A program made the position numbers and the translations under genes. From a virus (Duplodnaviria > Caudoviricetes): a stretch of DNA of 52,813 nt. Shown here piece after piece: positions 1 through 52,813 of the stretch; the stretch's first letter is position 1, and each line of letters opens with the position of its first letter. Below the pieces are notes generated by a model. The model had not been told where the DNA came from. It did not search any database and saw nothing but the letters and a program-made list of their open reading frames with translations. The stretch covers positions 1-52,813 of the IMG/VR virus record IMGVR_UViG_3300033513_000011; one strand, 5' to 3'.

Positions 1-83
1 GTAGCCTGTGCTGCGGATGTACTCGCTCCGGTCAAAACCCAGCCGGCGCAAGACTTTGCCCATGCTTACCTTCTTCTTGACCA

Positions 84-347
84 TCAGCAATGCTCCCTCA
101 GTGCCTGGTCAACGTAGGACTGATCGATGCTATCCTGAACGACGATGTGTTTCCAGAGCACAAGCTCCGACGTGCTCAAAGTGCGTAAGGTAGGGGGATC
201 AGCTACTTTCCCATTGCGCATGCACCAGAAACGGCAGAAGTAGCCGCCGCTAATTGTTGGACCGGAAGTTACAAAGCCTGCCTCATCACGCTCACCCCGT
301 TGTCCAGTGTGCCGGACGACCTGCGTACCTCGAGCTAGCTTACCCAT
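84..347 (-). CDS. hypothetical protein
   Basis: 87 aa ORF, tightly packed in leftward operon (start overlaps end of 340..702). Confidence 0.6.
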   Translation of the reverse strand: MGKLARGTQVVRHTGQRGERDEAGFVTSGPTISGGYFCRFWCMRNGKVADPPTLRTLSTSELVLWKHIVVQDSIDQSYVDQALREHC

Positions 348-702
348 TCAGCCTGCCCTCCGGCTCTTCGAAGAAGATATGGCCTTCAGGCTCGCCGCTG
401 CTAGCAACCACGCCATCCGGCCCGCGCGGATCCGGCAGCTCGCCGGCATCGATGAAGATATCCACCGTTGGCATCTCCGCCTGGGAGAAGTCGGCGCCTA
501 GTTTGGCGCTTGACCGGAAGCTGGATACCTTCTTGTTAATCTTGCCACGGGTTTCCTGCGCCCATCCATGCACTTTGCGCAGTTCGGTTCCTTGAATGCC
601 GTCCTTCAGAGCAGCATTCAACACCTCGCCATGGTCGAGGGCATAACCACTCAACCAGGCAATGATCTTCAACAACCGTTTTACATCTTTCACTTTCGCC
701 AT
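340..702 (-). CDS. hypothetical protein
   Basis: 120 aa ORF preceded by AGAAAGGAG RBS. Confidence 0.75.
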   Translation of the reverse strand: MAKVKDVKRLLKIIAWLSGYALDHGEVLNAALKDGIQGTELRKVHGWAQETRGKINKKVSSFRSSAKLGADFSQAEMPTVDIFIDAGELPDPRGPDGVVASSGEPEGHIFFEEPEGRLNG

Positions 703-714
703 AGTGTCTCCTTT

Positions 715-1200
715 CTACTTACTTGGCTTCAACTTGGCAATACGGGCTGTGCTACCACTTGGCAGCGTTACCGTTTCCATGCTTTCAATCTCAGGCATCT
801 TATCTGGCTTGGGACGCTTAGGGATAGGCCAGCCACGCTTGGTAAACCATTCCTCAAAGGCAGCAATCCAGGCATCTAGAACCGGGCAAACTTCCTCATA
901 GAAGTGGTCTGCCTCTTGGCTAGCACACTCGTAAGCCATACTGTCTGGATCAGGCCCCCAGAAGGGGTGATCGATCATGTTATAAGCCTGGATCGCGCTG
1001 CTCCGCTGCAAGCAGATAACTCGGTAGGCGTTGGTCATATGCCGCTGACTCATAATGGCCAGAGGCACAAAGTCGCCTTCCCTTGTTACCCATACCGGGC
1101 ACTTGTAACGCTCAGCGAGCTCACGCCTTACATCATGAGCGTTGAAGAAGGAGCTTTCCGACTCATAATTTATGCGCTCTTCATAGTCATACATCGACAT
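715..1200 (-). CDS. hypothetical protein
   Basis: 161 aa ORF, AGGAGG RBS, operon packing. Confidence 0.7.
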   Translation of the reverse strand: MSMYDYEERINYESESSFFNAHDVRRELAERYKCPVWVTREGDFVPLAIMSQRHMTNAYRVICLQRSSAIQAYNMIDHPFWGPDPDSMAYECASQEADHFYEEVCPVLDAWIAAFEEWFTKRGWPIPKRPKPDKMPEIESMETVTLPSGSTARIAKLKPSK

Positions 1201-1414
1201 GGTCTATCCTCCTGCTCAGCCGGTCTCTGGGCACCCGTAACGGCTCCACTGCCTGCCAATCCAGTGGATCTACCAAAACGTAGCGACCCCTGATCGCAGT
1301 CACTTTGCCCCTGTGACGGTACCAACGCCAGCCGCCCACACGGCCACTGGCGCGTCCACTCCACAGAAACTCGACAATATCACCAGGGACAACATTCTCA
1401 GGAAAAATGTCCAT
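1187..1414 (-). CDS. small hypothetical protein, SH3/KOW-like beta pattern
   Basis: Start ATG 1414 after GGAGG; GDIVEF...RGKVTAIRGRYVLV beta-barrel-like pattern. Confidence 0.6.
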   Translation of the reverse strand: MDIFPENVVPGDIVEFLWSGRASGRVGGWRWYRHRGKVTAIRGRYVLVDPLDWQAVEPLRVPRDRLSRRIDHVDV

Positions 1415-1421
1415 AGTATCC

Positions 1422-1434
1422 TCCACGGCGTGGA
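1422..1434 (-). repeat. palindrome TCCAC-N3-GTGGA copy 1
   Basis: Coding-strand CCTCCACGCCGTGGAGG, overlaps RBS of 1187..1414. Confidence 0.85.
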
Positions 1435-1468
1435 GGTGCCATTCTCCGGACTTCCCCGGACGAAACGG

Positions 1469-1786
1469 CTACTTCCACCATTTCTTGCCTTTCAGGCTTT
1501 CCTTGGACTCTGACGGCTTGCGCCAGACAGTCTCCCAGCCATCCATCCTCAATAGATTGAGTACGCGCCACTGGTCAGGCCATAACTCCACCTTGCAGTG
1601 GACTTCTACCCTGCCAGCATGCTCTGGATTATCAGCCCAGGCGTAGCCTGTGACTTCCCAGATATCCTCTCTTAGTTCTTGGATATCCCAGGCGCCGTAC
1701 ATAACTGCACCTGGATGAGCCAGCATGACAGCATGCAGGGCTTTGTTTTGCGCCTCACTCAGCTGCGGACGTTGCAGGATCGGCAT
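1469..1786 (-). CDS. hypothetical protein
   Basis: Likely start MPILQRPQ at 1786, directly after the stop of 1788..2177. Confidence 0.6.
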   Translation of the reverse strand: MPILQRPQLSEAQNKALHAVMLAHPGAVMYGAWDIQELREDIWEVTGYAWADNPEHAGRVEVHCKVELWPDQWRVLNLLRMDGWETVWRKPSESKESLKGKKWWK

Positions 1787-1787
1787 G

Positions 1788-2177
1788 CTAACTGCGCTTC
1801 TTTCGCAAGTCGTAGTAACAGCCCATATAGCTCGGGCGCGTCTCTGACTTGCTGTCGTACTTTTCAGGCGGCGGCGGGACTTGGATAAACTCGGTCCAGC
1901 AGCTGACTGCTTTATGAAAGCTACCACCGAAGTAACGATGCCCAGCTGGAGACACCTGTGAGATATAACGCAGCCAGGGCAGCTTGGGACGCATAGCATT
2001 CAACTCGGCTCTGGTCCCTATAGCTGCCCTGTCTGTGCGAATGACCATTTCAGGTGGGTCGTCATCATCCAGGCATAAGAACCAGATATTCAGGCCATTT
2101 TGATCCAAGCCTTTCCACACCGGTTCCTCATACCAGCAGCCATCACTACAGTAGCACCAAGTTGCAACTAGGCTCAT
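1788..2177 (-). CDS. hypothetical protein
   Basis: 129 aa ORF abutting neighbours. Confidence 0.6.
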   Translation of the reverse strand: MSLVATWCYCSDGCWYEEPVWKGLDQNGLNIWFLCLDDDDPPEMVIRTDRAAIGTRAELNAMRPKLPWLRYISQVSPAGHRYFGGSFHKAVSCWTEFIQVPPPPEKYDSKSETRPSYMGCYYDLRKKRS

Positions 2178-2178
2178 G

Positions 2179-2379
2179 CTAAGCCTCCCATATTCTAGGT
2201 TCCCAGGGCGTAGGATTCATCGTGGCCAGGAGTGTGCTAGTCATTGGCTTTTGCTCAACGCGGTACCATAAGCCATCTTCACGCTTCTCCCAAATGCCTC
2301 TTTCTGTAGTCACCCTGAAACCCACGGGCTGAGCCTCCAGGAGGTCCCTTATAGCTCTATAACTGTCATCTAGCACCAT
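2179..2379 (-). CDS. hypothetical protein
   Basis: 66 aa, AGGAG RBS, TAATG coupling with upstream ORF. Confidence 0.6.
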   Translation of the reverse strand: MVLDDSYRAIRDLLEAQPVGFRVTTERGIWEKREDGLWYRVEQKPMTSTLLATMNPTPWEPRIWEA

Positions 2380-2552
2380 TATCGTCTCCTGTTCTTGCGC
2401 CGGCTGGCTTTCTCCGCTTTGCGCTTTGCCTTAGCCTTCTTGTCCTCTTTTCCACGGTGTGGAGGTTCAGCCATATGCTTAGGCTGGCGAGCGCCACCTG
2501 TGCTGACAATCAGCTCTGCCAGCTGCTCAGGTGTGAGCAATGTAGCATTCAC
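2379..2552 (-). CDS. small basic protein (57 aa, not in ORF track)
   Basis: GTG start overlapping upstream stop (GTGA); MNATLLTPEQLAELI...KAKAKRKAEKASRRKNRRR; stop overlaps next start (TAATG). Confidence 0.55.
   Translation of the reverse strand: MNATLLTPEQLAELIVSTGGARQPKHMAEPPHRGKEDKKAKAKRKAEKASRRKNRRR
2451..2463 (-). repeat. palindrome TCCAC-N3-GTGGA copy 2
   Basis: Coding-strand CCTCCACACCGTGGAAA. Confidence 0.8.
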
Positions 2553-2812
2553 CGCCGCTTTATCCTCCAGCTTGCATAATACGCCACAATCTTGGCTGCC
2601 AGCTCAGAGGCAGTATCAGTGATAAGCGTGCCATCGATCCAGGTAGTGCGACGTGCAGTGTAATTGCCCCGCCCTGAGGGAAACTCGTACTTGACCAGCC
2701 TCCAGCGATTAAAGCCATTGGGCACAGAGGCGTCCTCATAAGCAGTGATTATCTCACTCAGGACAGTCATCTCGCCTAGATCCCAGTGACCAACAAACTC
2801 AAAGGGTTCCAT
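2549..2812 (-). CDS. hypothetical protein
   Basis: 87 aa ORF abutting neighbours. Confidence 0.6.
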   Translation of the reverse strand: MEPFEFVGHWDLGEMTVLSEIITAYEDASVPNGFNRWRLVKYEFPSGRGNYTARRTTWIDGTLITDTASELAAKIVAYYASWRIKRR

Positions 2813-3031
2813 TTACTTCTGCTTCTCAGACCAATCCACCAGGGCTTGCAGCTGCGCCAGCTTGAACTGGCTTAGCTCCCTAGTAATTACCCCTAGTGCA
2901 TAAAAGAGAGGTTTGCTCTGCTCAATAGGGGGAATACCCACAACCTTGCAAAACTGCTGGAAGTCTAGCTTGCTAGCCGCTCGTGTGAGAGCCAGCTTCA
3001 GCTTCCAGAACTCCTCGCTGTTCACTGACAT
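2813..3031 (-). CDS. hypothetical protein
   Basis: 72 aa, AAAGGAG RBS. Confidence 0.65.
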   Translation of the reverse strand: MSVNSEEFWKLKLALTRAASKLDFQQFCKVVGIPPIEQSKPLFYALGVITRELSQFKLAQLQALVDWSEKQK

Positions 3032-3176
3032 TCGTATCTCCTTTCACGCAAATTTGGCACTCGAAGACCAGCTCCAGCCCTACCCACAGGTAGCGCCCAT
3101 GCTTACGGCATACCAGCCTGTGACAGTTAGAGCAAAAGTCAGCCGGCGCCCCAGTGCACCCATCGATATCACACAT
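2973..3176 (-). CDS. small Cys/His-rich zinc-finger-like protein
   Basis: CDIDGC...CSNC...CRKH...CQIC; TAATG coupling to upstream gene. Confidence 0.55.
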   Translation of the reverse strand: MCDIDGCTGAPADFCSNCHRLVCRKHGRYLWVGLELVFECQICVKGDTNVSEQRGVLEAEAGSHTSG

Positions 3177-3502
3177 TAGTAGCTACCCTCTGGCACGTTC
3201 TCAAGATGTGCCTTGAAGACCGGCACCCTTACATAGCCGATCTCCACCCAGTAAAGCACCTGGTCGTCGATCACCCCTGCATCAGACAGCGCTTTGACAT
3301 AGTTCAACAGAGCGCCCTCGCTGTAGGTCTTGATAACGATCTCGTCAGGCGCTAAGTCCAGCTCAGGCACGTTGATGCTGAGCACCCCAGACGGGAAGCC
3401 CTCATCTGTCTTGGCGAACAGGGCAGGACGCATATTGGAATAGCGTCCCTTGAAGAGGTTGACAACCTCTCCGTTGATCAGTGTGATCTTCATCTCACTC
3501 AT
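3176..3502 (-). CDS. hypothetical protein, DUF4313-like
   Basis: EGFPSGVLSINVP...EIVIKTYSE...LSDAGVI...IGYVRVPVF resembles DUF4313 pattern (by eye). Confidence 0.55.
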   Translation of the reverse strand: MSEMKITLINGEVVNLFKGRYSNMRPALFAKTDEGFPSGVLSINVPELDLAPDEIVIKTYSEGALLNYVKALSDAGVIDDQVLYWVEIGYVRVPVFKAHLENVPEGSY

Positions 3503-3755
3503 CCTTGAATAGGCGGTGAATCAGCCACTGGGTACTTTGCTCGGTCTGGCTGATCTGAAATGCCCGATCGTCAACAAAGAAGATCTGATTCTGGATGCGT
3601 AGCGCGGCGCCCGGATAGTTTGCAACCACGAACTCGCGGATCACTATGTCCCTGATATCTCCAGGGTACACGGATCCAAACCATACCAGGACTGGCACAC
3701 GCTTGCCAACATGAGGAAACTCAACGGGAGTGATGCGTGCCATTTGCTTTGTCAT
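3495..3755 (-). CDS. hypothetical protein
   Basis: 86 aa, AAGGGAG RBS. Confidence 0.6.
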   Translation of the reverse strand: MTKQMARITPVEFPHVGKRVPVLVWFGSVYPGDIRDIVIREFVVANYPGAALRIQNQIFFVDDRAFQISQTEQSTQWLIHRLFKDE

Positions 3756-3789
3756 GGTCTCCCTTCACCTATTTGGTAGGTACCCATAT

Positions 3790-4005
3790 TCATAGAGGTC
3801 TAGGTCCTCTCTCGGGGGGCGCCAGCTCGCGCATGCACACGGGACATACGTAGCGCTCATTCTTTTTGATCCCGCTTCCAGCTGGCAATCCCCCTATAAC
3901 AAAGTGTTCCTCATCCCATACATGTAGCACGGCTGCATGTGGATGCTCAGGGCAGATCCAGGGGAGCGCATCAGGAGGCAGAGGCTGTCTAGGAATGTTA
4001 TCCAA
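3790..4005 (-). CDS. small zinc-ribbon-like protein
   Basis: Probable TTG start at 4005 after GGAGGTG; CPEH...CPVC. Confidence 0.45.
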   Translation of the reverse strand: MDNIPRQPLPPDALPWICPEHPHAAVLHVWDEEHFVIGGLPAGSGIKKNERYVCPVCMRELAPPERGPRPL

Positions 4006-4144
4006 ACATGCACCTCCCACAAGTATAGGCATAGGGATGCTGCCACTCTTTGTGCTCAGGATATCGCTGAATGCGACACCACTCCCCACATGTATTGCAC
4101 CTCCACCAGCCTAGATAGTACATCAGCCAGTAGAAGATGCTCAT
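3998..4144 (-). CDS. small zinc-ribbon-like protein
   Basis: Start MSIFYW at 4144 overlapping upstream stop (ATGA); CNTC...CGRC. Confidence 0.5.
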   Translation of the reverse strand: MSIFYWLMYYLGWWRCNTCGEWCRIQRYPEHKEWQHPYAYTCGRCMFG

Positions 4145-4407
4145 CTGTCCCCCTTCCTGCGAACCAATAGCTTCTTGGAACCATAAGGCCTCATCGCACA
4201 CCCTACATACAATGGGAGCGGACTGAGTAAGTCAATCTCTATTGTCCCTACCTTGTCACCTAAGTCAAAGTAAGGATAGACGTATACGTCAAGGATACGA
4301 CGTATCGGCTTAGGCCGTTGTGAAACTGTCTTTACGGGGATATCGTCCATACTCTGCTCCCACATGCCACTGAAAAGGTTTTTACCCCTTTTCAGTGGCG
4401 TTGTCAA
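4141..4407 (-). CDS. hypothetical protein
   Basis: 88 aa ORF filling operon gap; start uncertain. Confidence 0.5.
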   Translation of the reverse strand: MTTPLKRGKNLFSGMWEQSMDDIPVKTVSQRPKPIRRILDVYVYPYFDLGDKVGTIEIDLLSPLPLYVGCAMRPYGSKKLLVRRKGDR

Positions 4408-4410
4408 GGG

Positions 4411-4689
4411 TTATGAGAGGGCGGCATCCCCGAATGAGGCGTAGAACACCTCGAGCATCTCGGGTGTAGCCTCCACGGTGTGGAGGATATCTGGCACAAA
4501 CTGTTTCTCATTGGTGATGAGATCATGCTGCAAGCGATCAGCGGTGCAGCCAGGGCAAAGGACAGTGCCATTTGAGAGAATGAGGTGCGTGTCCTGTTCA
4601 TGGACAACCGCACCGCAGTAGCAGGCACCCACCACGGCGCCTGCGCTAAAGGGCTTGACAACGCGAGCTACACGCAGGGTGTTTAGCAT
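4411..4689 (-). CDS. hypothetical protein with CxC...CxxC
   Basis: Start MLNTLRV at 4689 after AAGGAGG. Confidence 0.6.
   Translation of the reverse strand: MLNTLRVARVVKPFSAGAVVGACYCGAVVHEQDTHLILSNGTVLCPGCTADRLQHDLITNEKQFVPDILHTVEATPEMLEVFYASFGDAALS
4472..4484 (-). repeat. palindrome TCCAC-N3-GTGGA copy 3
   Basis: Coding-strand CCTCCACACCGTGGAGG. Confidence 0.85.
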
Positions 4690-4766
4690 ATGGCCTCCTT
4701 TTGGGCTGTCCGGCACCAGCCGTTACCTAGGCGTCTGTAGTCACCTAGGCGCCAGTAGTGCCGCCT

Positions 4767-4797
4767 AAGAACCCGGGGAGGACCACGCCTCCCCGGG
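4767..4797 (-). terminator. probable intrinsic terminator
   Basis: 10-bp GC stem CCCGGGGAGG/CCTCCCCGGG (4772..4797), 6-nt loop, followed by TTCTT on minus strand just after stop of 4821..5648. Confidence 0.65.
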
Positions 4798-4820
4798 CGG
4801 CTGACTTACTTACTTCTGGA

Positions 4821-5648
4821 CTACTTGATTACTTTGACCCGCAGCAGCGAGCCCAGGTTTACAAGAGCGTCGACCTGAGCATCGTCGTTGGGATCGAAGT
4901 AGTGATCCACGCCGTCGTCGTGGCCGGAGGCGGTCACGATGTGGAAGAGCGTGCCAGGGGCCACAGTCTCGGTCATATTGATGCGGACATTGCCGTCCGT
5001 CATCACGCGGATGGCCTTGGGTTGGCCATTGCCGTTCTTCTGGTAATACTCCCCGGTTGTATCCAGCGCCCGGTTGAGTTGATACTGCTGCTTCTCTTCC
5101 TTGGCATGCAGCAGCTTTTCGGTGCGGGCCGCCCAGGTCTTACCGACGCCCAGTTGCAGCGTTGCGAGGACTTCGCGGGCATACTCATTAGCCAGGTAGC
5201 CCACGATGTGGAGAGCGACGGAGTCGCCGTTCAGGACATAATCCACACGGTCATGGAAGATGGGCTGGTAGCCTTCTGCCAGACCCATGAGCTTGTCCCC
5301 GCGGTATTTCGCCCAACCATTGGCGGTCATCTTGAGATAGGTGCCGTTGTTGGTCAGGGACTCTTCGGCTTGGACAAACTCATCGGTGGTCTGAACGGGG
5401 TACTTCGGATAGTGCTCGCCGGGCTTCCAATCGGCATAGTCGCCGTTGGCGATGTGGCAGAACATATCCAGGGCGTCATAGAAGCGCCCAGGCTCCCGCT
5501 CAGAGATGGTGTGCAAGGTCTTGCCTTGATGCAGGACCAGCCAGGCGGCTGGCTCATCGTCCTTGCAGACTGCTCCGACCTGGTTGAAGGAACCGGTGCG
5601 GAGTTCGAACTTGTCAGCGAAATTCACGGTTTGGTTGTTATTTTTCAT
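4821..5648 (-). CDS. hypothetical protein (275 aa)
   Basis: Long ORF with AAAGGAG RBS and strong codon bias; no family recognised. Confidence 0.8.
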   Translation of the reverse strand: MKNNNQTVNFADKFELRTGSFNQVGAVCKDDEPAAWLVLHQGKTLHTISEREPGRFYDALDMFCHIANGDYADWKPGEHYPKYPVQTTDEFVQAEESLTNNGTYLKMTANGWAKYRGDKLMGLAEGYQPIFHDRVDYVLNGDSVALHIVGYLANEYAREVLATLQLGVGKTWAARTEKLLHAKEEKQQYQLNRALDTTGEYYQKNGNGQPKAIRVMTDGNVRINMTETVAPGTLFHIVTASGHDDGVDHYFDPNDDAQVDALVNLGSLLRVKVIK

Positions 5649-5671
5649 AGAGAGAGAATCTCCTTTCGAGA

Positions 5672-6244
5672 TTAGCGTGACTGAGAGTTGACTTGCTGCC
5701 GCCTGGCATTTGTCTCGCCTTCGGCTTTATCGACCAGGGCCTGTAGCCCAGCTGCTTCGATCTCGGCTTCGAGTTCGAACTTCTTCTCGAACAGCGGAGC
5801 GGTGAACGCATCCACTTTAGCCTTGATCATGCCCTTGATGCTGTCGAACTTGGCAGCCCGCTCGCTGGTATTCGTTGCGCGCGGGACAAGAGCGCCATTG
5901 ATATAGCGCTCATCGCCAAACAGCTCAAGCTGCAGTGCCCGTAGCTCGGCACGCAACTCCTTGATACCTGGCACCCATGCATCCAGGTTGTGGATGACCT
6001 CGTTGATCTGAACTTCCAGCGCATCGCGTTGGGCAACTACCAGGTGCGCATACTCGAACGCCTTCTGCTCTTTCTTCAGGTCATCAATAGCTTTCTGGAT
6101 CACATCATCATGCTTGGACGCTTCAATGGTCGCGATCTTGAGGATCGGGCCAATCAGCTCCTTAGCAAGCTGAGGATCCAGTTTGGGATACGGCTTGGTT
6201 TCGGCTGCCGGCTTGCCGATCTTGCTGTCTTTCTTATTGGTCAT
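5672..6244 (-). CDS. coiled-coil hypothetical protein
   Basis: 190 aa, AGGAGG RBS, helical A/E/K/L-rich. Confidence 0.8.
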   Translation of the reverse strand: MTNKKDSKIGKPAAETKPYPKLDPQLAKELIGPILKIATIEASKHDDVIQKAIDDLKKEQKAFEYAHLVVAQRDALEVQINEVIHNLDAWVPGIKELRAELRALQLELFGDERYINGALVPRATNTSERAAKFDSIKGMIKAKVDAFTAPLFEKKFELEAEIEAAGLQALVDKAEGETNARRQQVNSQSR

Positions 6245-6253
6245 GTAGGCCTC

Positions 6254-6334
6254 CTAAGCCTCAACATCTGTGTCTTGTGGTTCCATTAGGAATTCGGGTG
6301 GAAAAAACCCTACTGAAATTACCCTAATATACAT
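6254..6334 (-). CDS. putative 26-aa microprotein
   Basis: AGAAAGGAGGTG RBS then MYIRVISVGFFPPEFLMEPQDTDVEA; TAG overlaps RBS of next gene. Confidence 0.4.
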   Translation of the reverse strand: MYIRVISVGFFPPEFLMEPQDTDVEA

Positions 6335-6428
6335 AAGCACCTCCTTTCTTTAGGATTCGAATAAGCTATTGCTGTCAAAGACAGCCATGCTGCCCTCTCG
6401 CACTAAGGGCAGCTCTGGTTGTGGTTGA

Positions 6429-6611
6429 CTAACCGACATCGAGCACAGGAAACTCAAACGTCTTGCGCTCGCCCAGCTTATTGATGAGCAGCATATGCAC
6501 CCGGTTGTTCTCGTAATCAGTGTGGTTGCTGATAACTTCCCAGGTATTGCGTGCCCATCGGACAGAAGCGTGCAGGACTTTCTTTCCAATGCGGTGCTGA
6601 AGCTTGGACAT
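6429..6611 (-). CDS. hypothetical protein
   Basis: 60 aa, AAGGAG RBS. Confidence 0.65.
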   Translation of the reverse strand: MSKLQHRIGKKVLHASVRWARNTWEVISNHTDYENNRVHMLLINKLGERKTFEFPVLDVG

Positions 6612-6649
6612 GTTTTCTCCTTCCTATTGAGAGTCTGATATAGGGTTGA

Positions 6650-6985
6650 TTAGGCTAAAACTAGGGCCTGTGCGCCGCCATTCTTGAGGGCATAGGTCAA
6701 GCCTTCTGAGGGAAGATAGCCCTCAAGCCAGCCTCTAGCAACAACGCCTACTAACTGCGGTTGCCAGTTATAGGGCTGCTTCTTGTAAAACTCCTCCTCT
6801 TCCTTCAAGCGATTCAGAAACCACTCGTTTGCAGAAAAGATGGAGCGCCATGTGACCCAGCGTGTTTCACGCTCTCGCCATTCCTTCCACTCGTAGATGA
6901 CCACAAGGGAATCGAACAGCGATGCAGACTGTACAGCGCCATAGTTCATGGCTTTTAGAACTGCCATTACCATCTCGTAGAACAC
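6650..6985 (-). CDS. hypothetical protein
   Basis: 111 aa, GTG start after AGAAAGGAGG. Confidence 0.65.
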   Translation of the reverse strand: MFYEMVMAVLKAMNYGAVQSASLFDSLVVIYEWKEWRERETRWVTWRSIFSANEWFLNRLKEEEEFYKKQPYNWQPQLVGVVARGWLEGYLPSEGLTYALKNGGAQALVLA

Positions 6986-7225
6986 AGTTGCCTCCTTTCT
7001 ATATAGGTTTCGGATATAGGGTTAGTGGATATGAAAAAGGATGATTACAGATGTGCCAGCTTGAGTTAGGGCTAAGCTGGCACGAAAACGCCCCCGCTTA
7101 TTTAGGGTAAAGCAGGGTAAGACCCAGTGTACAGAAAGCGCAGTTCAAAGGCTTACGGAAGGCGCTTTCTAAGCTCTAGGCTATAGAGTTTGGGTGATGC
7201 CATGTGCTGACATCAGGCTATTCAG

Positions 7226-7480
7226 TTAGTTGTTGCGGCGCAGTTCGATCAGCAAGCGCTGTTCTTTCTCGCTCAGCGTGCTCAGATTGACCTCAGGCAC
7301 GCAGGGGCGCCCAGCACCCTCGATGTGAGGGACGTGGTGATGGCGGATCGGCTTGCGATGGTTGGTATTGATGGGTTCTTTCACGATTGGCTCCTCATGC
7401 TTGCAGGCTATCGCCCACAAGGCATAGATCACGATCAAGGCCAGGATGATCAGGGCTAATGGTCCCACATATGCGCCCAT
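7226..7480 (-). CDS. small protein with N-terminal transmembrane helix
   Basis: PLALIILALIVIYALWAIA hydrophobic segment; AGGAG RBS. Confidence 0.6.
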   Translation of the reverse strand: MGAYVGPLALIILALIVIYALWAIACKHEEPIVKEPINTNHRKPIRHHHVPHIEGAGRPCVPEVNLSTLSEKEQRLLIELRRNN

Positions 7481-7491
7481 AGACTTTTCTC

Positions 7492-7695
7492 CTATTGTTG
7501 GGTTAATACGAACAGGTCATGTCCTTCCGCGTCCTGCACAGTAGCGCGCAGAACTTGGCGACGGTCGATGCGGCTGTTGTAGTGCACACGGGCTTCGGCA
7601 GCATCATTGAATGGGCCTATTGTGCCTGTGGTAAGGCGAGTGCCTTTGTTCCGGATGGACAGGTACACCTTACCGGGTTGACGGTCGTTCAACAT
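7492..7695 (-). CDS. hypothetical protein (first gene of leftward operon)
   Basis: Start MLNDRQ at 7695 after AGAAAGGAGGTGA. Confidence 0.7.
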   Translation of the reverse strand: MLNDRQPGKVYLSIRNKGTRLTTGTIGPFNDAAEARVHYNSRIDRRQVLRATVQDAEGHDLFVLTQQ

Positions 7696-8008
7696 GTTTA
7701 TCACCTCCTTTCTGATATAGGATATAGATCCCTACCCTCCCCCCTCCCTCCCCCTGGGGGGAGTGGGGGTAGCCCATATGAACGTATGGGTTGATGAGGT
7801 TCGCGCCCCCCTAGTTCACTTATAAGGGACGCCTACCCCCCACAATACCGTCTGACCCCCGGACTGGGGTAAAATATAGGGGGTAGTGGTGTAAGCGGCA
7901 CATGCGTAGGGATAAGGAGCTGATACTGGGTTTGCCACCTGGTGTAGGCGTATCCGCAGCAAGGGATAGGGGTAGCGTCCTATCTACCTAATGAGGAAGT
8001 GTGGGAAG

Positions 8009-8170
8009 ATGGAAGAGCGAATAGACTGTCCCTATTGTGGTGACATTGCTTACAGGCAAGAGCTAATCTGGAGCGTGAAGCTCGAGCGTTGGTTCTGGCT
8101 ATACGTGTGTGTGGTGTGTATGGTGCCATGCATGAAGGAAGCTGATCCGGAGGACGTGCCAGATGAGTGA
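8009..8170 (+). CDS. small zinc-ribbon protein (not in ORF track)
   Basis: MEERIDCPYCGD...YVCVVC...PDE; stop overlaps start of 8163..8462. Confidence 0.5.
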   Translation: MEERIDCPYCGDIAYRQELIWSVKLERWFWLYVCVVCMVPCMKEADPEDVPDE

Positions 8171-8462
8171 CGAATTCGCCTGGAGGGCTTCGAAGGAATT
8201 CAAGTCGGGTGAGATCTGCCGGGTAGAAAACTATCTGGGTACTTGCAATAACTGTGGGGGAGAGATACGTTTCGACTCGATGTTTGCCATGTATATTGGG
8301 CGTTATGTGGATGAGGCGGGCAACATTTATGACCGCTGGGTGCCGTGTTTCTATCTGATGTGCCACAGTTGTCGTTTCTTCATGGATGGGATTAACTGGT
8401 ACATGCCGATCGTGGCGCCGGCGTTATTTAGGAAGGAGGAGAAAGATGAAAAACCGGGATAG
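8163..8462 (+). CDS. zinc-ribbon-like hypothetical protein
   Basis: GGAGG RBS; CNNC...CHSC. Confidence 0.6.
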   Translation: MSDEFAWRASKEFKSGEICRVENYLGTCNNCGGEIRFDSMFAMYIGRYVDEAGNIYDRWVPCFYLMCHSCRFFMDGINWYMPIVAPALFRKEEKDEKPG

Positions 8463-8820
8463 GATCATGGGAATGATTGAGCGGGGCCAGTACCGCAAGT
8501 TGGGGGATGCGGGAATTCTGCTGAAGGCGTTTAATCAGATAGGGATACCCTGGGACTTGGGCACGGTCGAGGGCTTGGGCGACATACACTTCGAGGACGG
8601 AGAGCTGGTTGGCGAGGGCGGGCCGCTGAAGGCCATTCACATATCCATACCGCCCAACGCCGAGGAGCCGCAGGTGGCCATCTTCAGCTTCACTCCGGAG
8701 GGCAAGTTCAATGCAGCCTATGTGGAGAACGCTGAGCCTTTGGGCTACCAGGTAGACCCGGACATGCCTGACGAATTGCGAGGTGGCTGGCTGAACGCAA
8801 CCGACAAGCGGGAGGACTGA
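8446..8820 (+). CDS. hypothetical protein
   Basis: Start MKNRDR at 8446 after AAGGAGGAG. Confidence 0.7.
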   Translation: MKNRDRIMGMIERGQYRKLGDAGILLKAFNQIGIPWDLGTVEGLGDIHFEDGELVGEGGPLKAIHISIPPNAEEPQVAIFSFTPEGKFNAAYVENAEPLGYQVDPDMPDELRGGWLNATDKRED

Positions 8821-9158
8821 TGAAGCTAATATCTGTCACCGAAGCCTTGCCCACCCATACCGATATAAAGCTCGTCTACAATCAGAATGCGGAATGGCAG
8901 GGCATCGGCATTACTGAGTGGAATCTTGGCTGGTATGCCCCGCAGACCCACCAGTGGGTTTGTAACCGCCCCTGGGAGCATAAGGATGTCACGCATTGGT
9001 GTGATCTGCCCGAAACTCCGGGTCGCAACAAAGAGGAAGAGCTGCGGACCGCACTGAGGGACATGATTCAGCTGATCGACGAACATGGCTCGCCGGTGAT
9101 GAAAGCTCACAGCCTGCGGATCCTGAAAGCCCGCTCCGCCCTGGAGGATCGCCGATGA
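8820..9158 (+). CDS. DUF551-like phage protein
   Basis: ISVTEALP...VTHWCDLPETP signature. Confidence 0.65.
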   Translation: MKLISVTEALPTHTDIKLVYNQNAEWQGIGITEWNLGWYAPQTHQWVCNRPWEHKDVTHWCDLPETPGRNKEEELRTALRDMIQLIDEHGSPVMKAHSLRILKARSALEDRR

Positions 9159-9403
9159 AGCTATTCCAGATTCCAGGGGAGGGGCCGGACTTCAAGCCGT
9201 CGCTTACCCTCAAGGTTTTGTGGTTTGCGAGTGATGTGAGCCTATGGACGCTATGGCTATTTTGCCTTATTGCTTCCATATTCAGCGAAAAGGTGGCGGT
9301 TCAGCTGGGCGCACTGTTCATTGTGCTGTTCATCCCGGCCGTAGAGATCAAAATGTACATAATGGAGAAGCGCTATGGACAATCCAATCGAGATTCACGT
9401 TGA
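9155..9403 (+). CDS. small membrane protein
   Basis: Two hydrophobic segments; ATGA coupling. Confidence 0.6.
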   Translation: MKLFQIPGEGPDFKPSLTLKVLWFASDVSLWTLWLFCLIASIFSEKVAVQLGALFIVLFIPAVEIKMYIMEKRYGQSNRDSR

Positions 9404-9719
9404 CTGGGGCGACGACTTTCAGCAGAACGTGGACGTTTTTATCATGACCAGGGACATGGACTTCCACGCTCATAGGGTGATGATCACTGAGCTTCCGGAG
9501 ACAGTGGGAGAAGTATTTACCTATCGACCTGCAGTCGCCAGCATGACCCGCAAGAGCTGTCAGTGGCTGATGGATCGTTTATGGGGAATGGGCTTCAGGC
9601 CAGCTAATGATGCCACTCCAGGCCAGCTCAAAGCTATGCAGGATCACCTGGATGACCTGCGGATGCAGAACCATTCCATGCTAGAAGTGATCCTGGGTTA
9701 CTTCAGGAAACGGGGCTAA
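9375..9719 (+). CDS. hypothetical protein
   Basis: 114 aa, GGAG RBS. Confidence 0.65.
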   Translation: MDNPIEIHVDWGDDFQQNVDVFIMTRDMDFHAHRVMITELPETVGEVFTYRPAVASMTRKSCQWLMDRLWGMGFRPANDATPGQLKAMQDHLDDLRMQNHSMLEVILGYFRKRG

Positions 9720-9721
9720 CA

Positions 9722-10123
9722 ATGGACACTATTACAATTGATCCATTTGCAGAGTACACCAAGGAGCAGCTGATTGTGCTTCTGAAGGCTGAGACGGTCC
9801 GCCATGAGAACCAGGCCGAGCGGGTGCGCAACCTGGAGAATGAGAACCGTCGCCAGTATGCTGACTTCCAAGCAACTATCCAGAGGCTGCAGTCTCCCAG
9901 CATACACTGGGCTGATGCAGACAAGATAATGTATTTTCTAATAGAGCTGGTTGGTACTGTGCGTCCTCTTCTGGGCGTAGAGCACATCAAGTATGGTGTG
10001 CGCAACTTGTGCTACGGGATGAACCCCGAGGGCACCAAGAAAGTGGAGATAGCCCCTCCTGTTCGCAATGTAGCTCGGATCGTACGCGATATTCAGGATT
10101 ACTTTGACTGGGATGATGAGTGA
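9722..10123 (+). CDS. hypothetical protein with coiled coil
   Basis: 133 aa in operon. Confidence 0.65.
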   Translation: MDTITIDPFAEYTKEQLIVLLKAETVRHENQAERVRNLENENRRQYADFQATIQRLQSPSIHWADADKIMYFLIELVGTVRPLLGVEHIKYGVRNLCYGMNPEGTKKVEIAPPVRNVARIVRDIQDYFDWDDE

Positions 10124-10406
10124 CAGCATGCCAACGCACTTGATCATTGTAGAGAACCACGAGCGCCGGCGGCTGTTCATGGCGGAGGTTAGGCGTGAGG
10201 CTCACCGGCAAGGCCGAGTGGATGTGTACCTGGATAACGGAGGTCGCCTTCGGGATGAGCATGGCAACCGGGTTATTGTTCTGACGAGGAGTGAGGTAGA
10301 TATAGAGGTTCGAGGTATTGAGTTTTCTAGCTGGGCAATCCTAGACCCTGGGCTTGAACTGGATGCCAGAATCGTCAATCTCCTGGAGAGCCGGCGCCGA
10401 GAGTAA
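10116..10406 (+). CDS. hypothetical protein
   Basis: ORF overlapping upstream stop; exact start uncertain. Confidence 0.55.
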   Translation: MSDSMPTHLIIVENHERRRLFMAEVRREAHRQGRVDVYLDNGGRLRDEHGNRVIVLTRSEVDIEVRGIEFSSWAILDPGLELDARIVNLLESRRRE

Positions 10407-10484
10407 GGTAACAGAATTGTCAGACATTCGTTAAGTTATATAGAGTACAATCATTCAAGCAGGCTTGCACATGTCTATGGAGCA

Positions 10485-11039
10485 ATGACAATGACTAATG
10501 AACAATATCAAATTCTTCGAAGGTTGTTTGGCGGCCTGAGTGCAGTGGGAATAGGCGCAGTCAGCGTCTTCTTCTCCCAGGATGGCTTCAACATCTCGGT
10601 GCCCAAGATGGGCTGGGTCGGCTGGATGCTGGCCTTCTGTCTGGTGCCCATCGAGATCGTTTGGAACCACGAACGGCACAGGTCGGGAATGCTCTGGATA
10701 GCCGGGGCTGCAGCTTATCTCTATGGGATCGTGACAAACACTGTGGGGATCATGAACCTTCAGGGTTTCAACACACTTCCCTGGGACAAACCGTGGCTTT
10801 TCATCATACCGGTAGTGATCGGCTTCTTCGTTGAGTGGGTGCCAGAACCGCTGTTGAACGTGGTGCTGGTGAACGAGGAAGAGGAGATCGAGGATATCCT
10901 GAGGCCAAACAATCATCGGAGGCAGCCTGCTCCTCGCTCTGGACAACCCCAGCCGGTCTATGTTCCAGGCTCACAGGAGCAAATACCCTTGGAAGCCCCT
11001 AACCCGCCAGTCTACTTTCCTACAAGGGCCAGGCGTTAG
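10485..11039 (+). CDS. multi-pass membrane protein
   Basis: About four hydrophobic segments and a Pro-rich tail. Confidence 0.7.
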   Translation: MTMTNEQYQILRRLFGGLSAVGIGAVSVFFSQDGFNISVPKMGWVGWMLAFCLVPIEIVWNHERHRSGMLWIAGAAAYLYGIVTNTVGIMNLQGFNTLPWDKPWLFIIPVVIGFFVEWVPEPLLNVVLVNEEEEIEDILRPNNHRRQPAPRSGQPQPVYVPGSQEQIPLEAPNPPVYFPTRARR

Positions 11040-11068
11040 GGCAGCCAGGGCTGTACCTGGAGGCCAAT

Positions 11069-11290
11069 ATGTCCGATGAAGCGATCGGAGCGGATGATCC
11101 CCGCTTCGAACAACTCTATGCTGTCTGGATAAAGGAACAAAAACCGGGTTACATCACGCTTGAGAATGGCGGGATGTTCCGTATCCTGCAGCCATCTGAT
11201 GGAGTGGTCAAGTTCCTGCCGGTACAGGGGGGCGTCGACGGCATGTACTCCTCAACCAGTGCCAGGGCTATCAGTGGAGACCGAAGATGA
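11069..11290 (+). CDS. hypothetical protein
   Basis: GGAGG RBS, ATGA coupling to next gene. Confidence 0.5.
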   Translation: MSDEAIGADDPRFEQLYAVWIKEQKPGYITLENGGMFRILQPSDGVVKFLPVQGGVDGMYSSTSARAISGDRR

Positions 11291-11628
11291 GCGACACCGA
11301 CACTGAAGCCACTGCCAAGCCAGAGGGCGAGCTACTCACAGTAACCGCCGCTGAGACACCCTGCCCCGAGGAACCAAAACCGGTGGTCAGTAAAGACCGC
11401 TGGACAATACTTACCCTGCTTACTTTCAAACATACCCCGCTGGATGTCAAGCGGATCAAGCTGGAGGACGGCCCTTATGTGCTGGTCTTCACTTTTCCTC
11501 CGGACAGCAAGGATCTGTACGAGCGCTACATGCGTGGCGAGAAGCTGCCCGTCGAGGATATCCGGGAGGTCGAGCGCGCCGAGCGCGTGTTCAAGGGCTA
11601 TCTGCACCGCTTTTCCGCATCTATGTAA
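11287..11628 (+). CDS. hypothetical protein, DUF5659-like
   Basis: Pattern LLTF...LVFTF...YMRGEKLPVED...FKGYLH resembles DUF5659 (by eye); immediately upstream of terminase. Confidence 0.55.
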   Translation: MSDTDTEATAKPEGELLTVTAAETPCPEEPKPVVSKDRWTILTLLTFKHTPLDVKRIKLEDGPYVLVFTFPPDSKDLYERYMRGEKLPVEDIREVERAERVFKGYLHRFSASM

Positions 11629-11673
11629 AATGTGCCATGTCGCATCTAACCGCGCAAGACCTGAGGTCTATGG

Positions 11674-13335
11674 TTGCGACAGGAAACGTCTCTCACACCG
11701 TCGGAGATCGAGATCCTGCGCGTCTCCGACAAAGATCCGGACCAGTTTACTGACTACTTCTTCAGACCGCATGGCGAGGACAAAGGCTGGCGGTTTGATG
11801 AGAACTTCACCCCCGAGGGTGCCTGGCAGAAAACTGTTCACGTAGCCGAGCAGCGGGACATCACCGTCATTGGGGGCTTTGGCACGGGAAAAACTGTTGG
11901 TATCGGTATGAGCGCCACTGTCTGGGCAAGTGTGACGCGGGACTTCAAGTTCCTAAACGTAGCCCCCAAGGCATGGCAGGCCAAGCTGATGTACGATGCC
12001 ATCCTGACCAATGCCCGCAACACCCGCTTCGAAGACCTGATCTGGGAGAAGCCCCGTAAACCCCATCCGAAGATCGTCATCCGCTACAAGATAGGCAAGG
12101 TGCTCTATGAAAGCTCGCTCGAGTTTATGTCTGCCGACAAGGACGCTACAGGTATTCTGTCCTGGGAAGGCGACTGGCTCCACATTGACGAGGCAGGGCT
12201 TCTTGACAACCTCGAGGAAGTCATCATCAACGCCGGATCCCGCTTGCGTGGCGCTGTGCGAGGTCGATCCCGCCTGGGTCGTTTTTCCATGGCGTCTAAC
12301 TCCTGGGATAACTTCTACCTCTGGTACTACTATGACCAGGCTGCGGGGGATCCGGAAAACTTCCTCTCGATCGTAGTCTCCTCCCGCCATAACAAGAACA
12401 TTACACCCCAGCAGCTAGCTCGTATGCTGGCCCGTATCCCCGCTGATGAGCGCCCACGCTACATCGAGGGCTTGCGTCCAGAGGGCAAGGGCTGGTACTT
12501 CTCCAAAGAGAAGATCTATGACTGTGAGGACCCTCTGGCTGGGTCGATCATCGAAGCCCAGGCTGGTAGGGACGCATCTGGCTTTGCCTACGAGAAGCTG
12601 TATGGCGCCGGCGTTATTCACTTCAAGATTCCACCCCGCCCCGGCAGGCTTTACATGGTCTTCGGCGATCCTGGTACAGGCGCTGCGCCTCAGAGAAACG
12701 CTCCTGTCCTCATGGTATGGGACGTGACTAGCTTTCCCCAGCGCCCGGCCACTCTCATGGCTTTCTGGTGGGGCAATGGTGGTGGGCGCATCAGCCCCTG
12801 GGTGGAGAAGATGTTCGACTTCATCAAGGAATACCGCCCGATCTATGCCGGAGTCGACGCCACCGGCCCGCAGAAGAACATGAACTACCTGATCAATGAG
12901 CACCTGTTCAAGGAGCGCTTCAAGCATGAGGGCATCGATGGCGAGCCTGGCTACCTCAGTCCATTCGGGATGGTGCGCGGCATTGGCAGCCTGGACTTCT
13001 CAGGCGCCATGAAGCATACCTACCTGCAAGCCAGCCGGCTGCTCATCGAGGCTAACCTGCTCTCCTGGCCCAAAGCCGTGGTGGGCATCCGCTCCCAGCT
13101 CTCCAACTACGACCCAGAAAACGACAAGAGGATCGCCCAAGACATCGTGGCGACCATCGGGATGAGTGCCCATGCTATCCGTATCTGGTTTCACGTTGAC
13201 CCTCAGTCGCTTATTGCTGAGACTCGTCAGGTGGTCGATCAGCCAGCTGATGAGACTCGAAGACTACCTCCTGGCGGTCGATCACGTCGATCAAACCGTT
13301 CACGCACGCCGCAAGCTGTACCGCGCGTTGCGTAA
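11674..13335 (+). CDS. terL: terminase large subunit
   Basis: Walker A GGFGTGKT, Walker B WLHIDEAG, coupling motif MASN, RNase H-like nuclease FGDPG / GVDATG / QDIV; upstream of portal. Confidence 0.92.
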   Translation: MRQETSLTPSEIEILRVSDKDPDQFTDYFFRPHGEDKGWRFDENFTPEGAWQKTVHVAEQRDITVIGGFGTGKTVGIGMSATVWASVTRDFKFLNVAPKAWQAKLMYDAILTNARNTRFEDLIWEKPRKPHPKIVIRYKIGKVLYESSLEFMSADKDATGILSWEGDWLHIDEAGLLDNLEEVIINAGSRLRGAVRGRSRLGRFSMASNSWDNFYLWYYYDQAAGDPENFLSIVVSSRHNKNITPQQLARMLARIPADERPRYIEGLRPEGKGWYFSKEKIYDCEDPLAGSIIEAQAGRDASGFAYEKLYGAGVIHFKIPPRPGRLYMVFGDPGTGAAPQRNAPVLMVWDVTSFPQRPATLMAFWWGNGGGRISPWVEKMFDFIKEYRPIYAGVDATGPQKNMNYLINEHLFKERFKHEGIDGEPGYLSPFGMVRGIGSLDFSGAMKHTYLQASRLLIEANLLSWPKAVVGIRSQLSNYDPENDKRIAQDIVATIGMSAHAIRIWFHVDPQSLIAETRQVVDQPADETRRLPPGGRSRRSNRSRTPQAVPRVA

Positions 13336-13347
13336 AGGTAGGCAGAG

Positions 13348-13740
13348 ATGAGCGCCAAGCGAAAACCCAAGACAAAAGGCGAGCTGGTCAAGGACTACTT
13401 CACCAAATGGCTGACGCCCCTGGGCCTGCTCTGGTGGAGCGTCAAGGTCAGCTACTACGATGATCCCAACGAGGTCCTACAGATCTTTGGTGATCCCGGC
13501 GAGAACCGCGCTGTTTTCGCGCATACCACCGTCGACTGGAAATACAGTATTGCCTGGATCCAGGTCAACCTGCTGGCTGTAAATATCACTCCAGAAGAAG
13601 ACCTCGAAGAGGCGGTCGTCCACGAGCTGGTGCATATCTTGGTCAACGAGATGCGAGAGGGGGAGATGCACCATGAGGAAAGAGTCGTCACCGGACTGCA
13701 GAAAGCCTTCATCTGGGTTTCTCAGGAAAAGTGGGGATGA
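13348..13740 (+). CDS. HExxH zinc-metallopeptidase-like protein
   Basis: VVHELVHILV motif with downstream EE. Confidence 0.65.
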   Translation: MSAKRKPKTKGELVKDYFTKWLTPLGLLWWSVKVSYYDDPNEVLQIFGDPGENRAVFAHTTVDWKYSIAWIQVNLLAVNITPEEDLEEAVVHELVHILVNEMREGEMHHEERVVTGLQKAFIWVSQEKWG

Positions 13741-13750
13741 GCGCCCTGTC

Positions 13751-13759
13751 TGTTATAAT
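13751..13759 (+). promoter_or_regulatory. extended -10 promoter element
   Basis: TGTTATAAT = TGnTATAAT consensus in the intergenic gap before portal. Confidence 0.5.
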
Positions 13760-13767
13760 AGGCACAA

Positions 13768-13829
13768 GCGCAATGGCACATGGATATGGAATCGATGACT
13801 TTCCTGTCCGTGCCATTGTGTTTTTATTT
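13768..13829 (+). terminator. long hairpin plus T tract in portal leader
   Basis: CAATGGCAC/GTGCCATTG stem, extendable by GU pairs, followed by TTTTTATTT. Confidence 0.45.
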
Positions 13830-13840
13830 GGGAGGATGCC

Positions 13841-15490
13841 ATGGTCCTAAATGCCCTACGAGAACTGTTTGTAGGTGTGGAAAAATTCGACCTCCAGAAC
13901 CTGGAAGGCTTTCCCTACGAGAAGTACGAAGAACAGTGGATGCAGTACAGCGAAGCTGAGCGTTGGTTTAACGGCTCAGCCCTGGGTGACCAGCCCGAAG
14001 CCAGGAATAAGGCTGACCTCTATCCCCTGCGCATCAATCCCATTGTCGGCACTGTCCTCAAGCATACCTCTACCCTATTCGGTGAGGTAGAGGATGACGC
14101 CCGGCCCCTCGTGGTGCCCAAGGTCAAATATTCCTCGAAGAACCAGGGTGAGAAAGCCAAGGCGCTTCAGGCTGAGCGTGCCCTGAATGACCTGTGGGAT
14201 GAGAACCACGGGCGGGCGATCATGGTGGAAAATGGCCTTATGAGCCAGGTTTACGGCGGCTGCGTCTTCAAGCTAACCTACGTTCCCTGGGAGGGCATTG
14301 ACAAAGGCGGGCGCCGGCGCACTCCACTCCGTATCGAGCGCATCAACCCAAAGAACTTCATTGCTACCCCCGATGCCTCAGATGACTATAACCTACTGGA
14401 AGCCTGGATCGTACGCTCTATCAGCCTGGTTGAGGCTAAGCTCTGGGGATACACCGGCGATGATCCCAGCGTGTGGTACGTTGAGCATTGGATGCCAGAG
14501 ACCTACGAGGTCTTCATCGATGGAAAGCCAGCTCGGCGCCAGGGGTGGGAGCTGGGGGGCGAGAATATTTGGAAGTTTGTACCTGCAGTCTATATCCCCC
14601 ACATCCGCATCGGCGGCTTTCTCGGCTTCAACGCTTATTCCCACCTGGTTGGCATGGTCAAGGAGCTGAACCTGCGCTTTGGCGACCTGGGTGACTCAGT
14701 GAATGACGACAGCCACCCGATCATCGCCGTGCGCAACGCTGGCGGCGCCCTGCAGGTCAGGCGGGTCAACGAATGGCTGGAGTATGTCGACCTGGGCACC
14801 GACCCCGGCCTCAGCTCAGCTGAGCGCCCTCCGGATATGTTCGAGGTCAACCGTGCCAGGACTTCTTCCGCTATGACTGACCTGATCGATAAGATCGAGG
14901 GCCAGTACGACCGTGACAGCTTTGTGCCTCCTGTGGCTTACGGAGAAGACGAGGGAAGCCAGCGCTCCAGTCTGACCCTGGCTACTCGCTTCTGGCCGCT
15001 CACCTCCCATACAAGCATCGAGCGTTACTTCTGGACGCCAGCCCTGAACTTGCTATCTCAGTTTATGCTGCGCATGATGGCAATCAAAAGCCTGAATGAC
15101 ATAACCGAGGAGCACTCCAAGCTGCGTATCAAGCAGAAGTGGGCTAACCAGTTACCCAAGGATCGAGCTGAGGATATCAATGAATGGCAGATACGGGCTA
15201 CATCTAACTTGGCCTCCGTTGAGCATTTGATCGAGATGGCCGGCGACGTGGAGGACGTTGATGAAGAGCGGGATATGATCCTAAAGTGGGTCGCCGATCT
15301 CGAGGAAGCCAAACAGAAGGTTATCCAGAAGTATGCCCTGCAGCTCCAACAGGACCAGAACGAGGCCGCAGCTACCCAGCAGAAAGCCCAACTCGAAACG
15401 CAAGAGAAGGTCGCCAAGACCCAGGCTGACTCATTTGCGCAGCGCCCTCCTCCACAGCGTGGAGGAAAACCCGCCGGAGGTGCCCAATGA
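13841..15490 (+). CDS. portal protein (SPP1 gp6-like)
   Basis: 549 aa after terL; S..YGG..F motif, FVPAVYIPH, GSQRSSLTL, charged helical C-terminus. Confidence 0.85.
   Translation: MVLNALRELFVGVEKFDLQNLEGFPYEKYEEQWMQYSEAERWFNGSALGDQPEARNKADLYPLRINPIVGTVLKHTSTLFGEVEDDARPLVVPKVKYSSKNQGEKAKALQAERALNDLWDENHGRAIMVENGLMSQVYGGCVFKLTYVPWEGIDKGGRRRTPLRIERINPKNFIATPDASDDYNLLEAWIVRSISLVEAKLWGYTGDDPSVWYVEHWMPETYEVFIDGKPARRQGWELGGENIWKFVPAVYIPHIRIGGFLGFNAYSHLVGMVKELNLRFGDLGDSVNDDSHPIIAVRNAGGALQVRRVNEWLEYVDLGTDPGLSSAERPPDMFEVNRARTSSAMTDLIDKIEGQYDRDSFVPPVAYGEDEGSQRSSLTLATRFWPLTSHTSIERYFWTPALNLLSQFMLRMMAIKSLNDITEEHSKLRIKQKWANQLPKDRAEDINEWQIRATSNLASVEHLIEMAGDVEDVDEERDMILKWVADLEEAKQKVIQKYALQLQQDQNEAAATQQKAQLETQEKVAKTQADSFAQRPPPQRGGKPAGGAQ
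15451..15463 (+). repeat. palindrome TCCAC-N3-GTGGA copy 4
   Basis: TCCTCCACAGCGTGGAGGA near portal 3' end. Confidence 0.85.
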
Positions 15491-15873
15491 CCAGGGAAAA
15501 GCAGGATATTCTCGAGGACTTCTACGCGGGCAACTACAAAGTCCTGCATGACACCATCCTGGATGCCAGCGGTAATCCGATGCCCCTTGACGGCTGCGAG
15601 ATCACCTTCGCCCTTTTCGATGACAAGAATGTGATCCACATCGTCAAAAGCTCCGTAGACCCCACGCAGATCGACGTGGTTGGGGTCGGGGAAGTGGACA
15701 TCATCTTGCTGCCTGAAGACAGCCTGAAACTGCAAGGGCTGTATCGATACCATGTAAATGTAGTCGATGGCAATGGCTATGAAGAAACCGTGACCACTGG
15801 GAAGATCCATATCTTCGCCTCGTTTGCTCGCAGGCCGAGGGCTGAATCTGTCCCTGCATACCTTTCGGGATAA
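15487..15873 (+). CDS. BppU-N-like Ig-fold virion protein
   Basis: D..G.P..L.G..I.F...GEVDIILLPEDS..L.G.Y.Y.V...TVTTG pattern. Confidence 0.6.
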   Translation: MTREKQDILEDFYAGNYKVLHDTILDASGNPMPLDGCEITFALFDDKNVIHIVKSSVDPTQIDVVGVGEVDIILLPEDSLKLQGLYRYHVNVVDGNGYEETVTTGKIHIFASFARRPRAESVPAYLSG

Positions 15874-15888
15874 CCCTAGGAGGCTATA

Positions 15889-16482
15889 ATGGCTACCTTT
15901 ACATGGGAAGTCTACGCCAACACACCTGGCTGGTTTGGCGTAGGTGCTAACACCATCGTTTTTGCTGGCTCTGGCGGTCTGTCTACCCCGATCACAGTCG
16001 GCACTTGGCAAGCCGAGACGCATCTTGGCTCCGGCGACCCTGGCACCGACCAGTGCGGCACCAACCACGTTCCCAACGTCAAGTATGTCTCTGGCACTCA
16101 GTTCGATGGTGGCAGTGGAACCGAGACCCTGAACGATACCAACCTGGCGCAGACCGAGTGTACGCTGCGGGTGAAGTTCACCGACGCCAGCTCCGTGGCG
16201 ACCTCCAACGCCCGCTTTTACTCGTTTGACGGTACCACCGAGACAGCTGAGGCTGTGGGCATCGAGGCGTACGCCTTCGAGCGTGGCGTCTCCGCGACTG
16301 CCTGGACGCAGATCAACGACGACTCGGCCAACATCGGCGGTGACAACTCCGGCGAACGGCTGGGTCTTTCCGATCAGGCTGCAGGCACCGAGCACTACTT
16401 CTACATCGCTATCAGTGCCCGCCCGGAAAGCGTTGGTGCCAAAACCCAGTTTGACTTTGGCATCGCATTGACCTACTCGTAA
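15889..16482 (+). CDS. putative virion structural protein (beta-rich)
   Basis: 197 aa, G/T/S-rich, AGGAGG RBS, capsid-gene-like codon usage. Confidence 0.65.
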   Translation: MATFTWEVYANTPGWFGVGANTIVFAGSGGLSTPITVGTWQAETHLGSGDPGTDQCGTNHVPNVKYVSGTQFDGGSGTETLNDTNLAQTECTLRVKFTDASSVATSNARFYSFDGTTETAEAVGIEAYAFERGVSATAWTQINDDSANIGGDNSGERLGLSDQAAGTEHYFYIAISARPESVGAKTQFDFGIALTYS

Positions 16483-16721
16483 TGCGAGAGCTACTGGCGG
16501 CCTACGCTCATAGGGCTTGGTCAGGCTGGATGAGCTATCTCTTCTCCAAATGCGAGACCCAGCCAGATGGCCGTGTCTATCTGCCTTCCTGGGCGGTAGA
16601 GCGCTGGAAACGCCAGCTGACAACGCCTTACGCCGACCTTTCGGAGGAAGAAAAGGCTACTGACCGCCAAGAGGCTGACTGCATTCTCGAGGTTATCTAT
16701 GAAGCTATGAGGAGACCCTAA
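16482..16721 (+). CDS. RyR-domain-like small protein
   Basis: AHRAW...TPYADLSEEEKATDR matches the H..W...PY..L.E.EK..DR RyR-repeat pattern. Confidence 0.55.
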   Translation: MRELLAAYAHRAWSGWMSYLFSKCETQPDGRVYLPSWAVERWKRQLTTPYADLSEEEKATDRQEADCILEVIYEAMRRP

Positions 16722-16723
16722 AT

Positions 16724-18190
16724 ATGTTACCTGGCGATGGAAACGGCAAGGTTTACGTTGGCATTCCCCGCGAGCGGATCTACATGACCCAGTTCGTGGA
16801 CAACCGCGACATGATCCTGGCGCGCCTGCATCACAAGGGCCTCGACTGCGGCTACTGGCAGCAGGAGGGACACCGTGTCGACCGCAACCGGGATATGATC
16901 TGCAAGCAGTTCCTCAAGCATGCCGACAAACCCGAGTGGCTGCTCATGCTCGACTCGGACATGGAGCATCCTGAGGACATTGCTGAGCGCCTGATGCGCT
17001 GGAAGAAGCCCATCGTTGGCGGGTTGTACTTCCACCGTGGGCCAACCCATGACCCATTCTGCTTCCGGGCTGCACCTAATGAGAAAGATGAATGGGGCAG
17101 GGACGGGCGCGTCTGGGCACCGCTACGGGATGAAGTCTACGACTTTCTGATCGGTGCCGGCTTGCCTATGCGGGATGGAGCGGTCGTCGTCAATGGCGTG
17201 GACGATCACGCCCTTCTAGAGTGCGACGCGGTGGCCACGGGCGCTATGCTCCTGCACCGCTCCGTGATCGAAGTTATCCAGCCGCCCTGGTTTGAGTACC
17301 AGACCGGAGGCAACTCAGAAGACCTGACGTTCTGTGCCAGAGCAAAGGAAGAATACGGCTACTCGATCTACTGCGATCTCTCCACGATCAGCGGGCACTT
17401 CCACTGGGTTCCTATGGGGCAAGTCCAGTTCCGCATGAATTACGAAAACCGCGGTATCAACGTCACGGCTTACACCAAGCGCACTGCAGCCAACTGGCTA
17501 GCAAAGTTCTATGGTATACCCTTTGAGCAGGCCGTGAAAGACATCGAGGTCGGCAACGCCCACATGGTTGGCGATCTATGGAAGCAGCGCTTCGATGGTA
17601 AGCAGCCCAGCCCATCCGCTGAGAAGCGCTTCTATAACTCCAGGGAAGTTGGCGAGCTATATATCATGGAGCTCCTGCACTGGAACTTCACCCCGGTTTT
17701 CAACCAGCTGCGCCAGATGCTCACCTACCTGCGCAAGATCAGCGTGATCGAGATCGGTTCCGGCATTGGCTCAGTGGCACTCCAGCTGGCTATCCAGAAC
17801 AACAAGGTTATCGCCGTAGAGACCAATGCGATCCTGCGCCATTTTACTGCCATGCGTTACCAGGAGCTGGTAGAGAATATCGCCACTGCTCTCGGGCCTC
17901 TGGATATACTGGATGAGCGCTGGATGAAACAAGTCCCAGATAACTCTATCCAGGCAGCTGTATCCTTCGATACCTTCGAGCATCTCCCGGAGAAGACGCT
18001 GCGCGAGGTGATGCATCACTTATCCAGGGTGCTTGAGTGGGGTGGCAAGCTGATCTACCACGCCAACTGGTACCAGCAAGATCTGTATCCTATGCACCAT
18101 GACTTTTCAAGTATCTGGGCCGATATCCTCAAGGAAAACGACCTGGTGCCTATATCTACAATGGAAGCTGTGAAAGCGAGGCCGCAATGA
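16724..18190 (+). CDS. GT-A (family 2-like) glycosyltransferase fused to class I SAM methyltransferase
   Basis: N-term VGIP, RNRD, WLLMLDSDM (DxD), ATGAMLLHR, SEDLTFC; C-term VIEIGSGIG, IAVE, SFDTFEHL, GGKLI. Confidence 0.85.
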   Translation: MLPGDGNGKVYVGIPRERIYMTQFVDNRDMILARLHHKGLDCGYWQQEGHRVDRNRDMICKQFLKHADKPEWLLMLDSDMEHPEDIAERLMRWKKPIVGGLYFHRGPTHDPFCFRAAPNEKDEWGRDGRVWAPLRDEVYDFLIGAGLPMRDGAVVVNGVDDHALLECDAVATGAMLLHRSVIEVIQPPWFEYQTGGNSEDLTFCARAKEEYGYSIYCDLSTISGHFHWVPMGQVQFRMNYENRGINVTAYTKRTAANWLAKFYGIPFEQAVKDIEVGNAHMVGDLWKQRFDGKQPSPSAEKRFYNSREVGELYIMELLHWNFTPVFNQLRQMLTYLRKISVIEIGSGIGSVALQLAIQNNKVIAVETNAILRHFTAMRYQELVENIATALGPLDILDERWMKQVPDNSIQAAVSFDTFEHLPEKTLREVMHHLSRVLEWGGKLIYHANWYQQDLYPMHHDFSSIWADILKENDLVPISTMEAVKARPQ

Positions 18191-18582
18191 CCATGAATGA
18201 TCCACGTCCTCCATTTAGGGGATGGATAGCCACCCTTTCGGACGGAAGCACTGCGTTCGAGAAGGCGCCAGTTTCTGGCGAGCCTTCATCCTGGCAGAAG
18301 TTCCTAAGCTTCATCAAGGAACGTGACCTGAAGATCACCATGCTGCGCTTACAGCGTGGCGGGAAGACCATACACGCCCTTCCGCCCAAGGCATGCAGCG
18401 GCTATTACCAGGCATATGAATTTCGGAAGCTGGTCTTCAGGCAAACCGAGGAGACTCGTCAGGGGATCGGCTCTGTAATCAATGGTCAGGTCTTTATTGT
18501 CTGGCTGGACGACAGTGGGAACGTCTGGACGGATGTCCGTCCCTTGGAAGGAGAACGTATCCATACAACCCTGAGGGACTAA
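18187..18582 (+). CDS. hypothetical protein
   Basis: 131 aa, ATGA coupling. Confidence 0.7.
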   Translation: MTMNDPRPPFRGWIATLSDGSTAFEKAPVSGEPSSWQKFLSFIKERDLKITMLRLQRGGKTIHALPPKACSGYYQAYEFRKLVFRQTEETRQGIGSVINGQVFIVWLDDSGNVWTDVRPLEGERIHTTLRD

Positions 18583-18583
18583 T

Positions 18584-18982
18584 ATGAAGCAAACGCAGAG
18601 CAAAGAGTCTAGCCGCCCGTTATCCGAATTGCCGCTTGTTCAGCAGATCGATGTGATTATCGCCAGGAACGGCGCTGTATCACAGGAAGTCAAAGATCTT
18701 CTGATGTTCGGTGTTGTCAAGATGCTGATCATTGCATCTGATGAGATCCGGGATGCGCTCAATGATATGAAGGCATCTAACAAGTCGGCAGAAGAAAGCC
18801 TGAAGCAAATTAACGATAACATGGATAAGCGCGTGGCCACTCTTGAGAGACGCAACATTGTTACCTGGTGCATAGCTCACCCAAAAACGGCGTTCTTGCT
18901 ATTGGGTCTGATTGCACTTTTGCTGCTGACTCACTACGGGTCACTTATCTTCGGCTACCTTGGAGTGAAAGTGCCCTTCTAG
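18584..18982 (+). CDS. coiled-coil protein with C-terminal transmembrane helix
   Basis: Heptad region then AFLLLGLIALLLL; holin/XhlA-like role possible but unproven. Confidence 0.65.
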   Translation: MKQTQSKESSRPLSELPLVQQIDVIIARNGAVSQEVKDLLMFGVVKMLIIASDEIRDALNDMKASNKSAEESLKQINDNMDKRVATLERRNIVTWCIAHPKTAFLLLGLIALLLLTHYGSLIFGYLGVKVPF

Positions 18983-19095
18983 CAGTTACCTTACCAACTT
19001 TATACTGACCTCGCCTGCAGTCAGGGCGTTCTGGTCTTATAACCTCCATGTCGGCTATCCCGTAGTGGGGGTTTTACCTTTGAAAGGAGGCCGAA

Positions 19096-20088
19096 ATGGC
19101 CAGGGTCTGTACAGATGGTGCTGAGCTTAGAGACTTCACTTTTTGGACGGGTCAAAGCGGAAATTACAACCAGATAAGCACGAGCTATTACCGTTCTGGG
19201 TCTGCGAGCTATAGGGTTGGTGGGGATGATGCCTTTTGGAAAGTATTCAACCCACTGTCCGAGGCGTATTTCAGGTTTGGCTATATGGACGAGAAAAATG
19301 GAGCCAATCGCTGGTGGCACCTGTTCTCTAGCACATCAACTCTAATTGCTTACCTCAAACGAAACTCAACCACTGGGCGCCTGGAGGCATACGTCAACGG
19401 TGTCCTGGTTGGAACCAGCACGATAGCTGTATATGCATGGACTTGGTACCTGATCGAGGTTCATTACAAGATGGCCGACGCAGGCGACTTCGAAGTGAAG
19501 ATCGATGGTACCTTGGAGATCGACTATGCTGGCGATACCAAGCCCGGAACGGATACTGCCTTCAACAGGTTTGACTTCACTCACTGGGGTGGCAACTGGG
19601 GCTTTGGAGATGACTTCGCCATGAACGACACCACAGGCGAGGTAGACAATTCCTGGTGTGGAGACGGGAAAGTAATCTTACTCACCCCGAACGGCAATGG
19701 TGATGTTACCCAGCTGGATGGTTCAGATGGCAACCAAACGGATAACTATCTGCTTGTCGATGACATTCCTGATGATGGCGACACTACCTACGTAGAAAGC
19801 GATACTATTGACGAGTATGATCTTTATAACCTATCCCCTTGCGGTCTTACGAACGTTGACATTCAGCGCGTTGAGGTTATAAGCCTTACCCGTGATACTG
19901 TTGCAGCCGGAGGCAAAATTGCCCTAAAGATCAAAACGAATGGTGTTGAGTATGACAGCAGTGATATTAGTCTACTCACCACATTTACGCCGTGCCATGG
20001 CACAGTGCATAGGACTAACCCTCAGTCTGGCTTAGCCTGGTCAGTTGCTGATCTCGATGCCTTGCAAATAGGTCCTAAAGTAAGATAA
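19096..20088 (+). CDS. putative virion protein with concanavalin/LamG-like domain
   Basis: WTWYLIEVHY...FEVKIDG...DDFAMND lectin-like pattern plus acidic C-terminal beta-sandwich; AAAGGAGG RBS. Confidence 0.65.
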   Translation: MARVCTDGAELRDFTFWTGQSGNYNQISTSYYRSGSASYRVGGDDAFWKVFNPLSEAYFRFGYMDEKNGANRWWHLFSSTSTLIAYLKRNSTTGRLEAYVNGVLVGTSTIAVYAWTWYLIEVHYKMADAGDFEVKIDGTLEIDYAGDTKPGTDTAFNRFDFTHWGGNWGFGDDFAMNDTTGEVDNSWCGDGKVILLTPNGNGDVTQLDGSDGNQTDNYLLVDDIPDDGDTTYVESDTIDEYDLYNLSPCGLTNVDIQRVEVISLTRDTVAAGGKIALKIKTNGVEYDSSDISLLTTFTPCHGTVHRTNPQSGLAWSVADLDALQIGPKVR

Positions 20089-20112
20089 CCGCAGCCAGGG
20101 TGGGGGTGTCCC

Positions 20113-20835
20113 ATGCCCGATATATCAACCTCGTCTGCGGCTTATCTGGAAGGTGGTGGGAAGCGTACCACAAACATCGGTGCGCAGGTCGAGTATCGAG
20201 ATACCTTCAATAAACGCCGCACCACTGCTACGTATCTTCAAGTTGAGTATTTCGGAACTCCTCCAGGCAAACGCACTACAGCTATTGTCGTTCAGGTTGA
20301 GTATCGGCAACAGCCTATCTCTAGCCTGCATGCCTACCTGCAAAGCAGCGCCACCAGCAGTATCCAGCACGCCTTCTTGCAGTCACAGCCCCCTCGGCTG
20401 CCTGCTTACCTTGAGGGCACCGGGACTATCCAGTCGCCGACAGCTGATGTAGTCACTGGAAGCTGGCAGAACGAGCAGGGCGGATCTGTCCTCTATACTT
20501 CTATCTTTGAAATTGATCCAAATGACAACACTTATGTAACCAAGCCAACTCTCCAGGTGGGGGATAGCTTCGAAGTAGCGCTCATCGGGGTAGGCGAGGG
20601 CTATGTAGCCACTGATCAGCATACCCTGGAGATCCGCGCCAGGTCGAACGTTGGCATAACCATCACCCTCAAGGTGGAGCTGCTCAGGGGAACACAGGTC
20701 ATTGCCTCGGACACGCGCGTGCTTGCCAGCTCCTTCGAGACCTACGAATACATCCTCTCGCAAGCGGAGATCGATGCCATCATTGATGCCTATGATGACC
20801 TGAGGATACGCTTTACTGTCCTGGAGATAAACTGA
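20113..20835 (+). CDS. AYLxG-repeat virion protein 1
   Basis: Three RTT..QVEY repeats, AYL repeats, C-terminal domain paralogous to that of 25044..26618. Confidence 0.7.
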   Translation: MPDISTSSAAYLEGGGKRTTNIGAQVEYRDTFNKRRTTATYLQVEYFGTPPGKRTTAIVVQVEYRQQPISSLHAYLQSSATSSIQHAFLQSQPPRLPAYLEGTGTIQSPTADVVTGSWQNEQGGSVLYTSIFEIDPNDNTYVTKPTLQVGDSFEVALIGVGEGYVATDQHTLEIRARSNVGITITLKVELLRGTQVIASDTRVLASSFETYEYILSQAEIDAIIDAYDDLRIRFTVLEIN

Positions 20836-21935
20836 TGCCTACCACGTTTATCTCCTCTGCAGCCCTCAGGTCAAAAGGCACTCCTAAGAGACGCCCACGT
20901 GGGATTACCTTTGCTTACCTGAAAGGCTGCCAGGTGCTCTCTGGCTCAAAGGCGGTTTATCTGCGCGGCCAGGATACAGCCACAAAAGGTGTTCTGTCGG
21001 CTTACACCATCGGCTCTGGCGAGTCGTCAGATAGTTCCAACCAAGGCGGGCACCTAGACGGCTACATTGCTGTCCAGGACTCTCAATCCGCCTATATTTC
21101 ATCTGCAAGCACACACGCTAGCAATCTCAAGGCTTACTGTGAGGGGTTCATATCTGGCACGGGCAAGCAGGGAGCCTTCCTTAGCGGTGCCAGCCCACTA
21201 GAGATGTCAACCCGTGCCTCTTTCCTGGCTGGTGGGATAATCTCTGGCCAGACAGCTTTCCTCCATGGGGCGTTACCAGCTGGTACTACTAAAGCAGCTT
21301 ATCTGGAAGGCATCTGGCTGCAACTGTCAGTTCCGGCTTATCTCTACGGAGAAGAACATGCAACTACAGTCCAAGCGGCCTACACCAGAGGATACAGTAC
21401 CACTCAAGAAAACCTACCAGCTTATGCTAGAGGCTCGCTGGAGGGACAAGAGGCTTTACCTGCATATGTTACTGGCCTCGACAGCGCACTATCTCAAGCG
21501 CCAGCTTTCGCAGTTGGAATTGGCACAGCTGGCTCTGTCCAGGTTGCTTACCTTGCGGGACTGGCTAATATCCTGGAAGGTCACTCGAGTTATCTGGCGG
21601 GTGCTCAGGCTACGCTGGATCACATTCCTGGCTATACCCGAGGAGAAGGACAAGCCACAGGATCAGGACCCGCCTATCTAGACGCTTTTTTGCCAGGGAT
21701 CAGCTCGAGCGTTGCCTCATTCACCCACGGCCTGTCTACAAGCCAGGCTGGGACTGGGGCATTTCTCCTGGGTGCGGAGGTATCTACCAGCACCCCTGCT
21801 TATCTGACAGGCATTGTCTTTATGGCAGCTGGCACACTGCCAGCCTATCTAAGTGGGCGCTCTTTCTGGAGCTACCGTTTATTAGGGCAGTATCACTACC
21901 GGTATTCGGTTCAAGGGAGCGTTGGGTATGCCTGA
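20835..21935 (+). CDS. AYLxG-repeat virion protein 2 (almost entirely repeat)
   Basis: Over 20 imperfect ~14-aa S..AYL.G units. Confidence 0.7.
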   Translation: MPTTFISSAALRSKGTPKRRPRGITFAYLKGCQVLSGSKAVYLRGQDTATKGVLSAYTIGSGESSDSSNQGGHLDGYIAVQDSQSAYISSASTHASNLKAYCEGFISGTGKQGAFLSGASPLEMSTRASFLAGGIISGQTAFLHGALPAGTTKAAYLEGIWLQLSVPAYLYGEEHATTVQAAYTRGYSTTQENLPAYARGSLEGQEALPAYVTGLDSALSQAPAFAVGIGTAGSVQVAYLAGLANILEGHSSYLAGAQATLDHIPGYTRGEGQATGSGPAYLDAFLPGISSSVASFTHGLSTSQAGTGAFLLGAEVSTSTPAYLTGIVFMAAGTLPAYLSGRSFWSYRLLGQYHYRYSVQGSVGYA

Positions 21936-24855
21936 CCTCAGCTCTTCACGAACTGCCTACCTTACAGGCTTTGATACGGGTGTCTCAAAGAACTCCGCTT
22001 ACCTTGCGGGTACCAATGTTCGCACCACTAGAGTCTCTACCCAGGTAGAGTATCGATTCACTTACAATAAGCGTCGCACCAGTGCTATATATCTCCAGGT
22101 GGAGTACAGCCCGCTGACTGCCAGCCATGCGACTTCTGGCTACCTGTACGGCGTGGTTGGGGCTAATTCCAACCAGCCTGTTTATCTAGCTGGGCAGGCC
22201 GAGGCTCCAGGTCAACAAAGCGCTTATGCTGAAGGAACACTTCCGCAAGGGTCTTCCAGCACCCCTGTCTTTCTCACCGCACATGACTCATCGAGCTCCG
22301 GTTCTCCTGGCTACCTACAGGGTGTAAGCAGCCTTGCTGCAAGTCAGCTGGCTTATCTGTCTGGCTCTTCTGAGTTAGCTGTCTCCCTGCTTGCCTACCT
22401 CGAGGGTTTTGATGCAGGCGTCTCGGATAATCCTGCTTACCTGGCAGGCGAGGTTGCCGGACAGGCCAGCCTACCCGCATTCCTGTCTGCTGTAGCTACC
22501 CAGTCCGAAAAGCAGAGCAGCTTCCTGGCTGGTGCAACTGGACAGCCGGCTATTGCCTGGGCCGAGCTGGAGACTCCTGCTCCGATCTATTCAGCTTCCG
22601 GAAGTTTGCCCGCTTTTCTGGCAGGCTCAATAGACGGGAACGCAGCTCAGCCTGCTTATCTATTCGGCGTCGTTGCTAAGATCTCCAGCCTGCCAGTCTA
22701 CCTATCCGGTAACGATACTGCCAGTTCCAATCAGCCTGCCTACTGCCGTGGGGGCGAGGCCTCTAGTGCTAGTCTGCCAGCCTACCTAACTGCTAATATC
22801 CTGACAACTGGCGAGCAGCCTGCCTACCTGGAGGGCTATTCTGAAGGCGAGTTTTCCAGCTTGGCAGCTTACCTGCTTGGCTCATCGGATGGCAAGGCAT
22901 CTGTCCCAGCCTTCCTGCAGTCCGGCGTGGTCAAGGCTAGCCAGGGCGCCTTTTTGGCAGGTGGCACAGGCACATTCCCAATACAGGTAGGTGACGCCTG
23001 GTCTCAATACTATGGCTCAGCCCTGCTTACCAACAGTTTTGGGGTCAAGTATGCGGTCACTAAAGCTTCTTCCACCCATACTATCCTGATCTACAGAGAT
23101 ATCAATGGTGCTCCAAAGCTGGTAGCCTCTCAAAGCGCTGCGACTGTTGGCAACAACTCCCAGTGGATCGATGCCCGCATTGATGGCAACGATTGCATCC
23201 ACATCATCAGCCATGGCGGGACGCCAAGTGCAACTCTGGATATTGCCTACCGCGTCTTCGATACGCGCAACGACACCTGGATTGGATCCTGGGAGCAGGC
23301 TGCTACACTCTACGCCGAAATTTTTGATAACTGGTCCATCCGGATAGCCATCGACAGCAATAATAAACCGCATGTGGTCTATGTCGACCCAGTTACGGGC
23401 ACTTACCCCAACATCAAGTACATCGAGAAGACTGGAGCCAATTGGTCTAGTCCGGTCACGTTGAGCGAACACGCCTCGGACAGCTACCGGGTCTGGGGCA
23501 TTACCATGCTGGATGGTGATGACATCGATGTCTTCTGTTTCGATGACACGCTCAATGATGCCCTTTATATACAGAAGGTAGACGGCAACTGGGGATCCGA
23601 AACAGTCTGGGTAGGCTCCTTCATGGAACTCCTATCTGGTGTCTTTCAGGTCGTGGACGGCAACGGTAACATTTATCGCTACCATGCTGCAGACATTGGC
23701 ACCTATGCCTTGCTTTACGAGAACAATGTTAGTACAGGTGTCCAGGTTGCTGATCTTGATCCCTGGTTCTCGGCTTGCATTCTCTCCAGCATGCCAAGTA
23801 TACGCTGCATTGTCTATAGGAATGATAGTGGCGCGATCTGGCTGGCTACTTATGATGGAAGTTGGTCTTCCAGGATTATCAACTCTGCCACGGGAATAGG
23901 TGGCTGGACAGAGTGGGCGTACAACTTCGAGAATGAGCAAAGCCTCGTAGGCTACATCTATACTCTTGCCAGTAAGCTCTACTACGATGAAGTCACCCCA
24001 ATAGTCTATAGCAGCAAACATGCCTATACCGAAGGCTACCAGCCCAAGAGTAGTGTCCATGCTTATCTATCAGGCTGGGCGCACCCTACCTCCAGCGCGC
24101 ATGCTTACATGTTCTGTGGCACTGCAGATAAGTCAAGCACTTCTGCATTTACCAATGGCGCAGCTACCCAGAGCAGCCTGCATGCTTACCTGGAGGGTCT
24201 GGAGTATAGCTCACCACTCCCTGCTTATCTGTATGGTGGTATCGGCAGCGACACTCCAGCATGTCTTCAGGGCATTGTCGTACTTACAGGTGTAGAGTCA
24301 GCCTATACCTCTGGCTGGAGCCATGTCCTGGATAGTGGCCCGGCTTTCCTCTTTGGAAATATCGCACCCTCATCCGGCCAGGCGGCCTTCACTCAGGGGA
24401 TCTCCTCCACGCCGTGGAACTTCCATGCCTTTCTGCAAGGAATTGAAGCTAACCATCTGCCAGCCTACCTGGAAGGCATGGCTGTCCCGCGAGACTATGT
24501 GCGTGTTCGCAATGGAGAACAGGTTTTCCAGTTCAAGGTTCTATCTGAGGGCTTCTCTGACGGGGAGCTACTCCCATCTATTTCCCTGGCTCGCACTATC
24601 CCAGGTGGATTAGACATAAGCGCCGGCGGCAAGTACCGCCAATGGCGCCCCATGCTCCGCTTGGCCTACAACGATATTGCCAACCTGGAGGCCCTGTATG
24701 CATCCGGAGAGATCTGGACTTATGAGGATCACTTTGGCATGGAGCACAACGTCGTGCTTGTGGGAAGCTGGCAGAAGTCCCTTATTAGCACCACAGTCGA
24801 GGGAGGCAACTCCCTGTTCTTTGTCCGCGTCACTTTTGTGGAGGTGCTGACATGA
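21928..24855 (+). CDS. AYLxG-repeat virion protein 3 with beta-propeller-like insert and Dit-like C-terminus
   Basis: Start MPDLSSS; repeats flank a BNR-like segment (IDGNDCIHII, IDSNNKPHVVY); C-terminus paralogous to 44532..45233. Confidence 0.75.
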   Translation: MPDLSSSRTAYLTGFDTGVSKNSAYLAGTNVRTTRVSTQVEYRFTYNKRRTSAIYLQVEYSPLTASHATSGYLYGVVGANSNQPVYLAGQAEAPGQQSAYAEGTLPQGSSSTPVFLTAHDSSSSGSPGYLQGVSSLAASQLAYLSGSSELAVSLLAYLEGFDAGVSDNPAYLAGEVAGQASLPAFLSAVATQSEKQSSFLAGATGQPAIAWAELETPAPIYSASGSLPAFLAGSIDGNAAQPAYLFGVVAKISSLPVYLSGNDTASSNQPAYCRGGEASSASLPAYLTANILTTGEQPAYLEGYSEGEFSSLAAYLLGSSDGKASVPAFLQSGVVKASQGAFLAGGTGTFPIQVGDAWSQYYGSALLTNSFGVKYAVTKASSTHTILIYRDINGAPKLVASQSAATVGNNSQWIDARIDGNDCIHIISHGGTPSATLDIAYRVFDTRNDTWIGSWEQAATLYAEIFDNWSIRIAIDSNNKPHVVYVDPVTGTYPNIKYIEKTGANWSSPVTLSEHASDSYRVWGITMLDGDDIDVFCFDDTLNDALYIQKVDGNWGSETVWVGSFMELLSGVFQVVDGNGNIYRYHAADIGTYALLYENNVSTGVQVADLDPWFSACILSSMPSIRCIVYRNDSGAIWLATYDGSWSSRIINSATGIGGWTEWAYNFENEQSLVGYIYTLASKLYYDEVTPIVYSSKHAYTEGYQPKSSVHAYLSGWAHPTSSAHAYMFCGTADKSSTSAFTNGAATQSSLHAYLEGLEYSSPLPAYLYGGIGSDTPACLQGIVVLTGVESAYTSGWSHVLDSGPAFLFGNIAPSSGQAAFTQGISSTPWNFHAFLQGIEANHLPAYLEGMAVPRDYVRVRNGEQVFQFKVLSEGFSDGELLPSISLARTIPGGLDISAGGKYRQWRPMLRLAYNDIANLEALYASGEIWTYEDHFGMEHNVVLVGSWQKSLISTTVEGGNSLFFVRVTFVEVLT
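24406..24418 (+). repeat. palindrome TCCAC-N3-GTGGA copy 5
   Basis: CCTCCACGCCGTGGAAC. Confidence 0.8.
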
Positions 24856-25040
24856 CCCGTTATCTTTTGTGTAGCCTTATTCAAATTCTAGCCTTTTGCG
24901 CCGTAGCCCTGGGAACAGAGTTCCTGTGGATGTTTGGCAAGATACCTACTACTTGGTACATCGTCTGCCTGACCTGCATCGAGGTGGTCTTTGCCTATTC
25001 CAATGGGCTGGCGATGAAGAAATATTTGAAGGGAGTGTGA
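24852..25040 (+). CDS. small two-TM membrane protein
   Basis: 62 aa, two hydrophobic segments, basic C-terminus, GGAGGTG RBS. Confidence 0.6.
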   Translation: MTRYLLCSLIQILAFCAVALGTEFLWMFGKIPTTWYIVCLTCIEVVFAYSNGLAMKKYLKGV

Positions 25041-25043
25041 CCT

Positions 25044-26618
25044 ATGGCAACTAGATTCTACTTACCGGCTTCAGGCACAGCTCCACTTGGGTCATTAGCC
25101 GTAGATTCCAGCTGGGGCCGCACGGAGAACCTGGAGCGTAGGCCCTGTGATGTGAACAAGGGCAACACATCGCTTACCCAAAAGAGTGCAGCCTGGGCAG
25201 CCACGGCTACCAACGACTGGGTGTGGGTGCAATTCCAGTCCAAGTGCCTAGCGGCGGGCTACAGCTGGACGACTGCCGACACCGTGAGTATGGTCCTCAA
25301 AGTAGCTGAGGCTGCCGCTCAGGTGGACTCGCACCTAGCTTACTGTATCCGCGTGGTAAGTAAAGATGGAACGGTCGTGCGTGGCACGGTTGGTGTTTAT
25401 CAAGCTACAAGCTCTGAGTACCCCACCAGCTTAGCTAACATCGCCACACGCATCCATGACGCGCGCACAGATGGGGCCTCTAACTTCAGCAGCCAGGCTG
25501 GAGACCGCATCATTATCGAGATCGGGCACTGGGGTGTTACACCAACCACCAACACGGTCTACCATAACTACGGTGATCCGAGCGCTACAGAAGACTATGC
25601 CCTGACTGCAGGCTTGACGACTGACCTGTGCCCATGGGTGGAATTGTCCAGGGATGTTAGCTTTGATCTAAGGTCTTCGGCACATGCTTACATGGCGGGT
25701 AATGAAAGTGCCAAGAGCAACGCACCCTCTTATCTAGTCGGTGGCATAGATGCTTCCTCTAGCCAAGATGCTTACTTGGAGGGTGGGGCTGCGGCAACAC
25801 CCGCCTCAAGTAGCACCCCAGCTTATACAGATGGTGACTGGAACCGATCTGGCATACCGGCTTATCTCAATGGCGGACTAGCTAGCCAGCAGATCGCTTA
25901 CCTGGTAGGTGGGCTTACGTCCAGTCTGCCAGCCTTTGCAAGCGGCGGCTTGATCTCATCCTGCCTTGCTTTCCTGCAGGGATCGCTGGACGACAAGTCC
26001 AGCACACCGGCTTACCAAACTGGCTCCGAAGACAGCCTGTCCAGCTTAACAGCTTATGAAGTTGGCGAGGATATTCTGACTGGAGATACTCCAGCTTACC
26101 TAGTAGGCCAGGAGAATGCTTTGGGTAGTTTGTCTGGCTACACGGAGGGCTACTCGGAAGCAGTCCCTGCGGACACCAGCACTCCGGCTTACGCAGATGG
26201 CATGTCCCTCTACGCCCTGCGCCCGGCTGGCGATATCCATATCGGCGGCTTCGAGAACGAGCTGGGCGGCACCCCGCTTTACGCCTCGATCGATGAAGTC
26301 TCCCCGCAATCCACCGACTACATTCTACACAGCTCTCCAATAGTTGGGGATTACTGCGAGGTCTCGCTCTCGGCTCCGACCGGAGATATCCCTGCCAGTA
26401 ACCACGTTATCCGCTGGCAAGCTAGGCGCGCCGGGGGTACACAGACCATCAAGGTGAAATGCGAACTCAGGCAGGGAGCCTCAGTAATCGCCTCGGATGA
26501 ACAGACGCTCACTGACAGCTACCAGACCTTTGAGTACCAGCTAACCCAGGGAGAGATCGACTCAATCAGCGACTATGATGATCTGCGGTTCAGGTTTACA
26601 GTGACGGAGCTGAGCTAG
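25044..26618 (+). CDS. AYLxG-repeat virion protein 4
   Basis: N-terminal beta domain, central repeats, C-terminal domain ending DYDDLRFRFTV paralogous to 20113..20835. Confidence 0.75.
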   Translation: MATRFYLPASGTAPLGSLAVDSSWGRTENLERRPCDVNKGNTSLTQKSAAWAATATNDWVWVQFQSKCLAAGYSWTTADTVSMVLKVAEAAAQVDSHLAYCIRVVSKDGTVVRGTVGVYQATSSEYPTSLANIATRIHDARTDGASNFSSQAGDRIIIEIGHWGVTPTTNTVYHNYGDPSATEDYALTAGLTTDLCPWVELSRDVSFDLRSSAHAYMAGNESAKSNAPSYLVGGIDASSSQDAYLEGGAAATPASSSTPAYTDGDWNRSGIPAYLNGGLASQQIAYLVGGLTSSLPAFASGGLISSCLAFLQGSLDDKSSTPAYQTGSEDSLSSLTAYEVGEDILTGDTPAYLVGQENALGSLSGYTEGYSEAVPADTSTPAYADGMSLYALRPAGDIHIGGFENELGGTPLYASIDEVSPQSTDYILHSSPIVGDYCEVSLSAPTGDIPASNHVIRWQARRAGGTQTIKVKCELRQGASVIASDEQTLTDSYQTFEYQLTQGEIDSISDYDDLRFRFTVTELS

Positions 26619-26629
26619 AAAGGTGAACC

Positions 26630-28546
26630 ATGACCTCACCAGGTATCTACTGGGCTGAGCTACAAACACCCGAGTTCTTTGGCACGCATGCTTTAGGTAG
26701 CCAGCCTGTTTATCTGAAAGGGCAGGACCACACACTAAACCCCATCTTGGCATACCTGCGTGGTCAGGCCCTCATGCCTCATAGGGAAACGGACGACTTT
26801 AATCGGATCTCCTTAGGTGCAAACTGGCAGATCGTGCAGAACACCCCTCAGATTCTTAACAACAAGCTGCGCGGTGAAAGTGTCACGATCAATAAGTTAT
26901 ATTGGATTGGCTCTCCCTATGGACCAAACCAGTACAGCCAAGCCAAGATGTACAGCACAGCTGCTGGTTCTTGGCGCGGTGTGACCTGTCGCAACAGCGG
27001 CACAAGTCCAGCTGATCACAAAGCCTATGTACTTGGTATCTCGTCCTGCGGAACATCTGTCCAACTGCGTTACTGGTGGCAACACGACTCGACTTGGGGT
27101 TACTATCTGGATGCCAATTTCCAGACAGTCTCTTGTGTGGAGGGTAGCACCCTGCGGCTTGAGGTCACTGGCCAAGATCCCAATATTGTTCTGAAAGCCT
27201 ACATAAATGGCGTGCTGGTTAGTACCCTAGCTCAGGCTAACTTCGCTGATCAGGCAGCAATCATCAATTCCGGTAATCCTGGCCTTTACATTCACCAGCC
27301 ATTGTATGACGTTGAGGATGATTGGGAAGGAAGCGACCTGGATCACCGGCTATCCGCTTACCTGAAGGGTGGTCTTATATCCAGTCGGCCCGCTTATACT
27401 AGTGGAACTTCAGAGGGCACGCCTGCCAGCAGTTCACAGGTGGTTTATCTAAAAGGAGAGGACTATGGTAGCACACAACTATCCGGATACTTATGGGGAC
27501 TCGACTACCTGGTCGGACAGCTGGACGGGTACCTACGCGGACAGCTCGACTTATCGGGCTATCAACCCGGGTTTTCAGCCGGAGGACAGCTCGCTAGCAC
27601 TTCGAGAGATGCGTTTCTGGCAGGGGGAGAACCTGTATCGGATACACAAGGGGCATACCTCGCTGGTCAAGATACAGGCCAGGCTGCGCAGGCAGTCTAT
27701 CTTACGAGCCAGGACGTTTCCAGTTCAGCGCAAGAAGGGTACACGGTAGGGCAAGATGTTGCAACATCCAGCCTTCCTGCTTTTTCTGAAGGCCTCGCCC
27801 CTACTGGTCTCTCACAGCAAAGCGTCTATGTAAAAGGACATGACCATGTAAGCAGTGATCAGCCCGGATACGCCACCGGCAGCCAAACTTCCCAGTCTAG
27901 CACACCGGCTTACCTAAAAGCGGCAAATGCGGCAAATGCCGCCTTCTCCGCCTACCTGGAGGGTTTTACTCCCGGCACCAGTGCAATCATTGCCTGGCTG
28001 CGCGGGGCAGACTCGGCCGGATCTACCACCCCTGCGTTTTTGGCTGGCCAGGTGACAAGTGCCCAACCGGCTTACTTGTCAGGAGGGGTATATGCCAGCT
28101 CAGTTCAAGACGCATACACTGCAGGGCAAAGCGATCTCAGATCTCAGCAAACAGCATACGCAAGAGGCCAGGAGACAGGAGAGAGCCAGCAGGCGGGATA
28201 CGCGTGCGGCCAATCACAAGGGTACTCACAAGAAGCATCCTTCCTAGCTGGTGTTGCTACAGCCTCTGGTAGTCAAACTGCATACCTGCAGGGCATCACT
28301 GGCACTTCGAGCATGCCGGCTTTCCTGGTAGGTATTTCCTTTGAAGAGGAAGGATACCTGCCAGCTTACCTCAAAGGTAGCCGCAGAGCCATACCAATCG
28401 AGGGAGAGTTCATTACCACAACTGTAAGCATTGAGGGTAAATTCTCCCATGAAGTGGCACTTGATGGTGAGTTTTCTCACGAAGTGATGCTTGAAGGTGA
28501 GTTCGATATAGAGTACAATATAGCTGGATCTTCAAGTGGGATGTAA
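26630..28546 (+). CDS. AYLxG-repeat virion protein 5 with lectin-like insert
   Basis: DDFNR...LRLEVTG...AYINGVLV...SGNPGLY insert, long regular 14-aa repeat run, C-terminal 10-aa (L/I)xGxF repeats. Confidence 0.75.
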   Translation: MTSPGIYWAELQTPEFFGTHALGSQPVYLKGQDHTLNPILAYLRGQALMPHRETDDFNRISLGANWQIVQNTPQILNNKLRGESVTINKLYWIGSPYGPNQYSQAKMYSTAAGSWRGVTCRNSGTSPADHKAYVLGISSCGTSVQLRYWWQHDSTWGYYLDANFQTVSCVEGSTLRLEVTGQDPNIVLKAYINGVLVSTLAQANFADQAAIINSGNPGLYIHQPLYDVEDDWEGSDLDHRLSAYLKGGLISSRPAYTSGTSEGTPASSSQVVYLKGEDYGSTQLSGYLWGLDYLVGQLDGYLRGQLDLSGYQPGFSAGGQLASTSRDAFLAGGEPVSDTQGAYLAGQDTGQAAQAVYLTSQDVSSSAQEGYTVGQDVATSSLPAFSEGLAPTGLSQQSVYVKGHDHVSSDQPGYATGSQTSQSSTPAYLKAANAANAAFSAYLEGFTPGTSAIIAWLRGADSAGSTTPAFLAGQVTSAQPAYLSGGVYASSVQDAYTAGQSDLRSQQTAYARGQETGESQQAGYACGQSQGYSQEASFLAGVATASGSQTAYLQGITGTSSMPAFLVGISFEEEGYLPAYLKGSRRAIPIEGEFITTTVSIEGKFSHEVALDGEFSHEVMLEGEFDIEYNIAGSSSGM

Positions 28547-28622
28547 CGTCTAGAAGATCCAGCCCAAAACATGACTATGTAACCTGGCCTGTCCCATTGA
28601 GATGGAAGCATCCATGTCCATG

Positions 28623-28646
28623 AAGCGCGCATATCCGCGCTTTTTT
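28623..28646 (+). terminator. probable intrinsic terminator
   Basis: AAGCGCG-catatc-CGCGCTT followed by TTTT. Confidence 0.6.
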
Positions 28647-28669
28647 GCATTCCAGACAGGAGGTTACAA

Positions 28670-29140
28670 ATGTCCCTTATTCAAGGACAACCCCGCGTTC
28701 GGTATGCTGAGCACTTCAATCCCGGCGATATCGCTGCCCTGTCATTTGAACCTAAAGTGATTACGATCGAGAAAGACCTGAGTGGCGGCGCTGAAAACTG
28801 GGACTTCTGGAGTGCTCCGGCTGGCACCTTCATCCAACAGGTCTTTGCCTACGTGGTTGAAGCCGCTGTAGGCGCCACCCCTACCGTAGAACTGGGCCTG
28901 GATGGTAACGCGGACGAGTTTATCGACACATCGGACTTCGATCTGTCCACGGCCGGCAACTGGGCCACTAACATTGGCTCCACTGTTGCGACCAGCCCTA
29001 ACGGCAAGTTCCTGCCCACTGGAGACGTGATGCGCATGACCATCACAGGCACGAATCTCTCTGCAGGCAAGGTGCGAGCCGTTATTTCTTACTTTGAAGT
29101 GGAAGACATGTTCGACCGTGGCATCCACATTCAAGGCTAA
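28670..29140 (+). CDS. putative capsid decoration protein
   Basis: 156 aa beta-sandwich pattern (APAGTFIQQV...TVELG...GKVRAVISY) next to scaffold and capsid genes. Confidence 0.55.
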   Translation: MSLIQGQPRVRYAEHFNPGDIAALSFEPKVITIEKDLSGGAENWDFWSAPAGTFIQQVFAYVVEAAVGATPTVELGLDGNADEFIDTSDFDLSTAGNWATNIGSTVATSPNGKFLPTGDVMRMTITGTNLSAGKVRAVISYFEVEDMFDRGIHIQG

Positions 29141-29162
29141 CTTCTAGGAAGGAATCTTTCCC

Positions 29163-29855
29163 ATGTTATTCCCCATCCGCCCCATGTTTGACAAGGATCA
29201 GGACCCCGCAGGCGATCCGCCTGAGCCACCTGATTCTAAAAAGCAACCGGCCGGTGATCCCCCTAAACCCCCAGAACCCAAGAAGGAAGAGAACTGGGAG
29301 GAACGCTACATAGGCTTGCAGAAGACCGTCGCCAAGAAGGACGGCCAGATCACGACGCTGCAGGAGAAGATCGACCAGTTGGTTGCTGATCTCGAGGAGC
29401 TGCGTACCAATGCCAGCGCCACCGAGAAAGACAAGACAACCCTCGAAACTTCTGCCAGGCAGCTTCAAGAGCAAATGGCAACCCTTACCTCTGAGCGCGA
29501 TGGCCTGAAGAAACAGCTAGCCCAACAGCAAGTAATCATCAACAAGTTCCCGCAGCTTGCGCACTTGGCCAAGTACATCCCTCCAGCTGAGACCGAGGAA
29601 GACTTCATAAAGAACGCTACTGACTTTGCCGCCGACCTGAAAACGGCCATTGACAGCGGCGTGAAGGACCTCCTCAAAGGGGCCTCGCCGCCCCAGCCGC
29701 CTGACGACCGCAAACCTCCTACAGAAGATGCAGAGGAGGTAGCTTACCGCAAGATGGTCAAGCTGGCTGGCGTCCCAGGCAAGGAAGAGGAGTATGAGGT
29801 TGCGCGCAAGGCTTGGCTAGAGCTTTCTCAAAAGGCTCCAACTCCTACCCCATGA
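29163..29855 (+). CDS. capsid scaffolding protein
   Basis: Pro/Asp-rich N-terminus, WEERYIGLQ, long coiled coil, directly upstream of MCP. Confidence 0.75.
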   Translation: MLFPIRPMFDKDQDPAGDPPEPPDSKKQPAGDPPKPPEPKKEENWEERYIGLQKTVAKKDGQITTLQEKIDQLVADLEELRTNASATEKDKTTLETSARQLQEQMATLTSERDGLKKQLAQQQVIINKFPQLAHLAKYIPPAETEEDFIKNATDFAADLKTAIDSGVKDLLKGASPPQPPDDRKPPTEDAEEVAYRKMVKLAGVPGKEEEYEVARKAWLELSQKAPTPTP

Positions 29856-29863
29856 GGTGAGAT

Positions 29864-31246
29864 ATGACTACGGGTGACTTTGACACCTATTACTCAGACA
29901 ACCCCTGGGAGGTGATCGACAAGAATCAGAGGACGTGGTACGACCCGGACTTGATCGCGTTGTTCCGGCAGCGCGCCCTCTTCACCCCTACCATCCAGTT
30001 CGTAAAGAACCTTGGTGACGTTCGCGCTACCAAGATGGTGATGAACCAATTGCTCGATCCCCACCCGGACTACACCGCTCTGGCCGTACGCCAAATATGG
30101 ATGCCAGCCAGCCACATTGACTCCCGCCAACTGGAGATCACGTTCACCAGGTACGGCGGCAAGGTGGCCTACAACAACTACGATGATATGGTGACCTACT
30201 GGCGCCAGAATGGCCAGGAAGGTATTCGCCGTATCATGCGTGGTGCTCTGGGTTCGCATATGACGGATGTCCTGGACCTCCTGGCCCGCAACGCCTATCT
30301 GAAAGGCGCTCTGGACACCGGTTATGTGCTCTACCAGGGTGGAGGCACCAGTTTCAACGACATCGCCACGACCGACCTCTTTGACATCAAGATTGCCATG
30401 GAGATCTGGCTGGGCATGTCCCTACGAGGCGTAGCCTCAGCCTTGGGCGAAAGCGGTGTTGCCAATAGCATCGTTTGCTATACCACGCCCTCTGTGATCT
30501 ACGATATCCAGACCGTCACAGGCAGCGAGTGGATCTCGGTCAACCAGTACCAGGGACAGCAAGCCCTCCTGCGCTACGAGGTTGGCTCCTACAAGAATGT
30601 GCGCTTTGTGCAGTCGCCCAAGCTGGTCTTGTGGAACGCCGGCGCACTCATCGCCCAGGGCACCATCGGTGCTGCAGTGCATGCGGGCGATGGCGCCCCT
30701 GATCCCTCCTCAACCAAAGTCGACGGGACGTACATGGTGGGGCAGGAAACTGCCGGCATCGTGAACTACATCCCGGTCAGCACTTGGACGACTGGTGCAT
30801 TGTCGGATATCAACGTCAATGACGTGATTACGATCCACCTGACCCGCACCAGCTCTTACGGCATCACCAATGGCGTGAACCCCTTCGAAGGAACCGCCCA
30901 GGTGCGCCGCGTGGTTGCCAAGGTGGATAGCTCCCCCGATCAACTCGTCCTGGATAAGCCAGTCATGCTGGACTTCGCCACCGATCTCGGTGCTGGAGTC
31001 TACGGCTATGTGACCAAAGGTCGCAACGTTCACGGCAACATCTTCGTTGGCGGCCCACAGGGTATTGTCAGCGGTGTGGCTGCGCCCCCGCGCCTCCACA
31101 CGCCTCCGCCTGTTGACGACTTCGAGATGGTTCAGCGCTTCTCCTGGGATGCCTATATGGGCTACCAGCCATACGCGCCGGAGGTCTTCGAGGTTGTCTT
31201 CTGCGCTGGCACAACCCGCTTGAAGGGAGCCGGAGCGGTCCAGTAA
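29864..31246 (+). CDS. major capsid protein (HK97 fold, N4-gp56-like)
   Basis: RYGGKV, YEVGSYKNVRFVQSP, DDFEMVQRFSWDAYMG motifs; position after scaffold. Confidence 0.85.
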   Translation: MTTGDFDTYYSDNPWEVIDKNQRTWYDPDLIALFRQRALFTPTIQFVKNLGDVRATKMVMNQLLDPHPDYTALAVRQIWMPASHIDSRQLEITFTRYGGKVAYNNYDDMVTYWRQNGQEGIRRIMRGALGSHMTDVLDLLARNAYLKGALDTGYVLYQGGGTSFNDIATTDLFDIKIAMEIWLGMSLRGVASALGESGVANSIVCYTTPSVIYDIQTVTGSEWISVNQYQGQQALLRYEVGSYKNVRFVQSPKLVLWNAGALIAQGTIGAAVHAGDGAPDPSSTKVDGTYMVGQETAGIVNYIPVSTWTTGALSDINVNDVITIHLTRTSSYGITNGVNPFEGTAQVRRVVAKVDSSPDQLVLDKPVMLDFATDLGAGVYGYVTKGRNVHGNIFVGGPQGIVSGVAAPPRLHTPPPVDDFEMVQRFSWDAYMGYQPYAPEVFEVVFCAGTTRLKGAGAVQ

Positions 31247-31247
31247 C

Positions 31248-31883
31248 ATGACTACACTCGGTGATCTTCGCCTGCGCATACTGCGCATGCTGGACGATCC
31301 AGAGGGAGGTGGGTATCCTAATGAGCTGCTGTTCGACGGCATGTGTGCAGCTCTAGATGCCATCCTCCCCTGGGTGCCCAAGACAGCTATCACCACACTT
31401 GCCTGTGATGGTACGCTGACCGCCTTTGCGCTTCCGGATGATCTCTATGACATAGAGTCGCTGGTGGCCTACAACGGTGAAGTGCTACCGAGGATATCTC
31501 TGTCGCCCGGGAACTTCCTGGGCGTCAATGCTCCCAACCCTTATAGCTGGCTCGAATACCCTGCTGGCTCTGTCTCTTTTGGAAAAGCACCACCTGACGC
31601 AGTTACTCTGTACTACTTGGCTTACTGGGATAAACCCGAAACCTATGATGCTAACTTCGTCCTTACCACACCAGGTTATGCCATACATGGTTTAGCTCTT
31701 TACTCAATGGCCTACGCTTTGAACCCAGCTGCTGTAGGGGTGGCTGAGATCAACCCGTACAAAACCAAGGTGGATAGTGGCACACCGGAGCACAACCCGC
31801 TTCAGCGTTCTGTCACTTTCATCCTGGAGGCCTTCACGCGCGAGATGAATCGCCACCCGAAACACATGAGGGCTGTCAAATGA
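31248..31883 (+). CDS. head-tail adaptor protein
   Basis: MTTLGDLRLRILRMLDD, FALPDDLYDI; position after MCP. Confidence 0.65.
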   Translation: MTTLGDLRLRILRMLDDPEGGGYPNELLFDGMCAALDAILPWVPKTAITTLACDGTLTAFALPDDLYDIESLVAYNGEVLPRISLSPGNFLGVNAPNPYSWLEYPAGSVSFGKAPPDAVTLYYLAYWDKPETYDANFVLTTPGYAIHGLALYSMAYALNPAAVGVAEINPYKTKVDSGTPEHNPLQRSVTFILEAFTREMNRHPKHMRAVK

Positions 31884-32449
31884 CGGACCCTATACCGACC
31901 GAGTTTCCTCAACAGATCATCCCCATGCTGCTATGGCGCTTGAAGGAGCACCTTGACACCGTGATGGTGCAAAACGTGCCCGAGTCAAGCCCAACCAGGG
32001 CTGTACTGGTCAAAGTGGGACGGTTTCAAGAGGACCCAATAGACAAAAACGTCTCAATAGCTATATCTAGTGGCGACTTCGAAGATCCCAAATATCTGGA
32101 CGCGCGCATTGACAACCCTGGAGTAGAGGACTTTATCTTGCGTAACCTGCCTGTCGGCGAGATCGGAGGCGGCGAATACTGGTGGCGCAGAGGCTCGATC
32201 TACTTCTCGACTTACTTTGTCCGGCAACGCTATCCAGAAGAACAGGCCATGCAATATGCCTATGAGTTCTACGGCAGGCTACTCCAGCAAGTAAAGCTGG
32301 CCAATATCGACCTGCCTGTCGATGACTTTGGTGAAGGCGCTTTCCCACCTGTCTACATCGAAGGTGCCTCCTTCTTCGAGAGTGGAGGCAAACAGAAGTT
32401 CATCTGGCGCGGGAAGCTCCTTTGGAGAGTTCTTACTTGGCGACCTTAG
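31880..32449 (+). CDS. putative tail terminator / neck protein
   Basis: Position before tail tube; alpha-beta pattern. Confidence 0.5.
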   Translation: MTDPIPTEFPQQIIPMLLWRLKEHLDTVMVQNVPESSPTRAVLVKVGRFQEDPIDKNVSIAISSGDFEDPKYLDARIDNPGVEDFILRNLPVGEIGGGEYWWRRGSIYFSTYFVRQRYPEEQAMQYAYEFYGRLLQQVKLANIDLPVDDFGEGAFPPVYIEGASFFESGGKQKFIWRGKLLWRVLTWRP

Positions 32450-32464
32450 CCCGGAGAGTGTGAT

Positions 32465-33547
32465 ATGGCAATTACTGCCCAAACCGGTATTTTCTCTTTC
32501 GGCGGTCAAAGTGCCAAGGGTACTATTGCAGCTACTTTCTATCAGCATCGTGGTTCGGACATCGACCTGGCAACCGTTTCGGATGACCGCCTGGGACCGC
32601 CTGAGGTTGGCGGTATCCCCACACCGACCATCCCTTACCGCGCTGGCGTCATGGCCACCGGTGGTGCTCTGATCAACCCACGCCTCGAGAACACCCTGGG
32701 CTGGTTGCTCTACGGTACCATGGGTGCTATCAATACCCTCAGCGACAAAGATGTTCTGGGTAATACAGTCACCTCGATGTATACCCATGAGTTCACCTTT
32801 GCTACAGATGCTGGCTATGTGCCTTGGATGAGCTTCCGTAAGCATATCCCGCCCATCTCTACTGGCGGCTTAGGCGAGCTGTTCCAAGACTGCAAGGTTG
32901 TAGCCTTGACCCTGGCTCTTCCCAATGATGGCCTGATCAACGCTCGTGTGGATGCCCTCGGTATCGCTTCTGGGGCCAACTTCGATGATGACCCCAGCTG
33001 GACCTACGGCAACACCCAGTTCGAGGACTGGCAGTCCATCCCCATTGGCTCTGTGACCGGGGGCTTCCTGAAAGTCCCTGACTTCTCAGCAACTGCCCTG
33101 CCCATTACGCAGGCAACCGTCACCTTCCAGAACGCACCCCTAGACATTCGTATGGAGAAGGTCTACGGGTCGCCCTACCTGGAAGATGTAACCATCGTCG
33201 GGCGTCAAATGACGGTGGATATGGTGCTCAAGTGGACTGACCCCCAGCTCTACTTGAAGATCCTAACTGGTTCCACTACTGGTACCCAGTGGGTAGCTCA
33301 ACCCTTCCTTGGCGACCTGGACGTATACAGCCTGTCATCCAAACTGGCAGGTGGTGTAAGTCCAGATTCTGCCTATGGTCTGCGCATCCAGGCCCCTGAG
33401 ATCATGTACCAGGTGGTCGGCGGCATCCGCTTGGCTGGCGGACAGTCCGTGATGATGCGCCTTACAGGCACGGCCATTGCTGGCGGTGCTTATTACTCGA
33501 AGATCAGCCTGGGTAATAAGAACACCACCTACACCTGGCCTTCATAA
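32465..33547 (+). CDS. major tail tube protein
   Basis: 360 aa; QSAKGT, LGWLLYGTMG, YTHEFT, FQDCKVVALTL, GRQMTVDM patterns; position before chaperones. Confidence 0.8.
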   Translation: MAITAQTGIFSFGGQSAKGTIAATFYQHRGSDIDLATVSDDRLGPPEVGGIPTPTIPYRAGVMATGGALINPRLENTLGWLLYGTMGAINTLSDKDVLGNTVTSMYTHEFTFATDAGYVPWMSFRKHIPPISTGGLGELFQDCKVVALTLALPNDGLINARVDALGIASGANFDDDPSWTYGNTQFEDWQSIPIGSVTGGFLKVPDFSATALPITQATVTFQNAPLDIRMEKVYGSPYLEDVTIVGRQMTVDMVLKWTDPQLYLKILTGSTTGTQWVAQPFLGDLDVYSLSSKLAGGVSPDSAYGLRIQAPEIMYQVVGGIRLAGGQSVMMRLTGTAIAGGAYYSKISLGNKNTTYTWPS

Positions 33548-33556
33548 AAGGACAGT

Positions 33557-33601
33557 AGGATCGGGAGGGAGAGCGCCTCCTACGTTTTCCCTCCTGATCC
33601 T
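33557..33601 (+). terminator. long hairpin after tail tube gene
   Basis: AGGATCGGGAGGGAGAGCG / CGTTTTCCCTCCTGATCCT 19-bp stem with GU pairs; no clear U tail. Confidence 0.5.
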
Positions 33602-33613
33602 CCACGCCGTGGA
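33601..33613 (+). repeat. palindrome TCCAC-N3-GTGGA copy 6
   Basis: TCCTCCACGCCGTGGAGGA overlapping RBS of 33621..33851. Confidence 0.85.
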
Positions 33614-33620
33614 GGATACT

Positions 33621-33851
33621 ATGGAAAATGCCAAGCTCACGCTACACCTGAGGCGCACCAAGCATGGAAGCCTTGTACCAGAGAAGATCACCATTGGGGA
33701 ACATTCCATCCCAGTCGTGGCCTGTCAGCTCAACTTTTCAGCAAAGGGCGAGGTGGACTACGCGGAGATCAGGATATCCATGTGGCAGTGCGACTTACAC
33801 ATTACGGAGGAAATGGAAAATGCCAGTCCAACTGATAGCGCCGATCTATGA
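33621..33851 (+). CDS. small hypothetical protein inserted between tail tube and chaperone
   Basis: Start MENAKL at 33621 after GGAGG. Confidence 0.55.
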   Translation: MENAKLTLHLRRTKHGSLVPEKITIGEHSIPVVACQLNFSAKGEVDYAEIRISMWQCDLHITEEMENASPTDSADL

Positions 33852-34278
33852 AGTATTCACGCTTGATAGGACGGACACAAAGTATGGAAACACGGGCGAA
33901 CCCACTGTCATCACAGTGAAACAAGCCCGGGAGCACGAGCATATTACACGCCAGCGCCTCTATGCCAAGCTGGAGCGCAAATGGTCAAGCGAAGACGATC
34001 CTGATGACATCCGTCTCATCCAGGAAGTCTGTCAGGAAGAAGTTCGACGTGAGGAAGCCTACCTGACTCTTGTAGATTGCAACCTTTTAGACCCAGAGGG
34101 CAAGTTGTTGTTCAAGTCCTCTAAAAGCAAGAACGACGACCACCCTCGCCTGGTTATGGATAAACAAGCTTTCTATCAGGCTTGGGGTCTGCTCTTTCCG
34201 GACATTGCACAAGAGATCATTGAGAAAATTCACGAGGTAAACCCTCAGTGGGCAGGCCCGCTGGGGGAAGCCGGGTAG
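33820..34278 (+). CDS. tail assembly chaperone (gpG-like)
   Basis: Start MPVQL at 33820 after GGAGG; between tail tube and TMP; ends IHEVNPQW then slippery site. Confidence 0.75.
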   Translation: MPVQLIAPIYEVFTLDRTDTKYGNTGEPTVITVKQAREHEHITRQRLYAKLERKWSSEDDPDDIRLIQEVCQEEVRREEAYLTLVDCNLLDPEGKLLFKSSKSKNDDHPRLVMDKQAFYQAWGLLFPDIAQEIIEKIHEVNPQWAGPLGEAG

Positions 34279-34559
34279 AGGGGGGTCTCGAAGAACTCCG
34301 GCAGGCGCTGTTCGACTACTACGGCGCCCTGAATGAACTAAGAACACTTGCTGAAAGCCAGCCGATACTGGCTTCACAGGTAAAGATCCCAGAGAAGCCT
34401 GAGGCTTTGAAACTCTGGGAGATGTGTCAGGTAAATGGCGTACCGCTCGTCAGTGGTGGTCTTCTAGACCAACCGCATATTTGGCTCGAGGAGCAGGCAG
34501 TTGTCATAAGCACTCAGAGACAGTTTGATATTGCCCAGCGAGGACAAGATGGCAGATAG
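34263..34559 (+). CDS. -1 frameshift extension of tail chaperone (gpGT-like)
   Basis: G GGG GAA heptamer at 34263..34269 in frame; -1 frame is open to 34559 (GSRVEGGLEELRQ...GGLLDQPHIW). Confidence 0.75.
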   Translation, partial: GGSRVEGGLEELRQALFDYYGALNELRTLAESQPILASQVKIPEKPEALKLWEMCQVNGVPLVSGGLLDQPHIWLEEQAVVISTQRQFDIAQRGQDGR

Positions 34560-37500
34560 AGGGTCGCCCTTAGCAATCAATACCCCAGTGCCAGGCAAAG
34601 GCTTCAATCCTTACACCAAGATAGACCTGGCTTCCTTTGAGCAGCTGATCCAGTCCAATCTCAAGATATTACTCAAAGACCTCGGTCCGGTAACCGTCGA
34701 CACTTTGAAGTTCAGCGAGTTTGTGCGCGTCTCTATCAGGCCTCAAACTGGCGCAGCTTCCTTACGCCCACCCCTGGTGCTAGATCTGGCTCCTGGCTTC
34801 AAGACGCCTATGGGGCCAGCCGTGGAGTGGTATACCCGCTCCGGCTGGTCAGCCTCATTCGGACCAGAAGGTTGGATTGAATCTCCAGACCAGATGAGAC
34901 TGCATGCTCCAATGGAAGCCTTTGCCAAGTACATCCAGGCTTCTTTCAATCCAAACTTCATCCAGAAGAGCCCGCATCTTACTGAGGTAGACCGCTTCTC
35001 CAGAGTGGTAGCCAGTGGGGAGGATATCGTGCCCCACTCGCAGATCCCAGGCGGCGTGATGCGCCTGGATCCCACTATACCTCATGTCTCACGGGCGATG
35101 ATGGCCTCAGAGATAACCTTTGGGTTAGGCGAGGCAGCCACTGATCCAGCACAAGTCGAGCGAGCCATTGTCAACCGGGCTATGCTGGCACGCACCTTGC
35201 TTAGAGCTGCTACACCCCAAGAAGCGGCACTGATGAATGAAGAACAGTTCTGGGCAGCCTTACCGACCTACGGTTACGCCTTTGTCAAAGAGGGCGGGCG
35301 GGTGCGTATGCGCCAGGCTGGCATCGAGATAGGACCAGAGCAAGTACAGATTGTTGGCGCCGATCCCAACAAGGCTATCAAGTACATCAACGTCGCTCCG
35401 GGTGGGGGTGCCAGATCTGCCGCCGATATCATCCAGATCGATCCGGAAACCGGGCGGCCCATCTCCATGAGACCTCAGCCGATCACCGGCATGGCACCTG
35501 GCCAACGGGCAGGCCCCAAGCGCATCCTCAACGTGACCTACCCTGGGCAAGAAGAGCGCCCAGTTGCTGCAGTCTTACCTGATGTCGCCTTTATGGCCGA
35601 GAGTCTGCTTTCGGGTAGTCTAGTGTCCTACGGGGATCCCTTCAAGGGTGCGGTTAGCGCAGCTTACCCCAAAAAGCTCGAGCCTGATCTACCTCAGATC
35701 AATGCCTACCAGCTGGAGAAAGCCAAGTGGGAATGGGGACGCTTCCAGGAAATAGCTGGAAAGCCAGGGGAGAAGGTTACCTACAGGCGCCTCGACGAGA
35801 AGCTTCCCAAGGCTATTTCTCCACAAGAGAGCGCCATCATTGGCTTATTGCGCTACCCTGAGCTGGAGACAAACACTGAGGTGATCTATCCTATCCGCAT
35901 CTCTGCTCAGGATGCTCCGCTTTACCTGACCAGTGGTCCAGAACAAGCCAAGCTTTATGTGCCACCCTATTTCACCCCAGGTGTAGGGGACTGGCGCAAC
36001 ATGCCCGAGGGCAAAAAGACCATCGAGACGAGACTCCTGGCCGAGGGCATGGGCAGAGGTTTCCAGGGGCAGATCTTGCCAGAAGCTATGTCCGAGATCG
36101 GCATGATCCTGCCTTATCACTTGGAGACTGCAGCAGCTATCAAAGGTGGTGGCTCAAAGGTCGTACTCTCGCCTGCCCTGCACCCCATTGGCTCACCGAT
36201 CAGGGAGCCTGTACCTGGTGCTCCCGGCCGGCAGCTTTCCGGTATCACTGGCGATGTCAAGGTAATCGAGTACAGCTTCATTGGGCACTACGGCTCACTG
36301 GTTCCTGAGCTACAGCAGCAGATGCTGGGCTTATTCGACAGGATAAACCCGGATCTCGCCAAGGAGCTTATCCGCCAGAATCAGGAGAAGGCCGCTGAGC
36401 TGGTGGAGGTCTATGGGCAGAAAACGCATGGCTCACCCACCTCTGAGGAAATGGCAAAGGTCTACGCCGAGAAGATGGGACAGCCCTACCTGCGCAAAGC
36501 CAGCGCCGAGCAGATGTTTACACATCTGCGCCAACTGGTAGAGGAGCTCCCGATCGAGAAGTCCGTAGGTATGTTCGGCTGGGGCAACGTCCCTTCACAA
36601 GAATACACCCTGGGCTCCGTACCAAGCAGCGCAAAGACCATGATCCTGCGTTCTCTATTCCGTGCCACCAGAGAGACTTTCCTAAAAACTCACAAGATCG
36701 ATATTGCCACCCAGGAGGGAAGGCGGGCTTTCAGGCAGATCGTGCCAGGTGGATGGGAAGCATATCGCAACGAGATCATTAGCTTTGAGCCTGAGACACG
36801 CGGTCACTTACGTGGTATCGAGCCGGAGTTCCGGGCTGCTCAGCACGGGCCGGCGCTCATCGGCACTTTGGTTGCCCCCGTGGTCAATGAATTCCTGGCA
36901 GGCGTAGGCCGGGTGGGACCGGAGGAGCAACGCGCCATGTACGTAGCCTGGAAGGAGGCGGCTGTCTCCCTGGGCTTTGACCCAGAGAGTGTGCTAGGCG
37001 CTTCTGCTACAGGCATCCTGCCACCTGCAGCTGAGGCCTGGCGCAACATTGCTGAGGTTGGCCGTGCCCTTGGGTCTTATGCCCGCATCAAGCCCATGCC
37101 AGCCAGAGCTGCGAAAGGGGAGCCAGCCAGGCTGAGCGTCACTGAGCTTACCGAACAGGGACGCCATAAGCTTGAGGGTTTTTTGGCTACAGGTGTTACT
37201 GATCTTACAGCGATCGAGAGTTTCATCCAGGAGAATCTAGGCCAAGCAGGTGCACTTTACATGCCGGGCGCCAAGATCCCTTACATGGTTCGTCCTGGGT
37301 GGATGGAGGCAGTCACACACGAGGCATTCAGTGAGGGTGCCCAAGAGCCTGAGCCTGTCCAGATCATGATCAAGCGCTATCCCGAACTCTTGCAGTCGTG
37401 GCTATCTGGCTATGAGCCTGGCACAGAACTGAGAGGTGAAGCGCTACTCTCTGAGTACCAAGGGTGGATGGAATCTACCTTCAAGTCTAGCTCACGCACC

Positions 37501-40500
37501 ATCTCCAAAGTCCTCACCCAGCGCTATGGCGGCATCATGGGCCGCTTTGCCGGGCTTATGTTGCCAGTCGGTGAAAGCCTCATGCCTGAGCAACAGCTTG
37601 AGACCATGCTCATGGAGCGGGCACGCGCCAGTGGCGTACGACCTTTCGCCAAAAGCAAGGAGGGCGTTCCCTGGATTGCACAGGCTAAGGAATTTATTGC
37701 TCAAACTGGTTTCTTGCATGGGCTGACTGTACGCGAGCCCGCCTTCCAGCCTATGGGCGGCGCCCAATCTGGACGCATTATCTCAGAGCGCATCCTCAAA
37801 GACCGGGGGCTTTACCTGCCGCCCTCTACCGTTGTTCGCCCAGGTGGAGAGATCCAGCCTGGCTCCTGGATGACTACCGGCTGGGCTTCCCTTGAGGGTT
37901 TGCCTATCATCGCCATGCATGGCGACTGGGACGCCGATATGATCTACAAGGCTGGAGTAGCCATGCTATCACAGACCGGGCTAACTCCGCTGGCTGGGGC
38001 GCTCAGGCCGCCTACTGGTGACACACCTATAGAACGCCGCCGCTTGATCCAGCAAGTAGACCAGGCTCTCCGGGCGTCTACAGGCGGCACACCTTGGGAG
38101 CCCGGCGGATCTTTCAACGTCTTGCAGAAGTCCCTGACCCGTATCCTGCAGTCTGTTATGAGTGGCAAACATGGTCGGGAAGCGCCGCCTTCAGCAGAGG
38201 GCGTGACCGGTATCGGCATCAGCACAGTTCCTTGGGAGGAGCTGGTCAAAACCTCTGGCGAGGTCATCCGCACTGAGCAAGGCATGGGCACTACTTATCG
38301 CATGCGCCAGCTGTTTGAAGCTTTCGCTACAGCCAGGGGATGGAGCCCGGAAGCGATTACCCGAGGCGGCACAGCCCAGGCTTACCTTTACCAGACCTAC
38401 CTGGATAAGCTGACCAAGGAGATCGAGGAACGCAGGGGCTTCCGCAATATTGAAACTATCCTGTCCAGTGCTTTCTTCGGCGAGGGACGTGGTGGAGAGT
38501 TCAGCCTGCTCTACAAACCCTCTGCAGTTCGCAGGCATGTCCCATTGTGGACTGCTGAGGCTCACAAAGGTGTCAGCGATGAGGAACGTGGCCGGGCCTT
38601 CTCTGGGCGTGTAGGTAGCTCCCTGGCCATACAACTAGCCGAGGATATCGCCGGCATGGAGACACCCGACTATGGTCTGGCAGCTTTCCTGACAGCTACC
38701 AAGTTCGAGGACATACCTCAGCTGGAAGAACGCATGAAGAAAGAGGGTATCGTTCGGGCACTTACTGGTTCTGGTGAGGGTTTGATGGAAACCAAGGGCT
38801 ATCTCTATGGCCGGGATATCACCGAGACCCTGCTGGGTGGAACAACCGTCTTCTCCGCCTTTGCCCGTGACATTGGCTTCCCTGCTGTAGCCACCCGCAA
38901 GGGAGCCCGCATGTCCAAGGAAGAGCCTGGCGTGCCAGTTATGCAACGCATCGGAAGACAGCCTATCCCCTGGATGGGTAAAGTCGTCCCCCTGCGTGAG
39001 CTTGGACTACAGCCTGATGTGAGTATGGCAGCCGGGTTATTCAGCTACTACACGCGGCGCTGGGGCACTACTACCCCAGAGTTTACCAAGCGCTTCGCTC
39101 CCTGGCCGGCTGAGGCTATGGGTAGCTACATGGCCCTCAAGGAACGCCTGGTTTCTGAAGGAAAACCAGTGCCTTTTATGCTGGACTACATGATCAGCCA
39201 GGAGAGCGTCTCGGCCTTACTGCGTGGCGTGGGCGGCGTGGAGCCTGCCACTATGCCAAGGCTTACCTCTGCTGAGGCTGCTCGCTTCGTACCTGGCAAG
39301 ATGACAGTCGGCTCAACCACTGTTCCTTTTCTGGCTATGCCTGGCAAGCTGGGTATCATGGGTCAATCCCTTTACACAGAAGAGCTGGCATATGCCAAAC
39401 AGAAAGAGCTTGAGCTGGTCGCCAGCCAAGCCACCTTCGGTATTGAGCCAGAGAAGCTACGCCCAGCTTCTGAAGCTGCCTTCCAGAAGAAAATGTTTGA
39501 GGCGGGCTATGCCTTCGAGGAGCAGCAGCGCGGTGAGCTGTTCAAGAGAGAGCGGATGTTCCTGTACGATGAGCAGGGCCGCCCGATCGTCGGACCCTTG
39601 TATGGCATCCCTCATGAGAAACAGGGCATAGTACCAGCCGCCGAGATTGCTGGAGAAACCTATACCGAGAGTCCTTTCTTCAAGACTTATGGGCGCTTTG
39701 CACCTGATGTCCTGGGCTTGGTCTTCGAGAAGGGCAAAGAGAATGTCGCATCTGTGTTGCAAGCCTCTATGAAGTGGAGCCTGACGCCTCTGGCTGCTGA
39801 GCAGAAACCTGCCTCATTGTTTGTACGCATGCAAGAGGCGCAATACTTCTACCCCCTGCAAGCCAGAGCTTTCAAGGGATCAGCCGCCAGCGGCCCATTG
39901 CGCGAATTGCTTGAGCCGCAGATCCGTGAGACACCCTGGTTCAAAGAGTTCTGGAGCTTCGAAGGGCAGAAAGCCTTTGCCGAGTCCCAGAAGCTGCCCG
40001 TACCCAGTGAAGAGATGATGCGGGCTCAGCAAGAGCAGATTATCCGGCGCAATATCAAGCTATGGTCATCTGGTTTGCGCCAATCTACGCTTGGCATAGT
40101 GCCCTACCGCTTCGAAGCTTTCTCCGGCTGGGGTGAGCCTGGCGCCTATCAAGTAGCAGGCGGTCCAGAAGGAGTCGAGATTCCGGGCGTGCGTGAGCCA
40201 CTGCTCAGGCGCTACATTGCTAAGGGCTTTATGCGCGGCCAGCAGCTAATGGCACCAGAAAATATTGCCGAGGCCATGCCCCAGATCGCAGCGGCCGCCT
40301 TTGAGGCAGGCACGCCTTTCACTGAGTTAGGGCCTGCTTTCCTAGGGCTACAGGGTGCCACAGGCCAATGGAAAGAGTGGGTCAGCCGCTACAACGTTGC
40401 CTTGCGCCCAACAACTATCCCCGGTGCTAAGCCTACTGGCATGGTCAAAGCACAGTTGGGCTATCAGGGTGGAGAACACGAGCCGCGTCCCGGCGAGAAT

Positions 40501-43500
40501 ATGCCCCCCGCTCCAGGTGAGGGCACCACAATCAACGTGGAAAGTGGCGAGCAGGTGGTCATCAACCCGGCTTCTAGCGGGGCGGGTGCTCCACCCCATG
40601 TCCCTCCGATCGCTGGTGCGTCTGCCGGCGGGATGAATGACTTTGCCAATCTTTTGGGCCAGAAGCTCACTGAAGCCCTACAGCAGACTGGCATCGGTAT
40701 CTACCACGCCGCTGGAGGTGGCACTTCGCCTGTCTTACAAGATCTACGTGCCGTTGAGGGCGTGCTCTCCATGCAAGGCATGAACACACCCCAGTTCCGC
40801 GCTTGGGGCGCCCAAATGCAGACTATGCTTGAAGGTATCTTGGGGCTACCCGCCGAGCAGCAAGGGCGCTACCAGGTCATGGAGCTGGCCCAAATGGCAA
40901 AGACCGGCGCGCCTGAGCAGCAAGCCGCTTTCCGTACCTTGATCCAGGCTAACCGGCCTACTATCCAATCTGGTTACAATGTTTTGCAAACGGTTGGCGC
41001 TTCCTACCGGGCAGCTTTGAAGGGCACACCTATGAGCGGGGAGACCATGGGCGCCCTGGCCTCGCTGATGGGTTTGACTGAACAAGAGGTTCGTGAGCAG
41101 ATCTCCGGAGGGCTGGCGCTCTCTCCAGAACTGGGCACCCTAGCCGGCAGCTTGCGCACCGCGCATGCCTTACAGACAACCGCCTCAGACTGGCGCACAA
41201 CTGCTAAGACACGTGGCTTCACCGAGGCCAATATCGGCGAGCATCTAGATGAGACTGGCAAGAAGATCAAGGGTTTGGGCGAGGTTGTCGTCGAGGCTAC
41301 CGAGAAGCTCTCCAGCCTCAACAAACAGTTTGCCTCAGCGACATCCGAGACTGAGCGCCTGGCTATCTCTCAAGAAGCTCAAGTTCAGAAAGGTGTCCTG
41401 GCCTCAGCTTTAGGACAGGAGCGCCTTGTCCAGGCCAGGGGAACTCTCAAATACCTGCAGGCAGCCCGGGTAGCTGGGGCAGAAGTAACTCCGGAAGCTT
41501 GGGGGCAAGCCTCTGCTGAAGTCCTGGCTGCAGAACAGCAAGTCGTTAGCGGGGAGCAGGCACAAGCTTACGGGCGCCAGCCCTGGCTGAGACGAGCTCT
41601 TGGACAGGGCCAAGCTGGACGTTTCATGCGCGGTTTGATCGGTGGCTGGGGCCTCATGTACATGGGACATCTGGCTTCTTTCCCCATGCAAACCTGGCAA
41701 TATGGCTACCAAGAGTCCGAGCAGTTCCAGATGCAGATGGCTGCTCAAGCAGGAGCTACTCTCGGACCATCTATCAGACCTTGGGCTTCACCAACCTACG
41801 CTGCTCTGCAAACCCAGATCGCCTATGGCGCGCCGATGGCAGGCGCAGCTCAGCTGGCTGGTGCCCGTATTCCTGGAGGTGCCAGGGATATCTTTGGAGC
41901 AGGTCTGGCAAGCTTATCTGCTGGCGCAATGGCCTTGTACTTTGGCTCTGTGGGTGCACAAGCGGGGCTAACTGGCTTGACTACTGCTATGAATACAGCT
42001 GCAGTACCAGCCATGGCACTAGGTCTGCTAGGCGGGCTATCCCTTACTCAGGCGGCTTACAACCAGTTCCCAGAACAGAACATTCTGGCTCTAGGTACAT
42101 CTCAGGTGCGCCAGCAAAGAGAGACCAATCCTCTAGTCCAAGGACTTCTGGGACTGGATGTCTGGTGGCGCTCGCTCAACCGGCCCGAGGCTACCCAGGC
42201 TGCCACACAGTACACTCAGGCTGTCAACCAGACTCTGACCTCAGGTGCCTTTAGTGCTCAACAGATCAGCCGTGGACCGCAAGGCTACTTCATAGCTCCA
42301 CAGCGTGGAGGCGCACCGACTGCTCAGCAGATGTACACCGTCGCTCAGCGCATCGCAGCCGACCCACGCTTCAGTGACCTAGACCCCAACCTGGTAGGAC
42401 AGGTAGCCTTGCAACTACTTCCTACTGGACAGGCAACCGAGAACAACATTCGGCAGATGGTTACCGCTTTAGCTGCAGGGACCAACGTCCCAGCTATAGC
42501 CCAGGCTGTCCAACAGTTCACGGGCGGAGGCTACCAGCCCCCTGCTGCGCTGGGTGCTCTGCAGGTACAGATCAGCGGCATGCAGCCCAGACAACTAGCT
42601 CGCCTGCAACGTGGGCTAGAACTGATGGGGCGCACGCCAGGTATCCAGCAATGGCTGGGTGGGGGTGCTCCAATAAGCGCGCAAGCTGTCCAGGGATTAG
42701 CTGAGGGCGCTTTCGCTGGTATTCAGGGCGGAGCTTATGAGGCACCTTTCTTACAACGGGCTGGCATCGCCGCAGAACGTTTTGGCTTAGGCTTGACCAC
42801 TCCTGTTAACTTGGGTCTTTATCAACGCCAGCGCACCTGGACACCTCAACAGTGGTACCTAGAAAGCCAACGCAACGCCTTGCTAAATAGAGGCGCTGCG
42901 CTCGGTGGGCAATTAGCCACTGCCGGCGTGCCTTACGAAACTATGCTTGGTGTTACTGGCTGGGCTGAGCTCAGCCCAGCCAACATGGGAATAGCAGAGA
43001 GAGTACGCTCCATGGACCGCTTTGCGGTCACCGGACTGGCCGCAGCAGGTGCAATCGGAAACCAGTATGCCACAATGGATATCGGGCTTGGCGGCAATCT
43101 CACCGGCTACCAGCTATTTGCCACCTCATTGCAACAAGGCACGCAGACACCCATCCAGACTGCTAACCAACTTCTACCTACTGGCTGGCAGAACCGGCCG
43201 GGCGCTCAAGCTATGGTCTATGGCATCAACGTCCAAACCGGACAGGTTTACCAGAATGCTGCTCAGCGACAGGCCGCTATCCAGGCAGGTGTACCAGCTA
43301 GCCAGATTGTCGGCGGGTTGCAGGGCGGGCAGTGGCAACAACAGTGGGCTGGCTGGAACTACCAGGCCGCTACTTCTGGTATCAATCTAGCGCAGATCGC
43401 CCTGCAGGAGAAGTACCAGCCTCTCTTCTGGAATATCGAGGACCGCCAGCGTGCCCTCCAGGATCGGCAGATGGCCTGGAGCTTCCAGATGCAGGGGCAG

Positions 43501-44532
43501 CAACTGGGGATGCAGCGCAGCCAGTTCTACGAAAACTTTGCCCTGAACATGCAGGGGACGCAGATGCAGCGCCAGTTCACGATGAGGGACTGGGCTTGGC
43601 AGAACCAGATGCGCCAGATGCAGTGGGGTTGGAGACAGGAGGACTTCGCCGAGAACGTGCGCTTCATGACCGGGCGCGAGCGCCGCCTGGCTGAGCGGCA
43701 GATGGAACGGGAAACCACCATGTTCGGCATGGAGGGCACCCGCATCGATGAGCAACGTCGCCAGCAGAAAGAGCTATGGGCGCTCGAGGATCAACGCTTC
43801 GAGCTTCAGCGCAAGCACTTCGAAGAGCAGTTCAAGCTATCTGAGGAGAACCTCAAGAAGCAGAAGGAGTTCTACGAAGAGCAGAAGAAGCTTAGAGATG
43901 AACAGACTAAGCTTCAGCGAGCTTACTGGAAGGAGCAGATCGAGCTACAGAAGCAGGCTGCCGGCGCAAGCGCTACCTACGCCGAGGCTATGAAGACCGC
44001 TGCCCTGGACATGGAACTGATTAGCAAGGGCCAGGGCGATGTACTGGCTGGATACCAGGTTGCAGCTGCTAGTGAGACCGAGATGATCAATACCCTCATC
44101 AAGGGTCTGAACCACATCATCAAGAATGCCCCGGATGCACTGGCTTCTATCGTGGATGCCCTTGCTGGAGGCGGGACGAAGCTGCTTCCAGAGTTTACTG
44201 GTGGTGGTAAGAAGGACAAAACCCCCAAAAGCGGTAATCCCCGCCAGATTGGCGGACCGCATATGCCTGGCGTGTCTGTCATAGGCGAGGGCGGACGCGA
44301 GCTCCTGGAAAGCAGCGTGCCCATGCACGTCTACCCAAACAACGAGCTGAAGTCCATGCTATATGGTAGCCAGAGCAACTACACATCCTACTGGAACAAC
44401 AGCTACGTAGATCTGGCACCTCCACAGCGTGGAGGACAAGGAGGACCGGCTGTCCTGATTGTCAATATCGGCAACGAACGCCTTGGGCGCTTCGTGATCG
44501 AGAAGTTTGACAAAGCCCTCGAGGTAGGCTGA
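34549..44532 (+). CDS. tape measure protein with N-terminal two-barrel RNA polymerase-like region (3,327 aa)
   Basis: TMP position; A/G/Q-rich helical C-half, aromatic-spaced coiled coil, C-terminal RQIGG...VIGEGGRELL motif; N-half motifs IKGGGSKVVL, TVREP, HGDWDAD, YQTYLDK. Confidence 0.85.
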   Translation: MADRGSPLAINTPVPGKGFNPYTKIDLASFEQLIQSNLKILLKDLGPVTVDTLKFSEFVRVSIRPQTGAASLRPPLVLDLAPGFKTPMGPAVEWYTRSGWSASFGPEGWIESPDQMRLHAPMEAFAKYIQASFNPNFIQKSPHLTEVDRFSRVVASGEDIVPHSQIPGGVMRLDPTIPHVSRAMMASEITFGLGEAATDPAQVERAIVNRAMLARTLLRAATPQEAALMNEEQFWAALPTYGYAFVKEGGRVRMRQAGIEIGPEQVQIVGADPNKAIKYINVAPGGGARSAADIIQIDPETGRPISMRPQPITGMAPGQRAGPKRILNVTYPGQEERPVAAVLPDVAFMAESLLSGSLVSYGDPFKGAVSAAYPKKLEPDLPQINAYQLEKAKWEWGRFQEIAGKPGEKVTYRRLDEKLPKAISPQESAIIGLLRYPELETNTEVIYPIRISAQDAPLYLTSGPEQAKLYVPPYFTPGVGDWRNMPEGKKTIETRLLAEGMGRGFQGQILPEAMSEIGMILPYHLETAAAIKGGGSKVVLSPALHPIGSPIREPVPGAPGRQLSGITGDVKVIEYSFIGHYGSLVPELQQQMLGLFDRINPDLAKELIRQNQEKAAELVEVYGQKTHGSPTSEEMAKVYAEKMGQPYLRKASAEQMFTHLRQLVEELPIEKSVGMFGWGNVPSQEYTLGSVPSSAKTMILRSLFRATRETFLKTHKIDIATQEGRRAFRQIVPGGWEAYRNEIISFEPETRGHLRGIEPEFRAAQHGPALIGTLVAPVVNEFLAGVGRVGPEEQRAMYVAWKEAAVSLGFDPESVLGASATGILPPAAEAWRNIAEVGRALGSYARIKPMPARAAKGEPARLSVTELTEQGRHKLEGFLATGVTDLTAIESFIQENLGQAGALYMPGAKIPYMVRPGWMEAVTHEAFSEGAQEPEPVQIMIKRYPELLQSWLSGYEPGTELRGEALLSEYQGWMESTFKSSSRTISKVLTQRYGGIMGRFAGLMLPVGESLMPEQQLETMLMERARASGVRPFAKSKEGVPWIAQAKEFIAQTGFLHGLTVREPAFQPMGGAQSGRIISERILKDRGLYLPPSTVVRPGGEIQPGSWMTTGWASLEGLPIIAMHGDWDADMIYKAGVAMLSQTGLTPLAGALRPPTGDTPIERRRLIQQVDQALRASTGGTPWEPGGSFNVLQKSLTRILQSVMSGKHGREAPPSAEGVTGIGISTVPWEELVKTSGEVIRTEQGMGTTYRMRQLFEAFATARGWSPEAITRGGTAQAYLYQTYLDKLTKEIEERRGFRNIETILSSAFFGEGRGGEFSLLYKPSAVRRHVPLWTAEAHKGVSDEERGRAFSGRVGSSLAIQLAEDIAGMETPDYGLAAFLTATKFEDIPQLEERMKKEGIVRALTGSGEGLMETKGYLYGRDITETLLGGTTVFSAFARDIGFPAVATRKGARMSKEEPGVPVMQRIGRQPIPWMGKVVPLRELGLQPDVSMAAGLFSYYTRRWGTTTPEFTKRFAPWPAEAMGSYMALKERLVSEGKPVPFMLDYMISQESVSALLRGVGGVEPATMPRLTSAEAARFVPGKMTVGSTTVPFLAMPGKLGIMGQSLYTEELAYAKQKELELVASQATFGIEPEKLRPASEAAFQKKMFEAGYAFEEQQRGELFKRERMFLYDEQGRPIVGPLYGIPHEKQGIVPAAEIAGETYTESPFFKTYGRFAPDVLGLVFEKGKENVASVLQASMKWSLTPLAAEQKPASLFVRMQEAQYFYPLQARAFKGSAASGPLRELLEPQIRETPWFKEFWSFEGQKAFAESQKLPVPSEEMMRAQQEQIIRRNIKLWSSGLRQSTLGIVPYRFEAFSGWGEPGAYQVAGGPEGVEIPGVREPLLRRYIAKGFMRGQQLMAPENIAEAMPQIAAAAFEAGTPFTELGPAFLGLQGATGQWKEWVSRYNVALRPTTIPGAKPTGMVKAQLGYQGGEHEPRPGENMPPAPGEGTTINVESGEQVVINPASSGAGAPPHVPPIAGASAGGMNDFANLLGQKLTEALQQTGIGIYHAAGGGTSPVLQDLRAVEGVLSMQGMNTPQFRAWGAQMQTMLEGILGLPAEQQGRYQVMELAQMAKTGAPEQQAAFRTLIQANRPTIQSGYNVLQTVGASYRAALKGTPMSGETMGALASLMGLTEQEVREQISGGLALSPELGTLAGSLRTAHALQTTASDWRTTAKTRGFTEANIGEHLDETGKKIKGLGEVVVEATEKLSSLNKQFASATSETERLAISQEAQVQKGVLASALGQERLVQARGTLKYLQAARVAGAEVTPEAWGQASAEVLAAEQQVVSGEQAQAYGRQPWLRRALGQGQAGRFMRGLIGGWGLMYMGHLASFPMQTWQYGYQESEQFQMQMAAQAGATLGPSIRPWASPTYAALQTQIAYGAPMAGAAQLAGARIPGGARDIFGAGLASLSAGAMALYFGSVGAQAGLTGLTTAMNTAAVPAMALGLLGGLSLTQAAYNQFPEQNILALGTSQVRQQRETNPLVQGLLGLDVWWRSLNRPEATQAATQYTQAVNQTLTSGAFSAQQISRGPQGYFIAPQRGGAPTAQQMYTVAQRIAADPRFSDLDPNLVGQVALQLLPTGQATENNIRQMVTALAAGTNVPAIAQAVQQFTGGGYQPPAALGALQVQISGMQPRQLARLQRGLELMGRTPGIQQWLGGGAPISAQAVQGLAEGAFAGIQGGAYEAPFLQRAGIAAERFGLGLTTPVNLGLYQRQRTWTPQQWYLESQRNALLNRGAALGGQLATAGVPYETMLGVTGWAELSPANMGIAERVRSMDRFAVTGLAAAGAIGNQYATMDIGLGGNLTGYQLFATSLQQGTQTPIQTANQLLPTGWQNRPGAQAMVYGINVQTGQVYQNAAQRQAAIQAGVPASQIVGGLQGGQWQQQWAGWNYQAATSGINLAQIALQEKYQPLFWNIEDRQRALQDRQMAWSFQMQGQQLGMQRSQFYENFALNMQGTQMQRQFTMRDWAWQNQMRQMQWGWRQEDFAENVRFMTGRERRLAERQMERETTMFGMEGTRIDEQRRQQKELWALEDQRFELQRKHFEEQFKLSEENLKKQKEFYEEQKKLRDEQTKLQRAYWKEQIELQKQAAGASATYAEAMKTAALDMELISKGQGDVLAGYQVAAASETEMINTLIKGLNHIIKNAPDALASIVDALAGGGTKLLPEFTGGGKKDKTPKSGNPRQIGGPHMPGVSVIGEGGRELLESSVPMHVYPNNELKSMLYGSQSNYTSYWNNSYVDLAPPQRGGQGGPAVLIVNIGNERLGRFVIEKFDKALEVG
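42297..42309 (+). repeat. palindrome TCCAC-N3-GTGGA copy 7
   Basis: CTCCACAGCGTGGAGG. Confidence 0.8.
44421..44433 (+). repeat. palindrome TCCAC-N3-GTGGA copy 8
   Basis: CCTCCACAGCGTGGAGG near TMP 3' end. Confidence 0.85.
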
Positions 44533-45233
44533 TGCCTGACAGCAGCACTTCCCAGATAGGTTACTCGAATGGCGGCATGAGCTATGGCGGCCAGGTATCC
44601 GGCTTCAGCCAGGGTGCCACCACCGCCACACCCTCCAGCAAAACGGCTTATGCCAGTGGCTACATCGCCAACCAGAGTACCCAGCACGCCTACGCTGGCG
44701 GGACAGGTGGCAATACCTCTCAACAAAATGCTTACCTGTCTGGAGTTTCAGGGAGCAGGATCTCAGCCTTTGCCCAGGGCACAAATGAAGGTGGGCCTCC
44801 TGAAGGAGGAGGAATGGCAAGCGCATTTATCTGGCTCAAGACATCGGATGGCACAACCATCTCTAAGAAGTTCCGCGTCATAGCAGAAGGCTATGACGAT
44901 GGCACGCCCGACAAGTCGGTCTCAATGGAGAAGACCATTGGCGGCGGGCTGGATATATCCCAGGGCGCTGTATACCGCTCCTGGAGCCCTGTCATCAGGG
45001 TCAGGCACACGGAGACCGAGACGGACTATGGCAACCTGCAAGACCTGGAGGATCTGTATGCTCTGAACGATCCAGGGGGCACACCCTCCAACATAGTCAC
45101 GTTCACCGATCACCATGACACAACCCACTACGTTATGCTGGTAGGTGAATTTCGCAAGCAGCTCCTGAGCGCCATGATTGAGGGGCAGTATGCCTGGTAC
45201 CTGGTGCGCTTACGCATGATGGAGGTCCAATGA
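44532..45233 (+). CDS. distal tail protein (Dit-like) with N-terminal AYxxG repeats
   Basis: Immediately after TMP; KTIGGGLD, LEDLY, VTFTDHH pattern; N-terminal S..AY..G units. Confidence 0.6.
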   Translation: MPDSSTSQIGYSNGGMSYGGQVSGFSQGATTATPSSKTAYASGYIANQSTQHAYAGGTGGNTSQQNAYLSGVSGSRISAFAQGTNEGGPPEGGGMASAFIWLKTSDGTTISKKFRVIAEGYDDGTPDKSVSMEKTIGGGLDISQGAVYRSWSPVIRVRHTETETDYGNLQDLEDLYALNDPGGTPSNIVTFTDHHDTTHYVMLVGEFRKQLLSAMIEGQYAWYLVRLRMMEVQ

Positions 45234-48200
45234 GAACGGTTTCGGATACCATCCTGACTGCCATTACCGCCAAAGAGAGTGCCAAGATGCTGGTGCAATG
45301 CGATATCCAGCCCAGTCGCTCCTACTTTGGCAGCCTGTACTCGGACAATCCTTATGATGGCAGCGACTATAGCGTGCCCACCGACGAGCCGCGTGGCCAG
45401 GCAGTCTGCCTGGGTGCGGATGGACTTGTCACCTTCATTGTCGAGGCGGACGGCGATATCATCGCCATGCTATCTGGGTCAGCAACCAAGCACGACTTGG
45501 GCATTGACGCCGACCCAACCACTAAGCCCGCTGTCAAGTCCCTCAGCCCCACGAGCGCCTATATCTGGTACTGGCATAGCACCAATGGGCTGCGCCGGTC
45601 AACAGTGAACCTGAGCACCTTCGGCGTCTCCGGAACCACTGGCATAACCATCGACTACATGCCCACCACCTGGACAATCTCGAAGCTCTCGCCTCACTTC
45701 CTGGAAGGTGACCGGATTGCTGCTACCTACCTAACCAGCAAAGGCGGGGTGAGCTGCGGTTACTATGATGGCACCCGCTGGCGCAACTGGACGATGCGCT
45801 TCATGTCCCCCAACAAAGCCATGACTGGCTACTGGACAGTTTACAGCACCGCTGCTATCCTGGAGAACCGGGTCTTTTTCTACATGACAGACATCGACAC
45901 GGGTGAAGTTCTTGGAGTTTACTATGACACTTTCCGGAACATATGGTCAGACACCTTCACGGCGCTGCCGGCAGACCTGTCACGCTTCTGCCTCGCCAAC
46001 GCCGTTTCTGCAGGTGGATATATCCACCTGGCAGGACAGTTCCACAGGACTGATGACCTTGCTGAAGCAAAGGTCTATAGCCTGGCAGTTCGTTCGAGTG
46101 ACGGGCTCAACTTCTCCTGGGATCTGTTCTCGCTCATCTCAAAGCTTGGATTCCGGTTCCATATAGCCCTGGACACCACCAACGACTGGCTGTATGCCTC
46201 CGATCGCAACTCGGTTGGCAGGGCGCACCTCTCCTACTTCTTCGCCAGCGTGCCAGCCACGACGCTGAGCCTCGGACCACCCCGAGATATCATCTCTTTT
46301 GAGTGCCGCTCCACAGACGCCACGCTCCGCCTGCGAGCCTATGATGAGGAGTTGATCGACAGCGAGCTAGTTGCCAAGAAGAACCGCGTCAAGCTACGCC
46401 TGGGCTACAGCACTTCTCTGGGCATCGAGTACGTGCACTACTCCAACTACATCATCAACGCCGTGCATGAGGGTTTCGCAGACGGTATGCGCCAGCTGCA
46501 GATCGACCTGGTGTGCGAGGGCTTGTGGAAGACCAACCAGATCGCTTTCCCTTTCTATGCAGAGATCACCTCGAAGTCATCCATGTATGACGACTGCAAT
46601 GAGCTGGATCACACCTACACTGCTCCTGGTCAAGCCCTGCGCCAGGACACAATGGTAATCGATCTGTGGAACTCCACCGAGTGGGAGGGCGCCAGTTGCA
46701 CCGGCTTCAGCCTGCGCACCAAGACCGGCCCTGGCATTGATAACAAGTGGAAAGAGGGAGCTTACACCATCGGCTGGCGCACCCAGGATCTGAAGGAGAA
46801 GCTGTCAGGCGATACCTATCCTGAGCTGGTGGGCACCACCTTGACTGTCATGCTTTATGGCTGGGCGCGCACCGATATCTCCGGGCGCTCCAACGACACC
46901 CTGACCATCTACATAACCACCATTGCTGAGGATGGCACAGAGACAGACCGAATAGGCACCCTGGCCAGCACTTATGACAAGTGGCCCAAGGAGTACAACG
47001 GGACGGCAGCCGGCTCTAACCCTGTGATCTACACCTGGAGCGGGCTGACGGCAGGCGAGTACGTCAAGTGGATTGCCGTCAAGCAGGTCAACGCCTCCAG
47101 CTCAGGGCTGACCAACTGGTGCCCTGCCCGCTTCGAGGTGCAAGGCGTCGAGTATGCCGTATCCGGGCTAGATGGGGCTTTGACCTGGAAGCAAACCAAG
47201 CCGGATGACTTCTCCCCTACCGCTGAGACCCTGCTCGAGGTGCCAGGCTGGGGGCTGCCCTACATCCTCTTTGCCCAGAGGCCTTACACGGCTTTCAAGT
47301 TCAGCTCAGCTGCCCAGTTCGTATACCGTCCTGGAGATAATCCGCTCTCCCCAGGCACGATCGGCTTTGGAGCTGTAGGTATGGCCGAGGATGGCGGCAA
47401 CTACATATGCGCTCGCTATAACATCAAAGGGACAAAAGTCGAGCTGCTCTACGCCAGGGACAGCCGCGAGACCGTGATCGCCACATGGAATGTAACCGGC
47501 CTTAGTGGAGACCTGGACCGGGTTATGCTGGAGCACCGAGACGGGCTGCTTACCGTGCGTGCTATGGGTGTAGACGACACCGGCTGGGGCGCATCGATCA
47601 TCAGCCACCACTGGGACGAAAGCACCTGCGGGGTGATGTCCACCTCAGATACCGGCATCATGCACGTGGGCGCTTACGGCACCATTGACCCACCCGACTT
47701 CCCGATCTGCAGCCTGAACCCGCTAGACGCAGACGGCATCGCTATGATCCCAGGCACGGACACCGAGGAGTTTCTGGCTTTCCCAGCTTCCGGCAAGGTG
47801 CTCATCGATGGCATTGTCTATTCTTATGGGAGCAAGACGCCGGTTGCTCGATGGGATGGCCCATGGCAAGGCAGGCAGTCGGACGACTATTCTGGAGCAA
47901 CTGGATCTGGACCCGGTGCAGAGATTGCCCACTACCATCCAGGCGGTGGCGACCACGACTATAGCGACTACCTGCTGGCTATTGAGACTGGTCACACTTG
48001 GCTGATCGATGAGACTGACTGGACCGTCACGCACTACAATGCAGGCACACCTAACCCTTTGCGCAACCGCTGCAGGCACTACACAGAGAGCATGAACGGG
48101 GATAACGTGGGCAGCAACTGGCGCTGCTGGGAGGCCATTGGCCTGACAGACCTGGAGTCAAGCGATGACGCCCTGGAAGCTTACTTCCATCCGGTTGGCA

Positions 48201-49369
48201 GCCGCTGTTTCATCTATGGCACCGATCGCATCTGGCTCAAGAGCCTGACCACCAGCACTCACGACCACGACGCCACAGTCAAGGATATGGTCAAGCAGCT
48301 GTGCGCAGTCGCCAGCGTAGAGACCGACTTCCCTGGAGACTGGGTAGCCATCACTCAACAGGTAGGCGATGCGCCCGTGCGCCTGGCAGCCACTACTGAG
48401 CTTTTCCCTGGGGGCATGGATGTAAGCTTCGGCTTACCCAACCTAGCAGGGGGAAGGTGGCTAAACATCTACGCTTCGAACCTGTACATTGGTGACCCGG
48501 AAGATGCCGAGAAGATCGAGATAGGCTTCCAGGATGTGGGCGGCACAGTTCGGGTGTACTGGCGCCCATCGGATCAGGTCTATAGCGACGGTCTCTATCT
48601 CCAAACCAGCATCCCTAGCAACATGATCCACGTAACTCGCATCCTGTTCCACTCTGAGTTTATCTCTATCTACCTGGATGGGCTTTCCATTGTGACCTTT
48701 GCCCTTGTCAAAGATGACCTTCACTGGCCGGCCACCCAACTGGAGATATACGGCATTGCCAGCGCCAATATGGTGCTCACAGACGTGACCATCGCTGAGC
48801 TGTTCGACTGGCGGGAGGCCATTTACGTTGAGAGCGAGATGAGCGCTGCCTCAGCCATTGGCTCAGTGATCCAGGAGCGGCCGGTGGAATACGGCCCAAC
48901 TATCAATGGTGGGGTTTCCTTCTCTTACCGGCTTCGAAGGGACACCATTACTTACTCCAACGACATCAGCGAGCGCATCTTGCGCCGCCACTTCTACCAC
49001 GATGCGACCACCCAGGACGCCGGCAGTGATGCGGTGGTCTATTACGCCGAGGTAGGCTTTGTTAGTGACGATGCCTTTGCCGACAATGAGGGTTTCCTTA
49101 CCCGTGTGCTCAAGCTGTCTACCCTGGACACAGGCGCCGAGAATGCTGCCAGGATCCTCCTGGAGAAAGCCAACGAGGGGCAGTATACCCATGACATGAC
49201 GCTGCGCCCTGACATCCGGGTAGAGGCCGGTGACCGGATTGAGCTCCACTATGTCCTTTCCGGAACGAGCACGCAGAAAGACCATGCCATGATCATCGAG
49301 GATTACTCCATCGGCATACGCGAAGGAGAGCTGCAGATGGATATCAATGCCAGGAAGGATATCCTATGA
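45230..49369 (+). CDS. tail tip / baseplate hub protein (1,379 aa)
   Basis: Follows Dit; beta-rich; hub-like segments RVKLRLGY and C-terminal DIRVEAGDRIEL. Confidence 0.7.
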   Translation: MRTVSDTILTAITAKESAKMLVQCDIQPSRSYFGSLYSDNPYDGSDYSVPTDEPRGQAVCLGADGLVTFIVEADGDIIAMLSGSATKHDLGIDADPTTKPAVKSLSPTSAYIWYWHSTNGLRRSTVNLSTFGVSGTTGITIDYMPTTWTISKLSPHFLEGDRIAATYLTSKGGVSCGYYDGTRWRNWTMRFMSPNKAMTGYWTVYSTAAILENRVFFYMTDIDTGEVLGVYYDTFRNIWSDTFTALPADLSRFCLANAVSAGGYIHLAGQFHRTDDLAEAKVYSLAVRSSDGLNFSWDLFSLISKLGFRFHIALDTTNDWLYASDRNSVGRAHLSYFFASVPATTLSLGPPRDIISFECRSTDATLRLRAYDEELIDSELVAKKNRVKLRLGYSTSLGIEYVHYSNYIINAVHEGFADGMRQLQIDLVCEGLWKTNQIAFPFYAEITSKSSMYDDCNELDHTYTAPGQALRQDTMVIDLWNSTEWEGASCTGFSLRTKTGPGIDNKWKEGAYTIGWRTQDLKEKLSGDTYPELVGTTLTVMLYGWARTDISGRSNDTLTIYITTIAEDGTETDRIGTLASTYDKWPKEYNGTAAGSNPVIYTWSGLTAGEYVKWIAVKQVNASSSGLTNWCPARFEVQGVEYAVSGLDGALTWKQTKPDDFSPTAETLLEVPGWGLPYILFAQRPYTAFKFSSAAQFVYRPGDNPLSPGTIGFGAVGMAEDGGNYICARYNIKGTKVELLYARDSRETVIATWNVTGLSGDLDRVMLEHRDGLLTVRAMGVDDTGWGASIISHHWDESTCGVMSTSDTGIMHVGAYGTIDPPDFPICSLNPLDADGIAMIPGTDTEEFLAFPASGKVLIDGIVYSYGSKTPVARWDGPWQGRQSDDYSGATGSGPGAEIAHYHPGGGDHDYSDYLLAIETGHTWLIDETDWTVTHYNAGTPNPLRNRCRHYTESMNGDNVGSNWRCWEAIGLTDLESSDDALEAYFHPVGSRCFIYGTDRIWLKSLTTSTHDHDATVKDMVKQLCAVASVETDFPGDWVAITQQVGDAPVRLAATTELFPGGMDVSFGLPNLAGGRWLNIYASNLYIGDPEDAEKIEIGFQDVGGTVRVYWRPSDQVYSDGLYLQTSIPSNMIHVTRILFHSEFISIYLDGLSIVTFALVKDDLHWPATQLEIYGIASANMVLTDVTIAELFDWREAIYVESEMSAASAIGSVIQERPVEYGPTINGGVSFSYRLRRDTITYSNDISERILRRHFYHDATTQDAGSDAVVYYAEVGFVSDDAFADNEGFLTRVLKLSTLDTGAENAARILLEKANEGQYTHDMTLRPDIRVEAGDRIELHYVLSGTSTQKDHAMIIEDYSIGIREGELQMDINARKDIL

Positions 49370-50208
49370 GGCTGAGACGCTCAGTGCGCACTTCCCTAAG
49401 CTTTGGCTCACAGGTAATTGCCACTGTTGAGAGTTATGCCTCCGGCTTTGCCTCTGTGCGCGTGGCTGGGACTGGCTCAAGGCTGACTAACCTGCCTTGT
49501 ACCAGCGCGGTCACGCCTGGGGATACAGTGATCGTAGACTACTCAGCCGAAGGAACACCTGTTGTCAGACCCCAGCAGCTTGCCCCGGATGTAATTACCC
49601 CTGCAGCTCTGGAGGTTGTCACAAAAGACCAGCGCCACGAGACGGAAGTTCCTTCATATATCATAAGCTCTAATGATCTCGTCAGCGCCCGTGTGGTCCG
49701 CACTGCGTCTATGAGCCTAGAAGGAGACAACCTTAGAACCGAGCCTCCACACATGGGATCCACAGTCATACCCTTTACAGATGTTGTCTGGCAAACTCAC
49801 AGCGATATGGCAGGGGCTTCTCCCTATATAGGCATCCGTGTACCCGTAGCCGGACGTTACTTCTGCCGCCTGACGGTAGCTTTCTCGCCCCTAAATGGAG
49901 ATGATGAGTTTACCAAGATACAGGTGTTCACGTCATACCCGGGAGGAGCTGGCTTTGGATCTAAGTACACGCGCATGTCCAACCATGACTTAGTTCTTAG
50001 TGCCAGCCAGATCATCTCACTCGGGCCAGGCTCTCTCGTCTCAGGCTCAGCCCGCTTCAAAAACCATACCTATTCGCATGATCCTTTCCCTTACTACTGC
50101 GTCCTTCCAGCTGATCCAGCTGGAGCCTATCCTCTTCTGGAGGTAGCCTTGATCTCGCCCTATGGGGCTGACCCAAGAGGTACCCCCTACTGGTACGAAA
50201 CGCCATGA
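49366..50208 (+). CDS. putative receptor-binding protein, paralog 1
   Basis: Shared N-terminus RLTNLP...PGD.V.VDYSA; C1q/BclA-like head (IPFTDVVW, VPVAGRY). Confidence 0.65.
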   Translation: MRLRRSVRTSLSFGSQVIATVESYASGFASVRVAGTGSRLTNLPCTSAVTPGDTVIVDYSAEGTPVVRPQQLAPDVITPAALEVVTKDQRHETEVPSYIISSNDLVSARVVRTASMSLEGDNLRTEPPHMGSTVIPFTDVVWQTHSDMAGASPYIGIRVPVAGRYFCRLTVAFSPLNGDDEFTKIQVFTSYPGGAGFGSKYTRMSNHDLVLSASQIISLGPGSLVSGSARFKNHTYSHDPFPYYCVLPADPAGAYPLLEVALISPYGADPRGTPYWYETP

Positions 50209-50999
50209 GCATCAAGCGTACTGTCCGTAAGACGCACCAGTCAGGAGCCTGGGTTTACGCTACGCTTGAAGCCCTGGCAGGCGGCTATGCCACCGTACGC
50301 CTAGCTCGCAATGGAGCGCGGGTAAGTAACCTACCTGTAGCCACGCCAGGCCTCAGGATAGGCGACCAGGTGATCCTGGACTACTCGGCTGGCATCCCCC
50401 CGGCTGTGATCCCGGCAGTTGCTTACGAGCAGATTGTTGCTAGAAAGCTAGAAGTTACCAAAGTCCAGAAAGAGGAAGCAGAGACTATCCTGCCTGCCCT
50501 GACCTCCGATATTGGCGTCAAGCTCAAGCGCTGCTCCAATGTTGGCGCAGGCACCATCTGGGAGACCATAAACTGGCTGGATGTAGTCTGGGATACAGCT
50601 GTCTTTTTTGACCCACTTATCCCCACGCAGATCACCTTTCTGGTAGCGGGCCTCTATCTGCTAATTGCACGCATCGAGATCACTTACCCTGGGGTGCTAT
50701 CAACGCTCTCCTACCAAATGCGGTTCTACTCTCCGGAGAGTTCCTTCGCTCTACCTATTGCCGGCGACTTCCCCTTGGTTGGTGTGGATGAGAACAACAT
50801 TCACTACTACCAGCAGTTCCCCTTCCTTGGGACGGGCACTAACAAGCAGATCAATGTCAAAGGACTAGGCGCCTTCAAGGCTGGGGAAACCATGCAACTG
50901 CAGGTACGTGCCATCAACGGCACCTGTAGCTTTGTTGACAACGATATCTCTCCCTCGATGGAGGTCCAGATCCTGGGACAGATACAGGAGGTCTTATGA
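50205..50999 (+). CDS. putative receptor-binding protein, paralog 2
   Basis: RVSNLP...IGDQVILDYSAG; INWLDVVWD, FLVAGLY, AGETMQLQV. Confidence 0.65.
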   Translation: MSIKRTVRKTHQSGAWVYATLEALAGGYATVRLARNGARVSNLPVATPGLRIGDQVILDYSAGIPPAVIPAVAYEQIVARKLEVTKVQKEEAETILPALTSDIGVKLKRCSNVGAGTIWETINWLDVVWDTAVFFDPLIPTQITFLVAGLYLLIARIEITYPGVLSTLSYQMRFYSPESSFALPIAGDFPLVGVDENNIHYYQQFPFLGTGTNKQINVKGLGAFKAGETMQLQVRAINGTCSFVDNDISPSMEVQILGQIQEVL

Positions 51000-51853
51000 G
51001 ACTCCGGCGATCTATCCGCAAGACCATACAGCGCGGGTCAGTCTCCATCGGAACCGCTGTCAGCTACAACAACGGCAGGGCTACGGTCCGAATAGGTGGC
51101 ACACGCCTGACTAATCTACCAGTCATGGGAGCCGTTGTGCCGGGGCAGCAAGTCGCCGTTGACTACTCAGCGGGAGTCGTCCCTGTCGTCCGCCCTCTGG
51201 GCATACCTACCACGCCAGTAACCCCAGCTCCACTGGCAACCACCAAGAACAAACGCGTTCAAGAGGTAGAAGGAGGCCAAATATTACTTGACATCCTGCG
51301 GCCGGATTACGGCATGTACACTTTGATATACCATGAGATTAACTGGGAGACATATATTCAGTACGTCTGGGACGGCGTGCCTGTTGCCATTCGCTGGGCT
51401 GGCTGCACCACATGGGAAGGCTACCGCTACTACTGTGTCACATGGGACGCGGGCAACATGTACCAGGGCTACACCGGGTGGGGCACAACCTATCTTACTA
51501 TCCCTGTCTCCGGTAAGTACCTAATCAGCCTGGATATCAACCTGGGTGAGTTCTGGGCCAACGATTGGGCAGTCATGGAGAAATTTCCTGGCTATTATCG
51601 CATCCAGCTTTTTGCAGGTGGAACGCTGCTTGCTGAAGAGTCAGCCTGGAAGAATTTCTCCGTCAACCTGTGCGCTATAGCCAGCCTGGCAGCTGGTGAT
51701 GTAGTCTCAGCCTGGATATACCCAAAAAATGCAGTGGGTTACTGGACTGGTGGGCAGGATGCCTACTCCCTATGGCCATGGGTAAGCAGCCTTGCCTTTA
51801 CGGCCGGCAACAACTCTATAAGCATTCACCTGCTACCAGGCACAATGGTGTAA
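50996..51853 (+). CDS. putative receptor-binding protein, paralog 3
   Basis: RLTNLP...PGQQVAVDYSAG; TIPVSGKYLIS, LAAGDVVSAWI. Confidence 0.65.
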   Translation: MRLRRSIRKTIQRGSVSIGTAVSYNNGRATVRIGGTRLTNLPVMGAVVPGQQVAVDYSAGVVPVVRPLGIPTTPVTPAPLATTKNKRVQEVEGGQILLDILRPDYGMYTLIYHEINWETYIQYVWDGVPVAIRWAGCTTWEGYRYYCVTWDAGNMYQGYTGWGTTYLTIPVSGKYLISLDINLGEFWANDWAVMEKFPGYYRIQLFAGGTLLAEESAWKNFSVNLCAIASLAAGDVVSAWIYPKNAVGYWTGGQDAYSLWPWVSSLAFTAGNNSISIHLLPGTMV

Positions 51854-51864
51854 AGGAGGCTCTT

Positions 51865-52813
51865 ATGCGCCCTCAAGAATACAGTATCCTACACCGCGAG
51901 CTAAAGGACTTCGCAGGTCCAGTCGATCTGAGGATCCGCCTGCTCTCGGTTATCCATGCACTGGCTTACCCGCCTCTCCCCAAGCTCCTGGACATGAGCC
52001 GCTACCAGGTGGGAGATGTGATCAACCCCAAGGAGATCAAGGCTGCAGGTTACGTGGGCATCATCCTGCAAGCTTCCTATGGGGTATACGCCGACTCGGC
52101 TTTCAGCCACTTCTGGCCCATGTTCCTGGATGAGGGTTTCATCGTTATGACCTACCACCTCTTCTGGGCTACCTTGTCAGGCTTCAACCAAGCGGATAAG
52201 CATCTGGAGACGGTCGCTCCACTCTGGCAAGCAGCTGGTGTCAGGTGGCCTGCCTGGAATGACATCGAGGTGCGCGACGGTGTGCTCGTATCCACCCGCC
52301 AGGGCCGTGCTGAGGACTGGAGATACGAGATCCAGAAGGAAACCAAGCCGGGAACTTACTGCTCCTACTCACTATGGGATGAGCTGATGGGCGGGATAGC
52401 CTTAGGTGACCAGCTAGGCTGGCAAGCCGCCTGGAACCCTTACTACGACTTTACCCTCTGCCGTGGCTGGAAGCCGGAACAAACCGTGCTCAGGCAGAAT
52501 GGCGTCGCCCGCAAGCACGACTGGGTTGAGGTTGTGCCTGGCTGTAGTGGCGACGTGGATGTCAATGAGTTTCGAGGAACCCTGGAGGAACTCTATCTTC
52601 TGGCAGGGGAAACCCCGCCAGCACCACCCCCACCCCCTGAACCGGAGGATGATATGACTGCAATTGAGAACCTGAAAGCTGGACGCGACAAGCTGGTCGC
52701 CATTCACGGTGAGCTAGATGTCGCCATAACCACCATCAACGCTGGCATCGCAGAGCTCGAAGCCGGCCAGCCACCTACGCCCCCACCTCCAACACCACAA
52801 CCAACCACCGTCA
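51865..52813 (+). CDS. endolysin, GH25 muramidase (3' truncated by window; absent from ORF track)
   Basis: AAAGGAGG RBS, ATG 51865; LDMSRYQ, IILQASYG, TYHLF, WNDIE (DxE), WQAAW, VPGCSGDVDVNEF, then Pro-rich linkers. Confidence 0.85.
   Translation, partial: MRPQEYSILHRELKDFAGPVDLRIRLLSVIHALAYPPLPKLLDMSRYQVGDVINPKEIKAAGYVGIILQASYGVYADSAFSHFWPMFLDEGFIVMTYHLFWATLSGFNQADKHLETVAPLWQAAGVRWPAWNDIEVRDGVLVSTRQGRAEDWRYEIQKETKPGTYCSYSLWDELMGGIALGDQLGWQAAWNPYYDFTLCRGWKPEQTVLRQNGVARKHDWVEVVPGCSGDVDVNEFRGTLEELYLLAGETPPAPPPPPEPEDDMTAIENLKAGRDKLVAIHGELDVAITTINAGIAELEAGQPPTPPPPTPQPTTV

What the first reader, a model, noticed from the sequence alone, without database searches (positions are those of the whole stretch)
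1422..44433. Eight copies of a transcription-oriented palindrome TCCAC-RSC-GTGGA
Exact TCCAC-N3-GTGGA occurs at 1422, 2451, 4472, 15451, 24406, 33601, 42297 and 44421, often extended to CCTCCAC-N3-GTGGAGG. Ten fixed bases would be expected well under once in 53 kb. Read on the coding strand, the spacer is always R-S-C (GCC, ACC, AGC), on both the leftward and rightward arms. Copies fall in different reading frames (PPHRG, LHTVE, STPW, PQRG), so the signal is nucleic-acid level. Several lie near gene ends or on RBSs. Inference: an operator/stoperator system as in mycobacteriophage L5, a binding site for a packaging or partition protein, or stem-plus-3-nt-loop hairpins like N4 virion-RNAP promoters, which would pair with the TMP-RNAP.
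Basis: partly seen in the sequence, partly recalled or inferred. Interest (0 to 1): 0.75.

Follow-up and report, generated by a model that had tools for sequence, protein, structure and literature searches.

The report
Lineage-specific dispersed palindromes in a phage
A 15-17-base mirror-symmetric DNA word is written eight times across this uncultured phage genome, and related phages each carry a word of their own, most likely as docking sites for a two-fold-symmetric DNA-binding protein whose job is still unknown.

Summary
TCCAC-N3-GTGGA occurs 8 times where 0.10 is expected. Six copies lie in ORFs, against a mean of 0.24 in synonymous-codon shuffles.

It is not peculiar to this phage. In this uncultured family, known only from portal homologues, 14 of 45 non-redundant relatives' loci carry their own dispersed palindrome; Markov controls give 0 of 45. 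Complete genomes hold 10-31 copies, evenly spaced in two of them. Many of these words have no spacer or a 1-2 nt one, such as CGGAACGTTCCG and TTGGGAATTCCCAA. Arms never vary within a genome, flanks are unconserved, and half-sites alone are not enriched.

The end of the portal gene holds a palindrome in 9 of 17 relatives, with at least four different sequences.

My best reading (0.45) is a duplex site for a symmetric, lineage-specific DNA-binding protein acting genome-wide. No reader protein was identified. The R-S-C spacer rule holds 8 of 8 here but fails in relatives. N4-type hairpin promoters and L5-type stoperators each fail defining features. The closest precedent is the 17-bp 7-3-7 repeat of Cluster O mycobacteriophages, whose function is unknown.

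The parts
1420..1436 (.). Site 1, CCTCCAC-GGC-GTGGAGG on the + strand (spacer GCC on the local coding strand, which is minus). Intergenic, between the stop of ORF 1469-1999 and ATG 1414. The arm GGAGG lies 7 nt before that ATG.
2449..2465 (.). Site 2, core TCCAC-GGT-GTGGA (coding-strand spacer ACC). It has 2 mismatches to the 17-mer and lies inside the small minus-strand ORF 2379-2552 (reads PPHRG).
4470..4486 (.). Site 3, exact 17-mer (coding-strand spacer ACC), inside minus-strand ORF 4411-4716 (reads LHTVE).
15449..15465 (.). Site 4, exact 17-mer with spacer AGC, in the last 42 nt of the portal gene (13841-15490). It lies 21 nt before the ATG (15487) of the next gene and reads PPQRGG. Relatives hold a palindrome at the same position.
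24404..24420 (.). Site 5, core TCCAC-GCC-GTGGA, with 2 mismatches to the 17-mer. It lies inside the 975-aa ORF (21928-24855) and reads STPW.
33599..33615 (.). Site 6, exact 17-mer with spacer GCC. Intergenic, between the tail-tube-like gene (32465-33547) and the chaperone-like gene (33664-34278). GGAGG lies 7 nt before ATG 33621, which opens a 76-codon ORF overlapping the conserved gene out of frame. G001 has a site of its own motif at the same junction.
42295..42311 (.). Site 7, GCTCCAC-AGC-GTGGAGG (1 mismatch), inside the giant ORF at about residue 2583 (reads PQRGG).
44419..44435 (.). Site 8, exact 17-mer with spacer AGC, inside the giant ORF 99 nt before its stop (44532). It reads PPQRGG.
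33599..33625 (+). A 27-nt stretch, CCTCCACGCCGTGGAGGATACTATGGA, that is identical in inverted orientation at 1410-1436 (minus strand). It comprises the palindrome, 5 further nt (ATACT) and ATGGA.
   Evidence: read directly

Best explanation
The eight sites are copies of one dyad-symmetric DNA word. Its core is CTCCAC-N3-GTGGAG, mostly extended to CCTCCAC-N3-GTGGAGG. Selection keeps it at the DNA level wherever the genome tolerates it: in intergenic gaps, on ribosome-binding sites, in the loosely constrained 3' ends of genes, and by codon choice inside long ORFs.

I read it as the duplex-DNA site of a sequence-specific, two-fold-symmetric (dimeric) DNA-binding protein. Its specificity changes between related phages. 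It would be encoded in the fast-changing accessory genome or by the host.

The protein would act genome-wide rather than gene by gene, as a global repressor or roadblock, or as a loading or organising site with a reach of a few kb. The nearest working analogies are KorB O_B sites, stoperators, and the unexplained Cluster O repeats.

Shown here: the enrichment, the DNA-level selection, the symmetry, the family-wide occurrence, the switching of sequence at a retained position, and the even spacing in two genomes. No reader protein was identified.
For: 1. Enrichment and codon-level selection: 8 sites against 0.10 expected, and 6 coding sites against 0.24 in synonymous shuffles.

2. The trait runs in the family. 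Fourteen of 45 non-redundant relatives' loci of at least 15 kb have 4 or more dispersed copies of a palindrome of their own. Markov controls give 0 of 45 and unrelated viral loci of at least 10 kb give 0 of 44. Whole genomes hold: G001 17 exact copies, 27 with one-mismatch variants; G002 10; G004 31; G005 23; G006 24.

3. The symmetry runs through the centre. Examples are CGGAACGTTCCG (28 of 30 with central CG), TTGGGAATTCCCAA (19 of 24), CCTCCAAGCTTGGAGG and GTTCGCA-N-TGCGAAC. Among sites with TCCAC arms, spacer positions 1 and 3 are complementary in 12 of 25 (p=0.011). A 3-nt loop has no need of this.

4. Arms are invariant within a genome and spacing is fixed in 5 of 6 genomes. Nothing is conserved outside the palindrome. 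Isolated half-sites are not enriched.

5. Sites inside conserved portal blocks are ungapped substitutions, not insertions.

6. The last 90 nt or so of the portal gene hold a palindrome with arms of at least 6 bp in 9 of 17 distinct relatives, against 13.4% of control windows (p=1.2e-4). At least four different sequences occupy that position.

7. Every giant ORF of 8-12 kb holds 1-2 sites. Spacing is more even than random in G005 and G006 (P=0.0002 each), with largest gaps of about 8 kb.

8. The motif does not follow the structural genes. G002 shares the arms of the window at 38% portal identity, while its nearest relatives, at 60-77%, carry CTCAGAC-NN-GTCTGAG.
Against: No DNA-binding protein was found. 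Pfam gave no DNA-binding domain in 30 small window ORFs. No ParB_N was found in the window or in the complete G001. The window and G002 share only structural proteins, even at phmmer E<=5.

G002 uses two spacings, TA at 4 sites and N3 at 6, with identical 7-bp arms. That suits a stem-loop better than a rigid dimer.

The spacers of the window are oriented with transcription 8 of 8 (p=0.008), and composition does not explain this. The central base in G001 is A or C on the coding strand in 14 of 17 sites (p=0.013).

Sites are enriched just upstream of starts: 35 of 112 against 12.6%; 32 of 109 are intergenic; 16 of 76 coding sites lie within 60 nt of a gene's 3' end. This could mean a transcript-level role rather than cheap placement.

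Most sites are not near any recognisable promoter. The authors of the Cluster O study doubted a transcriptional role for the same reason.
Confidence: 0.45

Rival explanations
1. The sites are DNA hairpins or cruciforms read on one strand. They would serve as promoters or loading sites for the virion RNA-polymerase-like domain of the giant tape-measure-like protein, in the manner of N4, or for another protein that binds single-stranded DNA.
For: The window's sites have 5-9-bp stems with 3-nt loops (RNA fold of 37-nt stretches around each site -5.7 to -16.5 kcal/mol). G002 tolerates loops of two lengths on identical arms. The spacers are oriented 8 of 8 in the window.

The giant ORF carries GDxDxD in 7 of 7 family members, with D377, D379 and D381 invariant in 16 homologues. 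In the model, residues 249-405 match the double-psi beta-barrel of the largest RNAP subunits at Z 4.5-6.2, and 49 of the top 50 Foldseek rows are beta' chains at E 0.02-0.3.

N4 virion RNAP uses extruded hairpin promoters (PMC13434306, passages).
Against: Five of 8 sites lie in the structural arm and two lie inside the polymerase-like gene itself. No directional sequence is conserved next to the palindrome. Sister lineages use perfect palindromes that leave only 4-5-bp stems, with mean fold energies of -5.6 to -7.0 kcal/mol, and their 'loop' bases are conserved and self-complementary. P23-45, the one studied phage with a tape-fused RNAP, uses AT-rich motifs at pre-early genes (PMC10770324, passages). 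Early transcripts of phi14:2 gp66 share no upstream motif (bioRxiv 10.1101/2020.03.07.982082, passages). The fold evidence for the polymerase is weak: pLDDT 64 and all Z below 8.
Confidence: 0.17
2. The sites work as RNA stem-loops in the long transcripts. They would mask the Shine-Dalgarno sequence, since the left arm CCUCC pairs with GGAGG, or they would mark points of mRNA processing, stabilisation or protein binding.
For: At 1422 and 33601 the right arm is the only Shine-Dalgarno sequence, 7 nt before an ATG. The same holds at L209's portal-end site, and 4 of 5 L122 sites lie 6-24 nt before a start. Sites are enriched within 40 nt upstream of starts (35 of 112) and in the 3' ends of upstream genes (16 of 76). 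The spacers are oriented with transcription in the window.
Against: Six of 8 sites lie inside ORFs, in three reading frames, up to 2.2 kb from a gene end. The motifs of most sister lineages contain no Shine-Dalgarno sequence. Stems never covary within a genome. Of G001's 10 one-mismatch variants, by my reading of gene orientation, 7 give a C-A mismatch and only 3 a G-U wobble in the sense RNA. There is no Rfam match and no U-run follows the stem.
Confidence: 0.13
3. The sites are DNA marks for a process other than gene regulation. Candidates are cutting or nicking by a phage nuclease with a restriction-endonuclease fold, recombination or module exchange, replication or packaging, or 'self' tags that stop a processive nuclease.
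For: Spacing is even and each long ORF carries at least one site, which fits a process with limited reach.

A 128-146-aa protein (phrog_18407; some relatives are DUF5843) is detected in 5 of 93 non-redundant family sequences. All 5 carry TCCAC-N2 or TCCAC-N3-GTGGA sites, and Fisher's test for N2 gives p=5.8e-5. Its model matches restriction endonucleases, a homing endonuclease and Hjc resolvases, with Z of 4.3-7.3 for the top 14 rows. The Cluster O authors saw deletions between their repeats (PMC4351075, section 8).
Against: The protein was not detected in the window. The 5 carriers are only about 3 independent lineages. The family has 286 homologues, and 12 distant members in unrelated viral contigs (10 distinct, by their identical E-values) have no such sites, so it may be a general resolvase. 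In G002's copy the three conserved acidic and lysine positions seen in the alignment (E22, D/N53, K55) are replaced. The model has pLDDT 60. The laid contigs listed no places where molecules begin or end, and contigs cannot show such ends. A phage rich in targets of its own nuclease needs a further explanation.
Confidence: 0.15
4. The sites are a chance or compositional effect, a protein-level repeat, or a copied host repeat.
For: Three sites encode the same PQRG(G) peptide in low-complexity protein regions.
Against: There are 8 sites against 0.10 expected and 6 against 0.24 in codon shuffles. Three reading frames and two intergenic copies are used. The site is kept at the portal end in relatives at 93% and 58% portal identity, and at a GC content of 0.41 against 0.55 in the window.
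Confidence: 0.02

Closest known systems
17-bp repeat of Cluster O mycobacteriophages (TGTTCGG-N3-CCGAACA), PMC4351075 (section 8 read in full)
   Same: The architecture is the same: 7-bp inverted arms that never vary, a variable 3-bp spacer, and many copies spread through the genome. In Corndog there are 34 copies, of which 14 lie between ORFs and the rest inside or at the edges of ORFs. Few are near promoters. The authors also proposed sites for a dimeric protein, and the function is unknown.
   Different: The arm sequence differs and the phage and host are unrelated; cultured phages give no match. In the present family each lineage has a different word and spacer length. The word switches at a retained position, spacing is even in two genomes, and the motif does not follow the structural genes. 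Copy number in the window is lower, at 8 in 52.8 kb.
Operators and stoperators of mycobacteriophage L5 and Cluster A (PMC9283540, passages)
   Same: More than twenty copies of a 13-mer are spread across the genome, and specificity differs between related phages.
   Different: L5 sites are asymmetric, are bound by a monomer, lie in promoters and short intergenic spaces, and work in one orientation only. The sites here are dyad-symmetric and 6 of 8 lie inside ORFs. No repressor or integrase was found in the window.
Hairpin early promoters of coliphage N4 virion RNA polymerase (PMC13434306, passages; the figure of a 5-7-bp stem with a 3-nt loop is recalled)
   Same: Both have a short stem with a 3-nt loop, in a phage that carries a giant virion protein with a polymerase-like domain.
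   Different: The N4 promoters lie ahead of early genes (gp1, gp2, gp15 and gp16 are named in the passages; that they number three is recalled), and the enzyme is T7-like. Here the sites run through the whole genome, lack directional flanks, and in sister lineages have no loop. The polymerase-like domain here resembles beta'.
KorB O_B operators of plasmid RK2 (PMC11790492, passages; the count of 12 sites is recalled)
   Same: O_B is a 13-bp 6-1-6 palindrome (TTTAGCGGCTAAA) spread over a replicon, partly far from promoters. KorB acts at a distance of up to 1.5 kb by sliding. This is like G001's GTTCGCA-N-TGCGAAC and would account for a limit on spacing.
   Different: No ParB_N domain was found in six-frame searches of the window or of the complete G001. 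No partition genes were seen.
Start-associated sequences of Cluster K mycobacteriophages (PMC3203893, search listing only; details recalled)
   Same: A repeated motif that includes the ribosome-binding site a few nt before start codons, as at 1422 and 33601.
   Different: Those sequences are asymmetric and tied to starts. Only 2 of the 8 sites here sit on a ribosome-binding site.

Membership tests
Cluster O-type dispersed dyad repeat | Invariant inverted arms of about 7 bp around a variable 3-bp spacer | tested here: met
   The 10 core bases are exact in 8 of 8 sites and the 14-base form in 5 of 8. Three different spacers occur.
Cluster O-type dispersed dyad repeat | Many copies through the genome, both between and inside ORFs | tested here: met
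   Two sites are intergenic and 6 lie in ORFs over 43 kb. Relatives have 10-31 copies per genome.
Cluster O-type dispersed dyad repeat | Same sequence, or a related phage | tested here: not met
   The arms differ. Cultured phages give no match by megablast of 24 kb or by tblastn of the portal.
L5-type stoperator | Asymmetric 13-mer bound by a monomer | tested here: not met
   The site is dyad-symmetric over 14 of 17 positions.
L5-type stoperator | Orientation tied to the direction of transcription | tested here: inconclusive
   The spacers are oriented 8 of 8 in the window (p=0.008). The rule fails in G002 (0 of 6), L206 and L217.
L5-type stoperator | Sites in promoters or short intergenic spaces | tested here: not met
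   Six of 8 sites lie inside ORFs.
L5-type stoperator | Immunity repressor and a temperate life style | tested here: inconclusive
   Pfam gave no DNA-binding domain in 30 small ORFs. All 9 hits in bacterial genome collections lie on MAG contigs of at most 85.6 kb. The window is only 72% complete.
N4-type hairpin promoter | Stem of 5-7 bp with a 3-nt loop | tested here: met
   Predicted stems are 5-9 bp with 3-nt loops. The definition is recalled.
N4-type hairpin promoter | Located ahead of early genes only | tested here: not met
   Five of 8 sites lie in the structural arm, including two inside the giant ORF.
N4-type hairpin promoter | Directional sequence determinants next to the hairpin | tested here: not met
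   No flank is conserved in transcription-oriented alignments of 6 genomes.
N4-type hairpin promoter | T7-like single-subunit virion RNA polymerase | tested here: inconclusive
   The giant ORF has no Pfam or PHROG hit. Its model resembles the beta' double-psi barrel at Z 4.5-6.2, not a T7-like enzyme, but only 751 of 3327 residues were modelled.
KorB/ParB O_B-type site | ParB-family (ParB_N) reader protein | tested here: not met
   There were 0 matches at E<=1 in the window and in the complete G001, while the control genomes gave hits in 11 of 14.
Intrinsic terminator | G+C-rich stem followed by a U-run | tested here: not met
   No T-run follows any of the 8 sites. The scan shows no excess of terminator-like sites.
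Described RNA family (Rfam 15) | Match at the gathering score | tested here: not met
   There were 0 matches in the whole window.

The most novel reading that the evidence does not exclude
The palindromes are a lineage-specific spacing code for the ejected, tape-measure-fused virion RNA polymerase. In this reading they are small cruciform promoters or re-loading sites, kept at least once every 8 kb or so, even inside 10-kb ORFs. A polymerase anchored at the tail exit could then start again and again and reel the whole genome into the cell. Promoter specificity would switch between lineages along with the fast-evolving N-terminal part of the giant protein.
Probability: 0.06. Interest if true: 0.9.

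Novelty: new variant of a known kind. Interest (0 to 1): 0.62.

Why it matters
Dispersed dyad repeats have been noted in a few cultured phages, with Cluster O the clearest case, and remain unexplained. This case shows the phenomenon as a trait of a large uncultured family whose genomes run to about 80-90 kb. Each lineage writes its own 11-17-bp palindrome 10-31 times per genome by codon choice. It keeps a site at certain gene junctions while the sequence of the site changes, and in some genomes it spaces the sites evenly. That pattern points to a cis element with a limited range, read by a factor whose specificity turns over quickly.

If the sites turn out to be tied to the polymerase-like giant protein, they would bear on how such phages start infection.

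Tried and rejected
Relatives and scans
The few loci with several copies (L022, L050, L085) are unrelated repeat arrays.
- A protein-pattern search with the portal alone found nothing. An alignment was needed.
- Earlier findings of this scan: none on record.

Ideas tested and dropped
- Chi-like half-site: isolated half-sites occur at about the expected number.
- Mobile mini-insertion: sites in conserved portal blocks are ungapped.
- Protein-level repeat: the sites use three reading frames, and the codon shuffles argue against it.
- Small terminase subunit as reader: no site lies in or near 11287-11628, and nothing else supports the idea.
- ParB/KorB reader: no ParB_N domain.
- Host factor: this could not be tested. 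The 9 relatives binned in MAGs (5 of 9 Chloroflexota) showed no dispersed palindrome in the 7 loci examined.

Searches without result
- Sigma-70-like promoters and terminators are not in excess, and no promoter-like hit is tied to a site. One weak terminator-like hairpin (1428-1411, minus strand) overlaps site 1.
- Rfam: 0 matches. tRNAs: 0.
- Sequencing runs: no RNA holder is listed. All 9 runs are DNA kept as contigs. Laying 4 of them showed a strain variant in X2 but listed no places where molecules begin or end, and the table of differences was cut, so nothing can be said about conservation at the sites.
- Giant protein: the PDB sequence search gave nothing, the protein atlas gave scores of 0.77 with no lead, and the word-based homologue search gave one relative.
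- Profile comparison of the restriction-fold family with window ORFs 9722-10123 and 9375-9719 gave no similarity.

Literature
- Two literature searches for dispersed palindromes in phages gave only the Cluster O paper as a close precedent.
- Gleghorn 2008 on the N4 promoter hairpin is not held.
- Supplementary files of P23-45, phi14:2 and Cluster O were not seen. They may list motif positions that bear on the comparison.

Full report
**The observation**

The window is a whole viral record of 52,813 bp, linear, and estimated 72% complete. TCCAC-N3-GTGGA occurs at the eight stated places. That is 8 against 0.10 expected, and none of 100 dinucleotide shuffles reaches 8. One mismatch adds only three sites, 11 against 1.75 expected, so the copies are sharp rather than a fuzzy family.

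The 17-mer CCTCCAC-N3-GTGGAGG is exact in 5 of 8 sites. Genes run leftward up to about 8.3 kb and rightward from there.

Two sites, 1422 and 33601, are intergenic. Their right arm GGAGG lies 7 nt before an ATG, and the two share 27 identical bases. The other six lie in ORFs, in three reading frames.

Synonymous-codon shuffles that keep every protein give a mean of 0.24 coding sites and a maximum of 3 in 300 runs, against 6 observed. The signal is therefore written at the DNA level.

**The orientation claim**

On the coding strand all eight spacers read R-S-C. The orientation test gives p=0.008. Coding-strand composition does not explain it: RSC 4605 against GSY 4520.

The rule was found after looking at the data and does not travel. 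At the portal end, L206 (93% portal identity) has AGG and L217 has CGG. G002, with the same arms, has ATT, AAT, AAA, CAT and AAG. G001 shows a bias of its own: the central base is A or C on the coding strand in 14 of 17 sites (p=0.013). G005 shows none, with CACG 4 against CGTG 4. I keep this as a real but unexplained feature of this genome, not as a defining property.

**What the phage is**

The gene content is as follows:
- large terminase subunit (11674-13335), portal (13841-15490) and major head protein (29864-31246);
- a tail-tube-like protein (32465-33547);
- two small ORFs in the usual chaperone position;
- a 3327-aa ORF (34549-44532) whose C-terminal part is similar to those of the giant proteins of relatives; I read it as tape-measure-like from its composition;
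- a 1379-aa tail protein.

Cultured phages give no match. Portal homologues are many (316), and their complete genomes are 82-90 kb. Outside the structural module the window shares no detectable protein with five such genomes.

All 9 hits in bacterial genome collections lie on MAG contigs of at most 85.6 kb. Five of the 9 were binned with Chloroflexota, which is a weak hint at the host.

**The family trait**

Relatives carry their own dispersed palindromes:

| Sequence | Palindrome | Copies |
|---|---|---|
| L122 | CCTCCAAGCTTGGAGG | 5 |
| L187 | AGAACCGGTTCT | 9 |
| L198 | TTCGAY-NN-RTCGAA | 9 |
| L199 | GGGAAWTTCCC | 12 |
| L173, L158 | TCCAASTTGGA | 6 |
| L219 | TTTGCAC-N3-GTGCAAA | 5 |
| L212, L214 | TTACACC-N-GGTGTAA | 2 in L214 |

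Whole genomes:

| Genome | Palindrome | Copies |
|---|---|---|
| G001 | GTTCGCA-N-TGCGAAC | 17 exact, 27 with one recurrent one-base variant |
| G002 | GCTCCAC-(TA or N3)-GTGGAGC | 4 + 6 |
| G004 | CGGAACGTTCCG | 30-31 |
| G005 | TTCGGC-NN-GCCGAA | 23 |
| G006 | TTGGGAATTCCCAA | 24 |

Of 45 non-redundant relatives' loci of at least 15 kb, 14 have 4 or more dispersed copies. Markov controls give 0 of 45. Unrelated viral loci of at least 10 kb give 0 of 44; these are shorter, with a mean of 12.5 kb. The other 31 relatives show no such word in the stretch at hand.

The window's own motif recurs in L206, L209 (3 sites), L215, L217, L220, L225 and G002.

**Anatomy of the element**

- Nothing outside the palindrome is conserved when sites are aligned in the direction of transcription.
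- Arms do not vary within a genome.
- Spacing is fixed in 5 of 6 genomes.
- Isolated half-sites occur at about the expected number.
- In many lineages the symmetry runs through the centre. Among TCCAC-arm sites, spacer positions 1 and 3 are complementary in 12 of 25 (p=0.011).
- Sites inside conserved portal blocks align without gaps, so they arose by substitution, not insertion.
- Predicted RNA stems are strong in the window and in G002 (means of -9.8 and -10.2 kcal/mol). They are weaker in G001 and G004-G006 (-5.6 to -7.0).

**Where the sites lie**

In six genomes 32 of 109 sites are intergenic, against about 7% non-coding sequence. My gene calls are home-made and generous. Of 76 coding sites, 16 lie within 60 nt of a gene's 3' end, where 10% is expected, and 6 lie near a 5' end. 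Thirty-five of 112 sites lie within 40 nt upstream of a start preceded by a Shine-Dalgarno sequence, against 12.6% of random positions. About half are deep inside ORFs.

Each giant ORF of 8-12 kb holds one or two sites. Spacing is more even than random in G005 (CV 0.45) and G006 (CV 0.52), P=0.0002 each. It is marginally so in G004 (P=0.09) and in G001 with variants included (P=0.036). It is not so in the window or in G002.

The end of the portal gene, just before the next gene's ATG, holds a palindrome with arms of at least 6 bp in 9 of 17 distinct relatives, against 13.4% of control windows (p=1.2e-4). At least four sequences occupy that position.

The junction after the tail-tube gene holds a site in the window and, with another sequence, in G001.

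**The motif does not follow the structural genes**

G002 shares the window's arms at 38% portal identity. Its nearest relatives, at 60-77% identity, carry CTCAGAC-NN-GTCTGAG.

**Reading**

I favour a duplex site read by a symmetric dimer, for these reasons:
- the dyad symmetry runs through the centre;
- arms are invariant and spacing is fixed;
- directional flanks are absent;
- the sites are indifferent to reading frame;
- the word switches at retained positions.

Even spacing, and a site in every long ORF, point to a cis function with a reach of a few kb.

The enrichment in gaps, on ribosome-binding sites and in loose 3' ends can be read in two ways. It may be placement where it costs least: the portal tail is unalignable. 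Or it may be a function tied to gene starts. I cannot separate the two.

The weak points are three:
- no reader protein was found;
- G002 uses two spacings;
- the window's spacers are oriented with transcription.

A 128-146-aa protein (phrog_18407) is detected in 5 of 93 non-redundant family sequences. All five carry TCCAC-N2 or TCCAC-N3-GTGGA sites. Of the 88 sequences without it, 3 have an N2 site and 5 an N3 site (Fisher p=5.8e-5 for N2).

Its model (pLDDT 60) matches restriction endonucleases, a homing endonuclease and Hjc resolvases. The top 14 rows score Z 4.3-7.3. The alignment shows a pattern of E, D, (D/N)xK and D, which I recall as the signature of that nuclease fold. G002's copy has lost three of these positions (E22, D/N53, K55).

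Several points count against the lead:
- the five carriers are about three independent lineages;
- the window lacks the protein;
- the family is large, with 286 homologues, some of them DUF5843;
- 12 distant members in other viral contigs (10 distinct, by their identical E-values) show no such sites.

It is a candidate, not a finding.

**The polymerase link**

All 7 giant proteins examined have one GDxDxD at residues 835-1153. In 16 homologues the three aspartates are invariant.

A model of residues 750-1500 (pLDDT 64) places them in a double-psi beta-barrel. It matches the largest subunits of bacterial, archaeal, eukaryotic, poxvirus and jumbo-phage RNA polymerases at Z 4.5-6.2. Forty-nine of the top 50 Foldseek rows are beta' chains at E 0.02-0.3.

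This supports a tape-fused polymerase like that of P23-45 (PMC10770324). All scores are below the level at which a fold match is safe. Nothing ties the palindromes to this protein. P23-45 uses AT-rich promoters at pre-early genes, and early transcripts of phi14:2 share no motif (passages read).

**Comparison with known systems**

The closest precedent is the Cluster O mycobacteriophage repeat. It is a 7-3-7 palindrome with invariant arms, 34 copies, both in and between ORFs, of unknown function. Its authors suggested sites for a dimeric protein and doubted a transcriptional role (PMC4351075, section 8).

L5 stoperators, N4 hairpin promoters and KorB O_B sites each fail at least one defining feature (see the membership test).

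I file the finding as a new variant of a known but unexplained kind. The family-wide switching of the word, the retained positions and the even spacing are the new elements.

Noticed in passing
window 34549-44532 (+); GDWDAD at 37921-37938: A 3327-aa ORF. A beta'-like double-psi barrel with an invariant DxDxD lies near residue 1125. The C-terminal part is similar to those of the giant proteins of relatives, and I read it as tape-measure-like from its composition. It is probably a tape-fused virion RNA polymerase, as in Thermus phage P23-45, but in an unrelated uncultured family. The support is weak: pLDDT 64 and Z 4.5-6.2.
   Followed up: partly
window 1410-1436 (-) and 33599-33625 (+): A 27-nt identical stretch made of the palindrome, ATACT and ATGGA, once on each arm of the genome. 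ATG 33621 opens a 76-codon ORF that overlaps, out of frame, the conserved chaperone-like gene starting at 33664. Which start is used is unknown.
   Followed up: partly
L298:17627-18067 (-) (G002); L215:274-657; L121:790-1173; L226:6834-7217: A small protein (phrog_18407; some relatives are DUF5843) with a predicted restriction-endonuclease or Hjc-like fold. Within the portal family it co-occurs with TCCAC-type palindromes. In G002's copy the three conserved acidic and lysine positions seen in the alignment (E22, D/N53, K55) are replaced.
   Followed up: partly
window 16724-18190 (+): A 488-aa protein in the head module with a C-terminal class I SAM-methyltransferase domain (Methyltransf_11/25, E=2.7e-7). 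It is conserved at 51-78% in relatives.
   Followed up: no
window 15889-16482 (+): A 197-aa protein of unknown family that is more conserved (77-89% identity) than the portal next to it (53-93%) across the same relatives.
   Followed up: no
window 1-11628: None of the 21 leftward ORFs called in the left arm has a homologue in five complete relatives, and nearly none in about 170 relatives' loci. Of these 21 ORFs, 18 were scanned with Pfam and none hit at its curated cutoff; among the 12 rightward small ORFs also scanned, only DUF551 (8820-9158) did.
   Followed up: partly
window 13891-13907 and 5980-5996: Two palindromes related to the motif by paired changes, CCTCCAG-AAC-CTGGAAG and CATCCAG-GTT-GTGGATG. 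They may be decayed or alternative sites. At 3 mismatches, 9 extra matches occur against 3.5 expected in all.
   Followed up: no
window 28622-28643 (+): The one clean terminator-like hairpin with a T-run (GAAGCGCGC-ATAT-CCGCGCTTT, then TTTGCATT), between the 638-aa gene and the next gene.
   Followed up: no
G001 (L201-L205), positions 440-76799: Ten extra sites differ from the G001 consensus by the same single inner base (GTTCGCA-N-TACGAAC or its complement). They fill the 26-kb stretch that lacks exact sites.
   Followed up: partly
L050:3568-3640; L022:25-95 and 5439-5490: Unrelated viral contigs hold tandem arrays of hairpins built on the same TCCAC-N3-GTGGA core, with 9-24 nt between units.
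   Followed up: no
window 14001-34000, run X2: A sediment metagenome holds a strain variant about 96-97% identical, in short contigs, with two places where a contig skips 434-453 bp (18587-19041 and 21959-22394).
   Followed up: no
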